The notes under the pieces are model-generated. The model had not been told where the DNA came from and did not search any database. It saw only the letters and a list, made by a program, of their open reading frames with translations. Shown in pieces: positions 1 to 48,562 of a DNA stretch of 48,562 nt (the stretch's first letter is position 1; every line of letters starts with the position of its first letter). The stretch comes from Candidatus Woesearchaeota archaeon. Its GTDB lineage: Archaea; Nanobdellota; Nanobdellia; Woesearchaeales; WJIZ01. The stretch spans positions 1-48,562 of the forward strand of contig JAAOYF010000016.1 in NCBI GenBank assembly GCA_018221205.1, given 5' to 3'. The translations under genes were made by a program, and so were the position numbers.

Positions 1-125
1 GAAGGTCCGATAGACCATGAATCATTTCAGTACTTGGCTGCAGAAGTTGCCAGAGAGAAGCAATAGGCTCAAATTTCGCACTTGGGTACAGAAGGCGAAA
101 GGCTCCAAGAAATGGCTGATTCTAC

Positions 126-1172
126 CTAATTTTTATGCAAAGCCGTTAGAATATGCTTGTTCATCTCGAGAGCTTCCTGCTCGAATTTCTTCAGTTGAGT
201 GACTGAAATGCCATTTTTCTTTAGGAATTCCTCTCCTTCGCACTTTACGAATGTATCTGGTTCTTTGGCTGCGAAGACAACTCTGGCAATCTTGGCTTTT
301 TGGATGGATTCTACACAGCAGCTTGTTTTTGATTTTCTTTTCGTGCAGGGCTCCATTGTTGTATAGAGTGTTGAGCCTACCGGATTCTTTGTTTTGCTTA
401 TGGCTGTTTCTTCTGCGTGATCGTTCTCATGTTCTCTTGTATGGCCAGTTCCGATTATTTCACCACTCTTTTCAAGAATCGCGCCGACTGAGAAATATTT
501 TTTGGATGGAGTGCATTTCTTTGCTTCCTCCAATGCTAATCTCATATATCTATCATCGTTCTTGTACTGTTTGATGGTCATATCTCCTAAAGGTTTTTCA
601 CTTACGAAGGTGAATCTGTCTTTCCATTCTCCCTCTATGAAGTTTGGAGCATCTTTTTCGTTGATCTCTATTTGGGAGATGGCAACTCTTATCTCATCAA
701 CTGCATCTGCTTTGATGAATTCGTAATTTGTCTTGCCGCCCCCTTCCACTAATAATCGTTTTATTCCTTTTTTCCCCAATTCTCCTAATAATTCATTTAT
801 GTCAACTCTTTCTCTATGCTGAATAACTGCAGCATGTTTTTTTATTCGGTTGATGTCCTCTGGTGAAGCTATTCGGGTAGTGAAGATGATTTTTTCTTCA
901 TCTCCTTTCAGGAAATCACTGTCTTCTTTGATATTGCAGTCTTTGGAAATGGCGACTTTAATGGGATTCTTTCCTTTTTCATGTTTTAATGTCAAAGAGG
1001 GATCATCATTCTTCAGAGTAGTGGAGCCGACGAGGATTGCATCTACTTTTGCCCGTATCTTATCGACTTCTTTCAGATCTTCTTCATTAGAAATCCTTAA
1101 CTGCTTCCGGTCTGCTTTTGCTAGCTTGAAGTTCTTTGAAACTGCAGAATTGATCAAGACATAGGGTCTCAT
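126..1172 (-). CDS. Pyrimidine reductase (RibD_C/Rib7-like) fused to a C-terminal Zn-dependent deaminase; RibD-like with reversed domain order
   Basis: N-terminal RPYVLIN...DAILVG..T...DDPSL...LLVEGGG reductase motifs; C-terminal FSVGA, HAE and TMEPC...C deaminase motifs; directly downstream of ribA. Confidence 0.85.
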   Translation of the reverse strand: MRPYVLINSAVSKNFKLAKADRKQLRISNEEDLKEVDKIRAKVDAILVGSTTLKNDDPSLTLKHEKGKNPIKVAISKDCNIKEDSDFLKGDEEKIIFTTRIASPEDINRIKKHAAVIQHRERVDINELLGELGKKGIKRLLVEGGGKTNYEFIKADAVDEIRVAISQIEINEKDAPNFIEGEWKDRFTFVSEKPLGDMTIKQYKNDDRYMRLALEEAKKCTPSKKYFSVGAILEKSGEIIGTGHTREHENDHAEETAISKTKNPVGSTLYTTMEPCTKRKSKTSCCVESIQKAKIARVVFAAKEPDTFVKCEGEEFLKKNGISVTQLKKFEQEALEMNKHILTALHKN

Positions 1173-1867
1173 TCTTTCAGACTGGCGCTGTCTATCTGTT
1201 CTAATTCATCAAGCATATGGCCTGATTTCTTCTTCTTTGTCTCGAGATAGGCCTTGTTATATTCATTCGGTTTGATGACGATAGGGATGCGACCATTCAC
1301 TTCAATGCCATGTCTTTTCAAGTCGTTTATCTTCTTTGGATTATTGGTCATCAATTTGATAGATTTGACATTCAAGCTTCTTAGCATATGGGCAGCAATG
1401 GCGTAATCGCGTTCATCATCTCGAAAGCCGAGCATCTTGTTTGCTTCAACTGTATCAAAACCGTCATCTTGCAATTGGTATGCTTTCACTTTATTAGTAA
1501 GGCCGATGCCCCTTCCTTCTTGTCTTAAGTAAAGCACCATACCATACTCTAATTTTCCTACTCTTGTCAATGATGCTTTCAACTGGTCGCGGCAATCACA
1601 TCTCAATGAACCTATCGCATCTCCTGTCAAGCACTCAGAATGTAATCTTACTGGCACATCTTCTTTATTGCAGACATCACCATGCACCAAAGCAATGTGC
1701 TCTTTCTTGTCATGGTCATTATAGAATGCTACGATCTGGAACTGACCGAACCTGCTCGGCAGATCTGCAATGGCGACGATCTTTACGCAGGTCTTTTTCT
1801 TCTCGCCAGGACATTCATGGTCCTTATCGCGGTTGATCAAGTCTTTTATTTTTGGTCGAGTGAGCAT
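1169..1867 (-). CDS. ribA: GTP cyclohydrolase II
   Basis: VRLHSECLTGD...SLRCDC, YLRQEGRGIGL.NK..AY.LQD.G.DTVEAN and LMTNNP.K motifs. Confidence 0.95.
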   Translation of the reverse strand: MLTRPKIKDLINRDKDHECPGEKKKTCVKIVAIADLPSRFGQFQIVAFYNDHDKKEHIALVHGDVCNKEDVPVRLHSECLTGDAIGSLRCDCRDQLKASLTRVGKLEYGMVLYLRQEGRGIGLTNKVKAYQLQDDGFDTVEANKMLGFRDDERDYAIAAHMLRSLNVKSIKLMTNNPKKINDLKRHGIEVNGRIPIVIKPNEYNKAYLETKKKKSGHMLDELEQIDSASLKE

Positions 1868-1868
1868 A

Positions 1869-2468
1869 TTATTTCCCTTTGAACTTCCCTTCTATGGCTA
1901 TCTCCTTCAAGGGGCGCCTGTCAGAGGGGATTTCCTTTTCCTGCACTTCTTTAGGAAGGTCTTCTGTCTTGCCTCTTTTTCCTATAGCGATCATAGCCAA
2001 TACTTTGTAATTATCAGGGACTTCAAGCTGCTTTTTAGCTTTTTCGTAATCAAAGCCAGCCATACCATGGATAACTAAATCGCGTTTTGCGCCTTCTAAA
2101 GCAAGATTCTCCCAGGATGCACCTGCATCGAACTCATGTGTGGGAGCGGGCTTGTCATTGTATTCTGCATCTTTTCTTGAGATAACGACCACTAGGGCAG
2201 CTGCATCCTTGCACCAGGACTGATTGAATTCAACCAATAGGTTAAGGAAAGTATCCCAATGCTCTGAATCTCTTTCTGCATAGATATATTTCCATAACTG
2301 GTTGTTGAAGGCAGAAGGAGCCCATCTGGCTGCTTCAAACAAGGCCATGAGTTCGTCTTTTTCGAGCTTCTCTCCAGACATTGCTCTTGGTGACCATCTG
2401 TTTAGGAAGAGCGGATGAATATCATAACCTGCTTTTCTGTGCTTTTTTACTTCTTCTGTCAATTCCAT
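1869..2468 (-). CDS. Nitroreductase family flavoprotein
   Basis: RWSPRA, EAARWAPSAFNNQ.W, FDAGA..ENLAL, HGMAGFD motifs; GAGGTGG SD upstream. Confidence 0.9.
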   Translation of the reverse strand: MELTEEVKKHRKAGYDIHPLFLNRWSPRAMSGEKLEKDELMALFEAARWAPSAFNNQLWKYIYAERDSEHWDTFLNLLVEFNQSWCKDAAALVVVISRKDAEYNDKPAPTHEFDAGASWENLALEGAKRDLVIHGMAGFDYEKAKKQLEVPDNYKVLAMIAIGKRGKTEDLPKEVQEKEIPSDRRPLKEIAIEGKFKGK

Positions 2469-2526
2469 ATTCCCACCTCAAGATATGTAAAAAAAGAGTG
2501 TATATAAAAGTAGTGTTGAAGTAGAA

Positions 2527-3279
2527 TTATTTATGTGCTTTACCCTTTCTTCTTGCATGCGGCGCAGTTGATCGGGAGGCAAGCTGCTCTAATCCAGATA
2601 CATAGCCAGCCATCTCACCATGAAGCTTGTTCTTATTCGTAGCCAGCTGAGCGTGTCTTACATTGTCGCTGATATTCATTGATTTCATATGGCTGCCGTA
2701 GGCAGCTGCAAACTCTAAACTCTGTTCATCATCGAGTTCTAATGTATAATCCATCAGCACTGAATTATGATACTGCCTTGTATGGTCAGAAGCAAGAGTC
2801 TCTTTGATCATATCAAGAATCTCGTCATTTGTCTTATCCTTCTGGAATGCCTTGAAATATTCTTCGAAATCATGCCCAGATCGCTCAAAAGCCTCTTTCA
2901 CCCTTGAAACAAGGGCTGCATCACTCTTTTCTCCTGAATAATGATGCCAATCGCCTGTCTTTTTGGCCAAGTCCCTAACATATTGTGCAATGCCTTTTTT
3001 AGATGCTTCTACTTTTTTACCGATCTCTTTTCCTGCCCTATCGTATGCTTGCTTGATGACATCAGTGCCGATCACCAAGTGAGCCATAGCATCGACATAA
3101 TGATCCTTTATCTCACCCGAGATATTTGTCTTGCCGTATTTTTCTTTGACAGCAGCATCAACAATTTTTTTATGATCACTATATGCTTCTTTAAACGCAT
3201 CAGAATCTAATGATACTTTTATACCCTTAAGAAGATTCTCAAGATGTTTTTCGGTCTTTGCTTTTCCTTTCTTTGCCAT
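2527..3279 (-). CDS. Hypothetical protein (250 aa, charged, probably helical)
   Basis: Long ORF filling the gap between genes, TATA-like TTTTATATA upstream; no recognised motif. Confidence 0.7.
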   Translation of the reverse strand: MAKKGKAKTEKHLENLLKGIKVSLDSDAFKEAYSDHKKIVDAAVKEKYGKTNISGEIKDHYVDAMAHLVIGTDVIKQAYDRAGKEIGKKVEASKKGIAQYVRDLAKKTGDWHHYSGEKSDAALVSRVKEAFERSGHDFEEYFKAFQKDKTNDEILDMIKETLASDHTRQYHNSVLMDYTLELDDEQSLEFAAAYGSHMKSMNISDNVRHAQLATNKNKLHGEMAGYVSGLEQLASRSTAPHARRKGKAHK

Positions 3280-3373
3280 CTTTATCAGTTTTTTCTTATT
3301 TAAGACATTTAAAGCTTTCTATATAAAACTTTCTGTCTTCATTACTGGCAAATAATAACTTTAAATCATGCGT

Positions 3374-3413
3374 AATCTTTTTAAGCTTCTGAGCAATTTT
3401 TCTCTCAGGGGGT
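3374..3413 (+). promoter_or_regulatory. Putative TATA box (TTTTTAAG) and SD (GGGGGT) for the acyltransferase/His-domain operon
   Basis: AATCTTTTTAAG about 32 nt before the ATG at 3417; similar motifs precede other genes in the window. Confidence 0.5.
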
Positions 3414-3416
3414 AGC

Positions 3417-4511
3417 ATGAACAAGAAAAATATACGCAAAAAAGTAGGGGAGTTTCTACAGAGCAATAAAGAGAGGATTGAGATCAAGGTCCCGAAGAAT
3501 TTTTCTTTATATTGGGTCAGGAATCCTATAGCAGTGGCATGGAGGATGTTGATTCTTGGTATCTTGACCAAAGTGCCTCCGATGAACCTGAAGAACTGGA
3601 TTTTTAAGCTCTTAGGCTATAATTTTGGCAAAGATGTGTGTCTGCCTGGCTTCATCGATATTGATCCGTTCTTTCCGGAATTGATAACTCTGAAAGAAGG
3701 CATCCTTGTGGGAGGATCTACTACCATTAAGCCCTGGATAGTGAAAGATGGAAAATTAACTTTAGGAAAAATTTGGGCTGGTAGGAGGGTATTGTTTGCA
3801 GGTTGGTCCGGATTGCGGCCAGGTGCCAAGATTCACACTAACACCATCACTGGTTTGCATTGCTTAATCGACACTGAAATTCCAAAAGACAGTTTTGTTG
3901 TCGGACACAATAAAATCTTGAAAACATGGAGCACAGAAGAAGTTGAAAGGCATTTTGGCGAAAGCAAGCATAATCCACATTATGCCAGAAACTACAAAAA
4001 AGAAACAACGAAATTTCGAACAGACCCCTCAGTCAGGAAAATTACGCTTCGAAATGATGGAAACAGGCTAAATGCAGGATGTGACTGGTGGAGAGCAAGG
4101 CCTGTCTGGCAAATCTATTGGAAAGGGGCTCTTGTGGAAGCAAGTCTGCTGTGCCCTTTTGAACCCATCCGCAAAATGCTCATGTGGATCATGGGAGTCA
4201 GGTGGGGAAAAAATTTCAAACTAGGCAAAAAAGTGATGTTTGATCATATCTATGGTGACATGGTACGATTCGGAGATAATTGTGTCATTGAAGACGGAGC
4301 CTATTTTGATGGCCATGACTACACAATCTCAGAAGGGATCTATGGCCGGACCACCATAGGCAATAATTTTCATGCGAAGAAAGGAGCCTATGTCCGCTCT
4401 GGATTAGTCATCGGCAATAATGTCACCTTAGAAGAGCATGCAGTATTGATCAAAGATGCTAAAGACAATGAAGTGTGGGCAGGCGCGCCTGCTAAACTGG
4501 TCGAGAAATGA
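3417..4511 (+). CDS. Tandem-duplicated left-handed beta-helix (hexapeptide) acyltransferase, YvoF-like
   Basis: Two similar halves (P.MNLKNWIFKLLG..FGK...DPFFPELI / PFEPIRKMLMWIMG..WGK...DHIYGDMV), hexapeptide repeats, C-terminal WAGAPAK. Confidence 0.8.
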   Translation: MNKKNIRKKVGEFLQSNKERIEIKVPKNFSLYWVRNPIAVAWRMLILGILTKVPPMNLKNWIFKLLGYNFGKDVCLPGFIDIDPFFPELITLKEGILVGGSTTIKPWIVKDGKLTLGKIWAGRRVLFAGWSGLRPGAKIHTNTITGLHCLIDTEIPKDSFVVGHNKILKTWSTEEVERHFGESKHNPHYARNYKKETTKFRTDPSVRKITLRNDGNRLNAGCDWWRARPVWQIYWKGALVEASLLCPFEPIRKMLMWIMGVRWGKNFKLGKKVMFDHIYGDMVRFGDNCVIEDGAYFDGHDYTISEGIYGRTTIGNNFHAKKGAYVRSGLVIGNNVTLEEHAVLIKDAKDNEVWAGAPAKLVEK

Positions 4512-5971
4512 ACAAACTGATTCCAGAGGGTGTGAAGCTGTGGATCCAGGAAGGAGCTGCTAATCTCCATTTTGGTTGGTATGTCGCGTATTCTTTCATC
4601 ACTGTTCTTCGTAGTTTCTTTGATCTTTACTGCACCATTGTCGTGCTTCAAATAAAGGATAATATCTTCACATATTGTTATGATGAACGTGAGCTGTTAG
4701 CGATTGGAAAAGAATTTGAGAAGCGACAACTTGCTAATGCCAACTACACCCAAGAGCTCATCAGTGATTGGAATGAACGTGTCGAGGCATTCTACCAGGC
4801 ATGTCAGGAAATTCATGAATCTGATTTATCAGAACTAACTGATGAACAACTGGCTTTGCTGTTTGAAAAATTTCTCAATAAATATACAGAAGAGTACGCT
4901 GCTCCCCTCCTAGCGGATTGTCTAGGGTGTTATTGTGAGATCGAAATACAAGACTTGCTTAAATCCCACTTGAAAAAAATAGAAAAGGAGGATCAATTCA
5001 CACGTTATCTAACTGCCCTTACTGCACCCATCCGAGATTCATTTATCGGTGAGGAGAAGATTGAACTCCTCGGTATCACAAAAGATTCCATAGATGGGAA
5101 GGATGTCTCAAAAGCAGTGGCTGCACATCAACAGAAATGGTTCTGGATTCAAAATAGTTACTTACGGGCGATTGTCCTTTCTGAGGATGATTTCATGCAG
5201 CGTATCAAAGAGCATGGGAAAGATCAGGCATATGTGCTGGATAAAGTTGTACATTATTCTGAAGAATTCACTAAGACAAAAACTGAAAGAGAACAGCTAC
5301 TTGATAAGATAGGTGCGTCAAAACGCCTACGGGTCTTACTCTACCTTATGGATGATCATACTTTCTGGCAAGACGAGCGAAAAAAAGTGAACCTACAAGC
5401 TGATCATCATATTGATCTGCTTCTCAAAGAAGTGAACCGAAGAAAAAAGATACCTTTTGACGACCTTCTTTATACCATACCATTCGAGGTCATTGATTTA
5501 CTTCGAGGCGAGCCAGTTGACCTGTCGATTATCCAGAAACGAAAAGAGATAGTGGGTATCATTTACACTCCTGATCAATATTTACCCTTGAATTATGAGG
5601 ATTCTGTCCGACTTGATAAGGAAATCAATAGCCAATATTCTATGAACGGCCTGGCTGATTTATTTGGTACAGTAGCAAATCTGGGAAAAGTAAGGGGAAA
5701 GGTGAAGATCCTCATGGAGCCAGATGATTTTAAGCTCATGGAAAAAGGAGATGTCCTTGTTACTTCTATGACCCGACCTGAGTTTGTCCCTATCCTGAAA
5801 AAAGCTGCTGCGATCGTGACAGATGAAGGAGGGCTTACTTGCCATGCAGCAATTGTTGCCCGAGAATTAGATGTACCTTGCATCGTCGGAACCAAAATAG
5901 CCACTAAAGTCTTAAAAAATGGCGATTCTGTGGAAGTGAATGCGAATCATGGGGTTGTGAGAATTCTATGA
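4508..5971 (+). CDS. Helical domain + PEP-utilising phospho-His (swivel) domain protein, paralog 1
   Basis: GDVLVTSMTRPEF...TDEGGLTCHAAIVARE..PCIVGTK; HQQKWFWIQNSY and WQDERKK motifs; ATGA overlap with upstream gene. Confidence 0.9.
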   Translation: MNKLIPEGVKLWIQEGAANLHFGWYVAYSFITVLRSFFDLYCTIVVLQIKDNIFTYCYDERELLAIGKEFEKRQLANANYTQELISDWNERVEAFYQACQEIHESDLSELTDEQLALLFEKFLNKYTEEYAAPLLADCLGCYCEIEIQDLLKSHLKKIEKEDQFTRYLTALTAPIRDSFIGEEKIELLGITKDSIDGKDVSKAVAAHQQKWFWIQNSYLRAIVLSEDDFMQRIKEHGKDQAYVLDKVVHYSEEFTKTKTEREQLLDKIGASKRLRVLLYLMDDHTFWQDERKKVNLQADHHIDLLLKEVNRRKKIPFDDLLYTIPFEVIDLLRGEPVDLSIIQKRKEIVGIIYTPDQYLPLNYEDSVRLDKEINSQYSMNGLADLFGTVANLGKVRGKVKILMEPDDFKLMEKGDVLVTSMTRPEFVPILKKAAAIVTDEGGLTCHAAIVARELDVPCIVGTKIATKVLKNGDSVEVNANHGVVRIL

Positions 5972-7404
5972 ATAAAGAAACTCTATTGAAAGTGGTGAAG
6001 CAGGATTGGTATATGCAGGGCTTTATCTCTTCAGTAACACTATTCTTTAACCCATTCTATTCTGGGGTGAAGATGAAAAAGTATCATCCGTATACCTATT
6101 CTTATCTGATGAGCTTCCATAAAGATGATTATGGTGAAGCTTACTATGGCATAGATGATATGAAAGCTATGTGGTATGAAATGGAGAAAGCGTACAAGAA
6201 AGATTCACAGCATTTTCTCAAGCAACGGGAAAAATATCGGAAGATTGTTGAGAGTTATCAACCTTTAGTCGAGGAATATGGAAAATTGGATATTACTACA
6301 CTCTCAGAAAAACAACTTATTGAGCTTGCACATGAGATGTTTGAATCTGCTTCTGAAACTGTGTGCATCTGCCATGATATCGAGGCATTCTCGATCACCA
6401 ATGACCGTAAATTGAGGCATGCGATCAAAGATAAGGTCGATGATGAGGCCATCATCAATAGATATGCAGAGCTTCTTGCCCACCCTATCTCTAAATCCTG
6501 GGCGAATGAGGCCGGAGCCGAGCTCTATGATATCTCTCAAATCAATGATAAACAAAAGCAAACCCAACTGCTTCAAGAACATGCACGGAAATACTTCTGG
6601 ATCAGAAATAATTATCTTCATTCTGAAGCGTTGACTGCTGCTGATTTCAGGGAAGAGATGGGGCATATGAAGGATTATGCTGCTATTGATTATGAAGCTA
6701 TCAAGAAGAAAAAGGTGGGTCTTATCACTGAATTAAACTTGGGACAGGATATTCAAGAACTTATCAAGCACATTGAGTTTTTTGTGGATTATCAGGATGA
6801 GCGGAAGAAGAATATCTTGATTTCGAATCATTATGTTGAACGCATTTGCTTTGAGTTTGCACGACGCTTCAATATTCCCAAACCATTAATAAAATATCTG
6901 CTCCCTCATGAGTTTAATCCAGCATTGTTGAAAAATGAAAAACTTCCCTCGATATTGGCAAAACGCAGAGAAGGATACCTTATCATCCTTTCTCCTGATG
7001 AGACTATCGTCATCGAGGGAGATGAGTTGAAAGAGTATGATAAGATATTGCATGAAGGAGGTATTGAGCATGATTCTGATATCCATGGATTGTCTGCATC
7101 TGGTGGAACTGCTATCGGAAGGGCAGTTATCTGCAAGACTGCTGACTCGATGAAGAATCTTCAGGAAGGAGATATTCTTGTTACTGCGATGACGCGGCCG
7201 GAATTTGTTCCTGCGATGAAGAAAGCTGCAGGCATTGTCACCGATGAAGGCGGCATTACGTCGCATGCAGCTATTGTCTCTCGTGAACTAGGCAAGCCGT
7301 GTGTTATCGGAACAAAAAATGCTACTCGCGTCATCAAAGATGGCGATTTAGTAGAAGTGAAAGGCAATCATGGAGTTGTGGTTATTATCAAGGGGGCAAA
7401 ATGA
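5968..7404 (+). CDS. Helical domain + phospho-His swivel domain protein, paralog 2
   Basis: TDEGGITSHAAIVSRE; HARKYFWIRNNY; YQDERKK; ATGA overlap. Confidence 0.9.
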   Translation: MNKETLLKVVKQDWYMQGFISSVTLFFNPFYSGVKMKKYHPYTYSYLMSFHKDDYGEAYYGIDDMKAMWYEMEKAYKKDSQHFLKQREKYRKIVESYQPLVEEYGKLDITTLSEKQLIELAHEMFESASETVCICHDIEAFSITNDRKLRHAIKDKVDDEAIINRYAELLAHPISKSWANEAGAELYDISQINDKQKQTQLLQEHARKYFWIRNNYLHSEALTAADFREEMGHMKDYAAIDYEAIKKKKVGLITELNLGQDIQELIKHIEFFVDYQDERKKNILISNHYVERICFEFARRFNIPKPLIKYLLPHEFNPALLKNEKLPSILAKRREGYLIILSPDETIVIEGDELKEYDKILHEGGIEHDSDIHGLSASGGTAIGRAVICKTADSMKNLQEGDILVTAMTRPEFVPAMKKAAGIVTDEGGITSHAAIVSRELGKPCVIGTKNATRVIKDGDLVEVKGNHGVVVIIKGAK

Positions 7405-8813
7405 AATGGTGGATATGGGAACGGCCAGCGACCATGCATATGGTATATACTGCTGCCTATTGCGCAGTCAAGCCATTGCATGATCTCTTTAACGCGTGCT
7501 ATGCTGATACGTTGTATGGATTATTTAAGAATGATATGATCAAATATTTTTGCAGCTATAAAGAACTCATTGACTATGGGAGAAAAATCGTCGATGATTT
7601 TGATGATCGAGACTATTATAAGAGTAAAATGGCTGATTGGGAAAAAAGGTGCAAGAAACTTACAGCGTTTTTAGAGAAATTCCAAGGCATCACGTTATTT
7701 GAGCTTTCTCAAGCAGAATTATCTAAGCTATATCATGAATTCGATGATATTTATCTTGAGTGGTGGGCGTTTGCCCAGGTTGCAGAACCCATTGCTTATT
7801 TTTGCGAGGAGGAGTTGAAGAAACTTGCTCCAAAACAACAGGATTTCAATCTTTTAGCATCCCCTACCAAGAGCTCATTTACTGGTGAGGAAGAGCATGA
7901 GCTGTTTGAGATTGTGAAACAAGCTCAACAAGGGGATGTCACTAGCCTTCTGGTGAATCATGCGAAGAAATATTTCTGGTTAGAGAATAATTTTCATGAT
8001 ACGAGGATATTAGGTGCATCTTATTTTGAAGAAAAAGTAAAGAAATTTCTCGATGATGGTGTTGATGTGGAGAAACTAGAAAAGGAGAATCTCAAACGCC
8101 TTACAGAAACCAAACAGAAAAAAACTGCACTGATGGATTCTCTGAACTTGGATGGGGAATCCCGTTTTATTGTCGAATTGATTGATGAATTTGCGTATTT
8201 CCAAGACGTCAGGAAGAAAATTGTGTTGTGGAGCAACCACGTTCTTGATTCTTTTGTTAAAGAGATAAGCAGGCGCTTCACTATTCCGTATGATGATGTC
8301 GCATGGCTCACTGCACCGCTTGCAAAGGAGTTGCTGAAAACAGGCAAGGTTGATCTTGAGTATGTCAAATCATTGAAACATTCTTTTGTGATCTATCGTA
8401 TTGATGGCCGTGTTGAATTGTTTTCCGGAAAAGAGGCCGAGAAGCATCATGAGAAGTTTTTCTCATCTGATGCACAGGAAGTGCGTGAAATCGAAGGCAT
8501 GGTGGCGTGCGAGGGACGGGCAAAAGGGAAAGTGAGAGTAATTGTCGATCCTAAGGAGATGAATACTATGCAGGAAGGAGAGATTTTGGTGACGACGATG
8601 ACCTCTCCAGATTTTGTCCGTGCCATGAAGAAAGCTGCAGCTATTATCACTGATGAGGGAGGCGTTACTTCCCACGCGTCTATTGTTAGTCGCGAGTTAG
8701 GGGTACCTTGTGTCATAGGCACTAAAATCGCGACAAAAGTACTCAAAACTGGCGATATCGTCGATGTTTATGCGAATCATGGCCTGATTAAAGTTGTGAG
8801 GAGGAAAAAATGA
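7401..8813 (+). CDS. Helical domain + phospho-His swivel domain protein, paralog 3 (start reassigned to 7401)
   Basis: TDEGGVTSHASIVSRE; HAKKYFWLENNF; FQDVRKK; AGGGGG SD and ATGA overlap at 7401. Confidence 0.9.
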   Translation: MKWWIWERPATMHMVYTAAYCAVKPLHDLFNACYADTLYGLFKNDMIKYFCSYKELIDYGRKIVDDFDDRDYYKSKMADWEKRCKKLTAFLEKFQGITLFELSQAELSKLYHEFDDIYLEWWAFAQVAEPIAYFCEEELKKLAPKQQDFNLLASPTKSSFTGEEEHELFEIVKQAQQGDVTSLLVNHAKKYFWLENNFHDTRILGASYFEEKVKKFLDDGVDVEKLEKENLKRLTETKQKKTALMDSLNLDGESRFIVELIDEFAYFQDVRKKIVLWSNHVLDSFVKEISRRFTIPYDDVAWLTAPLAKELLKTGKVDLEYVKSLKHSFVIYRIDGRVELFSGKEAEKHHEKFFSSDAQEVREIEGMVACEGRAKGKVRVIVDPKEMNTMQEGEILVTTMTSPDFVRAMKKAAAIITDEGGVTSHASIVSRELGVPCVIGTKIATKVLKTGDIVDVYANHGLIKVVRRKK

Positions 8814-9442
8814 AGATAAAATTTCTAGGACATGCGGGTTTTTTGATTGATGATTTGGTTATCGATCCATTTTTGACAGGAAATCCGAAAGCAGTGGACA
8901 AGCCTGCTGATATACAATGTAAATATGTCTTGATCACCCATGATCATCCAGATCATGTCGGAGATGCTTTCGATATCGCGAAAAAGAATGATGCAGTTGT
9001 CGTCGGTATGTATGAAGTGACTGCTAAGGCTGAAGAAGCAGGCTGCAAGACTGAGCCGATGAACATTGGAGGCAAGATTAAGCTTGGTGGTTGGGAAATC
9101 AAGATGGAGATGGCATTCCATAGCGCAGGAGTAGGTGCGCCAGCTAGTTTTATCATCAAAAAAAGCGGTAAAACAGTGTATCATGCTGGAGATACTTGTT
9201 ATTTCATGGACATGGAACGGTTCAAAGAGTATAGTATCGATATTGCGATGCTACCTATCGGAGATAGGTTCACGATGGGAGCTGAGGATGCGGCAAAAGC
9301 GTGCAAAGCTATTGGCTGCAAGACTGCCATTCCTATCCACTTTGGCACTTTTCCTTTTTTGGGTCAGAGTGCTGATACATTCAAGAAGCTTTGCAGCTGT
9401 GATTGTGTTGTTTTTGATGTTGGGGAAGTGAAAGAACTATGA
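8810..9442 (+). CDS. Metallo-beta-lactamase-fold metal-dependent hydrolase (UPF0173-like)
   Basis: FLGHAGF, IDPF, THDHPDH (HxHxDH), YHAGDT, LPIG..FTM, IPIHFGTF. Confidence 0.9.
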   Translation: MKIKFLGHAGFLIDDLVIDPFLTGNPKAVDKPADIQCKYVLITHDHPDHVGDAFDIAKKNDAVVVGMYEVTAKAEEAGCKTEPMNIGGKIKLGGWEIKMEMAFHSAGVGAPASFIIKKSGKTVYHAGDTCYFMDMERFKEYSIDIAMLPIGDRFTMGAEDAAKACKAIGCKTAIPIHFGTFPFLGQSADTFKKLCSCDCVVFDVGEVKEL

Positions 9443-11709
9443 CCTGGACACTTTATTACACTCGGAGATACAATATTCAACGGCATGAAGTAGTGTTCAG
9501 AGGAATGGAAGGAGATTTCTATAAACCCTTTAACCCAGATTTTAAGATGTTGGTTGTTCCTGATGGAGATAATGTCTCTTGTTATTATGAAAAAGAGAAA
9601 TTTGATCCTTTTGCAATACGAATCTACAAGGAACTCAAGCCGCATCTCCAGAAACATTATGTGGCTTTTCTTCAGGAAGGAGAGACTTTTGTTGCTTTTT
9701 GCAAAGAGATGAACAAGAGGGAACTCTCTTCCTGTTCTAATACAGAGCTCACCACCTTTTATGAGGAATTTTTTAGAAAAAATATGAAATTCTTCTCCAC
9801 ATCAGTATGGTTACCTTTCCTTATTGCATCCTTTGTCGAGCACGATGTCGAAAAGGAAATTGAGAAACTTTCTCTTGACAAACAAAAGTATGTAGCTGCT
9901 GTATTCACTCCACACATCGAGAATGCTGCCATGCAGATGCAGAATGATATTGCTACAGGCATGTCAGCGGAGGAATTATATCAAAAATATCGATGGATGT
10001 CTGTATCAGACATTGATGATGAGCCATGGGATCTTGAATATTTTAAATCCTTAGAAAAAGCAACTAAAGTTGAACGCGATGATAGTGATTTCAAGGAACT
10101 TATGAGCTCTGCAAGTAATGAGCAAAAAAAGATTTTTCGCATGGGAAAGCTCCATACATACATTAAGGATAAGCGAGACGAACAACGACGAGAAGGACAA
10201 TTCTATATCCAATCATTATACCGAGAGATGGGAAAACGCTTGGGATTAAGCTTGAAGGAAGTGACTTACCTCACTAGCCAGGAAATTATTGATAAACTTA
10301 ATGGGAAGAATGTTGAGGTTGATATCAAAGGAAGGATTAAGGGCTATACTTATCGATGGAGCCTAGGCAGGCATGAGATTCTTTCTGGAGATCATGGCGA
10401 CCTTGAACCGTGGAAAAAAATCTTTTCTCGCGAGTATTCGATGCAATATTGCGAAATTGTACTTCGATCCTTAGGCAAGGAAGTAGAGCATATCCTGCCT
10501 TATACGATGCAGAATCTTCTTATTGTCCCTGATAATGAGAATCAAAGCTGTTATTTTGATACGCAAGAGTATAATGATTTCATGAATGCTCTTGTAGACC
10601 ATTTTACAGGCTCTGCAGAAAAATTTAGAGAGTTTATCGATCTTTTTTTCAAGATCGGACAGGATTATGTTGATTTTTGCAAAAAAATCCATGAAAAAGA
10701 TGTAGAAAATCTCCATAATGATGAACTGAAGCAGATCATCCTTGATTATTATCCTAAAGCGATCGATTACACCTGCATTTTATGGGTAGGATTCTTACTT
10801 AATCAGTATTGGACAGAGGCAAACACAAAAGATTTTAGTGAAGATGTCAGAAAATCAATGCTTATTCCTGCTAAAAAGACTACAGTCATGAAGATGCAAG
10901 AGGAAGCAAGCAAGATCTCTCCGAATGATCCTGATAAAATAGCTGAGTTCATGAAGAAGTACCAATGGATACCTTGTCTGGATATTCATCATAAGCCATG
11001 GAAAATGAGAGATGCCACTGCATACATTATTACGCACACTGAACTTCCATCTGAGCAATTCATTACAGAGCCCGAGTCTGATAAGGAATTCTTTACTATG
11101 GTGAGGGAATTAGTGTATATCAAAGAAGTACGGGATGATTTCCGTAGGAAAGGTGTCTTCTATATCCAGAAACTGTATCAAGAGATTGCTAAACGCGCAG
11201 GAATAGATCTTGAAGACATTGCGTATTGGAGTGAGCCAGAGATCATTCAATTTCTTGAAGATAAAAAAATCGAGGATAAAACATCCCGGAAGAAAGGGTT
11301 TATGCTCTATTTCAAGGATGGAAAGATAACGTATGTTGATGAGAATATTTCTGATGAACTGAAAAACTTAGGATTTTCAGAAGAGGAAAGGAATGATGAA
11401 ATAAAAGGAACTGTTGCGCAAGAAGGAACTGCTAAGGGCAAAGTGAAAATTGTCCGCACTGTGAAAGATATCCCTAAAGTCGAAGAGGGAGATATCATGG
11501 TTACGGTGACCACTCATCCTGATTATGTCCTTGCTATGCAGAAGGCTGCTGCCATCGTTACAGATGAAGGGGGAGTTACTTCACATGCTGCTATTGTCTC
11601 TCGGGAGCTGAAGAAACCTTGCATCGTGGGTACGAAACATGCCACAAAGATTTTAAAAGATGGTGAAATTGTCGAGGTAGATGCTGTGAATGGCACGGTT
11701 AAACGATGA
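9439..11709 (+). CDS. Double helical domain + phospho-His swivel domain protein, paralog 4
   Basis: TDEGGVTSHAAIVSRE; internal repeat (LVVPDGDNVSCYY / LIVPDNENQSCYF; KYRW / KYQW; YIKDKRD / YIKEVRD). Confidence 0.9.
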   Translation: MTWTLYYTRRYNIQRHEVVFRGMEGDFYKPFNPDFKMLVVPDGDNVSCYYEKEKFDPFAIRIYKELKPHLQKHYVAFLQEGETFVAFCKEMNKRELSSCSNTELTTFYEEFFRKNMKFFSTSVWLPFLIASFVEHDVEKEIEKLSLDKQKYVAAVFTPHIENAAMQMQNDIATGMSAEELYQKYRWMSVSDIDDEPWDLEYFKSLEKATKVERDDSDFKELMSSASNEQKKIFRMGKLHTYIKDKRDEQRREGQFYIQSLYREMGKRLGLSLKEVTYLTSQEIIDKLNGKNVEVDIKGRIKGYTYRWSLGRHEILSGDHGDLEPWKKIFSREYSMQYCEIVLRSLGKEVEHILPYTMQNLLIVPDNENQSCYFDTQEYNDFMNALVDHFTGSAEKFREFIDLFFKIGQDYVDFCKKIHEKDVENLHNDELKQIILDYYPKAIDYTCILWVGFLLNQYWTEANTKDFSEDVRKSMLIPAKKTTVMKMQEEASKISPNDPDKIAEFMKKYQWIPCLDIHHKPWKMRDATAYIITHTELPSEQFITEPESDKEFFTMVRELVYIKEVRDDFRRKGVFYIQKLYQEIAKRAGIDLEDIAYWSEPEIIQFLEDKKIEDKTSRKKGFMLYFKDGKITYVDENISDELKNLGFSEEERNDEIKGTVAQEGTAKGKVKIVRTVKDIPKVEEGDIMVTVTTHPDYVLAMQKAAAIVTDEGGVTSHAAIVSRELKKPCIVGTKHATKILKDGEIVEVDAVNGTVKR

Positions 11710-13187
11710 AATATATCAAAGGCCTTATGAAACAGAAGCTGAAGCAGTGGATTAATAAGAAATGGTATCATCAACGCTTTGATGGCTCTCCTTATTTGAT
11801 GCATTTGATAGCTGAGGCTGAGATTAGAAAAGAAAAGCGAAAGCATGATGGTGATAACGAAGTGCATTATTGTTTTTATGATGATGGTAAAGGGGATTGG
11901 TACATCTTAATGGATGATATTAAGAAAATTTATACTGATGTTATCAGCTTATCAAAGAAAAATCCAAACATTAGCAAAGATTTAATCCTGTCCTGGAAAA
12001 AAGATGAAGATATTTTCTATAAGAAGTGTATAGAAATAGGAAAATTACAGCTAAAGGAGTTATCAGACAAAGAATTAATTGCACTGCATGACGAATTTAC
12101 TGATATTGCGCTCAATAACAATACCTCTTCTTCAGTCATTGATGGATTTGCTCTAGGCACCGATGAACTGATTGCAGATATGATCAAAGAAGGGTATGAT
12201 GCATCTGAATTAAAAGACAAGATGCGATACACGGAGGTTTTTTCAATTCTCACTGCACCTGTCCATCTCTCTTTCATCAATGAAGCAGAAGTTTCGTTAT
12301 TGAAAGTAGCTTTGGACCCGACTGAAGACAGTTTAAAACATCACCAGAAAAACTATTTCTGGACAAGAAACAATTATGTTGATAGTTTTGTGCTTACTGT
12401 TGATGATTTTAAGAAGGAAATAAGAAAACTGCACGATATGGATATCGATATTATGAAAGAAATTGAAAACATTGAGCAGACTCCTGAAATAAACAAGAAA
12501 AAGAAAAAGGAATTAATGGATAAACTAAGCTTAAGCCAAGAGCTGAAAATATTAATAACCATAAGTGAAGACTTTACGTACTGGCAGGATGAGAGAAAAC
12601 GATCTACATTCTGGAATGCTCATTATTTCCTCCTCTTGCTAAAAGAAATCTCCAGGAGAGTTACATTGCCTTTTGAGGAATTGAAATATGTTACACCAAG
12701 AGAAATTCCTAACTTATTTGTGAATCCGCCAACAGTTGAAGAATTAAAAGAAAGAAGGAAAAATTCTGTGTATTACTGGGATAAAGAAGGGATGGAATGC
12801 CTCTATGGCAAGGAAGCAGATGGCATAAAACAAGCAGTATTGGGAACTCAGGATTTATCAGATATTGATGATTTTCGTGGGTTGACCGCTTCCTTAGGAA
12901 AAGCAGTCGGTAAAGTGAAAGTGTTGAAGTCTGCTAAAGAAGTGGGCAAGGTTGAGGAAGGCGATATTCTTGTTGCGGTCATGACACGGCCTGATTATGT
13001 CCCTGGCATGAAGAAAGCTGGAGCAATTGTTACGGATGAAGGCGGTGTTACTTGTCACGCTGCGATTGTCTCTCGTGAACTGGGCAAACCATGCATCATC
13101 GGCACGAAGATTGCCACTAAGGTTTTAAAGGACGGACAATTAGTCGAGGTTAACGCTAACCATGGGTGGGTGAAAATAATACGATGA
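11706..13187 (+). CDS. Helical domain + phospho-His swivel domain protein, paralog 5
   Basis: TDEGGVTCHAAIVSRE; HQKNYFWTRNNY; WQDERKR; ATGA overlap. Confidence 0.9.
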   Translation: MKYIKGLMKQKLKQWINKKWYHQRFDGSPYLMHLIAEAEIRKEKRKHDGDNEVHYCFYDDGKGDWYILMDDIKKIYTDVISLSKKNPNISKDLILSWKKDEDIFYKKCIEIGKLQLKELSDKELIALHDEFTDIALNNNTSSSVIDGFALGTDELIADMIKEGYDASELKDKMRYTEVFSILTAPVHLSFINEAEVSLLKVALDPTEDSLKHHQKNYFWTRNNYVDSFVLTVDDFKKEIRKLHDMDIDIMKEIENIEQTPEINKKKKKELMDKLSLSQELKILITISEDFTYWQDERKRSTFWNAHYFLLLLKEISRRVTLPFEELKYVTPREIPNLFVNPPTVEELKERRKNSVYYWDKEGMECLYGKEADGIKQAVLGTQDLSDIDDFRGLTASLGKAVGKVKVLKSAKEVGKVEEGDILVAVMTRPDYVPGMKKAGAIVTDEGGVTCHAAIVSRELGKPCIIGTKIATKVLKDGQLVEVNANHGWVKIIR

Positions 13188-14608
13188 AATGGGAGATACA
13201 AGAAGCACCGTGTTCAAGCTATTGTGTGTTTGGGTGGGTGGATGCCGCAGTTGATGGATTGAAGAAGCATTTCGGCAAAGGATTGTCTATTCATGTCTAC
13301 ATTGGGAAGAAAGGGAAAGGCTATGAGTATTTCTTGCGAGAGGATCTTATTGAAACAGGTAAACATATCATCGAACAGTTCAAAGATAAGAAATTTAGGA
13401 AGGAAATCAGAGATAGTTGGAAGGGGTTCAAGAAAACAATGGATGCTCTTTTCGGAAAAATAATGCAAGGGAAACATCATGACTTGTCTATCGAGGAATT
13501 AGAGAAGCTGTATCATGTGTTTAATGCTGCTTATGCTGAATATTATGATTTGATGATGTTCGCAGAGCCAGTTGAACTTGTACTTGATGGTTTTTTTAAG
13601 GATTCTATCAAGAAATTGAAAGAGGATTTTTCTATTCTGACAACTCCTCCAGAGCTTAGCTTTATCCAGAAAGAGAAGTTGAGTGTTATCAAACTGATTG
13701 AGCATATTGGTAAGGATGCCATCATTAGCGGATTGAATGCAGATCAAAAGAGAGCGTTGCACGAGCATATCCATCAATTTGCTTGGCTTCGGTCGAGTTA
13801 TCTTGAAACACCTACGTTGTCTGAACAGGATGTGCTTGACCGAGCAAAAGAACTTGTTCAAAACGAGGTTGTTGAACGAGAAAAGAAAAAGATTCTTGGA
13901 TTTGAGAAAGATATTACGCAGAAAAAAGAAAGCATTATCTCAAAAAGCAAGCTTTCTCCTGAAACAGTGGAAATGATCCATATTTCTGATTTTACTGGTA
14001 TACTGCATGACGAACGTAAAGAATATACTCTCAAATGGCTATACTACTGTGCTCTGTTACTTGAAGAAATCGGCAAACGATTCAAGTATTCCTTGCATGA
14101 TATGTTCTTTTCTTCGAAAATAGAGATAGAACGTCTTTTCAAGGAAAAGAAACTCGATCCTCAAAAAATCAAAGAAGGATTTGATGCATTTACTTATATT
14201 CGAGAACCAGGGAAATCGACAGAATATTATGGAAAAGATACTTTGGGATATGAGAAGCAGTTTATGCATGAAGTAGATACTGATGTCAGCACTATTCATG
14301 GCATGCCTGTTTCAGGGGGTATTGCTGTCGGTAAAGTGAAAATTATCCATCTTACTAGTCAATTTCCTAAATTTAATGAAGGCGATATCTTAGTTGCACC
14401 GATGACTCGGCCGGATTATGTTCCTTTAATGGGAAGAGCAGCTGCTATTGTGACTGATCAAGGAGGCATCACTAGCCATGCAGCTATTGTCTCTCGTGAA
14501 CTGGGAAAACCTTGCGTTGTGGGGACGAAAACGGCAACAAAAGTGTTGAAAGATGATGATATGGTGGAAGTGAATGCAAATCACGGCTGGATAAGGATTA
14601 TCAAATGA
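13184..14608 (+). CDS. Helical domain + phospho-His swivel domain protein, paralog 6 (start reassigned to 13184)
   Basis: TDQGGITSHAAIVSRE; HIHQFAWLRSSY; LHDERKE; GGGTGA SD and ATGA overlap. Confidence 0.9.
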   Translation: MKWEIQEAPCSSYCVFGWVDAAVDGLKKHFGKGLSIHVYIGKKGKGYEYFLREDLIETGKHIIEQFKDKKFRKEIRDSWKGFKKTMDALFGKIMQGKHHDLSIEELEKLYHVFNAAYAEYYDLMMFAEPVELVLDGFFKDSIKKLKEDFSILTTPPELSFIQKEKLSVIKLIEHIGKDAIISGLNADQKRALHEHIHQFAWLRSSYLETPTLSEQDVLDRAKELVQNEVVEREKKKILGFEKDITQKKESIISKSKLSPETVEMIHISDFTGILHDERKEYTLKWLYYCALLLEEIGKRFKYSLHDMFFSSKIEIERLFKEKKLDPQKIKEGFDAFTYIREPGKSTEYYGKDTLGYEKQFMHEVDTDVSTIHGMPVSGGIAVGKVKIIHLTSQFPKFNEGDILVAPMTRPDYVPLMGRAAAIVTDQGGITSHAAIVSRELGKPCVVGTKTATKVLKDDDMVEVNANHGWIRIIK

Positions 14609-16032
14609 GCCCTATTGCAAAACATAAGCTGAAAGAATTTCCTATTAACGTGCTTCAGCAAGATTCTTACAATAAGACATTCCATTCTAAAGTGTTCACT
14701 CTTTTTGCGTCTTCAAATAGTATGATCTATTGCTTTGCTCAATTGCATAAGCCTCACTATGATTATTCTTTTACGTTTCTGGAGAATGAAGAAGGGAATT
14801 GGAACATGGATGCTGCTAGTTTACTTCGAGTTCGCGAATGGGTTGTGGAGAACGCGAAGACATCTACACAGCATATTGTGAAACTCTATGATCAATGGAG
14901 AACATACTGTGGGGATTTTACTCAGCTTTGTGATAACCTACGAGAAAAAGAGTTATCTTCTCTCTCTGACAAAGAACTATATGAAGAATTGAAGAATTTG
15001 TATGAGTGTTATCTTCTTGCAGGTTCTGTCGCGTATGTTACTGATTGCTTTATGTCCCGTGGAGAGGAAGATTTTTTCGAGCAGCTCCTTGCTGAGCAAG
15101 GGGTGGCGAAGGATATTGTTTCACAGATTGATTCTTTATCCTATACCTTGCAGTCACAACAGGAACTTGTTGATCTTGGTAAATGCATTAAGAAGAACTA
15201 TGGGACTTTTCCTCTTTTTGATGATCTATCTCAGGATTTTAAGGATGAGTTGAAGAACCATGAAGAGCGCTATTTTTGGATACAAAATAATTATCACCAT
15301 GTTCATTATGTTTCAGCTCAAGAATTCTATAAACAGATTCCAGATTTGAAAGAAACTAAGGCTGAAAAGAAGGAGATTCCTCCACAAGAACCTTTTGTTC
15401 AGAATCTTTTGAACATCGCCCAACTCTTTTCTGGATGGAAAGATGTCAGAAAAAGCGGTGTGGCGATGGGAGCGCATTTCTTTGATGTTTTCTTGAAAGA
15501 GATTGCTCGAAGGACTGCTTATTCTGCTGATGATCTTAGCTTTCTTATCTTCCACGAGATCAAGCCATTATTAGATGGAGAGGATTTCAAAGATATTATT
15601 GCATTAAGAAGAAAGAAATGCTTTTTCTCGGTGAATGCAGACAGTTATTTTGTCTGCGAAGGCGAGGAAGCAGAGAAATATTTTGCTTATAAGGAAAAAG
15701 AAGATTATTCTCAACTAGTAGAATTGAAAGGTGTGGTTGCATGCAAGGGCAACGCAACAGGCAAAGTCAGAGTTATCCTGAAAACAGGCGACATGAAGGA
15801 TTTTAAAGAAGGAGAGATCTTGGTTGCGAATCAAACCACTCCTGAATTTGTCCCTATCATGAAAAAAGCGGCTGCGATCATCACTGAACAAGGCGGCATC
15901 ACCAGTCATGCAGCTGTTGTTTCTCGTGAATTAAATGTGCCGTGCATCATCGGGACGAAGATTGCCACCAAAATATTGAAAAATGGGCAAGAGATTACTG
16001 TTGATGCTGAAAAAGGCATGGTGAGATTATGA
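14605..16032 (+). CDS. Helical domain + phospho-His swivel domain protein, paralog 7
   Basis: TEQGGITSHAAVVSRE; HEERYFWIQNNY; WKDVRKS; ATGA overlap. Confidence 0.9.
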   Translation: MSPIAKHKLKEFPINVLQQDSYNKTFHSKVFTLFASSNSMIYCFAQLHKPHYDYSFTFLENEEGNWNMDAASLLRVREWVVENAKTSTQHIVKLYDQWRTYCGDFTQLCDNLREKELSSLSDKELYEELKNLYECYLLAGSVAYVTDCFMSRGEEDFFEQLLAEQGVAKDIVSQIDSLSYTLQSQQELVDLGKCIKKNYGTFPLFDDLSQDFKDELKNHEERYFWIQNNYHHVHYVSAQEFYKQIPDLKETKAEKKEIPPQEPFVQNLLNIAQLFSGWKDVRKSGVAMGAHFFDVFLKEIARRTAYSADDLSFLIFHEIKPLLDGEDFKDIIALRRKKCFFSVNADSYFVCEGEEAEKYFAYKEKEDYSQLVELKGVVACKGNATGKVRVILKTGDMKDFKEGEILVANQTTPEFVPIMKKAAAIITEQGGITSHAAVVSRELNVPCIIGTKIATKILKNGQEITVDAEKGMVRL

Positions 16033-17429
16033 AAATTACTCAAAAGATAAATCAAATCAAATGGTATCGACAAGGCGCTAACTCAAGACTATGTTTTATC
16101 ATGAAGGGATGGGACGGGGCTTATTGCTATGCCCCCACAACATTAGGGATAACGTTTATCTTGAATGGGATTAAGATGGAGGGATACTTTGATGAAGATT
16201 ATATGAATGACCATGCTCGCAATATGATTAAATGCTCCAGAGAGAATACTCATAAAATTGACAAAGAGATGGATAGATCTAGGAAAGCATGGAAATTTCT
16301 AGAACAAATATTCGCTAAGGTCGATTATTCTGATATGGAAGCAATAAAGGCATCTATTACCGAACTTGATAAGGGCAACAAAGATATGTGGGATCCCGGT
16401 GTCGTTGCCGATCATTTTGATCCACATGGGGAGGAATTCTTACAAGAGGAATTAAAGAGGCAAGGTATTAAAATGGACAAGCAAGATCTTATTGTTATGC
16501 TGAGACCCAGCGAAATGACATACTATCAACAATTCAAATTAGCATTGCTAAAAGCTTTCTTCAAAAAAGACACTTCAGTTGTTGACCTATTGGTCAAGGA
16601 ATATTTTTTCATTGACAATAGCTGGGAATCCGCAAAAATTCTAACTGCGGATGACTTTAGAAAGAGATATGATGAACTCAAAGAGGATATTTCGGATGCT
16701 AAACTTCAATTTGAAGATTTGCAGAATGACTGGAAGTCAGAACAAAAGAAAATAATTACAAAATATAACCTGCCAAAAGAGATGCAAAATATCTTCCATC
16801 TCTATCAACAACTATTTTTCTTAAGGGATGAAAGAAAGAAATATGTGCAGCTGCTTGTGCATCACTTAAGCATACTCTACACAAAACTATCTGAGATCTT
16901 GGATATCCCATTTGAGACCCTGTCATTGATTAATTCAGATGCATTTACTAAAGATATGGACAGGGAGAGTATACTTGAGATCTGCATGCGAAGGAAGAAC
17001 TATTTTGCTTCAGCCTATCAAGGAGATAAAAATACCATTTTTGAGGGAGATGATGCAAAAGCTTTAGCAGAGGAGCTGCAAGCTGCAGAAGAATTTCAGG
17101 GAAAGGTGATTACAGGCCAAACAGCCTGTGGTGGAAAAGCAAAGGGATTGGCAAGAATAGTCATCGGTGAGACCCATTTCGGAAAGTTCATGGAAGGAGA
17201 TATCTTAGTTGCACCTATGACTCGGCCTGAGTATGTGCCGTTGATGAAGAAAGCTAAGGCGATCATAACAGATGAAGGAGGCATAACCTGTCATGCTGCA
17301 GTCATCTCTAGAGAGCTGAAAGTGCCTTGTGTCATCGGCACGAAAATCGCCACTAAAGTGTTAAAAGATAATGATATGATCGAAGTAGACGCTGATAAGG
17401 GCACGATAACGATTTTAGACAATCTTTAA
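16029..17429 (+). CDS. Helical domain + phospho-His swivel domain protein, paralog 8
   Basis: TDEGGITCHAAVISRE; KEYFFIDNSW; LRDERKK; ATGA overlap. Confidence 0.9.
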   Translation: MKITQKINQIKWYRQGANSRLCFIMKGWDGAYCYAPTTLGITFILNGIKMEGYFDEDYMNDHARNMIKCSRENTHKIDKEMDRSRKAWKFLEQIFAKVDYSDMEAIKASITELDKGNKDMWDPGVVADHFDPHGEEFLQEELKRQGIKMDKQDLIVMLRPSEMTYYQQFKLALLKAFFKKDTSVVDLLVKEYFFIDNSWESAKILTADDFRKRYDELKEDISDAKLQFEDLQNDWKSEQKKIITKYNLPKEMQNIFHLYQQLFFLRDERKKYVQLLVHHLSILYTKLSEILDIPFETLSLINSDAFTKDMDRESILEICMRRKNYFASAYQGDKNTIFEGDDAKALAEELQAAEEFQGKVITGQTACGGKAKGLARIVIGETHFGKFMEGDILVAPMTRPEYVPLMKKAKAIITDEGGITCHAAVISRELKVPCVIGTKIATKVLKDNDMIEVDADKGTITILDNL

Positions 17430-17454
17430 AAACTTCTAGCTCCTAACATAAACC

Positions 17455-18909
17455 ATGAATACATCCCAGATGAAGAGATGGATCCCTAAAGTGCATTGGT
17501 ACCTGCAAGGAGGGGAGATGAAGCCGGTCTATGGACTGGTTCCTGCTATCGCCTGCAAAAAGACCATGCAGCGTATTCTCAAACTTAACTATGGACCTTT
17601 AGCTGTACATGCCAGGCATGGCCATGCTTTTTGGTTCATGGACAAGGACCAGATGATGAAAATGGCCAAGACTATCCTTAGGAGATACCATAAAGATACA
17701 AAATACCTGGACAAACTCTATAAAACATGGCAGAAAGAGCTCAAAACTTTCTATGCATTGGTTGATGAAGTGAATACTAAGAATTTCAAGAAGCTGACGA
17801 ACCGAGAACTGACTCTTTACTATAAAGCATTCCTCAAAGCACATATCAACGTATGGAATCATTTCATCTTCATCGATGCGTTCGATCCTTATGGAGATCA
17901 ATTTGTCCAGGATCATCTGAAGAAGAACAAGCTGGATATCGCTAAAGAGGATCTTTCAGCATTATTGCAATCTCCCCTTCCTTCGTATATCACCGAGGAG
18001 AATATCGCTTTTCTCCAGATTGTTCAGAAGGCGTTGAAGAAAGATAGGAAATTAAATGATTATCTTGTTGAACATCAGAAAAAATTCTATTGGTTCAGGA
18101 ACAATTATGGCCATGTCAAATATATGACTGTTGAAGATTTTTACAAAAGATTGCATATGTTTGTGCAGAAACATTCTGCTCAGGAGATCAAAGAAGAGCT
18201 GAAACAGATACAGAAGATCTCTGATCGTGATAAAGTCATGCAGAAATGTAAGCTATCTAAGGCTGATAGGGTATTCTTTGATCTCTTCTCAAAGCTTACT
18301 TCTTATCGGGATGAGCGGAAGAAGATGAACCTTTTAGGATTGACAGCTGCCAGGTATGTCCTGTATAAGATCTCAAAACGATTAGAGATTGATGTAGGGA
18401 CACTAGAATATCTTGCGCCGTGGGAAGTCAAAGACATTTTCCATTGGGATAGAAAGAAGCTGTTTACGTTACGTGGAAGAAAAGAGAATTGCATCTGGAT
18501 CGCTCCTGAAAGGGATTTCCATTATTTTGGCATGGATGATGCAAAAGAGATGTTCGATCTTATCAACAAAAGCATCATGAGTAAGCATGAAGAATTGAAA
18601 GGAGTGACTGCATCTGTGGGAAAAGCAAAAGGAAGAGTGAAGATCATCCATCTGGTGAAAGATTTCCCTCGTTTTGAGAAAGGAGATATACTGGTTACGC
18701 AAATGACCCGGCCAGAGTTCACTCCTATCCTAAAGAAAGCTGCTGCTATTGTGACAGATGAAGGCGGGATAACTTCACATGCTGCTATTGTTTCTCGAGA
18801 ACTAGGTATACCTTGCGTTATCGGAACACAGATCGCTACTAAGAAATTGAAGGAAGGCGATCTTATTGAAGTTGATGCTGATCACGGTAGAGTGAAGATT
18901 CTTCGTTAA
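17455..18909 (+). CDS. Helical domain + phospho-His swivel domain protein, paralog 9
   Basis: TDEGGITSHAAIVSRE; HQKKFYWFRNNY; YRDERKK. Confidence 0.9.
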   Translation: MNTSQMKRWIPKVHWYLQGGEMKPVYGLVPAIACKKTMQRILKLNYGPLAVHARHGHAFWFMDKDQMMKMAKTILRRYHKDTKYLDKLYKTWQKELKTFYALVDEVNTKNFKKLTNRELTLYYKAFLKAHINVWNHFIFIDAFDPYGDQFVQDHLKKNKLDIAKEDLSALLQSPLPSYITEENIAFLQIVQKALKKDRKLNDYLVEHQKKFYWFRNNYGHVKYMTVEDFYKRLHMFVQKHSAQEIKEELKQIQKISDRDKVMQKCKLSKADRVFFDLFSKLTSYRDERKKMNLLGLTAARYVLYKISKRLEIDVGTLEYLAPWEVKDIFHWDRKKLFTLRGRKENCIWIAPERDFHYFGMDDAKEMFDLINKSIMSKHEELKGVTASVGKAKGRVKIIHLVKDFPRFEKGDILVTQMTRPEFTPILKKAAAIVTDEGGITSHAAIVSRELGIPCVIGTQIATKKLKEGDLIEVDADHGRVKILR

Positions 18910-18950
18910 GTTAATAAATACTTGATTATTAGCTTTGTTGGGGTGTTAGT

Positions 18951-19925
18951 ATGGATATTATCGCAGAACTCAAGGAAAAAGCTCAGAAGAATCCAAAAAG
19001 ACTTCTTTTTGTCGAAGGAGATGATATGAGGGTTGTGAAAGCTGCTGCATTATGTGCTGCAGCAAAAGTGTGCAAGCCAGTTGTCTTGGCGAAAAAGGAG
19101 TCTCAAGAGGATGCAAAGAAAGAGGGCATTGCTCTAGAAGGCATAGACTTCATCGATTATATCACTTCTGACAAGCTTGATGATTATGTTGCAAAACTTG
19201 TCGAATTGCGGAAGCACAAAGGCATGACAGAAGAGAAAGCGCGAGAATTATTGAAGAATCCTGCTTATTTCGGTGCGATGATGCTGAAACTGAAGGAAGT
19301 TGACGGCGCTGCTGGTGGAAATTCAATGTCGACAGCAGAATGGATGCGTCCAGTCTTCCAGGTTGTAGGCCCGAAAAAAGGAGTGAAGACTGTTTCGGCA
19401 GTATGCTTCATCCCGATGAAAGAGAAAGTTGTTTTCTTCGGGGACACTGATTTCATCATCGATCCGAATGTAGAACAGTTGGCACAGATCGCGATCAATG
19501 CAGCTGACTTTGCTAAGGGAATAGGCATAGAGCCGAAAGTTGCTTTATTGTCTTATTCCACCAAAGGAAGCGGCGAGCACGAGGTGTTAAAACCGATCAG
19601 AGAGGCATTAGCTCTTGTCAAGAAGCAAAGGCCAGATATCATTGTTGATGGAGAGATGCAGGTTGATGCAGCAGTCAATCCTAAAGCAGCACAGAAGAAA
19701 AGTCCAGATTCTCCTCTAAAAGGAGAGGCGAATGTACTTATCTTTCCTAACATCACTGTCGGGAATGTCCTGATACATAGTTTAGGACAGTGGACTGATT
19801 ACAAATTGTATGGAAGCTTTCCTGTAGGATTATCAAGGCCTGTCGCTAATGGGGGCAGGAGTTTCTCTCCAGAGCAGATATTTGAAAGCGTTGTGCCATT
19901 ATGTGCGGAGATCGCCCATGATTAG
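18951..19925 (+). CDS. Phosphate acetyl/butyryltransferase (Pta) family protein with divergent active-site residues
   Basis: EG.D.RV..AA, ELRKHKGMT, PKVALLSYSTKGS, DGEMQVDAA, ANVLIFP motifs. Confidence 0.85.
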   Translation: MDIIAELKEKAQKNPKRLLFVEGDDMRVVKAAALCAAAKVCKPVVLAKKESQEDAKKEGIALEGIDFIDYITSDKLDDYVAKLVELRKHKGMTEEKARELLKNPAYFGAMMLKLKEVDGAAGGNSMSTAEWMRPVFQVVGPKKGVKTVSAVCFIPMKEKVVFFGDTDFIIDPNVEQLAQIAINAADFAKGIGIEPKVALLSYSTKGSGEHEVLKPIREALALVKKQRPDIIVDGEMQVDAAVNPKAAQKKSPDSPLKGEANVLIFPNITVGNVLIHSLGQWTDYKLYGSFPVGLSRPVANGGRSFSPEQIFESVVPLCAEIAHD

Positions 19926-20763
19926 ATTTCTTGATTCTATCAAGAAAGAGGATATCGCTATTGTCGGCGGTAAAGGAGCCAACTTAGGAGAGATGTTCGG
20001 CACGTTTCCTGTACCGAATGGATTTGTCGTTACCACAAAAGCCTATCGTAATTTCCTCGAGATCAGGAAGATCAAGCAAGATCTGATGGAAAAACTTGAC
20101 AAGATCGATGTCGGCAACCATGAAGTTCTAGAAAAAATCTCAAAAGAAGTGAAGAAATTAATCCTAGATGAAGAGATCTTTGAGGATCTGGTGAAAGACA
20201 TCACCAAGGCATTAGAGAAACTGGAAGGCAAGAATTTTGCAGTCAGGAGTTCAGCAACAGCTGAAGATCTCATAACGGCATCATTTGCAGGACAGCAGGA
20301 TTCTTATTTGGATGTTGAAAGGAAGGATGTTGTTGAGGCAGTAAAGAAATGCTGGGCCTCTCTTTATAATCCAAGAGCGATCTATTATAGGCATGAGAAG
20401 AAGATCGGGCATGATGTGGAGATGGCTGTTGTTATCCAGGAGATGATTCCAGCTGATTTTGCTGGCGTGATGTTCACTGTAGACCCTATAAAGAAGAAAT
20501 TTCTGCTTATTGAGGCTGCTCCAGGCCTAGGAGAGCAGGTAGTCTCGGGCTCTATAACGCCTAGTAGTTTCATGCTTGATAGGAAAACCTTTGAAATTTT
20601 GGAGAAAAACGAGCAATATGAGCTAAATTTGGAGCTGATACCAGCTATCGGAAGGATAGGCATGGATATTGAAAAGAGCTATAAAAGGCCTCAAGATATT
20701 GAGTTTGCGGTCAAAGACAAAAAGATCCATATCCTTCAGTCAAGAGCCATAACTACGCTTTAA
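19918..20763 (+). CDS. Stand-alone PEP synthase/PPDK N-terminal ATP-grasp domain protein (281 aa, start reassigned to 19918)
   Basis: GGKGANLGE, AVRSSA.AED...ASFAGQQDSYL, MAVVIQEMI, AGVMFT.DP, GLGEQVVSG, PQDIEFA, LQSRAIT, then stop. Confidence 0.92.
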   Translation: MIRFLDSIKKEDIAIVGGKGANLGEMFGTFPVPNGFVVTTKAYRNFLEIRKIKQDLMEKLDKIDVGNHEVLEKISKEVKKLILDEEIFEDLVKDITKALEKLEGKNFAVRSSATAEDLITASFAGQQDSYLDVERKDVVEAVKKCWASLYNPRAIYYRHEKKIGHDVEMAVVIQEMIPADFAGVMFTVDPIKKKFLLIEAAPGLGEQVVSGSITPSSFMLDRKTFEILEKNEQYELNLELIPAIGRIGMDIEKSYKRPQDIEFAVKDKKIHILQSRAITTL

Positions 20764-20890
20764 TTTTTTTTGGATTTATTATTTTCTATATAGAAAATAA
20801 GTAAGAATGTGTATACAGAAATGCCCCCTATCGTCGAAACATTTATATACTAGTTATCTTATATTTCCTTACTAATTAGTAGTAAAAACT

Positions 20891-21853
20891 ATGAGGGATA
20901 TCATGGGAGAAGACTCTGATACCAGGGATTATGAAGAAATTCCTAGTGAGGAGACTGACGAAGAGGAAGAACAGGAGAATCATGAGGGGCCTAAAGGCCT
21001 TGAACATAGTCTTGCTGAGACTGATTCTGATACTATTGAGCGTATTGTCAATGAGAAGGATGATGCTGTTGAGCAACTGATGGCTGCTGGTCTTAGTTCT
21101 GAAGATGCAAGCCAGATGGTCAACAGCATGTATCAATCCAGGAATGAGCACAAGAATCATCATTGGGACATCTCTGGATTCGTCGAGAATATGAGGGCGT
21201 ATCTGAAAAGCAATCCTGGCCTGAAGAATATGGCTAAAGGAGCATGGTATCTCTTCAATGCACTCTTTGAGGGCAAGAGCGACAGGGATCCATTCAAAGA
21301 TATCGATAATGGCGCAGAGTATATCTTCCTGACAGGATATGCTGAAGTGCCGCGTGATATCAGCAAGTTCGAGAAAGAGCTTGGGAAGAAATGTGCATAT
21401 GTGAATGGCACAGATCCTGCCTATATCAAGAAAGTAGCTGCATATATGGCAGCCAAGCATGGCATTGCAGATTTCATTGTCTTCAGTGATGGCGGTAAAT
21501 CAGTGGAATCTGTATTGAATGATGGATTGAATAATGTGGGAAGCGTGCATGTCATCGGAAGCAACCCGGTCACTGTCAATCCTGAGAAAAGCGGCCCTGA
21601 GAGATATTCCCATCCACGAGTGCATTATTATAATGGAGAATGGGATCTGTTGGCCCATACAGAGGCAGAATATTCTACCAATTTCAAAGGAGTCAAGAAT
21701 GTGGAGGTGCTTAAGGATGCGGGGCATACATGGTTCTTCAGGGACAAAGGAACGATAAAGGACCTTGCCAGCAGGATCAACTCCCATCAGCACTTTGGCA
21801 GGAACTATCCTAGCCATGCTTCGATTGCGAAGCTCTATCAGAAGGCTGCGTAA
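20891..21853 (+). CDS. Hypothetical protein: acidic N-terminus, possible alpha/beta-hydrolase-like C-terminal domain
   Basis: VFSDGG, GEWDLL and DAGHTWF resemble a Ser-Asp-His arrangement; TATA-like TTTATATA upstream. Confidence 0.55.
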   Translation: MRDIMGEDSDTRDYEEIPSEETDEEEEQENHEGPKGLEHSLAETDSDTIERIVNEKDDAVEQLMAAGLSSEDASQMVNSMYQSRNEHKNHHWDISGFVENMRAYLKSNPGLKNMAKGAWYLFNALFEGKSDRDPFKDIDNGAEYIFLTGYAEVPRDISKFEKELGKKCAYVNGTDPAYIKKVAAYMAAKHGIADFIVFSDGGKSVESVLNDGLNNVGSVHVIGSNPVTVNPEKSGPERYSHPRVHYYNGEWDLLAHTEAEYSTNFKGVKNVEVLKDAGHTWFFRDKGTIKDLASRINSHQHFGRNYPSHASIAKLYQKAA

Positions 21854-21885
21854 GCTTTATAAAAGGGGTAAGAATACATTGCACG

Positions 21886-22077
21886 ATGGGACGAATAAAA
21901 ACAAGAGTGTTGAAATCAGCTACGAGAGATATTTTGGAGAGGCACGGTGATAAGTTTGACACTGACTTTGAGAAGAATAAACTCGCGGTCAATGAGGCAG
22001 CAGATATCTCCAGCAAGAAATTAAGGAATATCATTGCAGGCTATGCCACTCGACTCAAGAAATTACGCAAGTATTAG
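21886..22077 (+). CDS. rps17e: 30S ribosomal protein S17e
   Basis: MGRIKT...F..DFEKNK...SKKLRNIIAGY.T. Confidence 0.95.
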   Translation: MGRIKTRVLKSATRDILERHGDKFDTDFEKNKLAVNEAADISSKKLRNIIAGYATRLKKLRKY

Positions 22078-22087
22078 GGTGACAGAA

Positions 22088-22372
22088 ATGGGGGAAGACA
22101 ACTCTATCTTTATAGGCGGTAAGCCTTTCATGAACTATGTAACTGGAGTGGTCATGCAGTTCACCACAAAAAGCGCCACTGAAGTCATTGTCAAAGCAAG
22201 AGGGAAATTCATCAGCAGGGCGGTCGATGTCGTTGAAGTGGCCACCAAGAGATTCTTGGAAGGAACATCAACCATCAAAGACATAAAGATAGATTCTGAA
22301 GAGTTCACCAATAAAGAAGGCAAGCAAGTCCGAGTCAGCACCATTGAAATAGTGCTCGGAAAAAATTCCTAA
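22088..22372 (+). CDS. albA: DNA/RNA-binding protein Alba (start reassigned to 22088)
   Basis: IFIGGKPFMNYV...VKARGKFISRAVDV...VSTIEI; GGGTGA SD. Confidence 0.95.
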   Translation: MGEDNSIFIGGKPFMNYVTGVVMQFTTKSATEVIVKARGKFISRAVDVVEVATKRFLEGTSTIKDIKIDSEEFTNKEGKQVRVSTIEIVLGKNS

Positions 22373-22383
22373 GGGGGCGGAAA

Positions 22384-22464
22384 ATGAAGGTAGAGACCTA
22401 TAACCTAAACTATGGTATGTGGAAAAGGATCCATTATTTCTTCAAGGATACATTCAGACATTAA
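22384..22464 (+). CDS. Possible 26-aa small protein MKVETYNLNYGMWKRIHYFFKDTFRH
   Basis: Translated by hand; G-rich SD-like GGGGGCGG just upstream, follows Alba, ends before a T-run. Confidence 0.35.
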   Translation: MKVETYNLNYGMWKRIHYFFKDTFRH

Positions 22465-22495
22465 TTTTTTAAACCTCTTTTGAATTTTCTTTCTT

Positions 22496-24196
22496 ATGAA
22501 GAAGAATCAACTCTTTATGCTGATCATTGTCCTGTTGAGCTTCATCAGCTATGGCAACATCCTCTTCAATGGACTTGTGTGGGATGATGAACGTTTCATC
22601 ATAGACAGGCCTGAAACAAGGCAGATCGGCAGCACGTTGAACTATTTCACTGAAGACTTCTTTCAGCTCTATAGGCCTGTCAGGGAACTGTTCTACTATC
22701 TTGCCTTCAAGTCATTTGATCTCAATCCTCTGCCTTATCATCTCTTCTCTATCATATTGCATGCTCTTGCTTCTGTGATGATCTTTCTCATCATTGCGAA
22801 ACTTTTCAATGAGAAGTTAGGATTCTTTGCTGCTGCGCTGTTTGCTGTGCACCCCATCCATGTGGGCAGGGTGGCTAATGCGACTGCCAGCTTTGATATC
22901 ATCGGATTGATCTTTTACCTCTTGAGCTTCTATCTCTACGTACGATTTCGTGACTCTAACAGGAGATCTTTTCTTGTCAGCTCAATCATTGTCTTTGTCC
23001 TTGGATTGCTCTCATCTGAGGAATTGTTCACTTTACCTTTGCTTATCGGCCTGTATGAATTTGTTTTCCGTCGAAAGAGCATGAATTATAAGGCAACCAG
23101 CCCCTATTTCATCTTCTTAGCATTATTCCTCTTCTGGAGGATCATCATCCTGCAGATCTCAGCACGTGTCGGCGCGTATCCTGGTGGATCTGCTTTTGTC
23201 TCTTTCCTGACCATGCCGAAAGTGCTTTTAGAATATATCTTTCTGGTCGTGTGGCCTGTCCAATTGAGTCCTTTTAGGGGTGTTGATTTTGTCTCTGTTC
23301 TTTTCAGCCCTCTGTTTTTGATACCTTTGATCATCCTTATAGCTATCATCAGATATATCTATGTCAAGAGACATAGTGATAAAGTGCTCTTTTTCGTCGG
23401 ATTCTTCATCATTACTATGCTGCCTTTCCTGAACATCACTCCCCTGACCAAGATCATGGCAGAGCGATATTTTTACCTTGCATCATTGAGCATCATCGTG
23501 GGCATCGCTTCGTTGATATTTTTACTGAAGAAGAAATGGCATTATCCTGTTTTGATCATCTTATTGATAGTCTTTTCTGGATTGACCGTATGGCAGAACA
23601 CCTTCTGGAAAGATGATTTCAACCTGATGACCAGGGGAGTGGAGATCAATCCTGACAGTTCTCGTGCACATAATAACCTCGGGAATTATTATTTCAATCT
23701 TGGACAGCTGAATCGAGCTTTTACCCATTTCAGAGAATCGGTGCGGTCTGATCCCTCTAACCATAGGGCATGGGTCAATCTCGGAGTGTATTTTACTGCA
23801 GTGGAAGATTATAATAATTCGTTGAATGCACTGAGAACAGCTCTGAGACTCACTCCTGAGAATTATAACGCCTATGAGAAATTGGGGAATGCGTATGCCG
23901 GTCTGGGAGAATATGATAAGGCTCTTGACGCCTATGGCAGCTCAATCCAGCTCAATCCTGATTATTACAAAGCATATGCACGGCTTGGAAGCTTGTTCGG
24001 CAATTCAGGAAACTTGACTGTGGCGAAAGGATTTTTGGAGAGGGCAATCGAGCTTAATCCTTATTATGCTGAACCCTACTTCAATCTCGGCATCCTTTAT
24101 GAGAAAGTAGGGGAGATGAGTACGGCGCAGCAATACTACAAAGTGGCTGCTCAATTGGATCCTGATAACAGACAATATGCTTCAAAAGTGCGGTAG
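22496..24196 (+). CDS. TMTC-like GT-C membrane glycosyltransferase with C-terminal TPR repeats
   Basis: WDD, YRP, LFAVHPIH and AERY.Y motifs, many hydrophobic segments, repeated TPR units (AHNNLG, A.VNLG, AY.KLG, YFNLG). Confidence 0.85.
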   Translation: MKKNQLFMLIIVLLSFISYGNILFNGLVWDDERFIIDRPETRQIGSTLNYFTEDFFQLYRPVRELFYYLAFKSFDLNPLPYHLFSIILHALASVMIFLIIAKLFNEKLGFFAAALFAVHPIHVGRVANATASFDIIGLIFYLLSFYLYVRFRDSNRRSFLVSSIIVFVLGLLSSEELFTLPLLIGLYEFVFRRKSMNYKATSPYFIFLALFLFWRIIILQISARVGAYPGGSAFVSFLTMPKVLLEYIFLVVWPVQLSPFRGVDFVSVLFSPLFLIPLIILIAIIRYIYVKRHSDKVLFFVGFFIITMLPFLNITPLTKIMAERYFYLASLSIIVGIASLIFLLKKKWHYPVLIILLIVFSGLTVWQNTFWKDDFNLMTRGVEINPDSSRAHNNLGNYYFNLGQLNRAFTHFRESVRSDPSNHRAWVNLGVYFTAVEDYNNSLNALRTALRLTPENYNAYEKLGNAYAGLGEYDKALDAYGSSIQLNPDYYKAYARLGSLFGNSGNLTVAKGFLERAIELNPYYAEPYFNLGILYEKVGEMSTAQQYYKVAAQLDPDNRQYASKVR

Positions 24197-24227
24197 ATTT
24201 TTAAATCGATATATATCTTTTCTTTGA

Positions 24228-24318
24228 CATGGGCCTGTAGCGACTGGTTACGCGCGGTCGACACGCAAGGTGGGTTTCCTCCCTTCGGTCGTCAAGCCCA
24301 CGAAAAAGGAAACACCAT
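24228..24318 (+). other. tRNA 5'-half-like partial duplicate followed by a palindromic element
   Basis: CATGGGCCTGTAGC at 24228 is repeated exactly at 24316; GCGGTCG is also shared; GTGGGTTT/AAGCCCAC stem at 24270-24301. Confidence 0.55.
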
Positions 24319-24431
24319 GGGCCTGTAGCATAGCCTGGAAGTCCTAGGCTGGGTACATAGTGCGGTCGGCTTCGGACAAGCCTAAGCTTGTAAGATACCG
24401 ATTGACGGGGGTTCGAATCCTCCCAGGCTCA
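24319..24431 (+). tRNA. tRNA-Arg(TCG) with two introns (D-loop ~24340-24357, 18 nt; 37/38 24376-24396, 21 nt)
   Basis: GGGCCTG/CAGGCTC acceptor stem, GTCGG/CCGAT anticodon stem, CT-TCG-G loop, GGGGG-TTCGAAT-CCTCC T arm; removing both inserts gives a standard cloverleaf. Confidence 0.85.
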
Positions 24432-24434
24432 TAA

Positions 24435-24497
24435 GAGATTTTTGCAAAAAATCTCGTAAAAAGAGGGCGACGTTCGGAGCAAAGCTCCTCAGTCCCC
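24435..24497. repeat. Paired triloop hairpins downstream of tRNA-Arg
   Basis: GAGATTTTT-GCA-AAAAATCTC (24435-24455) and GGAGC-AAA-GCTCC (24476-24488). Confidence 0.7.
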
Positions 24498-24545
24498 CAA
24501 ATTCACTTCATAAACTTTTTATATTACCTGTTCTCAGAAAAAGGC

Positions 24546-24965
24546 ATGACTCTAGTGAAAGATCTGATGCAGACTCCTCCAGTAACCTTGACAAAAGGCA
24601 CTCCGGTCGCGATGGCAGCGCACATGATGAAAGAGAAAGGCATAGGCTTCATCGTCATTGTGGAAAATCCATCTGATAAGCGGCTGGTGGGTGTTGTCAG
24701 TGATACTGATTTTGTCAGAAAGGTGCTTCATGACAAGCTTGATCCTGAAAAAGTGAAAGTGGATGATGTCATGAGCACCCTTGTCAGAACAACCTCTCCA
24801 GATACTGAACTGGTGGATGCTATCGAAGTCGTCTGCAAGGAAAGATTGAAGAGATTGCCCGTTATACAGGACGGCCAGGTTGTTGGTATACTCTCGATAA
24901 CAGATGTCATCCCTCTGTTTCTGGATTATAAGAAAAAACTTCTCGACCTTGCTTTAGGATTCTAA
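24546..24965 (+). CDS. Stand-alone CBS-domain pair protein
   Basis: VKDLM..PP...LVGVVSDTD, V.DVMS...LPVI..G.VVGILSITD. Confidence 0.9.
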   Translation: MTLVKDLMQTPPVTLTKGTPVAMAAHMMKEKGIGFIVIVENPSDKRLVGVVSDTDFVRKVLHDKLDPEKVKVDDVMSTLVRTTSPDTELVDAIEVVCKERLKRLPVIQDGQVVGILSITDVIPLFLDYKKKLLDLALGF

Positions 24966-25007
24966 ACATTTTTAAATCAGACATCTAAAGAAGAAGTAGG
25001 TGATATC

Positions 25008-25175
25008 ATGGTCGATAAAAGATTTTTAGATTATATGGACAATGCACTCCAGCAATATCAGAGATATTCAAAAATGGAGAAAAAAGGAACGCTTACTTTT
25101 GATGAATTCCTGCTTCTGATCCTTACCTGGAAAACAGAAGAAATATTGGAGAGATTGGAAACTAAGCTCACTTAG
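25008..25175 (+). CDS. Small hypothetical protein (55 aa; MVDKRFLDYMDNALQQY...ERLETKLT), absent from the ORF track
   Basis: Translated by hand; AGGTGA SD and TTTTTAAAT TATA-like box upstream; fills the gap up to the convergent gdh stop. Confidence 0.7.
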   Translation: MVDKRFLDYMDNALQQYQRYSKMEKKGTLTFDEFLLLILTWKTEEILERLETKLT

Positions 25176-26466
25176 ACAGCCATTCATGGCCGCCCTTTGC
25201 TTCTATGGCTTCCTTTATCCTCTTCAAGCCGACGAGATAAGCTGCTGTACGCATGCTTACCTTGTGTTTCTTCATCGAATGGAAGACCTGCGAAAAGCTT
25301 GTCATCATCTTCTCTTCGAGTTTCTTGAACACATCGTCTTCAGTCCAGTACATACCATATTTATTCTGGACCCACTCGAAATAGCTGACAATGACTCCGC
25401 CTGAATTTGCTAGGATATCGGGAACAACAGTAACGCCTTTCTTCTTTAGGATCTCATCTGCCTCTTTGGTTGTAGGACCGTTCGCCAACTCAATGATCAT
25501 CTTTGCCTTGATGTTATTAGCATTCTCTTTTGTTATCTGGTTCTCAAGAGCTGCCGGTATAAGCACATCGACATCTAATTCCAGCAAGGTGTCATTTGTC
25601 ATCTCTGTAGCACCCTCACAATGATCACAAAGGGAGATCTTTGAAGGCATTCCTTTCACTCTCGCGTCTTTTGCCTTCGCTATACTGGTGATATCCAGCC
25701 CATCTTTTTTGTAGGCAGCTCCGTGTGAATCAGATACGGCAACAACTTTATAGCCCTCTTCATGCAGGAATTTTGCCATATTCTTTCCTGCGTTTCCGAA
25801 GCCTTGGATTGCGATAGTGATATTCTTGTCCAGACCGAGCTCTTTCACCAGCTCTCTGAAGACATAGTAGCCTCCTAAAGCGGTTGCGACTCTTCTTCCT
25901 TGCGAGCCTCCAAGGTTGATAGGTTTGCCGGTGATGACAGCAGGATTCTGCTTCCTTGTTATCTGGTTGTACTCGTCCATCATCCAGCCCATAATCGTTT
26001 CATTCGTATAGACATCAGGAGCAGGAATATCTTTATCAGGGCCGATGAAATCAGCCATCGCTTCCATATAGGCACGGCTGACGTGTTCTAATTCTCTCAA
26101 TGAAAGGCTTTTCGGATTCACTGCCACACCGCCTTTGGCACCGCCGAAAGGAATATTTGCAATCGCGCATTTGAAGGTCATCCAGAACGATAAGGCTTTG
26201 ACTTCGTCGGCGTGCACATCAGGGTGGAAACGGATGCCGCCTTTTGTAGGACCAAGTATATCATTATGATGCACCCTGATGGCAGGAAAGACATTTATTT
26301 TACCATTGTCCATCCTCACAGCCAGGCTTGCCATGAATATTTCTTTAGGGCTTTCGAGAAGTTTTACGGTGTTTTCGTCGATCTCAATGAATTTATAGGC
26401 CTTCCTAATCTGGGCCAGAGCGTTGTCATACACCCCCGTCTTACAATGATCCATCACAAAAACCAT
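25168..26466 (-). CDS. gdhA: Glu/Leu/Phe/Val dehydrogenase, probably glutamate dehydrogenase
   Basis: GPTKGGIRFHP, PFGGAKGG, DIPAPDV.T, ITGKP..LGGS.GR, QGFGNAG, ANGPTT, PDILANSGGV.VSYFEWVQN. Confidence 0.93.
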   Translation of the reverse strand: MVFVMDHCKTGVYDNALAQIRKAYKFIEIDENTVKLLESPKEIFMASLAVRMDNGKINVFPAIRVHHNDILGPTKGGIRFHPDVHADEVKALSFWMTFKCAIANIPFGGAKGGVAVNPKSLSLRELEHVSRAYMEAMADFIGPDKDIPAPDVYTNETIMGWMMDEYNQITRKQNPAVITGKPINLGGSQGRRVATALGGYYVFRELVKELGLDKNITIAIQGFGNAGKNMAKFLHEEGYKVVAVSDSHGAAYKKDGLDITSIAKAKDARVKGMPSKISLCDHCEGATEMTNDTLLELDVDVLIPAALENQITKENANNIKAKMIIELANGPTTKEADEILKKKGVTVVPDILANSGGVIVSYFEWVQNKYGMYWTEDDVFKKLEEKMMTSFSQVFHSMKKHKVSMRTAAYLVGLKRIKEAIEAKGGHEWLSK

Positions 26467-26576
26467 TTATTGTACCTCGAGGTGAAATAGCTGAACGCAC
26501 TAGTTTTTAAATGTTATCAAAATGAAGGCAAGAAACCATAAACTATATATAGATGAGGATTTGCTATTATTGTAAA

Positions 26577-27539
26577 ATGGTAATAGATAAATCTAACATG
26601 CGGCAAGTTCTCACTGATTTTCCACAACAATGTCGAGAAGGGATGGGATTGGCTAAAGGAGTTACTGTAAAAGGACAGTTCAACAACATCTTGGTGTGCG
26701 GCATGGGCGGATCTGCCATAGCAGGAGATCTGCTGAAGATGTATGTCACAGACAAGCCAGTCTATGTCGTGAAAGATTATCGGATCCCTGATTTTGTCGA
26801 CCAGCATACTCTTGTCTTTGCGGTCAGCTATTCCGGCAACACTGAAGAGACCTTAAGCACTTTAGTCGAGGCCAAGAACCGAGGAGCGAAAGTCGTCGGT
26901 ATAACCACAGGCGGTCAGCTTGCTGATCTCGCCGATACGCTGATAAAAGTGCCTGCAGGGCTTCAACCAAGGAATGCTGTAGGATATCTGTTCTTCCCCA
27001 TCATAGGCATCCTCTATAATTCAGGCATCATTGAAGTGAAGAACAATGACCTGAACGAGATGCTCAAAGTCGTCGGAGATATTAATTATTTTGATGAGAA
27101 AGGAAAAGAGCTTGCGATGAAGATCAAGGATAAGACTGCGATCATCTATAGTTCTGCAACCCTAGGGGCATGCGCCTATCGTTTCAAATGTGAGATCAAT
27201 GAGAATGCCAAAAGCCCTGCTTTCTTCCATGTCTTTCCAGAGATGTGCCATAATGAGATTGTCGGCTTTGAAGGGATGGAAAGGAGCAAGTTCGTGATCC
27301 TTCTGGTGAGGAACAGGTCGGACCATGAGCGCATCAAGAAAAGGATGGAGGTCTGCAAGGATCTCTTTGAAGAAAGAGTGGATGTCGAGGAGATGACTTC
27401 TTTGGGAGATTCTCTCTTGGCGAAGATGTTCTCTATCATATATTTAGGAGACTGGACAAGCTATCATCTGGCGATGTGGAAGAGGATAGACCCTACACCA
27501 GTCCATGTCATCGAGAATCTGAAGAGGGCGCTGGGATGA
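26577..27539 (+). CDS. Bifunctional phosphoglucose/phosphomannose isomerase (start reassigned to 26577)
   Basis: GMGGSAIAGD, SYSGNTEET, QPR.A, ENAK, PEMCHNEI, DPTPV..IE.LK. Confidence 0.92.
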   Translation: MVIDKSNMRQVLTDFPQQCREGMGLAKGVTVKGQFNNILVCGMGGSAIAGDLLKMYVTDKPVYVVKDYRIPDFVDQHTLVFAVSYSGNTEETLSTLVEAKNRGAKVVGITTGGQLADLADTLIKVPAGLQPRNAVGYLFFPIIGILYNSGIIEVKNNDLNEMLKVVGDINYFDEKGKELAMKIKDKTAIIYSSATLGACAYRFKCEINENAKSPAFFHVFPEMCHNEIVGFEGMERSKFVILLVRNRSDHERIKKRMEVCKDLFEERVDVEEMTSLGDSLLAKMFSIIYLGDWTSYHLAMWKRIDPTPVHVIENLKRALG

Positions 27540-28198
27540 AATACCTATTGATTTTAGGATTAATCGTGCTTGCAGGATGCCAGGCAGTTGTCTGCAATGA
27601 GCCCTATATGCAGATCGGCAGGGAATGCTGTCTAGACGGCAATAACAATGGGTTGTGTGATGCTGATGAAGATCTCGGTGAAGCGCCTACCATCATCATC
27701 AAAGAGCCCAAGATCCTGGAGAAGGAGATTGTCAAGTATGTGTGCGAAAATGGAACTGTCGTCACTAGAATAGAGGCCTGCATCGTCGAGAATACGGAAA
27801 GAGAAGCCGTCATCCCGACGCTGGCAACGGCCAATGAGGAAAATACCTTGATTGAGGAAGTAGCTGTCGAACCTGCCTGCAAAGCAGGCATCAATGGCGG
27901 AGAGATATTCTTCAAAGTGGGTACGGTCCCTTCAGATATCGCCTATGAGATCAGGGAGTTTGATGGGGAGTATGAGGATTATTCCAGTCACGATGGCCTG
28001 TATCAACGCTTCACCTCTTTTGCGATCTGCGACGATTGCACCGGCAAAGATGCCGACTTTAAATTGAATGAGGGCACAGTGTATGTCCTTCGATTGCGAT
28101 TCAACCAGACTGTCTATAACCGGGTCGAGTACAGCAACGAACATCTTATCGACACCAGAGATGAAAGCATCTTCATGAAGAAGAGATGTGTCAATTAA
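27536..28198 (+). CDS. Cys-rich putative lipoprotein (start reassigned to 27536)
   Basis: MKYLLILGLIVLAGC lipobox-like N-terminus; C.EPYMQIG.ECCLD.N.NG.CD; ATGA overlap. Confidence 0.7.
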   Translation: MKYLLILGLIVLAGCQAVVCNEPYMQIGRECCLDGNNNGLCDADEDLGEAPTIIIKEPKILEKEIVKYVCENGTVVTRIEACIVENTEREAVIPTLATANEENTLIEEVAVEPACKAGINGGEIFFKVGTVPSDIAYEIREFDGEYEDYSSHDGLYQRFTSFAICDDCTGKDADFKLNEGTVYVLRLRFNQTVYNRVEYSNEHLIDTRDESIFMKKRCVN

Positions 28199-28229
28199 GT
28201 TTTTATAAAAGCAACCATTACCATGCTGC

Positions 28230-30275
28230 ATGCAGCTGAGGTCTATTGTTTTAGAGAATATACGGAGCTATAGTTCTCAGAGGATCGATTTTTTTCCAGG
28301 CTCATTGCTGTTGGCAGGAGATATCGGTTCTGGAAAATCAACTATCCTTCTTGCTATTGAATTTGCCCTTTTCGGATTGAAAACCGGGGAATTAACAGGG
28401 AGTGCGTTATTGAGGCACGGCTCAAAGAAAGGCTTTGTTGAATTGAGTTTTCATTGTGCAGGTAAAGAAGTCACGATCCGAAGGACATTATCGAGAGGCA
28501 AAGAAAGGATCGGCCAAAGTTCTGGCTCTCTTGTCATCGATAAGGTGAAAGAGGACCTTATGCCGAAGGAGCTGAAAGCCAAGATATTTGAGGTCCTTCA
28601 TTATCCAGAAAGCTTAGTAGCGAAGAGCCAGGATCTTCTCTATCGTTTCACGGTCTATACGCCGCAGGAGCAGATGAAGAGCATCATCTATGAGGACAAG
28701 GATGCCCGTTTAGATACGTTACGGAAAGTGTTTGACATCGACCGTTATAAAAGGATCAGAGAGAATTCTTTGCTCTATAGCAGGGAACTGAAAGGAAGGA
28801 TCAAGCATCTGCAGGGAAAACTGGAGGATTTCGAGCAGAAGAAGAGTCGATTGCAGGATTTCTTACATCAATTAGAAGAAAAGAAGGAAGAAGAGAGCAA
28901 GACTTCAGCATCTTTTAAGGCCGCACAAGAAAAAACTGCACAGGCTAAGAAGGAGCTTGAAGCAGTCGAGGGGAAAAGCAAGGAGATTAATGAAATCAAG
29001 AAGAAACTTGAGGTCCTGGATGCAGAACTGAAAGGAGTTGTGGAGAAACGAGTTTCGAATCAAAAGGAATGTGAGAAACTTTCTACATCGGTTGCACAAG
29101 CACGACAGATCCTCAAAGATTTTAAGGAAGATCCTTCATTGACACAGACTATCCAGGAGAAACAGGCCAAGCTCATTGATGTGGAACAGGCATTATCGAA
29201 TTCAACTGAGAAAAAATCAGAGATCAAAGGAAAAGTAAACCATCTTAAGGAAGACAGCGAAAAGATCAAGAACCTTGATAATTGCCCCCTCTGTCTACAA
29301 CAAGTCCCCCATGATCATAAAAAGGGGATCATCACGAAGGCCAATGATGAGATCAGGATATTGAAAGAATCTTTTGATAGTAATGAGGAACAAGAGAAAA
29401 ACTTCCAGAAACAAAAAGTGATGCTGCAACAGGAGATCCAGACACTTCAGAAAAAGAGTTCTCAACAGGAGCTCAATAAGCTCAAGAAAGAGTCTCTTCT
29501 AAAGGAGGAACAACAGTTGCAAGAACTTAAGAAAGATGATTCTAAGCAAAAGATTGCTGATATCAATACTCGGAAGATTGAATTATCGAAAAAAATTGAT
29601 AAGGATATCGAAAAGAAATATGCTGAAGCCAAGGAGCTGTTCCAAAAAATGCAGGCAGAAGAACGAAAAGTTGAACTGCAGCAGACAACCCTCTCAACAG
29701 AGATTGATGGGATGCAGAAACAACTGGATCTCCTGAAAGCAGAAGTTGTAGAGAAGGAGAGCGATAAAAAGAATCTTGAAAAGACACAGAAACTGAATGA
29801 TTGGCTCTCTTCTACTTTTGTCGGATTAGTGAACTCTATCGAGAAGCATGTCATGCTTTCGGTGTATCATGAGTTCAATGAGCTTTTCAGGAAATGGTTT
29901 GATATGTTGATAGAGGATGAGCAGTTATCTGTCCGATTGGATGATTCTTTCTCTGTCATTGTTGAACAGAACGGGTATGAAGGAGTTATTGACAATCTTT
30001 CTGGCGGAGAGAAGACTTCTGTCGCTCTTGCCTATCGGCTTGCGTTGAATCAGGTCATCAATGATGTTGTCAGCCAGATCCAGACAAAAGATGTCTTGAT
30101 TCTCGATGAACCTACTGAAGGCTTTTCTACAGATCAACTTGACAAAGTGCGAGATGTTCTTGAACAATTGAATATCGCACAGATCATCATCGTGAGCCAT
30201 GAAAATAAGATAGAGAGTTATGTCGATAACGTTATACGGGTGGAGAAGACTGACGGCTTGAGCGCAGTATCGTAA
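28230..30275 (+). CDS. Rad50/SbcC-like SMC ATPase
   Basis: LENIRSY, Walker A GDIGSGKST, coiled coil with CPLC zinc hook, LSGGE signature, LILDEPT Walker B, VSH. Confidence 0.9.
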   Translation: MQLRSIVLENIRSYSSQRIDFFPGSLLLAGDIGSGKSTILLAIEFALFGLKTGELTGSALLRHGSKKGFVELSFHCAGKEVTIRRTLSRGKERIGQSSGSLVIDKVKEDLMPKELKAKIFEVLHYPESLVAKSQDLLYRFTVYTPQEQMKSIIYEDKDARLDTLRKVFDIDRYKRIRENSLLYSRELKGRIKHLQGKLEDFEQKKSRLQDFLHQLEEKKEEESKTSASFKAAQEKTAQAKKELEAVEGKSKEINEIKKKLEVLDAELKGVVEKRVSNQKECEKLSTSVAQARQILKDFKEDPSLTQTIQEKQAKLIDVEQALSNSTEKKSEIKGKVNHLKEDSEKIKNLDNCPLCLQQVPHDHKKGIITKANDEIRILKESFDSNEEQEKNFQKQKVMLQQEIQTLQKKSSQQELNKLKKESLLKEEQQLQELKKDDSKQKIADINTRKIELSKKIDKDIEKKYAEAKELFQKMQAEERKVELQQTTLSTEIDGMQKQLDLLKAEVVEKESDKKNLEKTQKLNDWLSSTFVGLVNSIEKHVMLSVYHEFNELFRKWFDMLIEDEQLSVRLDDSFSVIVEQNGYEGVIDNLSGGEKTSVALAYRLALNQVINDVVSQIQTKDVLILDEPTEGFSTDQLDKVRDVLEQLNIAQIIIVSHENKIESYVDNVIRVEKTDGLSAVS

Positions 30276-30309
30276 GCTTTTTAATTTGGATTCTTGTTCT
30301 TTTTGTTAT

Positions 30310-30457
30310 GGGGCTATAGTGTAGCCTGGTTATCACATTAGCTCGGGGTTCATGGAGAGAGAGCTGCCATATAGTTCTTATCTATGAGATGGACAGCTAG
30401 TAACCCGTGTTCAAAGAGATTTTGCATTAGCAGATCCTGAAAGTCACGGTAGCCCCA
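30310..30457 (+). tRNA. tRNA, probably Pro(GGG), with two introns (anticodon loop ~30349-30394, 46 nt; T-loop 59/60 30416-30443, 28 nt)
   Basis: GGGGCTA/TAGCCCC-A acceptor stem, TTAGC/GCTAG anticodon stem, CCGTG/CACGG T stem; TTCA/TGAA BHB helix. Anticodon assignment is uncertain because this register gives C33. Confidence 0.75.
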
Positions 30458-30536
30458 TTTTTTTATTTCTATACAAATTTCTACACCAGTTGTGATTATC
30501 GCAACATTTATATAGAAGCTTTCTTGGATTTAAGGG

Positions 30537-31982
30537 GTGGAGAGGATGTTTTTTAAAAAGGGTGTATTATCACTGATTATTCTAGCTATTCTTCTTTCCA
30601 GCGTGCATGCTATACGATATACTGCTGAGCTGGAGCCTGTCATTGATAAGATCCCCCTTGAGGGTGCAGCTGAATTCAAGCTGACCATCAATAATATCGA
30701 ACCTGACGAACATATCTATAGGATAAAGATGCAGGATTATCCGAGATGGGATGTCTACACTGATCCTCGTGTGAATCCTATCCTTATCACCTTACCTCCT
30801 TTCACTGAAGATACGCTTACTCTTTTCATCGATCCCAACCAAAACTATATCGGCAAATCCGGCAGTCATTTTGTCAATCTGGAAGTTTTGGTGGAGGGCT
30901 CGACAGAGAAAATCAAATTGCAGCCGAAGATAGGCATCATCTCTGATCTAGGACAGACCGACTATGTCCCTACAGTCATTCTTGATACTAATTTTCCAGA
31001 TGAGATTACACCAAATGAAGCGTTGACGTTTACGATAACGCTGACGAACCAGAACAATCTTAATATCACGAAAGCAAAGCTGAGGATCTCTTCGCAATTG
31101 ATGGATGAGGAAATTACTGTCAGCTTATGGCCGAAAGAGGAGAAGGTCGTCGATGTACGAATCCCTCTGGATTCAAAGAGCAAACCCATAAAAGATATTC
31201 TCACTATCAGCCTGATGTATAAAGACAAGAATGTGTTCACTCCTTTCGTCAAGAGCTATGAAGTCATTCCTTACAGCACACTTACTGATACAAGCGAGAT
31301 GGACCTTGGTTTTCTCAAGAGAGAGGAAATCCTGACTTTTGTCAATGAAGGGAACATCCCTTTCCAGGGCCAGTTCAGGGCGAAGGTCAATTTCCTCAGA
31401 AATCTTTTCAGCTCGACAGATCCAAAGGCAAAGACGATCAAAGAAGACGGGCAGACTTTTTACGTATGGGAGACGACCTTGCAGCCTTATGAAACCAGTT
31501 CAGTCAGGATTGTGGAGAACTATCTTGGCATCACCATCTTTGTCCTTGCTGCGATCCTCATCATCGTACTTGTCGCCCTGAAAAAGAGCCCCATAGCACT
31601 GGAGAAGACTGTCACCTCACCCGAAGTGATCGAGGGAGGACTTTCGAAACTCAAGATCATCGTGAATGTGAAGAACAGATCAAAGCACAAACTTACCCAT
31701 ATAGCGATCATCGATAAGGTTCCAAAGCTGCTGAACATCCAGAGGGAAGCCATTCTCGGAAGCCTGAAACCTTCTAAGATACGGCAGAACCAAAAGCATG
31801 AGACCCTTGTCTTATGGGAGCTGGAGGAATTGGAGGCTGGCGACGAGAGAGTCATCACCTATCATATAAGGAGCAAACTGAAGATTCTCGGTGGATTGAC
31901 CTTACAGAGGGCAATGGCGCATTTCCAGCATAACAATAAGGAATACAAACCGCGCTCGAATATAGTTCAGATCAGAATCTGA
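30537..31982 (+). CDS. Surface/membrane-anchored protein: signal peptide, beta-rich domains, internal TM helix (start possibly 30546)
   Basis: Hydrophobic N-terminus ending VHA; TM segment YLGITIFVLAAILIIVLVAL. Confidence 0.75.
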   Translation: MERMFFKKGVLSLIILAILLSSVHAIRYTAELEPVIDKIPLEGAAEFKLTINNIEPDEHIYRIKMQDYPRWDVYTDPRVNPILITLPPFTEDTLTLFIDPNQNYIGKSGSHFVNLEVLVEGSTEKIKLQPKIGIISDLGQTDYVPTVILDTNFPDEITPNEALTFTITLTNQNNLNITKAKLRISSQLMDEEITVSLWPKEEKVVDVRIPLDSKSKPIKDILTISLMYKDKNVFTPFVKSYEVIPYSTLTDTSEMDLGFLKREEILTFVNEGNIPFQGQFRAKVNFLRNLFSSTDPKAKTIKEDGQTFYVWETTLQPYETSSVRIVENYLGITIFVLAAILIIVLVALKKSPIALEKTVTSPEVIEGGLSKLKIIVNVKNRSKHKLTHIAIIDKVPKLLNIQREAILGSLKPSKIRQNQKHETLVLWELEELEAGDERVITYHIRSKLKILGGLTLQRAMAHFQHNNKEYKPRSNIVQIRI

Positions 31983-32023
31983 GTAACAATCTTTATAAAT
32001 GAAATTCTTATTCTTACGGACAA

Positions 32024-32146
32024 CCCCACCTAGCTCAACGGCTAGAGCGTTCGGCTGTAGAAGTGGTGCGACTTTCAACTGAGTTGTAGGATGACCAACC
32101 ACCAGCCGTGACCGAAAGGTTCCTGGTTCAAATCCGGGGGTGGGGA
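32024..32146 (+). tRNA. tRNA-Tyr(GTA) with canonical 37/38 intron (32061-32110, 50 nt)
   Basis: CCCCACC/GGTGGGG-A acceptor stem (C1-G72), TTCGG/CCGAA stem, CT-GTA-G loop, CCTGG-TTCAAAT-CCGGG T arm. Confidence 0.92.
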
Positions 32147-32152
32147 TTTTTC

Positions 32153-32548
32153 TTAACTGATAGCCAGAGAATTATTTGTCAACGCAAGATAATCAGAGAG
32201 ATCCATGTGGATGAGGCCTTCACAATTTACAGAAGCGTTGATTATGGACTGGGTGAATCCGACAGCGACGATGGTGAAATAGACAAGATAGAGTATCAAT
32301 AGTGCGCCTGCGATCCTCTTGTTCTTTATCCTCTCAAAGATGAACGGGAAGAGCAACGCAATATATAATAGGATCATGTTTAATTGGATAAAGTCGGGCC
32401 ATTTGCAGGTCTTGATATAGACACCTGCCTGAAACACAATCAATAGAAGAGAGGTGACGATGAAAAATTTGTTATCGCGCAGCCATTTGTGCTGCTGCAG
32501 CAATGATTTCACTCGTTTCGGAGATTTCTTAGCAGCTTTCTTTTCCAT
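32153..32548 (-). CDS. Hypothetical membrane protein (about three TM segments)
   Basis: Basic N-terminus and three hydrophobic stretches; GGTGGG SD upstream. Confidence 0.65.
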   Translation of the reverse strand: MEKKAAKKSPKRVKSLLQQHKWLRDNKFFIVTSLLLIVFQAGVYIKTCKWPDFIQLNMILLYIALLFPFIFERIKNKRIAGALLILYLVYFTIVAVGFTQSIINASVNCEGLIHMDLSDYLALTNNSLAIS

Positions 32549-32634
32549 CCACCATCATTTCTCCCCTTTGTATTTAAAGTTTTTGGCAGATTAAAGACAC
32601 AACTTTTTTAATGACTTTCGGGATACTAGCTGTG

Positions 32635-34023
32635 ATGAAATACCGCAAGGAGAAAGATTCTCTAGGAGAACTAAGCGTCCCTAAAAAAGCATATTTCGGG
32701 GTGCATTCTACGCGGTCGTTGCAGAATTTCAAGATAAGCAACTTGCGATGGCATCCTGAACTGATCAAGGCCATTGTCCAATTGAAATTGGCATGCTGCA
32801 GGGCAAACATCGATCTTGGATTGTTAGATGGGAAAAAAGCCAGAGCAATCCAAAAAGCGTCTTATGATATCCTTCGTGGAAAATTCACTGATCAATTTCC
32901 CTTAGATATCTTTCAGGCCGGTTCTGGAACGAGTACGAACATGAATGTCAATGAAGTTTTGGGCAATAGGGCTTCTGAAATTCTCGGAAAGAAAAAAGGG
33001 AGCAAGTTTGTGCATCCGAACGATGATGTCAATAAAGGGCAGTCGACGAATAATGTCATTCCGTCGTCGATAAGAGTTGCGGCGCTTACTCTGTTGCCAG
33101 GATTAGTTGATGAACTTGGGAAGCTGCAGAAGGCATTTCATTCGAAAGCGAATGAATTCGACCCTGTCCTCAAATCTGGCAGGACACATCTGCAGGATGC
33201 GGTCCCGATGACCTTAGGGCAGGAATTCAATGCTTACTCAAGTGCTTTGAAAAAACATATCCAACGATTGCACGACACAAAAAAGTTCATCCGTGTTTTG
33301 GGTATAGGCGGCAATGCAGTGGGCACAGGTCTGAATACCTCGCCTAGATTCAGGGGATTGATCATCAAGCATCTGAAGAAAGAAATGAAGCTTGGATTTC
33401 AAGTCAGCAAAAATGGTATTGAAAGCACACAATTCCTAACTGATATGGCTTCTTTGTCGAGCATCCTTAAGAATACTGCTCTTGATATCAATAAAATTGC
33501 GAATGACCTCAGGCTGCTCTCTTCAGGACCGAAGACAGGATTGAATGAAATCATCCTGCCAGCGGTCGAACCCGGAAGCTCGATCATGCCTGGAAAGATA
33601 AACCCAAGCATCTGTGAAGCTGTCAATATGGCATGCTATCAGATCATAGGCAATGATCAGACCATCAGCCTTTCTTGTGCAGCCGGGAATCTTGATCTGA
33701 ACACCCATATGCCTGTCATCGGGCATAACCTCATCGAATCGATGAAGATCTTAAGGAACAGCGCAAAAACATTTGCAGAGAAATGCGTACAAGGAATCAA
33801 GGCCAACAAAGAGCAATGCCAATGGTATGTCGAGAATTCGATGGCATTGGCGACTGCGTTGAATCCTTATCTTGGTTATGATACTGCCGCCGCCCTAGTG
33901 AAAGAATCATTGAAGTCTCAAAAAACGATCAAACAACTTGTTCTCGAGAAAGGCCTTATGAAGAAAGATGAATTGGATAAGGTATTGGATCCGAAGAAGC
34001 TTACCAAACCAAATCTAAAATAA
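32635..34023 (+). CDS. Class II fumarate hydratase / aspartate ammonia-lyase family protein (start reassigned to 32635)
   Basis: R.EKDSLGE, GSGTSTNMN.NEV, HPNDDVN..QSTN, KSGRTHLQDA.P.TLGQEF, GSSIMPGKINP. Confidence 0.92.
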   Translation: MKYRKEKDSLGELSVPKKAYFGVHSTRSLQNFKISNLRWHPELIKAIVQLKLACCRANIDLGLLDGKKARAIQKASYDILRGKFTDQFPLDIFQAGSGTSTNMNVNEVLGNRASEILGKKKGSKFVHPNDDVNKGQSTNNVIPSSIRVAALTLLPGLVDELGKLQKAFHSKANEFDPVLKSGRTHLQDAVPMTLGQEFNAYSSALKKHIQRLHDTKKFIRVLGIGGNAVGTGLNTSPRFRGLIIKHLKKEMKLGFQVSKNGIESTQFLTDMASLSSILKNTALDINKIANDLRLLSSGPKTGLNEIILPAVEPGSSIMPGKINPSICEAVNMACYQIIGNDQTISLSCAAGNLDLNTHMPVIGHNLIESMKILRNSAKTFAEKCVQGIKANKEQCQWYVENSMALATALNPYLGYDTAAALVKESLKSQKTIKQLVLEKGLMKKDELDKVLDPKKLTKPNLK

Positions 34024-34044
34024 TATATATACTGCTGCATCACC

Positions 34045-34311
34045 TTGTCCATGAAAGTCAGCAGTGCACTGCTCCTGTTCTTTATCTCGTTATTTATTAT
34101 TGTTATGGGCAGCATCCTGACTGTTTCGATCATCTATCTGTTCTTCGGCATACCATTATTGGTCATCGGAGTATTGCTTCTTCTTCTTAGTGTCTTTTCT
34201 TTCTTTACGGGAACTTTAGGCGGATTATTCTCTTTATTCAGCCGAAAAAAGAAGAAAAAGGGCAGGATTGTCGATTTAAAAGAGAAAAACGGTGTTTTTC
34301 AGGCTAAATGA
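34045..34311 (+). CDS. Small hypothetical membrane protein
   Basis: Two hydrophobic segments followed by a Lys-rich tail. Confidence 0.6.
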   Translation: MSMKVSSALLLFFISLFIIVMGSILTVSIIYLFFGIPLLVIGVLLLLLSVFSFFTGTLGGLFSLFSRKKKKKGRIVDLKEKNGVFQAK

Positions 34312-34429
34312 CCCTGATTTATACTGAAAAAACCGAAAGCTTTAAGAATAGGTTAGAAACTACTTGGTGAGATGGTCAGTAACTTTTCTTATAGTTAGTC
34401 TTATATCATCTAGCTATAGGAATACACAT

Positions 34430-34557
34430 GCCCTGGTAGTGTAGTGGCCTATCATGGAGCCCTGTCGAGCGTCCTCGTGGGGAAGCGCAAAAAGGCTCCG
34501 ACCCGGGTTCAATATGGCTTTAACTTTGGTAGAGTCTTGAAAGTCCCGGCCGGGGCG
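34430..34557 (+). tRNA. tRNA-Asp(GTC) with two introns (37/38 34468-34492, 25 nt; T-loop 59/60 34514-34543, 30 nt)
   Basis: GCCCTGG/CCGGGGC-G acceptor stem, GAGCC/GGCTC stem, CT-GTC-G loop, CCGGG/CCCGG T stem, TTCA/TGAA BHB helix. Confidence 0.9.
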
Positions 34558-34564
34558 TTTATTT

Positions 34565-34688
34565 GGGCCGGTAGCTCAGCCTGGCTAGAGCACTTGACTT
34601 TTATTGGAGGCGAAGCATCCAATCCATTGGAAGAACTTCGTTTTCCAAAGTAATCAAGGGGTCGCGAGTTCGAATCTCGTCCGGCCCA
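34565..34688 (+). tRNA. tRNA-Lys(TTT) with canonical 37/38 intron (34604-34652, 49 nt)
   Basis: GGGCCGG/CCGGCCC-A acceptor stem, CTTGA/TCAAG stem, CT-TTT-A loop, CTTT/AAAG BHB helix, GCGAG-TTCGAAT-CTCGT T arm. Confidence 0.92.
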
Positions 34689-34697
34689 TTAGCAACA

Positions 34698-34943
34698 ATG
34701 GCAAAACAAGCATTCGATATAAGGAAGCATAATTTAGTACCTAAGCATGCTAAAGTGAGCGATAGAGAAAAGAAGACCCTTCTGGAAAAATATAATATCT
34801 CTGTCTATGACTTGCCATTGATCAGGAAGAATGATCCTGGGTTAGTGGGTGTTGATGTCAAACCAGGTGATATAGTGAAGATCATAAGACAAAGCCCGAC
34901 CGCAGGAGAGGCTGTCTATTATAGGTGCGTCATCAATGTCTAG
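34698..34943 (+). CDS. rpoH: DNA-directed RNA polymerase subunit Rpo5 (H)
   Basis: HNLVPKH...LPLI...DP...GDIVKIIR.S.TAGE..YYRCV; heads the RNAP operon. Confidence 0.95.
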   Translation: MAKQAFDIRKHNLVPKHAKVSDREKKTLLEKYNISVYDLPLIRKNDPGLVGVDVKPGDIVKIIRQSPTAGEAVYYRCVINV

Positions 34944-36423
34944 AAGCAAAATACTCATGGAGAAATATTTCAAGCAACAGAGCTTCATCGATTCTGATAT
35001 AGGGTCTTTCAATAATCTAGTCGAGAAGGAGATCAGTGGCATCATCAACGAGAACAAGGATATCGAGCCTACGATCATCCCTCAAAACATCGACAGCTTC
35101 AAGATCCGGTTTGATCGAATCTGGGTCACCAAACCAGAGATCACTGAAGCAGACGGCTCAAAACGAAATATCTACCCTGCTGAGGCGAGGCTGAGAAAGA
35201 TAACCTATTCTGCCCCGATCTTCGTCGAGGTCAGTGCACATATCAACGATGTGCAGCGGGAGTCCTTGACTACACAGATCGGAAATCTTCCTATCATGCT
35301 CAAGAGCAATAACTGCCACCTGTCTAAATTGAGCAGGGAGGAGTTGATTTCAAAAGGAGAAGATCCTGAAGATCCGGGAGGCTATTTCATCATCAACGGC
35401 ACAGAGAAAGTTCTGGTGCATATTGAGGATCTTGCCCCTAACCGTGTTTTGGTAGAGAAAGATACTACCAGTCCGAATAAATTCACCGGAAAGATATTCT
35501 CAGAGAGGGGAAGTTTCAAGATTCCCCATACACTGAAGAAGATGAATGACGGCATATTCTATCTCTCTTTCACCAGGGTGAAGAAAATCCCTATCATCAT
35601 GGTCATCAAGGCTTTGGGCCTTCTTAAAGATGAAGATATCATGAAGTTCATCAGCTCTGACAAGACCGCCGATGAAGTCGTCATCAACCTCTATGAGTTC
35701 GTGACCGTGAAAGCAGAAGAAGAGGCGATCGATTACATCGCAAGAAAGATCGGCATCACACAGACAAAAGAGATCAGAATAGAACGTATGAGTGAGATCC
35801 TTGACAAATATCTGCTGCCACATCTTGGCACCGAGAAGAAGGACAGGATCTACAAGGCATATAATCTCTGTAAATTCCTGAAGAAATATATCCTCGTCAG
35901 CAACAAAGAGCTGCCCCTTGATGATAAAGATCATTATATGAACAAGAAACTGAAATTGTCGGGAGATCTGCTCTCTGATCTCTTGAGGGTCAATTTTAAG
36001 GTCCTTATCGGAGATCTTCTCTATAATTTCCAGAGGATCGTGAAGAGGGGAAAATTCCCTTCTATCAAGGCCATCATCAGGGAGAAACTCCTTACACAAA
36101 GAATAGATTCTGCTATGGCTACCGGTAACTGGGTCGGAGGCAGGAAAGGAATCTCACAGAGAATCCAACGATTGAATTTCTTGGAGACCTTGTCGCATCT
36201 GCAACGAGTCGTCTCCCCTCTCAGTGCGTCGCAGGAAAATTTCGAAGCAAGGGCATTACATTCAACACATCTAGGAAGACTATGCCCTATCGAGACTCCT
36301 GAAGGTACAAATATCGGCCTGCGAAAGAACCTTTCCCTATTGACTTCTATCTCAGGAAACAGCTCTGAAGAGGAAGTGATGAAAAGCCTGAGCAATCTCG
36401 GCATGAAGACGGTGAAACTATGA
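34936..36423 (+). CDS. rpoB2: RNA polymerase subunit Rpo2N (B'')
   Basis: P.EARLR.ITYSAP, DPGGYFIING.EKV, GRLCPIETPEG.NIGL.KNL. Confidence 0.95.
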   Translation: MSRSKILMEKYFKQQSFIDSDIGSFNNLVEKEISGIINENKDIEPTIIPQNIDSFKIRFDRIWVTKPEITEADGSKRNIYPAEARLRKITYSAPIFVEVSAHINDVQRESLTTQIGNLPIMLKSNNCHLSKLSREELISKGEDPEDPGGYFIINGTEKVLVHIEDLAPNRVLVEKDTTSPNKFTGKIFSERGSFKIPHTLKKMNDGIFYLSFTRVKKIPIIMVIKALGLLKDEDIMKFISSDKTADEVVINLYEFVTVKAEEEAIDYIARKIGITQTKEIRIERMSEILDKYLLPHLGTEKKDRIYKAYNLCKFLKKYILVSNKELPLDDKDHYMNKKLKLSGDLLSDLLRVNFKVLIGDLLYNFQRIVKRGKFPSIKAIIREKLLTQRIDSAMATGNWVGGRKGISQRIQRLNFLETLSHLQRVVSPLSASQENFEARALHSTHLGRLCPIETPEGTNIGLRKNLSLLTSISGNSSEEEVMKSLSNLGMKTVKL

Positions 36424-38222
36424 GCGAGGTCTATCTTAACAATAAATTAGCAGGCGAAGTAGATAACCCTCAAGAGATCGTCGAGCAGTTCAGAGAGCAG
36501 AGAAGGAAGGGAGAGATCTCTCCGAATGCGAATATCTTTTTCAATGAACTCACCAAAGACGTCTATGTCGAGACACAAAAAGGAAGGGCGCGAAGGCCTT
36601 TAATTGTGGTCAAAGACGGCAGACCCCTCATAACAGAGGAACACCTGAAGAAACTTGAGAAGGATGAGATGCAATGGCAGGACCTTCTTCAAGAGGGGCT
36701 CATCGAATATCTCGACGCAGGCGAGGAAGAGAATTGCTATGTCGCCTTTATCGAGGACCAACTGACACCTGATCATACCCATCTTGAGATATCTCCATTG
36801 AGCATGCTCGGCCTGACAGCTTCTCTCGTCCCTTACGGTAACTTTAACCAGAGCACGAGACTGAATGCAGGCGCGAAGAACCAGAAACAGGCTGTAGGAT
36901 TCTACGCCGCTAACTTTTCTGTCCGCATGGATATGGATGTCAACCTACTCCATTATCCTCAAAAACCTATTGTGCAGACCATGATGCATGACATCTGGAA
37001 CTTCGACCAGCATGCTGCTGGCCAGAACATCGTCGTTGCTATCATGTCGTATAAAGGATATAATATGGAGGACGCGATTGTCCTGAACAGGGGAAGCCTG
37101 GACAGAGGTTTCGGACGATCGACCTATTATCGGCCAAGTCTCGCAGAGGAATTGCGCTATGCAGGGGGCCTGGTAGATGAGATCAGCATCCCGGACAAAG
37201 ATGTCAAAGGATACAAGTCAGAGAAGGATTATAGGTTCTTAGAAGGAGACGGCATCATCTATCCTGAGGCGGTCGTACGAGAAGGAGATGTCATCATCGG
37301 AAAGACCTCTCCGCCACGATTCTTAAGCTCATTAGACGAATACAGCATCGCCTCTTCAACAAGACGGGAAAGTTCTGTTGCGTTGAGGCACGGCGAAAAA
37401 GGCATCATCGATTTTGTCTTGATTACAGAGAACGAAGAAGGCAACAGATTGATCCAAGTGAGGGTGAGAGACCCCAGAACCCCAGAAATAGGGGATAAAT
37501 TCACATCACGGCATGGTCAAAAAGGAGTTGTCGGCCTGATCGTTCCTGCTGAAGACATGCCCTTCTCTTCATCCGGCATCACTCCAGATATCATCTTTTC
37601 TCCTCACGGCATTCCAAGCAGAATGACCATTGCCCATCTTATTGAATTATTGGGCGGAAAAGTGGGAGCGTTATCAGGAAGATATATCAACGGAACCACT
37701 TTTGATGCAGAGCCCGAAGATGCTCTTCGGAAAGAACTGCTCAACCTCGGATTCAAAGAGAACGGTATGGAGACCTTCTATAACGGAGAGACAGGTGAGC
37801 GGATGGTCGCACAGATCTATGCGGGCAACATGTATTATCTCAAGCTCAAGCATATGGTCGCCAATAAATTACATTCACGAGCACGAGGGCCGATCCAGCT
37901 CTTGACCAGACAGCCTACTGAAGGACGTGCGAAAGAAGGCGGTCTGCGATTAGGAGAGATGGAGAAGGATACCTTTATCGCACACGGCGCTTCACTTCTC
38001 TTAAAAGAGAGATTTGATTCAGACCGAACCATTGTTCCGGTCTGCGAAGAGTGCGGATTGATCGCAGTGAGCGATGAATTCAGGAACAGGAGCTATTGTC
38101 CTTTATGCGGAGACACTGTCGAGATCAATAATATCGATATCAGCTATGCGTTCAAGCTTATCCTTGATGAATTCAAGAGCTTAGGCATCTATCCTAAATT
38201 ACAATTGGAGTCGAAGTACTGA
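36420..38222 (+). CDS. rpoB1: RNA polymerase subunit Rpo2C (B')
   Basis: GYNMEDA, GDKFTSRHGQKG, PHGIPSRMT, QPTEGRAKEGGLRLGEME, C-terminal Zn finger. Confidence 0.96.
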   Translation: MSEVYLNNKLAGEVDNPQEIVEQFREQRRKGEISPNANIFFNELTKDVYVETQKGRARRPLIVVKDGRPLITEEHLKKLEKDEMQWQDLLQEGLIEYLDAGEEENCYVAFIEDQLTPDHTHLEISPLSMLGLTASLVPYGNFNQSTRLNAGAKNQKQAVGFYAANFSVRMDMDVNLLHYPQKPIVQTMMHDIWNFDQHAAGQNIVVAIMSYKGYNMEDAIVLNRGSLDRGFGRSTYYRPSLAEELRYAGGLVDEISIPDKDVKGYKSEKDYRFLEGDGIIYPEAVVREGDVIIGKTSPPRFLSSLDEYSIASSTRRESSVALRHGEKGIIDFVLITENEEGNRLIQVRVRDPRTPEIGDKFTSRHGQKGVVGLIVPAEDMPFSSSGITPDIIFSPHGIPSRMTIAHLIELLGGKVGALSGRYINGTTFDAEPEDALRKELLNLGFKENGMETFYNGETGERMVAQIYAGNMYYLKLKHMVANKLHSRARGPIQLLTRQPTEGRAKEGGLRLGEMEKDTFIAHGASLLLKERFDSDRTIVPVCEECGLIAVSDEFRNRSYCPLCGDTVEINNIDISYAFKLILDEFKSLGIYPKLQLESKY

Positions 38223-40903
38223 TGGCAGAAGAAGAAAAGGAAACAAAACAGGAAGAGATAGCCCAGGAAGAGGCGGTTCAGGAAAAGGAAGTCCAGGAAA
38301 AAGTCCGGATCGAAGAACCTGAGCCAGTAGTGAGCAAGAGAGTCGGCTCCATACAGTTTTCAGTCTTTTCTCCAAAGAAGATCAAGAAGATGAGTGCAGC
38401 TAAGATAGTCACTCCTGAGCTTTATGATAAAGAAGGTTATCCTGTCGACGGCGGCCTGATGGACATCCGTCTGGGAGTCATCGATCCAGGATTGAAATGC
38501 AAGACGTGCGGAAGCAAACTGAAAGAATGTGCAGGCCATTTCGGTTATATTGAATTGGCCAGGCCAGTCGTCCATATCAAATTTGTCAATCTTATCCTCA
38601 GTCTTTTGAAAAGCACCTGTAGAGGATGCGGCCGAGTGCTCATCCCTGAGAACAAGATTGCGAAGGCAAAGAATGAACTCGACAGCATCGAGAGAGAATC
38701 AGGAATAGAGGCAAGAAGAAAACATATCCGAATCATCATCAGCAATCTGAAGACCATCAATAAATGTCCTCACTGCAAGTCAAAGCAGATGAAAATCACG
38801 CTAGAAAAGCCTACCACATTCCTAGAGGCTGAGAAAAGAGTGAATCCTATTGAGATAAGGGTAAGGCTTGAAAAGATTCCAGATGACGATGTATTCCTGT
38901 TCGGCATGAATCCAAAATATATCAGGCCTGAATGGATGGTGCAGACGGTCATGGCCATCCCTCCAGTAACGATGAGGCCTTCCATCACCCTGGAAAGCGG
39001 TGAGAGAAGCGAAGACGATCTTACTCATAAATTGGGAGATATTGTCCGAATCAACCAAAGGCTGTTCGAGAATATCAATGCGGGCGCACCTGAAATCATC
39101 ATAGAAGACCTGTGGGATCTGCTCCAATATCACATCACTACCTTTTTTGACAATAGTGTCGCACAATTGCCTCCTGCACGCCATCGTTCTGGCCAGCCCT
39201 TGAAGACCATCACTGAGAGGATCAAGAGCAAAGAAGGAAGGATTAGGCATAATCTTGCAGGAAAAAGGACAAACTTTTCAGCGCGTACAGTCATCAGCCC
39301 GGATCCTATGCTGAAACTGAATGAAGTAGGAGTGCCTCGGATAATGGCGATGAAGCTTACTCTTCCTGAGCGTGTGAACGAGTGGAATGTTGAATATCTC
39401 AAGAAGTTCGTCGAGAAAGGTCCTACTGAATACCCAGGGGCTAATTATGTCATCAGGCCGGACGGCAAGAAGAAAAAGATAACTGATGAGACCAAGGAAG
39501 CCTCTTTGGAAGAATTGCAGCCAGGCTATACTGTCGAGAGACATCTGCTTGACGGTGATATTGCATTGTTCAACAGGCAGCCTTCTTTACATAGGATGTC
39601 TATGATGTGCCACAGAATAAGGGTTCTGCCAGGCAAAACCCTTCGGCTGAATCCGGCAGTATGCCATCCTTATAATGCAGACTTTGACGGAGACGAGATG
39701 AATCTCCATATCCCTCAGACCGAAGAAGCCAGGACTGAAGCTGAGATATTGATGGAAGTACAGACACAGCTTATCTCTCCACGATACGGCTTGAGCGTCA
39801 TCGGCTGCGTGCAGGATGCGATCTCAGGAAATTATATTCTTACCAAGATGCTCAACTTCAGCCGTGAAGACGCTGTTGATGTGCTGATCCATTCAGGAGT
39901 GACTGATTTTTCCAACCTGTCTCGAAAAGAGAAAATCTCTGGCAGAGAGGTCTTCTCAGCATTATTGCCTTCTGATTTCAACTTCACCGGCCATTCGAAG
40001 TTCAGGGACGACAAGGGCAATGATAGGGTCGTCATCACAAACGGCAAGCTTATCGAGGGAGTGATGGACCGGAATAACCTTGGAGAAGGCTCTGGATTGC
40101 TGCTCAGAAACATCCACAAGAGATATGGAAAAGAATTCACTATCCAGCTCATCGGAAACATCTTCAGATTGGGCATCGAAGTGTTATTGAGACATGGTTT
40201 TACCTCTGCTCTCTCTGATACTGATCTTCCTGAGGATGCGAAGAATAAAGTGCGAGAAGTATTGGATAATGCCAGACATGACGTGGATAATCTAATCGCC
40301 CAGTTCAAAGAGGGAAAGCTTGATGCATTCCCGGGAAAAACCGATGCAGAAACATTGGAATTGAAGATTTTAGAGTTACTGAATAAGGCACGAAATGCTG
40401 CCGGAGAATTGGTCACGAATTTCGCAGACAAGAACAGCCATACGATGATCATGGCACTGTCCGGAGCAAGAGGAAACTTGATCAATCTTGCGCAGATGGC
40501 TGCGTGCGTAGGTCAGCAGGCTTTGCGCGGAAGAAGGATCGATAAAGGATATCATGGCCGGACATTATCTTGCTATAGAAAAGGAGATCTACGGCCTGAT
40601 GCCCGTGGCTTCATCGGACATGGCTTCAAGGATGGATTACAGCCGGCACAGTTCTTTTTCGGAGCGATGACCGGCCGAGACAGTCTGATGGACACTGCTT
40701 TGAGAACACCTAAATCCGGTTATCTCTACAGGAGATTGGCGAATGCGATGCAGGATCTTAAGGTGGAATATGATTATACAGTGAGAGATGCCTCTGGAAA
40801 GATCATCCAGTTCGCGTATGGCGAAGACGGCATCGATGTCTCAAAATCTGAGAAAGGAACAATCAATGTCAAACGAATTGCGAAGACTGTAGGTGCAAAG
40901 TAA
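38222..40903 (+). CDS. rpoA1: RNA polymerase subunit Rpo1N (A')
   Basis: Catalytic [42 protein letters not shown]. Confidence 0.97.
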
Positions 40904-40904
40904 G

Positions 40905-42035
40905 ATGGGAGACCTCTATAAAGAATATATGGACAAACTGCCTGCTCGTGTGATGCAGGAACTGAAAGAGTATCTTCCAGGAAGCGTCAGCCAATCAAAG
41001 CTTCGGCAAGTTCTGGACAAGACTGTCGAAGAATATGAGGAATCAAAAGCCGCACCTGGAGAATGTATCGGCAATGTCAGCGCAGAATCCATCGGAGAGC
41101 CTGGCACGCAGATGACACTGAACACATTCCATTTTGCAGGAGTCGCAGAGATGAACGTCACTGTCGGCCTGCCACGTATCATCGAGATCCTTGACGGAAG
41201 AAAGGAACTGAGTACACCGTCTATGGAGATCTACCTGAACAAACCCTATTCACAAGGCAAGGATATCAAGAAACTCGCCCTTTCGGTAAAGGAGACACTC
41301 TTTAATGACATTGCAGTTGAATTCTTGATCAATATTGTGGACCTGTCCATCACCATTGTCTTGGATAGGGGTCAAATGAAGAGCGTAGGCCTTATCCCTT
41401 CTACTGTCGTCAACGCGATGAAGAAGCAGACTAAAGGGTATATTGTCAAAGCAGACAGCAATGAGATCATCCTCAAAAGCAGATCAAAGGACGTCAACCT
41501 GAACAATCTCTACAATACAAAAGAAAAGCTCAAGAAAGTGCATCTTAAGGGGATCAAAGGGGTCAAGCAAGTGCTTCCGGTCAAGAGAGGGGATGAATTC
41601 ATGATCATCACTGCAGGATCCAACCTGAAAGAGATATTGAGGCTTGATTTTGTCGACTCTTCACGGACAGTAACGAACAATGTCTTTGAGATCGCAAACG
41701 TCTTGGGAATAGAGGCTGCGCGTCAAGCCATCATCAACGAAGTCTTCGGCGTGATCGAGAACCAAGGCCTTAATGTAGATATCAGGCATATCATGCTTGT
41801 TGCGGATACAATGTGCACGACCAGCGTCATCAAGGGCATCACTAGGTACGGTGTTGTTTCCGAAAAGAGCTCTGTCCTGGCTCGAGCGTCATTCGAAACT
41901 CCAATCAAGCATATCATCAATGCTGCCCTAGTAGGGGAGATTGATTTCCTTGAATCGGTCGTCGAGAATATCATGATCAACCAGCCTGTGCCTGTCGGTA
42001 CAGGATTGCCAACTTTGGTCACAAAAGTGAAGTGA
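40905..42035 (+). CDS. rpoA2: RNA polymerase subunit Rpo1C (A''; start reassigned to 40905)
   Basis: [52 protein letters not shown]. Confidence 0.95.
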
Positions 42036-42039
42036 GAAC

Positions 42040-42309
42040 ATGGAAGAATTAACAGAGTTCAAAAAAATCATCAAATCCAAGGAGTTCATAGCAGGAACTG
42101 GTGTCACGATCAAATTGCTCCGTCAGAAGAGACTCAAGAAGATATGGCTGTCTTCAAATGTTCCTGAAACAGTTAAGAAGGACATCCTTCAGTATGCAAG
42201 CATGGCCGAGACACCAGTCGCGTCATTGCCTGTGCCTAATGATGAATTAGGTGTTCTCTGCAAGAAGCAGTTCCCTGTCTCTGTTGCAGCACTTAAGGTA
42301 GAAAAGTGA
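42040..42309 (+). CDS. rpl30e: 50S ribosomal protein L30e
   Basis: G...TIK.L...IWLSSNVP...ELG.LCKK.FPVS; conserved position after rpoA2. Confidence 0.88.
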   Translation: MEELTEFKKIIKSKEFIAGTGVTIKLLRQKRLKKIWLSSNVPETVKKDILQYASMAETPVASLPVPNDELGVLCKKQFPVSVAALKVEK

Positions 42310-42716
42310 AAATAAAATATGATGCTTCTTTGATGCAATATATCACACTGTTCGAATCCCTGACAACCGCAAAGGTCAAGGATTGTTTCGTGAATGAGAA
42401 GCTTACCTATGTCATTGAAAAAGGCCAGATGGGATTGGCTATCGGCAAGCAGGGCAGGAACCTGCGGAATGTCGAACGGGCACTGAAAAAAGAGCTGAAA
42501 GTAGTGGAATTCGATGATAATATCGGTGCATTCATCAAGAATTATGTGTATCCGCTGCGAAAATTCAGTGTCGCCATTGAGAATAAGATCATTACGATCA
42601 CCGGAGAAGATGTGAAGACAAAAGGGCTTCTCATCGGCCGTGATAGGGCCAATCTGAAGCACCTTATGTCTGTCCTCAAAAGATATTTTGATATAGACGA
42701 TATCAAGGTGGAGTAA
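42306..42716 (+). CDS. nusA: Archaeal NusA-like transcription factor
   Basis: LFE.LT.A.VKDC, GLAIGKQG.N, KGLLIGR...N (two KH GxxG loops); conserved synteny. Confidence 0.92.
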   Translation: MKIKYDASLMQYITLFESLTTAKVKDCFVNEKLTYVIEKGQMGLAIGKQGRNLRNVERALKKELKVVEFDDNIGAFIKNYVYPLRKFSVAIENKIITITGEDVKTKGLLIGRDRANLKHLMSVLKRYFDIDDIKVE

Positions 42717-42720
42717 AGTA

Positions 42721-42816
42721 CAAGCAAAGTCAACTTCGTTGACAGGCATGCAGAAAACTCCGTTTTCCGCAAGCAAAGCCAACTTTGTTGAAATGCTTAC
42801 AATAATCTTCGATTAT
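42721..42816. repeat. Cluster of four triloop hairpins including a 22-nt direct repeat (REP-like)
   Basis: CAAGCAAAGTCAACTTCGTTGA (42721) and CAAGCAAAGCCAACTTTGTTGA (42770), 20/22 identical; GAAAAC-TCC-GTTTTC; ATAATC-TTC-GATTAT. Confidence 0.75.
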
Positions 42817-42819
42817 CGT

Positions 42820-42832
42820 AAGCTTTTTAAAT
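42820..42832 (+). promoter_or_regulatory. Putative BRE/TATA box for rps12
   Basis: AAGCTTTTTAAAT 25 nt before the ATG; similar AAGCTTT(T/A)TAA boxes at ~21852 and ~30274. Confidence 0.6.
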
Positions 42833-42857
42833 CAATCAAAACTCTTCAAACTGGAAA

Positions 42858-43295
42858 ATGGGCAAAAAACCAAAGGGATTGAATGCAGGAAAGAAGCTTC
42901 ATCAGCGTAGATCCAAGGCCAGATGGCATGATAAATGGTTCACGCGGAATGTTCTTGGTCTGAAAGTGAAATCAGATCCCTTAGTGGGAGCATCTCAAGC
43001 AAAAGGTCTTGTTCTAGAGAAGATCCAATTGGAAGCAAAGCAGCCTAACTCTGGCATGAGGAAAGCTGTCAGGGTACAATTGATCAAGAATGGAAAGCAG
43101 ATCTCTGCATTCCTGCCAGGAGACGGCGCCACTAAACTTGTTGATGAGCACGATGAGGTCATTGTCGAATGCATCGGCGGTCCGATGGGGAAATCTAAAG
43201 GAGATATCCCTGGAGTGAGATGGCAGGTCATCAAGGTCAACGATCAAAGTCTGGATGCGTTACGGAAAGGCAAGTTGGAGAAAGCTAGAAAATGA
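42858..43295 (+). CDS. rps12: 30S ribosomal protein S12 (uS12)
   Basis: [22 protein letters not shown]...AFLPGDG...GDIPGVRW. Confidence 0.97.
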
Positions 43296-43315
43296 TGAGA
43301 AATCAGAATTTTTTA

Positions 43316-43350
43316 GCATGCAAAAAAACACGGGGTGTTTTTTGAGCATG
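43316..43350 (+). promoter_or_regulatory. Hairpin overlapping the SD and start codon of rps7
   Basis: CATGC-A-AAAAAACAC-GGG-GTGTTTTTT-GA-GCATG; contains GGGGTG and the ATG at 43348. Confidence 0.6.
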
Positions 43351-43941
43351 ATTCTTGCATTTAATCGATGGGATGTTTCAGGCATCAAGGTACAGGATCC
43401 TGGATTGGTCAACTATATCTGCTTAGAGCCGAAATATGTCCCTAAGACCGGAGCACGATATGCAGGCAACCGGTTCCATAAGAGCAAAGTGTTCATTGTC
43501 GAAAGGCTGATCAATAAACTGATGGTTCCCGGCCACAAGAGCAGGAAACATTTCAAGTCCTCTGGCCACATAACAGGAAAGGCACAGAATGCCTATGCTA
43601 TCGGCGAGAAAGTCCTTGAGGTCATCGAGAACCGGACCAAGCAGAATCCTATCGAAGTCTTTGTGAAAGCGTTGGAAAATGCTGCTCAAAGAGAGGAGAT
43701 CATCACGATCGAATATGGCGGAGCACGGTACCCTAAAGCAGTCGAATGTGCACCGCAACGAAGAATCGATATCGTATTGCGACATTTTGTCCAGGGCAGC
43801 TATCAAAAATCATTCAATACCAAGAAAGCAATAGAGGAAACCTTGGCCAATGAGATCATCGCTGCCTCAACCCTAAGCAATGAATCTTTCGCTATCGGGA
43901 AGAAACTGGAAGTAGAGCGGCAAGCAGACGCTAGCCGATAA
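43348..43941 (+). CDS. rps7: 30S ribosomal protein S7 (start reassigned to 43348)
   Basis: F.RWD...V.DPGL.NYI, IVERLINKLM, NPI.V.V.A.EN...REE, AV..APQRRID, LA.EII.A, ER.A.ASR. Confidence 0.96.
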   Translation: MILAFNRWDVSGIKVQDPGLVNYICLEPKYVPKTGARYAGNRFHKSKVFIVERLINKLMVPGHKSRKHFKSSGHITGKAQNAYAIGEKVLEVIENRTKQNPIEVFVKALENAAQREEIITIEYGGARYPKAVECAPQRRIDIVLRHFVQGSYQKSFNTKKAIEETLANEIIAASTLSNESFAIGKKLEVERQADASR

Positions 43942-44524
43942 TTCTGAGAAGTTCTTTCAAGTTGTTTATCCTATACTCTCCATCTAATCCATAACCGACA
44001 AAAGGAGTATGGGCGGCTTTTGCAGCTTTTTTGTCAGTTAGGCTATCGCCTACAAATAATACATCATCCACCCTCAATTTCAACCTTTCCAACATCGTCA
44101 GGATCATCTCTGGATCCGGCTTATCTTTTTCTACATCAGATGAAGTGATGATATGATCAAAATAATGATTGAGTTTCAATTGGTTGAGCATCTTTATCGC
44201 TAAAGATCTCGGGGTATTTGTCGCGATAACCAATACTATGCCTTTTGATTTGAGTTCTGCTAAGGTCTCTTCAACAAAGGGATTGCATCTTACCTGGTCA
44301 AATATCTTAGCCTGCGATACAATATATTCCAGGACCTCTTTAATGGGGACAGAGAAATACTGGCCGTCTTCAATGGTGCTTCTTGCCCATACGTTATCGT
44401 CAAATTCTTCCTTAGAGATAGGCCTATTCTCAAAATGCTGCAAGGCCTGATTGAACGCTTGATACCATGCATCGTGGGAATCGATGATGACACCATCCAT
44501 GTCGAATAACAAAGCCTTGATCAT
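43931..44524 (-). CDS. HAD-superfamily hydrolase (phosphoglycolate phosphatase-like)
   Basis: FDMDGVIIDS, ATN, KPDPE, FVGDS..D..AA. Confidence 0.92.
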   Translation of the reverse strand: MIKALLFDMDGVIIDSHDAWYQAFNQALQHFENRPISKEEFDDNVWARSTIEDGQYFSVPIKEVLEYIVSQAKIFDQVRCNPFVEETLAELKSKGIVLVIATNTPRSLAIKMLNQLKLNHYFDHIITSSDVEKDKPDPEMILTMLERLKLRVDDVLFVGDSLTDKKAAKAAHTPFVGYGLDGEYRINNLKELLRIIG

Positions 44525-44606
44525 AGTTTTATAGGATACATTCTCCTATTTATACCTTACCAAAACGCTTATATACACTCTACTATTTCTGCAACTGGGT
44601 GATTAC

Positions 44607-44855
44607 ATGGCATTTGATCCAAATCTAGACCAGAAATTATTTGCTGAAACAAAAGAATTAGAGACAACAAGGCTTACTGTCAGCGTTCATTCTTACAATG
44701 GCGGCGAGAAGAAGATGCAGATATCTCGTGAGAACCGAAACCAGAACAATGAATGGAATTTCTCCAAGCTGGGCAGGATGCTGAAGGACGAGGCTCAGGC
44801 AGTGCTTCCTTTGATGCAGAAGGCTATGGGAGAGATGGAAAAACCATTAGAATAG
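44607..44855 (+). CDS. Small hypothetical protein, possibly PC4/YdbC-like nucleic-acid binding
   Basis: GGGTGA SD, TTATATA box; V.SYNGGEKK.QISR...KLGR pattern loosely resembles the PC4-like fold. Confidence 0.6.
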   Translation: MAFDPNLDQKLFAETKELETTRLTVSVHSYNGGEKKMQISRENRNQNNEWNFSKLGRMLKDEAQAVLPLMQKAMGEMEKPLE

Positions 44856-45428
44856 ATCTTCTATTTTTTCTATTGTATTCTTTGTCTCCATCTTCAGACC
44901 GATAAAGCTTATCTGGCTATTTCCGGCAATCTCCATGTCCTTTTCTGTTGAACCGACCAGGGTGAGCTTCTCTTTACTCTGTTTCTTTGCTTTTTCGATC
45001 CCTTTTTCAAGAGTCTTAGCAGAAAGGAGCAGCGCATTGATTTTCAACATATTGGCAAGGAAATTGTTATCTTCATCAGGGAGGTGAGAAAGGATCATGA
45101 CATTATGTTTCTTTGCCATCAGGTCAAACTTCTTCTTATTGGGGAGGAGCTTGACTTCTATGATCAGGCCGTCATATTCCCTGCCGCGGAAATATTCACC
45201 ATATTTCTTTATCAACGCCGCTTCTCTCAAGAATATCCCTTTATTGGTGAGGAATGCATTGATGGAGTCAGCAGGTGCAGATAGTGGAACGCTCTTGAAA
45301 TGCTGTCTCAATTCACTATCGCCGACCATGCGGCCTATGAAAAACTCTATACTTTTCTTTATAGCCATGCTTTGGCAGTTATTAATATTCAGGACATCAT
45401 TCAGCTTTAGCAGGAGGTTTTTCTTCAT
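44847..45428 (-). CDS. Hypothetical protein, possibly a degenerate HAD fold
   Basis: LLLKLNDVL and LVGSTEKDMEIA...FIG resemble HAD motifs I and IV without the catalytic Asp residues. Confidence 0.55.
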   Translation of the reverse strand: MKKNLLLKLNDVLNINNCQSMAIKKSIEFFIGRMVGDSELRQHFKSVPLSAPADSINAFLTNKGIFLREAALIKKYGEYFRGREYDGLIIEVKLLPNKKKFDLMAKKHNVMILSHLPDEDNNFLANMLKINALLLSAKTLEKGIEKAKKQSKEKLTLVGSTEKDMEIAGNSQISFIGLKMETKNTIEKIEDLF

Positions 45429-45600
45429 TACGCATCACCTCATTTCCTTTAGAAACATTCTGAGACACTACTTTGTTGTCTCCTTGGGACATCATCTTAT
45501 TATATTTCCATTGGCCTATCAGTACCCAGTAGATCGCAAGAAACCCTATTACTGTAAGGATGACCAGTAGAGCATCATTCATAATAGGAGGTAAGGTCAC
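45397..45600 (-). CDS. Small single-TM hypothetical protein (start possibly 45582)
   Basis: Hydrophobic LLVILTVIGFLAIYWVLIG segment; fills the gap in a minus-strand gene run. Confidence 0.5.
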   Translation of the reverse strand: MTLPPIMNDALLVILTVIGFLAIYWVLIGQWKYNKMMSQGDNKVVSQNVSKGNEVMRNEEKPPAKAE

Positions 45601-45617
45601 TATTTATTTAAATCTTT

Positions 45618-46220
45618 TTACCAGGCCTGCTTGTTCCTGCCTCTCGAGGCCACTTTCCCATACCGCTCAAGAATCTCCTTGCTCTGATTGGCGTGTTTTT
45701 TATACTCCTCGAGGAATGTCTTAAAACATTCTTTCCAGATGGTATAATGCTTTGATTCCAACGCCTGCCTGAAAAGATGGATGTCAACAGCCTTATCCTC
45801 AATGCGTTGTGAGAAAAAGCTTAGGCCGAAGTCAATAAAATACAGCTCTTTCATCTGGATGATATTGCTTGTTGTCAGATCCTGATGGATGATATCATGG
45901 TTATGGAGAAAAGCCAGTTTCTTACCGATCTCTTTTGAGCGTCTCTGGTAATCGCTCTTTTCAAGGACATCCCTCAGTTTTGGACCATCGAGAAACTCCA
46001 TATCAATCTTGTCCTCTGAACAGTGAATGAGCTTGGGTGCAGGAAAATTCAGTTTGTAGAGTTTTTCCAGGATTTTCGCTTCTTTCTTTGTCCTGCTCTT
46101 TCTCAGTCTCTTATCAATCTCCGGAAGCCTGTAGGATTTCTTTGTCCTGTCTTTTATGGCAATGTTGTTCTTCCGGTACAGTTTTGCTTCAGCACCTTGT
46201 GCGAACATCTTAGAATTCAT
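45618..46220 (-). CDS. bud32: KEOPS complex kinase/ATPase Bud32
   Basis: QGAEA, K.R..KSYRLPEID..LR..RT..EA, IIH.DLTTSN, FIDFGL, EDKAVD.H, RGR. Confidence 0.93.
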   Translation of the reverse strand: MNSKMFAQGAEAKLYRKNNIAIKDRTKKSYRLPEIDKRLRKSRTKKEAKILEKLYKLNFPAPKLIHCSEDKIDMEFLDGPKLRDVLEKSDYQRRSKEIGKKLAFLHNHDIIHQDLTTSNIIQMKELYFIDFGLSFFSQRIEDKAVDIHLFRQALESKHYTIWKECFKTFLEEYKKHANQSKEILERYGKVASRGRNKQAW

Positions 46221-46575
46221 CTGTTTCTTCTAATGCTTTTAAATGGTCTTTTCTTTTGAGGTATGATACCTGGGCGTTGGTGTACTTATAGACAATATCT
46301 CCTTTCTGATCTCCACCCAATTCCCAAGGCTGGACAATGACAATATTTCCTTCTCTTACCCATAGCGATCGTTTCAATCTTCCGGGAATCCTACAGATTC
46401 GGGTCTTGCTGTCAAGGCATCTGACGCGCATCCTTGAACCGCCCAAACGCTGTTCGACAATGCCGAAGCTCTGGCCTTTCCAAGGCAGTTTAATCCTAGA
46501 AATCTCTGACTGGATCCTGTCTGCATCACTCATTGCAGGCTTCCTTTTCTTCGGATATCTCTTTGGCTTAGCCAT
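46210..46575 (-). CDS. eif1a: Translation initiation factor aIF-1A
   Basis: GIVEQRLGG.RMRVRC.D.KTR.CRIPGRLK..LWVREG..VIV.PWE...KGDI.YKY. Confidence 0.95.
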   Translation of the reverse strand: MAKPKRYPKKRKPAMSDADRIQSEISRIKLPWKGQSFGIVEQRLGGSRMRVRCLDSKTRICRIPGRLKRSLWVREGNIVIVQPWELGGDQKGDIVYKYTNAQVSYLKRKDHLKALEETDEF

Positions 46576-46664
46576 TGCCTTCTAAAACTCAGGACGGTAT
46601 TTAAACTTAACTGTTGATTAGGCATAATAACAATATTTTTAAAGATAAAGGCCAATAAAAGAGT

Positions 46665-47060
46665 ATGGGATTCCTGAAACCCAATAAGTTCAAAGTTATT
46701 TTGACTATAATACTTTTCATTCTTCTATTAATTACTGTTCAAAGCATTAAATCCAGGCAGGATAGTCTTTTCGGGATATCTTATCAAGAATATATGGAAC
46801 CACAATATTATACTTGTTGTGAGCGAGGGAATGTCACGGGTTTCCAGGCGGAAAGTTGTACACGGGATTCATTAGATACTCAAGAGGGCTGTACTTATGT
46901 TAAAGAGAAACTTGCTGAGTATGATGAATTGGCAAGAGAAAGCCGCATAGTTGAGATGATTCAATTTAGTATCTTTTATCTTGTTTCGCTCATCATTTTT
47001 TATCTCTTTTCTTGTGTAGTGCATATGATTTATTCTAAAATCAAGAAACGCAAACAGTAG
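46665..47060 (+). CDS. Hypothetical membrane protein (two TM segments, Cys-containing loop)
   Basis: FLKP...K.IL N-terminus, two hydrophobic segments, four loop Cys; TTTTTAAAG box upstream. Confidence 0.65.
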   Translation: MGFLKPNKFKVILTIILFILLLITVQSIKSRQDSLFGISYQEYMEPQYYTCCERGNVTGFQAESCTRDSLDTQEGCTYVKEKLAEYDELARESRIVEMIQFSIFYLVSLIIFYLFSCVVHMIYSKIKKRKQ

Positions 47061-47091
47061 ATTTTTATATTCTCGCTTATTTGCACAGCAG

Positions 47092-47592
47092 ATGGTCAAG
47101 CTCAATCTTCCTAAGGAAGCGATGTTCAAGGGAGCCGCTCCGGTATGGAAAAGAGCACTTGCTTTCGCTATCGATCTTCTGATCCTCGATTTTGTTGTGG
47201 GTTTTCCTTTACGAAGAGTATTGGCAGATGCCATGCCTCAGGGCGGCTTTACAGACAGCTATGCTTATCTGCAGGCACATCCTGGGTCGGTCTCAATCTT
47301 GACAACGATCATGATCTTTTTCGGCATATTGGCTTTATTGTATTTTGCGCTTCTGGAGTACAAATTAGGACAGACCATCGGAAAAATATTCATGCAGATC
47401 AAAGTAGAGTCTTTGATTAAGCGTATGTCTTTCTTTTCGTGCCTTATACGAAGCCTGTATTTTCTTTTCGTCTTTCCTTTCATGTTACTTTGGGTCATTG
47501 ATCCGTTATTTATCCTGCTCAATAAAGAAGGGAGACGGTTAAGTGAACTGCTTTCCCGTACCCGGACCATAGCTGTCTATCAATTAAGGTGA
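47092..47592 (+). CDS. RDD family membrane protein
   Basis: A..WKR.LAF.ID, YF...E...GQTIGK, IR, R.L.E....T.V. Confidence 0.88.
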   Translation: MVKLNLPKEAMFKGAAPVWKRALAFAIDLLILDFVVGFPLRRVLADAMPQGGFTDSYAYLQAHPGSVSILTTIMIFFGILALLYFALLEYKLGQTIGKIFMQIKVESLIKRMSFFSCLIRSLYFLFVFPFMLLWVIDPLFILLNKEGRRLSELLSRTRTIAVYQLR

Positions 47593-47596
47593 TCAT

Positions 47597-48478
47597 ATGG
47601 CAAAAAAACAGAAAAATCCCTGGAAATTCATTATCGGTGTACTGATAGTATTATTTTTGGCCAGTTTTATCCTATCTGGATTTGTCTCTCTTTTTGTTGA
47701 TGTGGACATGGGGGGGAACGTTGCACAGATCCCTATCAAAGGAGTCATCCTGACTGGAGATTCCCGAGCATTTCTTGGCAGCGGAGTCGCGGAATCCGGC
47801 GCGATTGTTGAATTGATAGAGAAAGCTGCTGATAATCCTTCTATACAGGCAATTATCCTGGAGATCGATAGTCCTGGAGGAGCACCCGTTGCCACGGATG
47901 AGATTTCAGTTGCCCTTGAGAAGGCGAATAAAACAACTGTTGCCTGGATACGGGAAGTGGGTGCATCTGGCGGCTATTGGATTGCCAGTGCAACTGATCA
48001 TGTCATTGCCAATAGGATGAGCATCACCGGTTCTATAGGAGTGATGGGCAGCTATCTTGACTTCTCTGGACTGCTGCATGATTATAATATCACGTATGAA
48101 CGGCTGAATGCTGGCAAATATAAGGACCTAGGGGTGCCGTTCAGGCAGCTTGAGCCTCAGGAACGAGTTTTACTACAGAAGAAGATCAATCTAATCCATC
48201 AGGAGTTCAAGGATGTTGTCCAGGCTAACAGGAAACTGACCAATGCAGAGATCACGGTAGTGAGCACAGGAGAATTCTATCTCGGCAGAGAAGCTTTTGA
48301 TCTTGGATTGGTGGATGAACTTGGCGGCAAGGGCGAGGCTGTTGATTATATCGAGAAGAAGCTGAATATCACTGTTGACATTGCTGTCTATGAGCAGAAA
48401 GAAAGCTTTTTCGATAAATTGGCAGGCGTGTTCAACAGACAGAGTTTTGGCCTGAACCAAAATGTGCTCTTAAGATAA
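47597..48478 (+). CDS. sppA: Signal peptide peptidase SppA (S49)
   Basis: IDSPGG, GASGGYWIA, TGSIGV, GKYKD, G..A..LGLVDELG. Confidence 0.93.
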   Translation: MAKKQKNPWKFIIGVLIVLFLASFILSGFVSLFVDVDMGGNVAQIPIKGVILTGDSRAFLGSGVAESGAIVELIEKAADNPSIQAIILEIDSPGGAPVATDEISVALEKANKTTVAWIREVGASGGYWIASATDHVIANRMSITGSIGVMGSYLDFSGLLHDYNITYERLNAGKYKDLGVPFRQLEPQERVLLQKKINLIHQEFKDVVQANRKLTNAEITVVSTGEFYLGREAFDLGLVDELGGKGEAVDYIEKKLNITVDIAVYEQKESFFDKLAGVFNRQSFGLNQNVLLR

Positions 48479-48487
48479 ATTTTTAAT

Positions 48488-48533
48488 GCGAGCGTAGCGA
48501 GCACAGGGGTTTAATTCCCCGACCTTTAGGTCG
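48488..48533. repeat. Palindromic element, possibly a REP- or IS200/IS605-end-like remnant
   Basis: GCGAGCGTAGCGAGC, GGGG-TTTAATT-CCCC and CGACC-TTTA-GGTCG clustered in an AT-rich intergenic context. Confidence 0.4.
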
Positions 48534-48562
48534 ACTTCTTAGAAATATTTTTACGCGGCTAC

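Follow-up and report, generated by a model that had tools for sequence, protein, structure and literature searches.

A putative one-to-many dikinase array in a Woesearchaeota archaeon

The window, i.e. the whole stretch of 48,562 nucleotides analysed here (Candidatus Woesearchaeota archaeon, GCA_018221205.1, contig JAAOYF010000016.1, positions 1-48,562, forward strand; the genome is 95%-complete), contains an operon of nine modules, each composed of a substrate domain and a phospho-His swivel domain, and a single stand-alone ATP-grasp gene. On balance, we favour the interpretation that the operon encodes a split one-to-many dikinase, in which one ATP-grasp charges nine modules and each module phosphorylates its own small molecule. 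Two-part dikinases are already known; what differs here is the relation of one ATP-grasp to many modules, and in the literature we found no paper on a one-to-many dikinase array.

In the proposed mechanism, the stand-alone ATP-grasp would move phosphate from ATP onto the swivel His of each module in trans. By analogy with RPH and HpeHI, ATP would be converted to AMP and Pi, docking would be transient, and the small molecule that accepts the phosphate may be trapped, activated or detoxified; each charged module would hand the phosphate to its own, probably small-molecule, substrate in the RPH-type domain. More speculatively, the Pta-like, LbH and serine hydrolase proteins might act together with one or more modules in a step that involves an acyl-phosphate or acyl-CoA.

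Layout of the locus

The features of the locus are as follows:

3417..4511, +, operon gene 1, double left-handed beta-helix (LbH) acyltransferase-like protein (PF00132)
4508..5971, +, module 1, predicted RPH-fold substrate domain (1-380) and swivel with His446 (PF00391, AF2 model)
5968..7404, +, module 2, member of a 20-domain clade (18 genomes) in the domain tree (PF00391)
7401..8813, +, module 3 (PF00391)
8810..9442, +, metallo-beta-lactamase-fold metal-dependent hydrolase of PRK00685 type, translationally coupled
9439..11709, +, module 4, 756 aa, two substrate domains and one swivel (profile homology)
11706..13187, +, module 5, conserved core subfamily
13184..14608, +, module 6 (PF00391)
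14605..16032, +, module 7 (PF00391)
16029..17429, +, module 8 (PF00391)
17455..18909, +, module 9 (PF00391)
18951..19925, +, phosphotransacetylase-like (Pta-like) protein with a rebuilt active site (full-length Pta match)
19918..20763, +, stand-alone ATP-grasp (PPDK_N, PF01326), 281 aa, overlaps the stop codon of the Pta-like gene
20891..21853, +, likely serine hydrolase, alpha/beta fold (conserved Ser199 and His279)

The operon genes are translationally coupled. The nine module ORFs lie in one orientation, and each encodes a C-terminal PF00391 swivel (E 1e-24 to 8e-29). The T/SxxGGxxxH motif with the catalytic His is present in 9/9 modules, and all nine share T444, H446, A447, R452 and E453 (module 1 numbering), in agreement with an earlier note on this DNA that described nine paralogs with an intact swivel His. 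The same note had read the modules as tandem and the locus as ending at the ATP-grasp gene; however, the metallo-hydrolase gene (8810-9442) interrupts the series, the Pta-like gene (18951-19925) splits the modules from the ATP-grasp gene, and 3417-4511, which had been placed inside the module array, encodes the LbH protein and not a module. Moreover, the likely serine hydrolase probably belongs to the locus, which would then extend past the ATP-grasp to 21853. Thus, four operon genes had been missed, i.e. those for the LbH acyltransferase, the metallo-hydrolase, the likely serine hydrolase and the Pta-like protein.

The swivel DNA copies are 60-72% identical to the reference copy while the N-terminal domains (N-domains) of the modules are only 13-27% identical to each other; therefore, the nine modules are not an assembly repeat. 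Promoter and terminator counts at the locus showed no excess over the chance level, and PADLOC matched none of 9 proteins.

Module domains and known dikinases

The genome encodes ten N-domains, all within the operon. For module 1, folding from the single sequence gave a pLDDT of 34, and an alignment-based AF2 model (pLDDT 95.3) was used instead. With the N-domain of this model, the top five Foldseek rows were RPH (TM 0.40-0.49) with weak E-values of 4e-3 to 1.4e-2, and the comparison with RPH 5hv1 (VIA) gave Z 13.0 (rmsd 4.8, 310 aligned; next row Z 7.9), a Z close to what helical folds may reach by chance. The alignment spans the whole rifampin-binding domain of RPH, residues 323-753. The N-domain profile found no RPH match among PDB sequences up to E 10; therefore, the long RPH profile alignment is partly carried by the swivel. 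In total, these comparisons support that the N-domain has the predicted RPH substrate fold, as the earlier note had proposed, with modules other than module 1 assigned by profile homology.

In the profile alignment, Asp and Lys are set at RPH Glu667 and Lys670, whereas Arg666, which is essential in RPH, has no counterpart at its position; so aligned, D-x-R-K falls on the R666-E667-x-x-K670 phosphate site of RPH. Because D-x-R-K is only 60-75% conserved, some modules may not be kinases. The N-domain is matched by 7,514 clusters at 50% identity, and 248 module domains from array genomes fall into 156 subfamilies, 111 of which are singletons. A few subfamilies are single-copy per genome across 11-14 genomes; that of module 5 occurs once per genome in 14 genomes and has a set of polar, conserved N-terminal motifs. 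The closest database relative examined for module 9 (P0085, 43%) is a fusion with a HAD phosphatase domain.

The swivel His is kept in 248/248 swivels compared across array genomes. The regulatory Thr two residues before it is present in 9/9 modules here and in 206/248 overall, and Met occupies this position in none. Concerted evolution of the swivels was not detected (identity of 51.6% within genomes vs 50.5% between genomes); since swivels are equally alike within and between genomes, nothing points to their being tuned to the ATP-grasp of the same genome. The gene at 19918-20763 encodes the sole free ATP-grasp of the genome, and the case in which each paralog has a separate ATP-binding partner elsewhere thereby falls away. 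In this protein, the positions that align with RPH Lys22, Arg117 and Glu297 are conserved, and Ser stands at Thr136.

PigC and RedH, which are prodiginine ligases, and the glutamine kinase Cj1418 are single-chain enzymes. Models for PigC and RedH align with the swivel and, for a subset of modules, with the C-terminal part of the N-domain, far below their cut-offs; PRK08296-type models match the swivel region only. RPH (Listeria, 5FBS/5HV1; PMC4844700) has the same three domain types as the array, in which the ATP-site residues are kept; however, RPH is a single chain with one substrate domain of ~430 residues, whereas the substrate domains here have ~370 residues, are ~11% identical to it and are detached from the ATP-grasp. 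Under the RPH model NF041857 (cut-off 999 bits), the modules score 59-89 bits and the ATP-grasp 236.

The closest known systems are the two-component phenol dikinases HpeHI (Rhodococcus), CreHI (Corynebacterium) and phenylphosphate synthase PpsAB (Thauera), which, according to PMC12167813, have a separate ATP-grasp subunit and a partner that joins an RPH-type substrate domain to a C-terminal swivel bearing the His and the T/SxxGGxxxH motif; HpeH and HpeI are separate proteins that dock transiently. By contrast, these systems have Met two residues before the His, where the array has Thr, and pair one substrate subunit with each ATP-grasp, while the ratio is 9:1 here and 15:1 to ~50:1 in five relatives. 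The rebuilt Pta, the LbH protein and the hydrolase that accompany the array also set it apart. Thus, of the earlier proposal that one ATP module serves nine specificity modules, the one-to-many architecture is supported by the predicted RPH fold, the sole free ATP-grasp and the recurring ratio, whereas the split itself had already been published (PMC12167813).

One ATP-grasp and many modules in related genomes

A first genome scan with a single ATP-grasp sequence as query gave no matches. We surveyed 401 genomes of the order, in which related genomes are not independent, and found at least six swivels in 65. An ATP-grasp was present in 53 of these 65 (43 stand-alone, 10 fused); in the remaining 12, no stand-alone or long fused ATP-grasp was detected at the strict threshold used. 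By comparison, only 3/317 genomes with at most three swivels had a stand-alone or fused ATP-grasp. Stand-alone frames occurred in 48/401 genomes, one apiece, and five array-rich relatives each had 16-53 swivel matches and exactly one such frame. Moreover, a scan of 34 long proteins found 10 polyproteins with one ATP-grasp, placed first, last or internally, and 2-8 swivels; among the fetched loci, such polyproteins occur in 11 genomes, the longest having 4,201 aa. One ATP-grasp to many modules thus recurs in Woesearchaeales, both as separate genes and as polyproteins.

Many modules in relatives are scattered and solitary, and gene order is not kept. The module neighbours, which include HAD, histidine-phosphatase-like and LMW phosphatases, TrmB and acyltransferases, are enzymes of small-molecule metabolism and regulators of such enzymes, in line with the dikinase reading; the phosphatase densities are inflated, the profiles having been seeded from the same loci. 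As a more tentative extension, which we regard as doubtful, the modules could form a phosphohistidine bus that serves the whole cell in ultra-small symbionts, both archaeal and bacterial, in which an ATP-grasp borrowed from PEP synthase would power tens of exchangeable plug-in modules from thousands of families, phosphatases would act as erasers, and the Pta-like protein, acyltransferase and hydrolase would provide the link to acyl-CoA. If true, such a bus would give biosynthesis-poor cells a new route to capture, detoxify or sense chemicals of the host or environment. Woesearchaeota and Patescibacteria have stripped genomes, and nine genes (about 14 kb) here, and 20-50 in some relatives, go to the module family. 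If one ATP-grasp serves them all, the 7,514 sequence clusters would represent a natural plug-and-play kinase platform, and the substrates, once found, would directly reveal what these uncultured cells obtain from their hosts or guard against there.

The strongest alternative, which we nevertheless consider unlikely, is a phosphorelay or sensor network in which the ATP-grasp charges all swivels, the N-domains are ligand sensors or protein docks and regulators supply the output through their phosphorylation state, comparable to the PTS. Copy numbers of up to 53 per genome, the division of 248 domains into 156 subfamilies and the conservation of the regulatory Thr (206/248) are consistent with this alternative, as are fusions of modules to a receiver domain (P0014), an HTH (P0043) and HAD phosphatases (P0085, P0147), and TrmB genes no more than 1.2 kb from a module in 11/15 cases, a count inflated by profile seeding from the same loci. 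However, regulatory fusions account for only 2/34 long proteins scanned, and a search of the 95%-complete genome for a PF03618 Thr kinase gave no match. Moreover, the characterised proteins of the RPH-type fold described in PMC4844700 and PMC12167813 are all small-molecule kinases.

Less probable still is a biosynthetic assembly line, in which phosphorylation by the modules activates building blocks and the acyltransferase, Pta-like, hydrolase and methyltransferase proteins help to make a single product, e.g. a modified glycan, lipid or secondary metabolite. PigC activates building blocks by phosphorylation, and the translational coupling of the operon, the polyproteins with up to eight modules, the few subfamilies found once per genome across 11-14 genomes and the recurrence of LbH (18/22) and serine hydrolase genes of one of two families (16/22) in Pta-like loci fit such a line. 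By contrast, module sets vary widely by genome, with 111/156 subfamilies being singletons, gene order is not conserved, many modules are scattered and alone, and no carrier protein was seen.

The Pta-like protein, its neighbours and PEP synthase

In Pta, Asp316, Ser309 and Arg310 are catalytic and Arg87 and Arg133 bind CoA (PMC9706017, PMC6461089). The Pta-like protein matches Pta (M. thermophila 1QZT) and the Pta-like domain of MaeB over its full length and scores under the TIGR00651 and NF007233 cut-offs. It keeps Arg87, Arg133 and Arg310, and has His, Gly and Gln in place of Lys283, Ser309 and Asp316, respectively (M. thermophila numbering). Unlike Pta, it has this changed active site and adjoins dikinase modules and not ackA. 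The new His is near-invariant in the Pta-like clade, and the substitutions look like changed chemistry more than decay. We found the variant in 34 genomes, of which all but one (33) carry at least five swivels; in one case, it is embedded in a three-module polyprotein (P0008). A metagenome scan returned only relatives of 33-42% identity. A complex prediction for the Pta-like dimer with a swivel scored 0.00, which is not evidence either way. Because the active site is rebuilt, some 'pta' calls in metabolic maps of Woesearchaeota probably do not denote acetate fermentation.

The Pta-like domain of MaeB malic enzymes is an acetyl-CoA sensor, and in a sensor network the rebuilt Pta would have the same role. 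The loss of catalytic Asp316 and Ser309 agrees with this role; however, the clade keeps Arg310 and gains the near-invariant His.

It is very improbable that the system harvests energy in reverse, i.e. that phosphate from acetyl phosphate or scavenged donors reaches the modules and the ATP-grasp makes ATP from AMP and Pi, standing in for acetate kinase. The energy of acetyl phosphate (about -43 kJ/mol) is too small for the conversion of AMP and Pi to ATP (about +64), the catalytic residues of Pta are altered, and several array genomes retain a normal Pta beside the variant. What this reading would explain is a Pta-like gene in a genome in which no AckA, ADP-forming acetyl-CoA synthetase or phosphoketolase was found, yet pyruvate-dehydrogenase-type E2 genes are present; moreover, HpeH alone swaps phosphate between substrates (PMC12167813).

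Returning to the one-to-many dikinase, the chemistry of the array is best hinted at by its conserved companions, the genes for the Pta-like, LbH and hydrolase proteins. The best NCBIfam match of the LbH protein, heptaprenylglyceryl phosphate O-acetyltransferase (E 2.7e-25), is far below the cut-off, and its PDB match is maltose O-acetyltransferase; in its second domain, His300 is invariant in a 14-member alignment. The LbH gene is present in 18 and a serine hydrolase gene of either family in 16 of the 22 Pta-like loci fetched, the two hydrolase families being treated as separate because their profile comparison was not significant (probability 7.5). In the likely serine hydrolase, Ser199 and His279 are invariant; one alignment row that is not a homologue was dropped. 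Atlas leads for this protein were all below 0.9, and its homologues lie adjacent to, or one gene off, the ATP-grasp in four other arrays. The metallo-beta-lactamase-fold gene was not seen in the other arrays fetched.

The module family is currently annotated as PEP synthase pieces, and the best NCBIfam matches of the modules are PEP synthase models. Decaying or mis-assembled PEP synthase copies are nevertheless refuted for practical purposes, since those matches cover the swivel region, the N-domain forms 7,514 clusters, the frames are open, the His is kept, the DNA has diverged and an intact PEP synthase is encoded elsewhere. The latter, an 805-codon frame on contig C1, contains the only PF02896 TIM barrel match of the genome, consistent with the earlier statement that the locus lacks a pyruvate-binding barrel; unlike PEP synthase, the array modules have no TIM barrel and the swivel is C-terminal. 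PEP synthase is still the closest source of the array ATP-grasp and swivel: the swivels are 37-44% identical to that of the same genome's PEP synthase, and the ATP-grasp matches archaeal PEP synthase with E 2e-53 vs E 2e-35 for HpeI (9goj). In a tree, array-linked ATP-grasps cluster with PEP synthases, away from the RPH-like clade, and the ATP-grasp and swivel thus look, from sequence comparison, to be derived from PEP synthase and not from a split RPH.

Organization of the operon

The host genome of the contig is archaeal, has a size of 1.28 Mb and is 94.8% complete; one operon protein has its closest named relatives in Woesearchaeota or Nanoarchaeota. From 3417 to 20763, thirteen genes lie on the + strand, and in most cases the start codon overlaps the stop codon of the preceding gene. 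Nine encode modules, i.e. an N-domain (putative substrate domain) and a C-terminal PF00391 domain carrying the phospho-His (swivel), and one encodes a stand-alone PF01326 ATP-grasp. The genes referred to by position are:

126-1172, RibD-like protein
2527-3279 (-), 250-aa protein divergent from the operon
3417-4511 (+), LbH acyltransferase-like gene
4508-5971 (+), module 1
9439-11709 (+), module 4
11706-13187 (+), module 5
18951-19925 (+), Pta-like gene
19918-20763 (+), stand-alone ATP-grasp
20891-21853, likely serine hydrolase

All nine modules have, without variation, the swivel His, a Thr two positions before it and Arg-Glu after it. Pairwise identity is 49-64% among the swivels and 13-27% among the N-domains. 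A search of the whole genome detected ten swivels, two ATP-grasp genes and one TIM barrel; those outside the operon make up one intact PEP synthase on contig C1. These matches bear out the earlier note, which had described nine His-intact modules with a single ATP-grasp gene and no TIM barrel at the locus. Genome-wide, ten N-domains were detected, all in the operon; module 4 accounts for two. In this module, one swivel is common to two substrate domains, a layout that would permit ATP-free phosphate transfer between two substrates and that, by length and domain count, is also present in the long database proteins P0022, P0025 and P0046. The 250-aa protein has basic N- and C-termini and no family match; in the RibD-like protein, the reductase domain precedes the deaminase domain, reversing the usual order.

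One ATP-grasp, probably shared by many modules

The one-to-many array is real. In five array-rich relatives, swivel matches number 16, 17, 21, 27 and 53, and each of these genomes has a single stand-alone ATP-grasp frame. At least five swivel matches are present in 70, and at least six in 65, of 401 genomes of the order, counts from 14 upward being lower bounds. Stand-alone ATP-grasp frames (E up to 1e-108) were detected in 48 of the 401 genomes, one in each, with up to five candidates scored per genome such that second copies may be missed; G043 has two short frames. Among the 65 genomes with at least six swivels, 43 have a stand-alone ATP-grasp (41 without the unpublished genomes G319 and G370; other unpublished genomes count only toward the 401), 10 have a long fused ATP-grasp, and 12 have neither at this threshold, one of which, G270, has a fused ATP-grasp in its fetched locus. 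Among genomes with three or fewer swivels, the stand-alone frame was detected in 3 of 317.

Natural fusions are the strongest support for the inferred action of the ATP-grasp in trans. Of 34 long proteins chosen from the 150 best profile matches, 10 join one ATP-grasp to two to six swivels, and one fuses it to a single module. Polyproteins with one ATP-grasp and several swivels occur in eleven fetched genomes; the longest, of 4,201 aa, has eight swivels and a C-terminal ATP-grasp, and in one of 3,761 aa the ATP-grasp is N-terminal. The ATP-grasp may be first, last or internal, as expected if the charger is shared. At L002:2201-3305 (genome G047, contig C3), a swivel-less N-domain frame overlaps a separate 121-codon swivel frame, which may be due to a frameshift or misassembly, or to further splitting.

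In the two-part phenol dikinase HpeHI, the proteins are reported to dock only transiently and the His is required (PMC12167813). By analogy, the ATP-grasp would pyrophosphorylate the swivel His, releasing AMP and Pi, after which the charged swivel would turn toward the N-domain of its own module and pass phosphate to the compound bound there. Charging of the modules in trans is very probable, and small-molecule kinase activity overall is somewhat favoured. Array neighbours include HAD, histidine-phosphatase-like, LMW phosphatase and TrmB genes, and HAD is also fused to modules, which fits reversible small-molecule chemistry. Alternatively, modules may have a signalling role, for which their fusions to receiver and HTH domains leave room. 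Among the modules of three genomes (loci L270, L278 and L284) lie ten related genes and three others that, by motif, we take to be methyltransferase-like and PLP-enzyme-like, respectively.

Fold and ancestry of the modules

Residues 1-380 of module 1 were modelled with AlphaFold from an alignment of 42 rows, with a pLDDT of 95.3. In Foldseek, rifampin phosphotransferase (RPH) occupied all top five rows with weak E-values (4e-3 to 1.4e-2) and TM of 0.40-0.49. Against 48,161 chains, VIA-align matched the model to RPH 5hv1 with Z 13.0 and rmsd 4.8, with 310 aligned residues spanning 323-753; the next row had a Z of 7.9. Thus, the likeness to the rifampin-binding domain proposed earlier is supported for module 1 as modelled. 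A sequence search with the N-domain profile alone did not find RPH. The second transfer by RPH is reported to depend on Arg666, Glu667 and Lys670 (PMC4844700); the D-x-R-K motif of the N-domain sits at RPH 666-670 in the profile alignment, with Arg absent at 666, and Asp289, Arg291 and Lys292 are conserved in 60%, 75% and 66% of 248 N-domains, respectively. In the window ATP-grasp, residues equivalent to RPH Lys22, Arg117 and Glu297 are retained and Ser stands in place of Thr136; the subclade of this protein lacks a segment of ~27 residues that occurs in other stand-alone ATP-grasps (6 of 10 rows).

At 50% identity, 7,514 clusters match the N-domain profile, 2,990 of them with E up to 1e-30. 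Matches extend to Patescibacteria and Micrarchaeota, and the Pfam copy searched has no family for this domain. In 60 loci chosen around arrays, together with the window, the 248 N-domains form 156 groups at 33% identity, and the nearest neighbour is from the same genome for only 15, supporting old, exchanged lineages rather than a recent local burst. A few groups are core; the one containing module 5 is single-copy in 14 genomes, with a mean identity of 52%. Swivel and N-domain move together in 94/137, and swivel likeness between genomes equals that within genomes. In a FastTree phylogeny of 141 ATP-grasps, labelled by rule, array-linked copies fall together with PEP synthases in at least two clades, separate from the main RPH-like clade. 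In agreement with this grouping, the window modules have Thr before the swivel His, whereas HpeH and RPH are reported to have Met (PMC12167813).

A Pta variant associated with arrays

The earlier note overlooked the Pta-like gene with its rebuilt catalytic loop. In M. thermophila Pta, Asp316 is reported to act as the base, with the rate governed by Ser309 and Arg310 and CoA contacted by Lys283 (PMC9706017, PMC6461089); the window protein has Gln for Asp316, Gly for Ser309 and His for Lys283, and keeps Arg310. His283 and Gly309 occur together in 62 of 148 aligned Pta sequences, 61 of which lack Asp316; a clade matching this set in size (support 0.88) is present in the tree of the 148. Of 27 Pta copies from 61 relatives, 23 have the normal motif, none with a module within 1.5 kb; the four variant copies all adjoin a module or ATP-grasp.

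The variant is present in 34 of the 401 genomes, with G143 (intermediate Pta) left out; 33 of these have at least five swivels (31 of 32 without G319 and G370), which makes 33 of the 70 such genomes. A module or ATP-grasp lies within 1.5 kb in 28 of the best 30 loci, and in P0008 the variant is fused between modules. Among 22 variant-bearing genomes with fetched loci, the LbH gene is present in 18, a serine hydrolase whose HSSG motif is invariant in 12, and a homologue of 20891-21853 in 4 others. Together, these counts suggest that about half of array genomes carry a putative acyl-handling cassette. The window genome has E2 and AMP-binding genes, and no match to acetate kinase, ADP-forming acetyl-CoA synthetase, POR or phosphoketolase.

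Split dikinases are an established type. The literature searched, which covered few subscription papers, held no description of the one-to-many array, of the polyproteins or of the rebuilt Pta; passages of PMC8421398, PMC8204110 and PMC6744442 mention neither the arrays nor the Pta variant, and among the first rows of the PMC8204110 supplement only PEP synthase appears.

In 8 loci, a member of an HAD-like family with a DxD motif (L268:6213-7025), absent from the window operon, is encoded immediately upstream of the Pta variant or next to the hydrolase gene. The 20891-21853 family has a second copy on C1 of the window genome (23189-24175), separated from the PEP synthase gene by ~13 kb. Both array-linked serine-hydrolase-like families (20891-21853 and L268:5251-6213; alignments A6 and A8) often have Tyr and then K/R-A-A at the C-terminus; this shared tail might serve as a signal for sorting or degradation.
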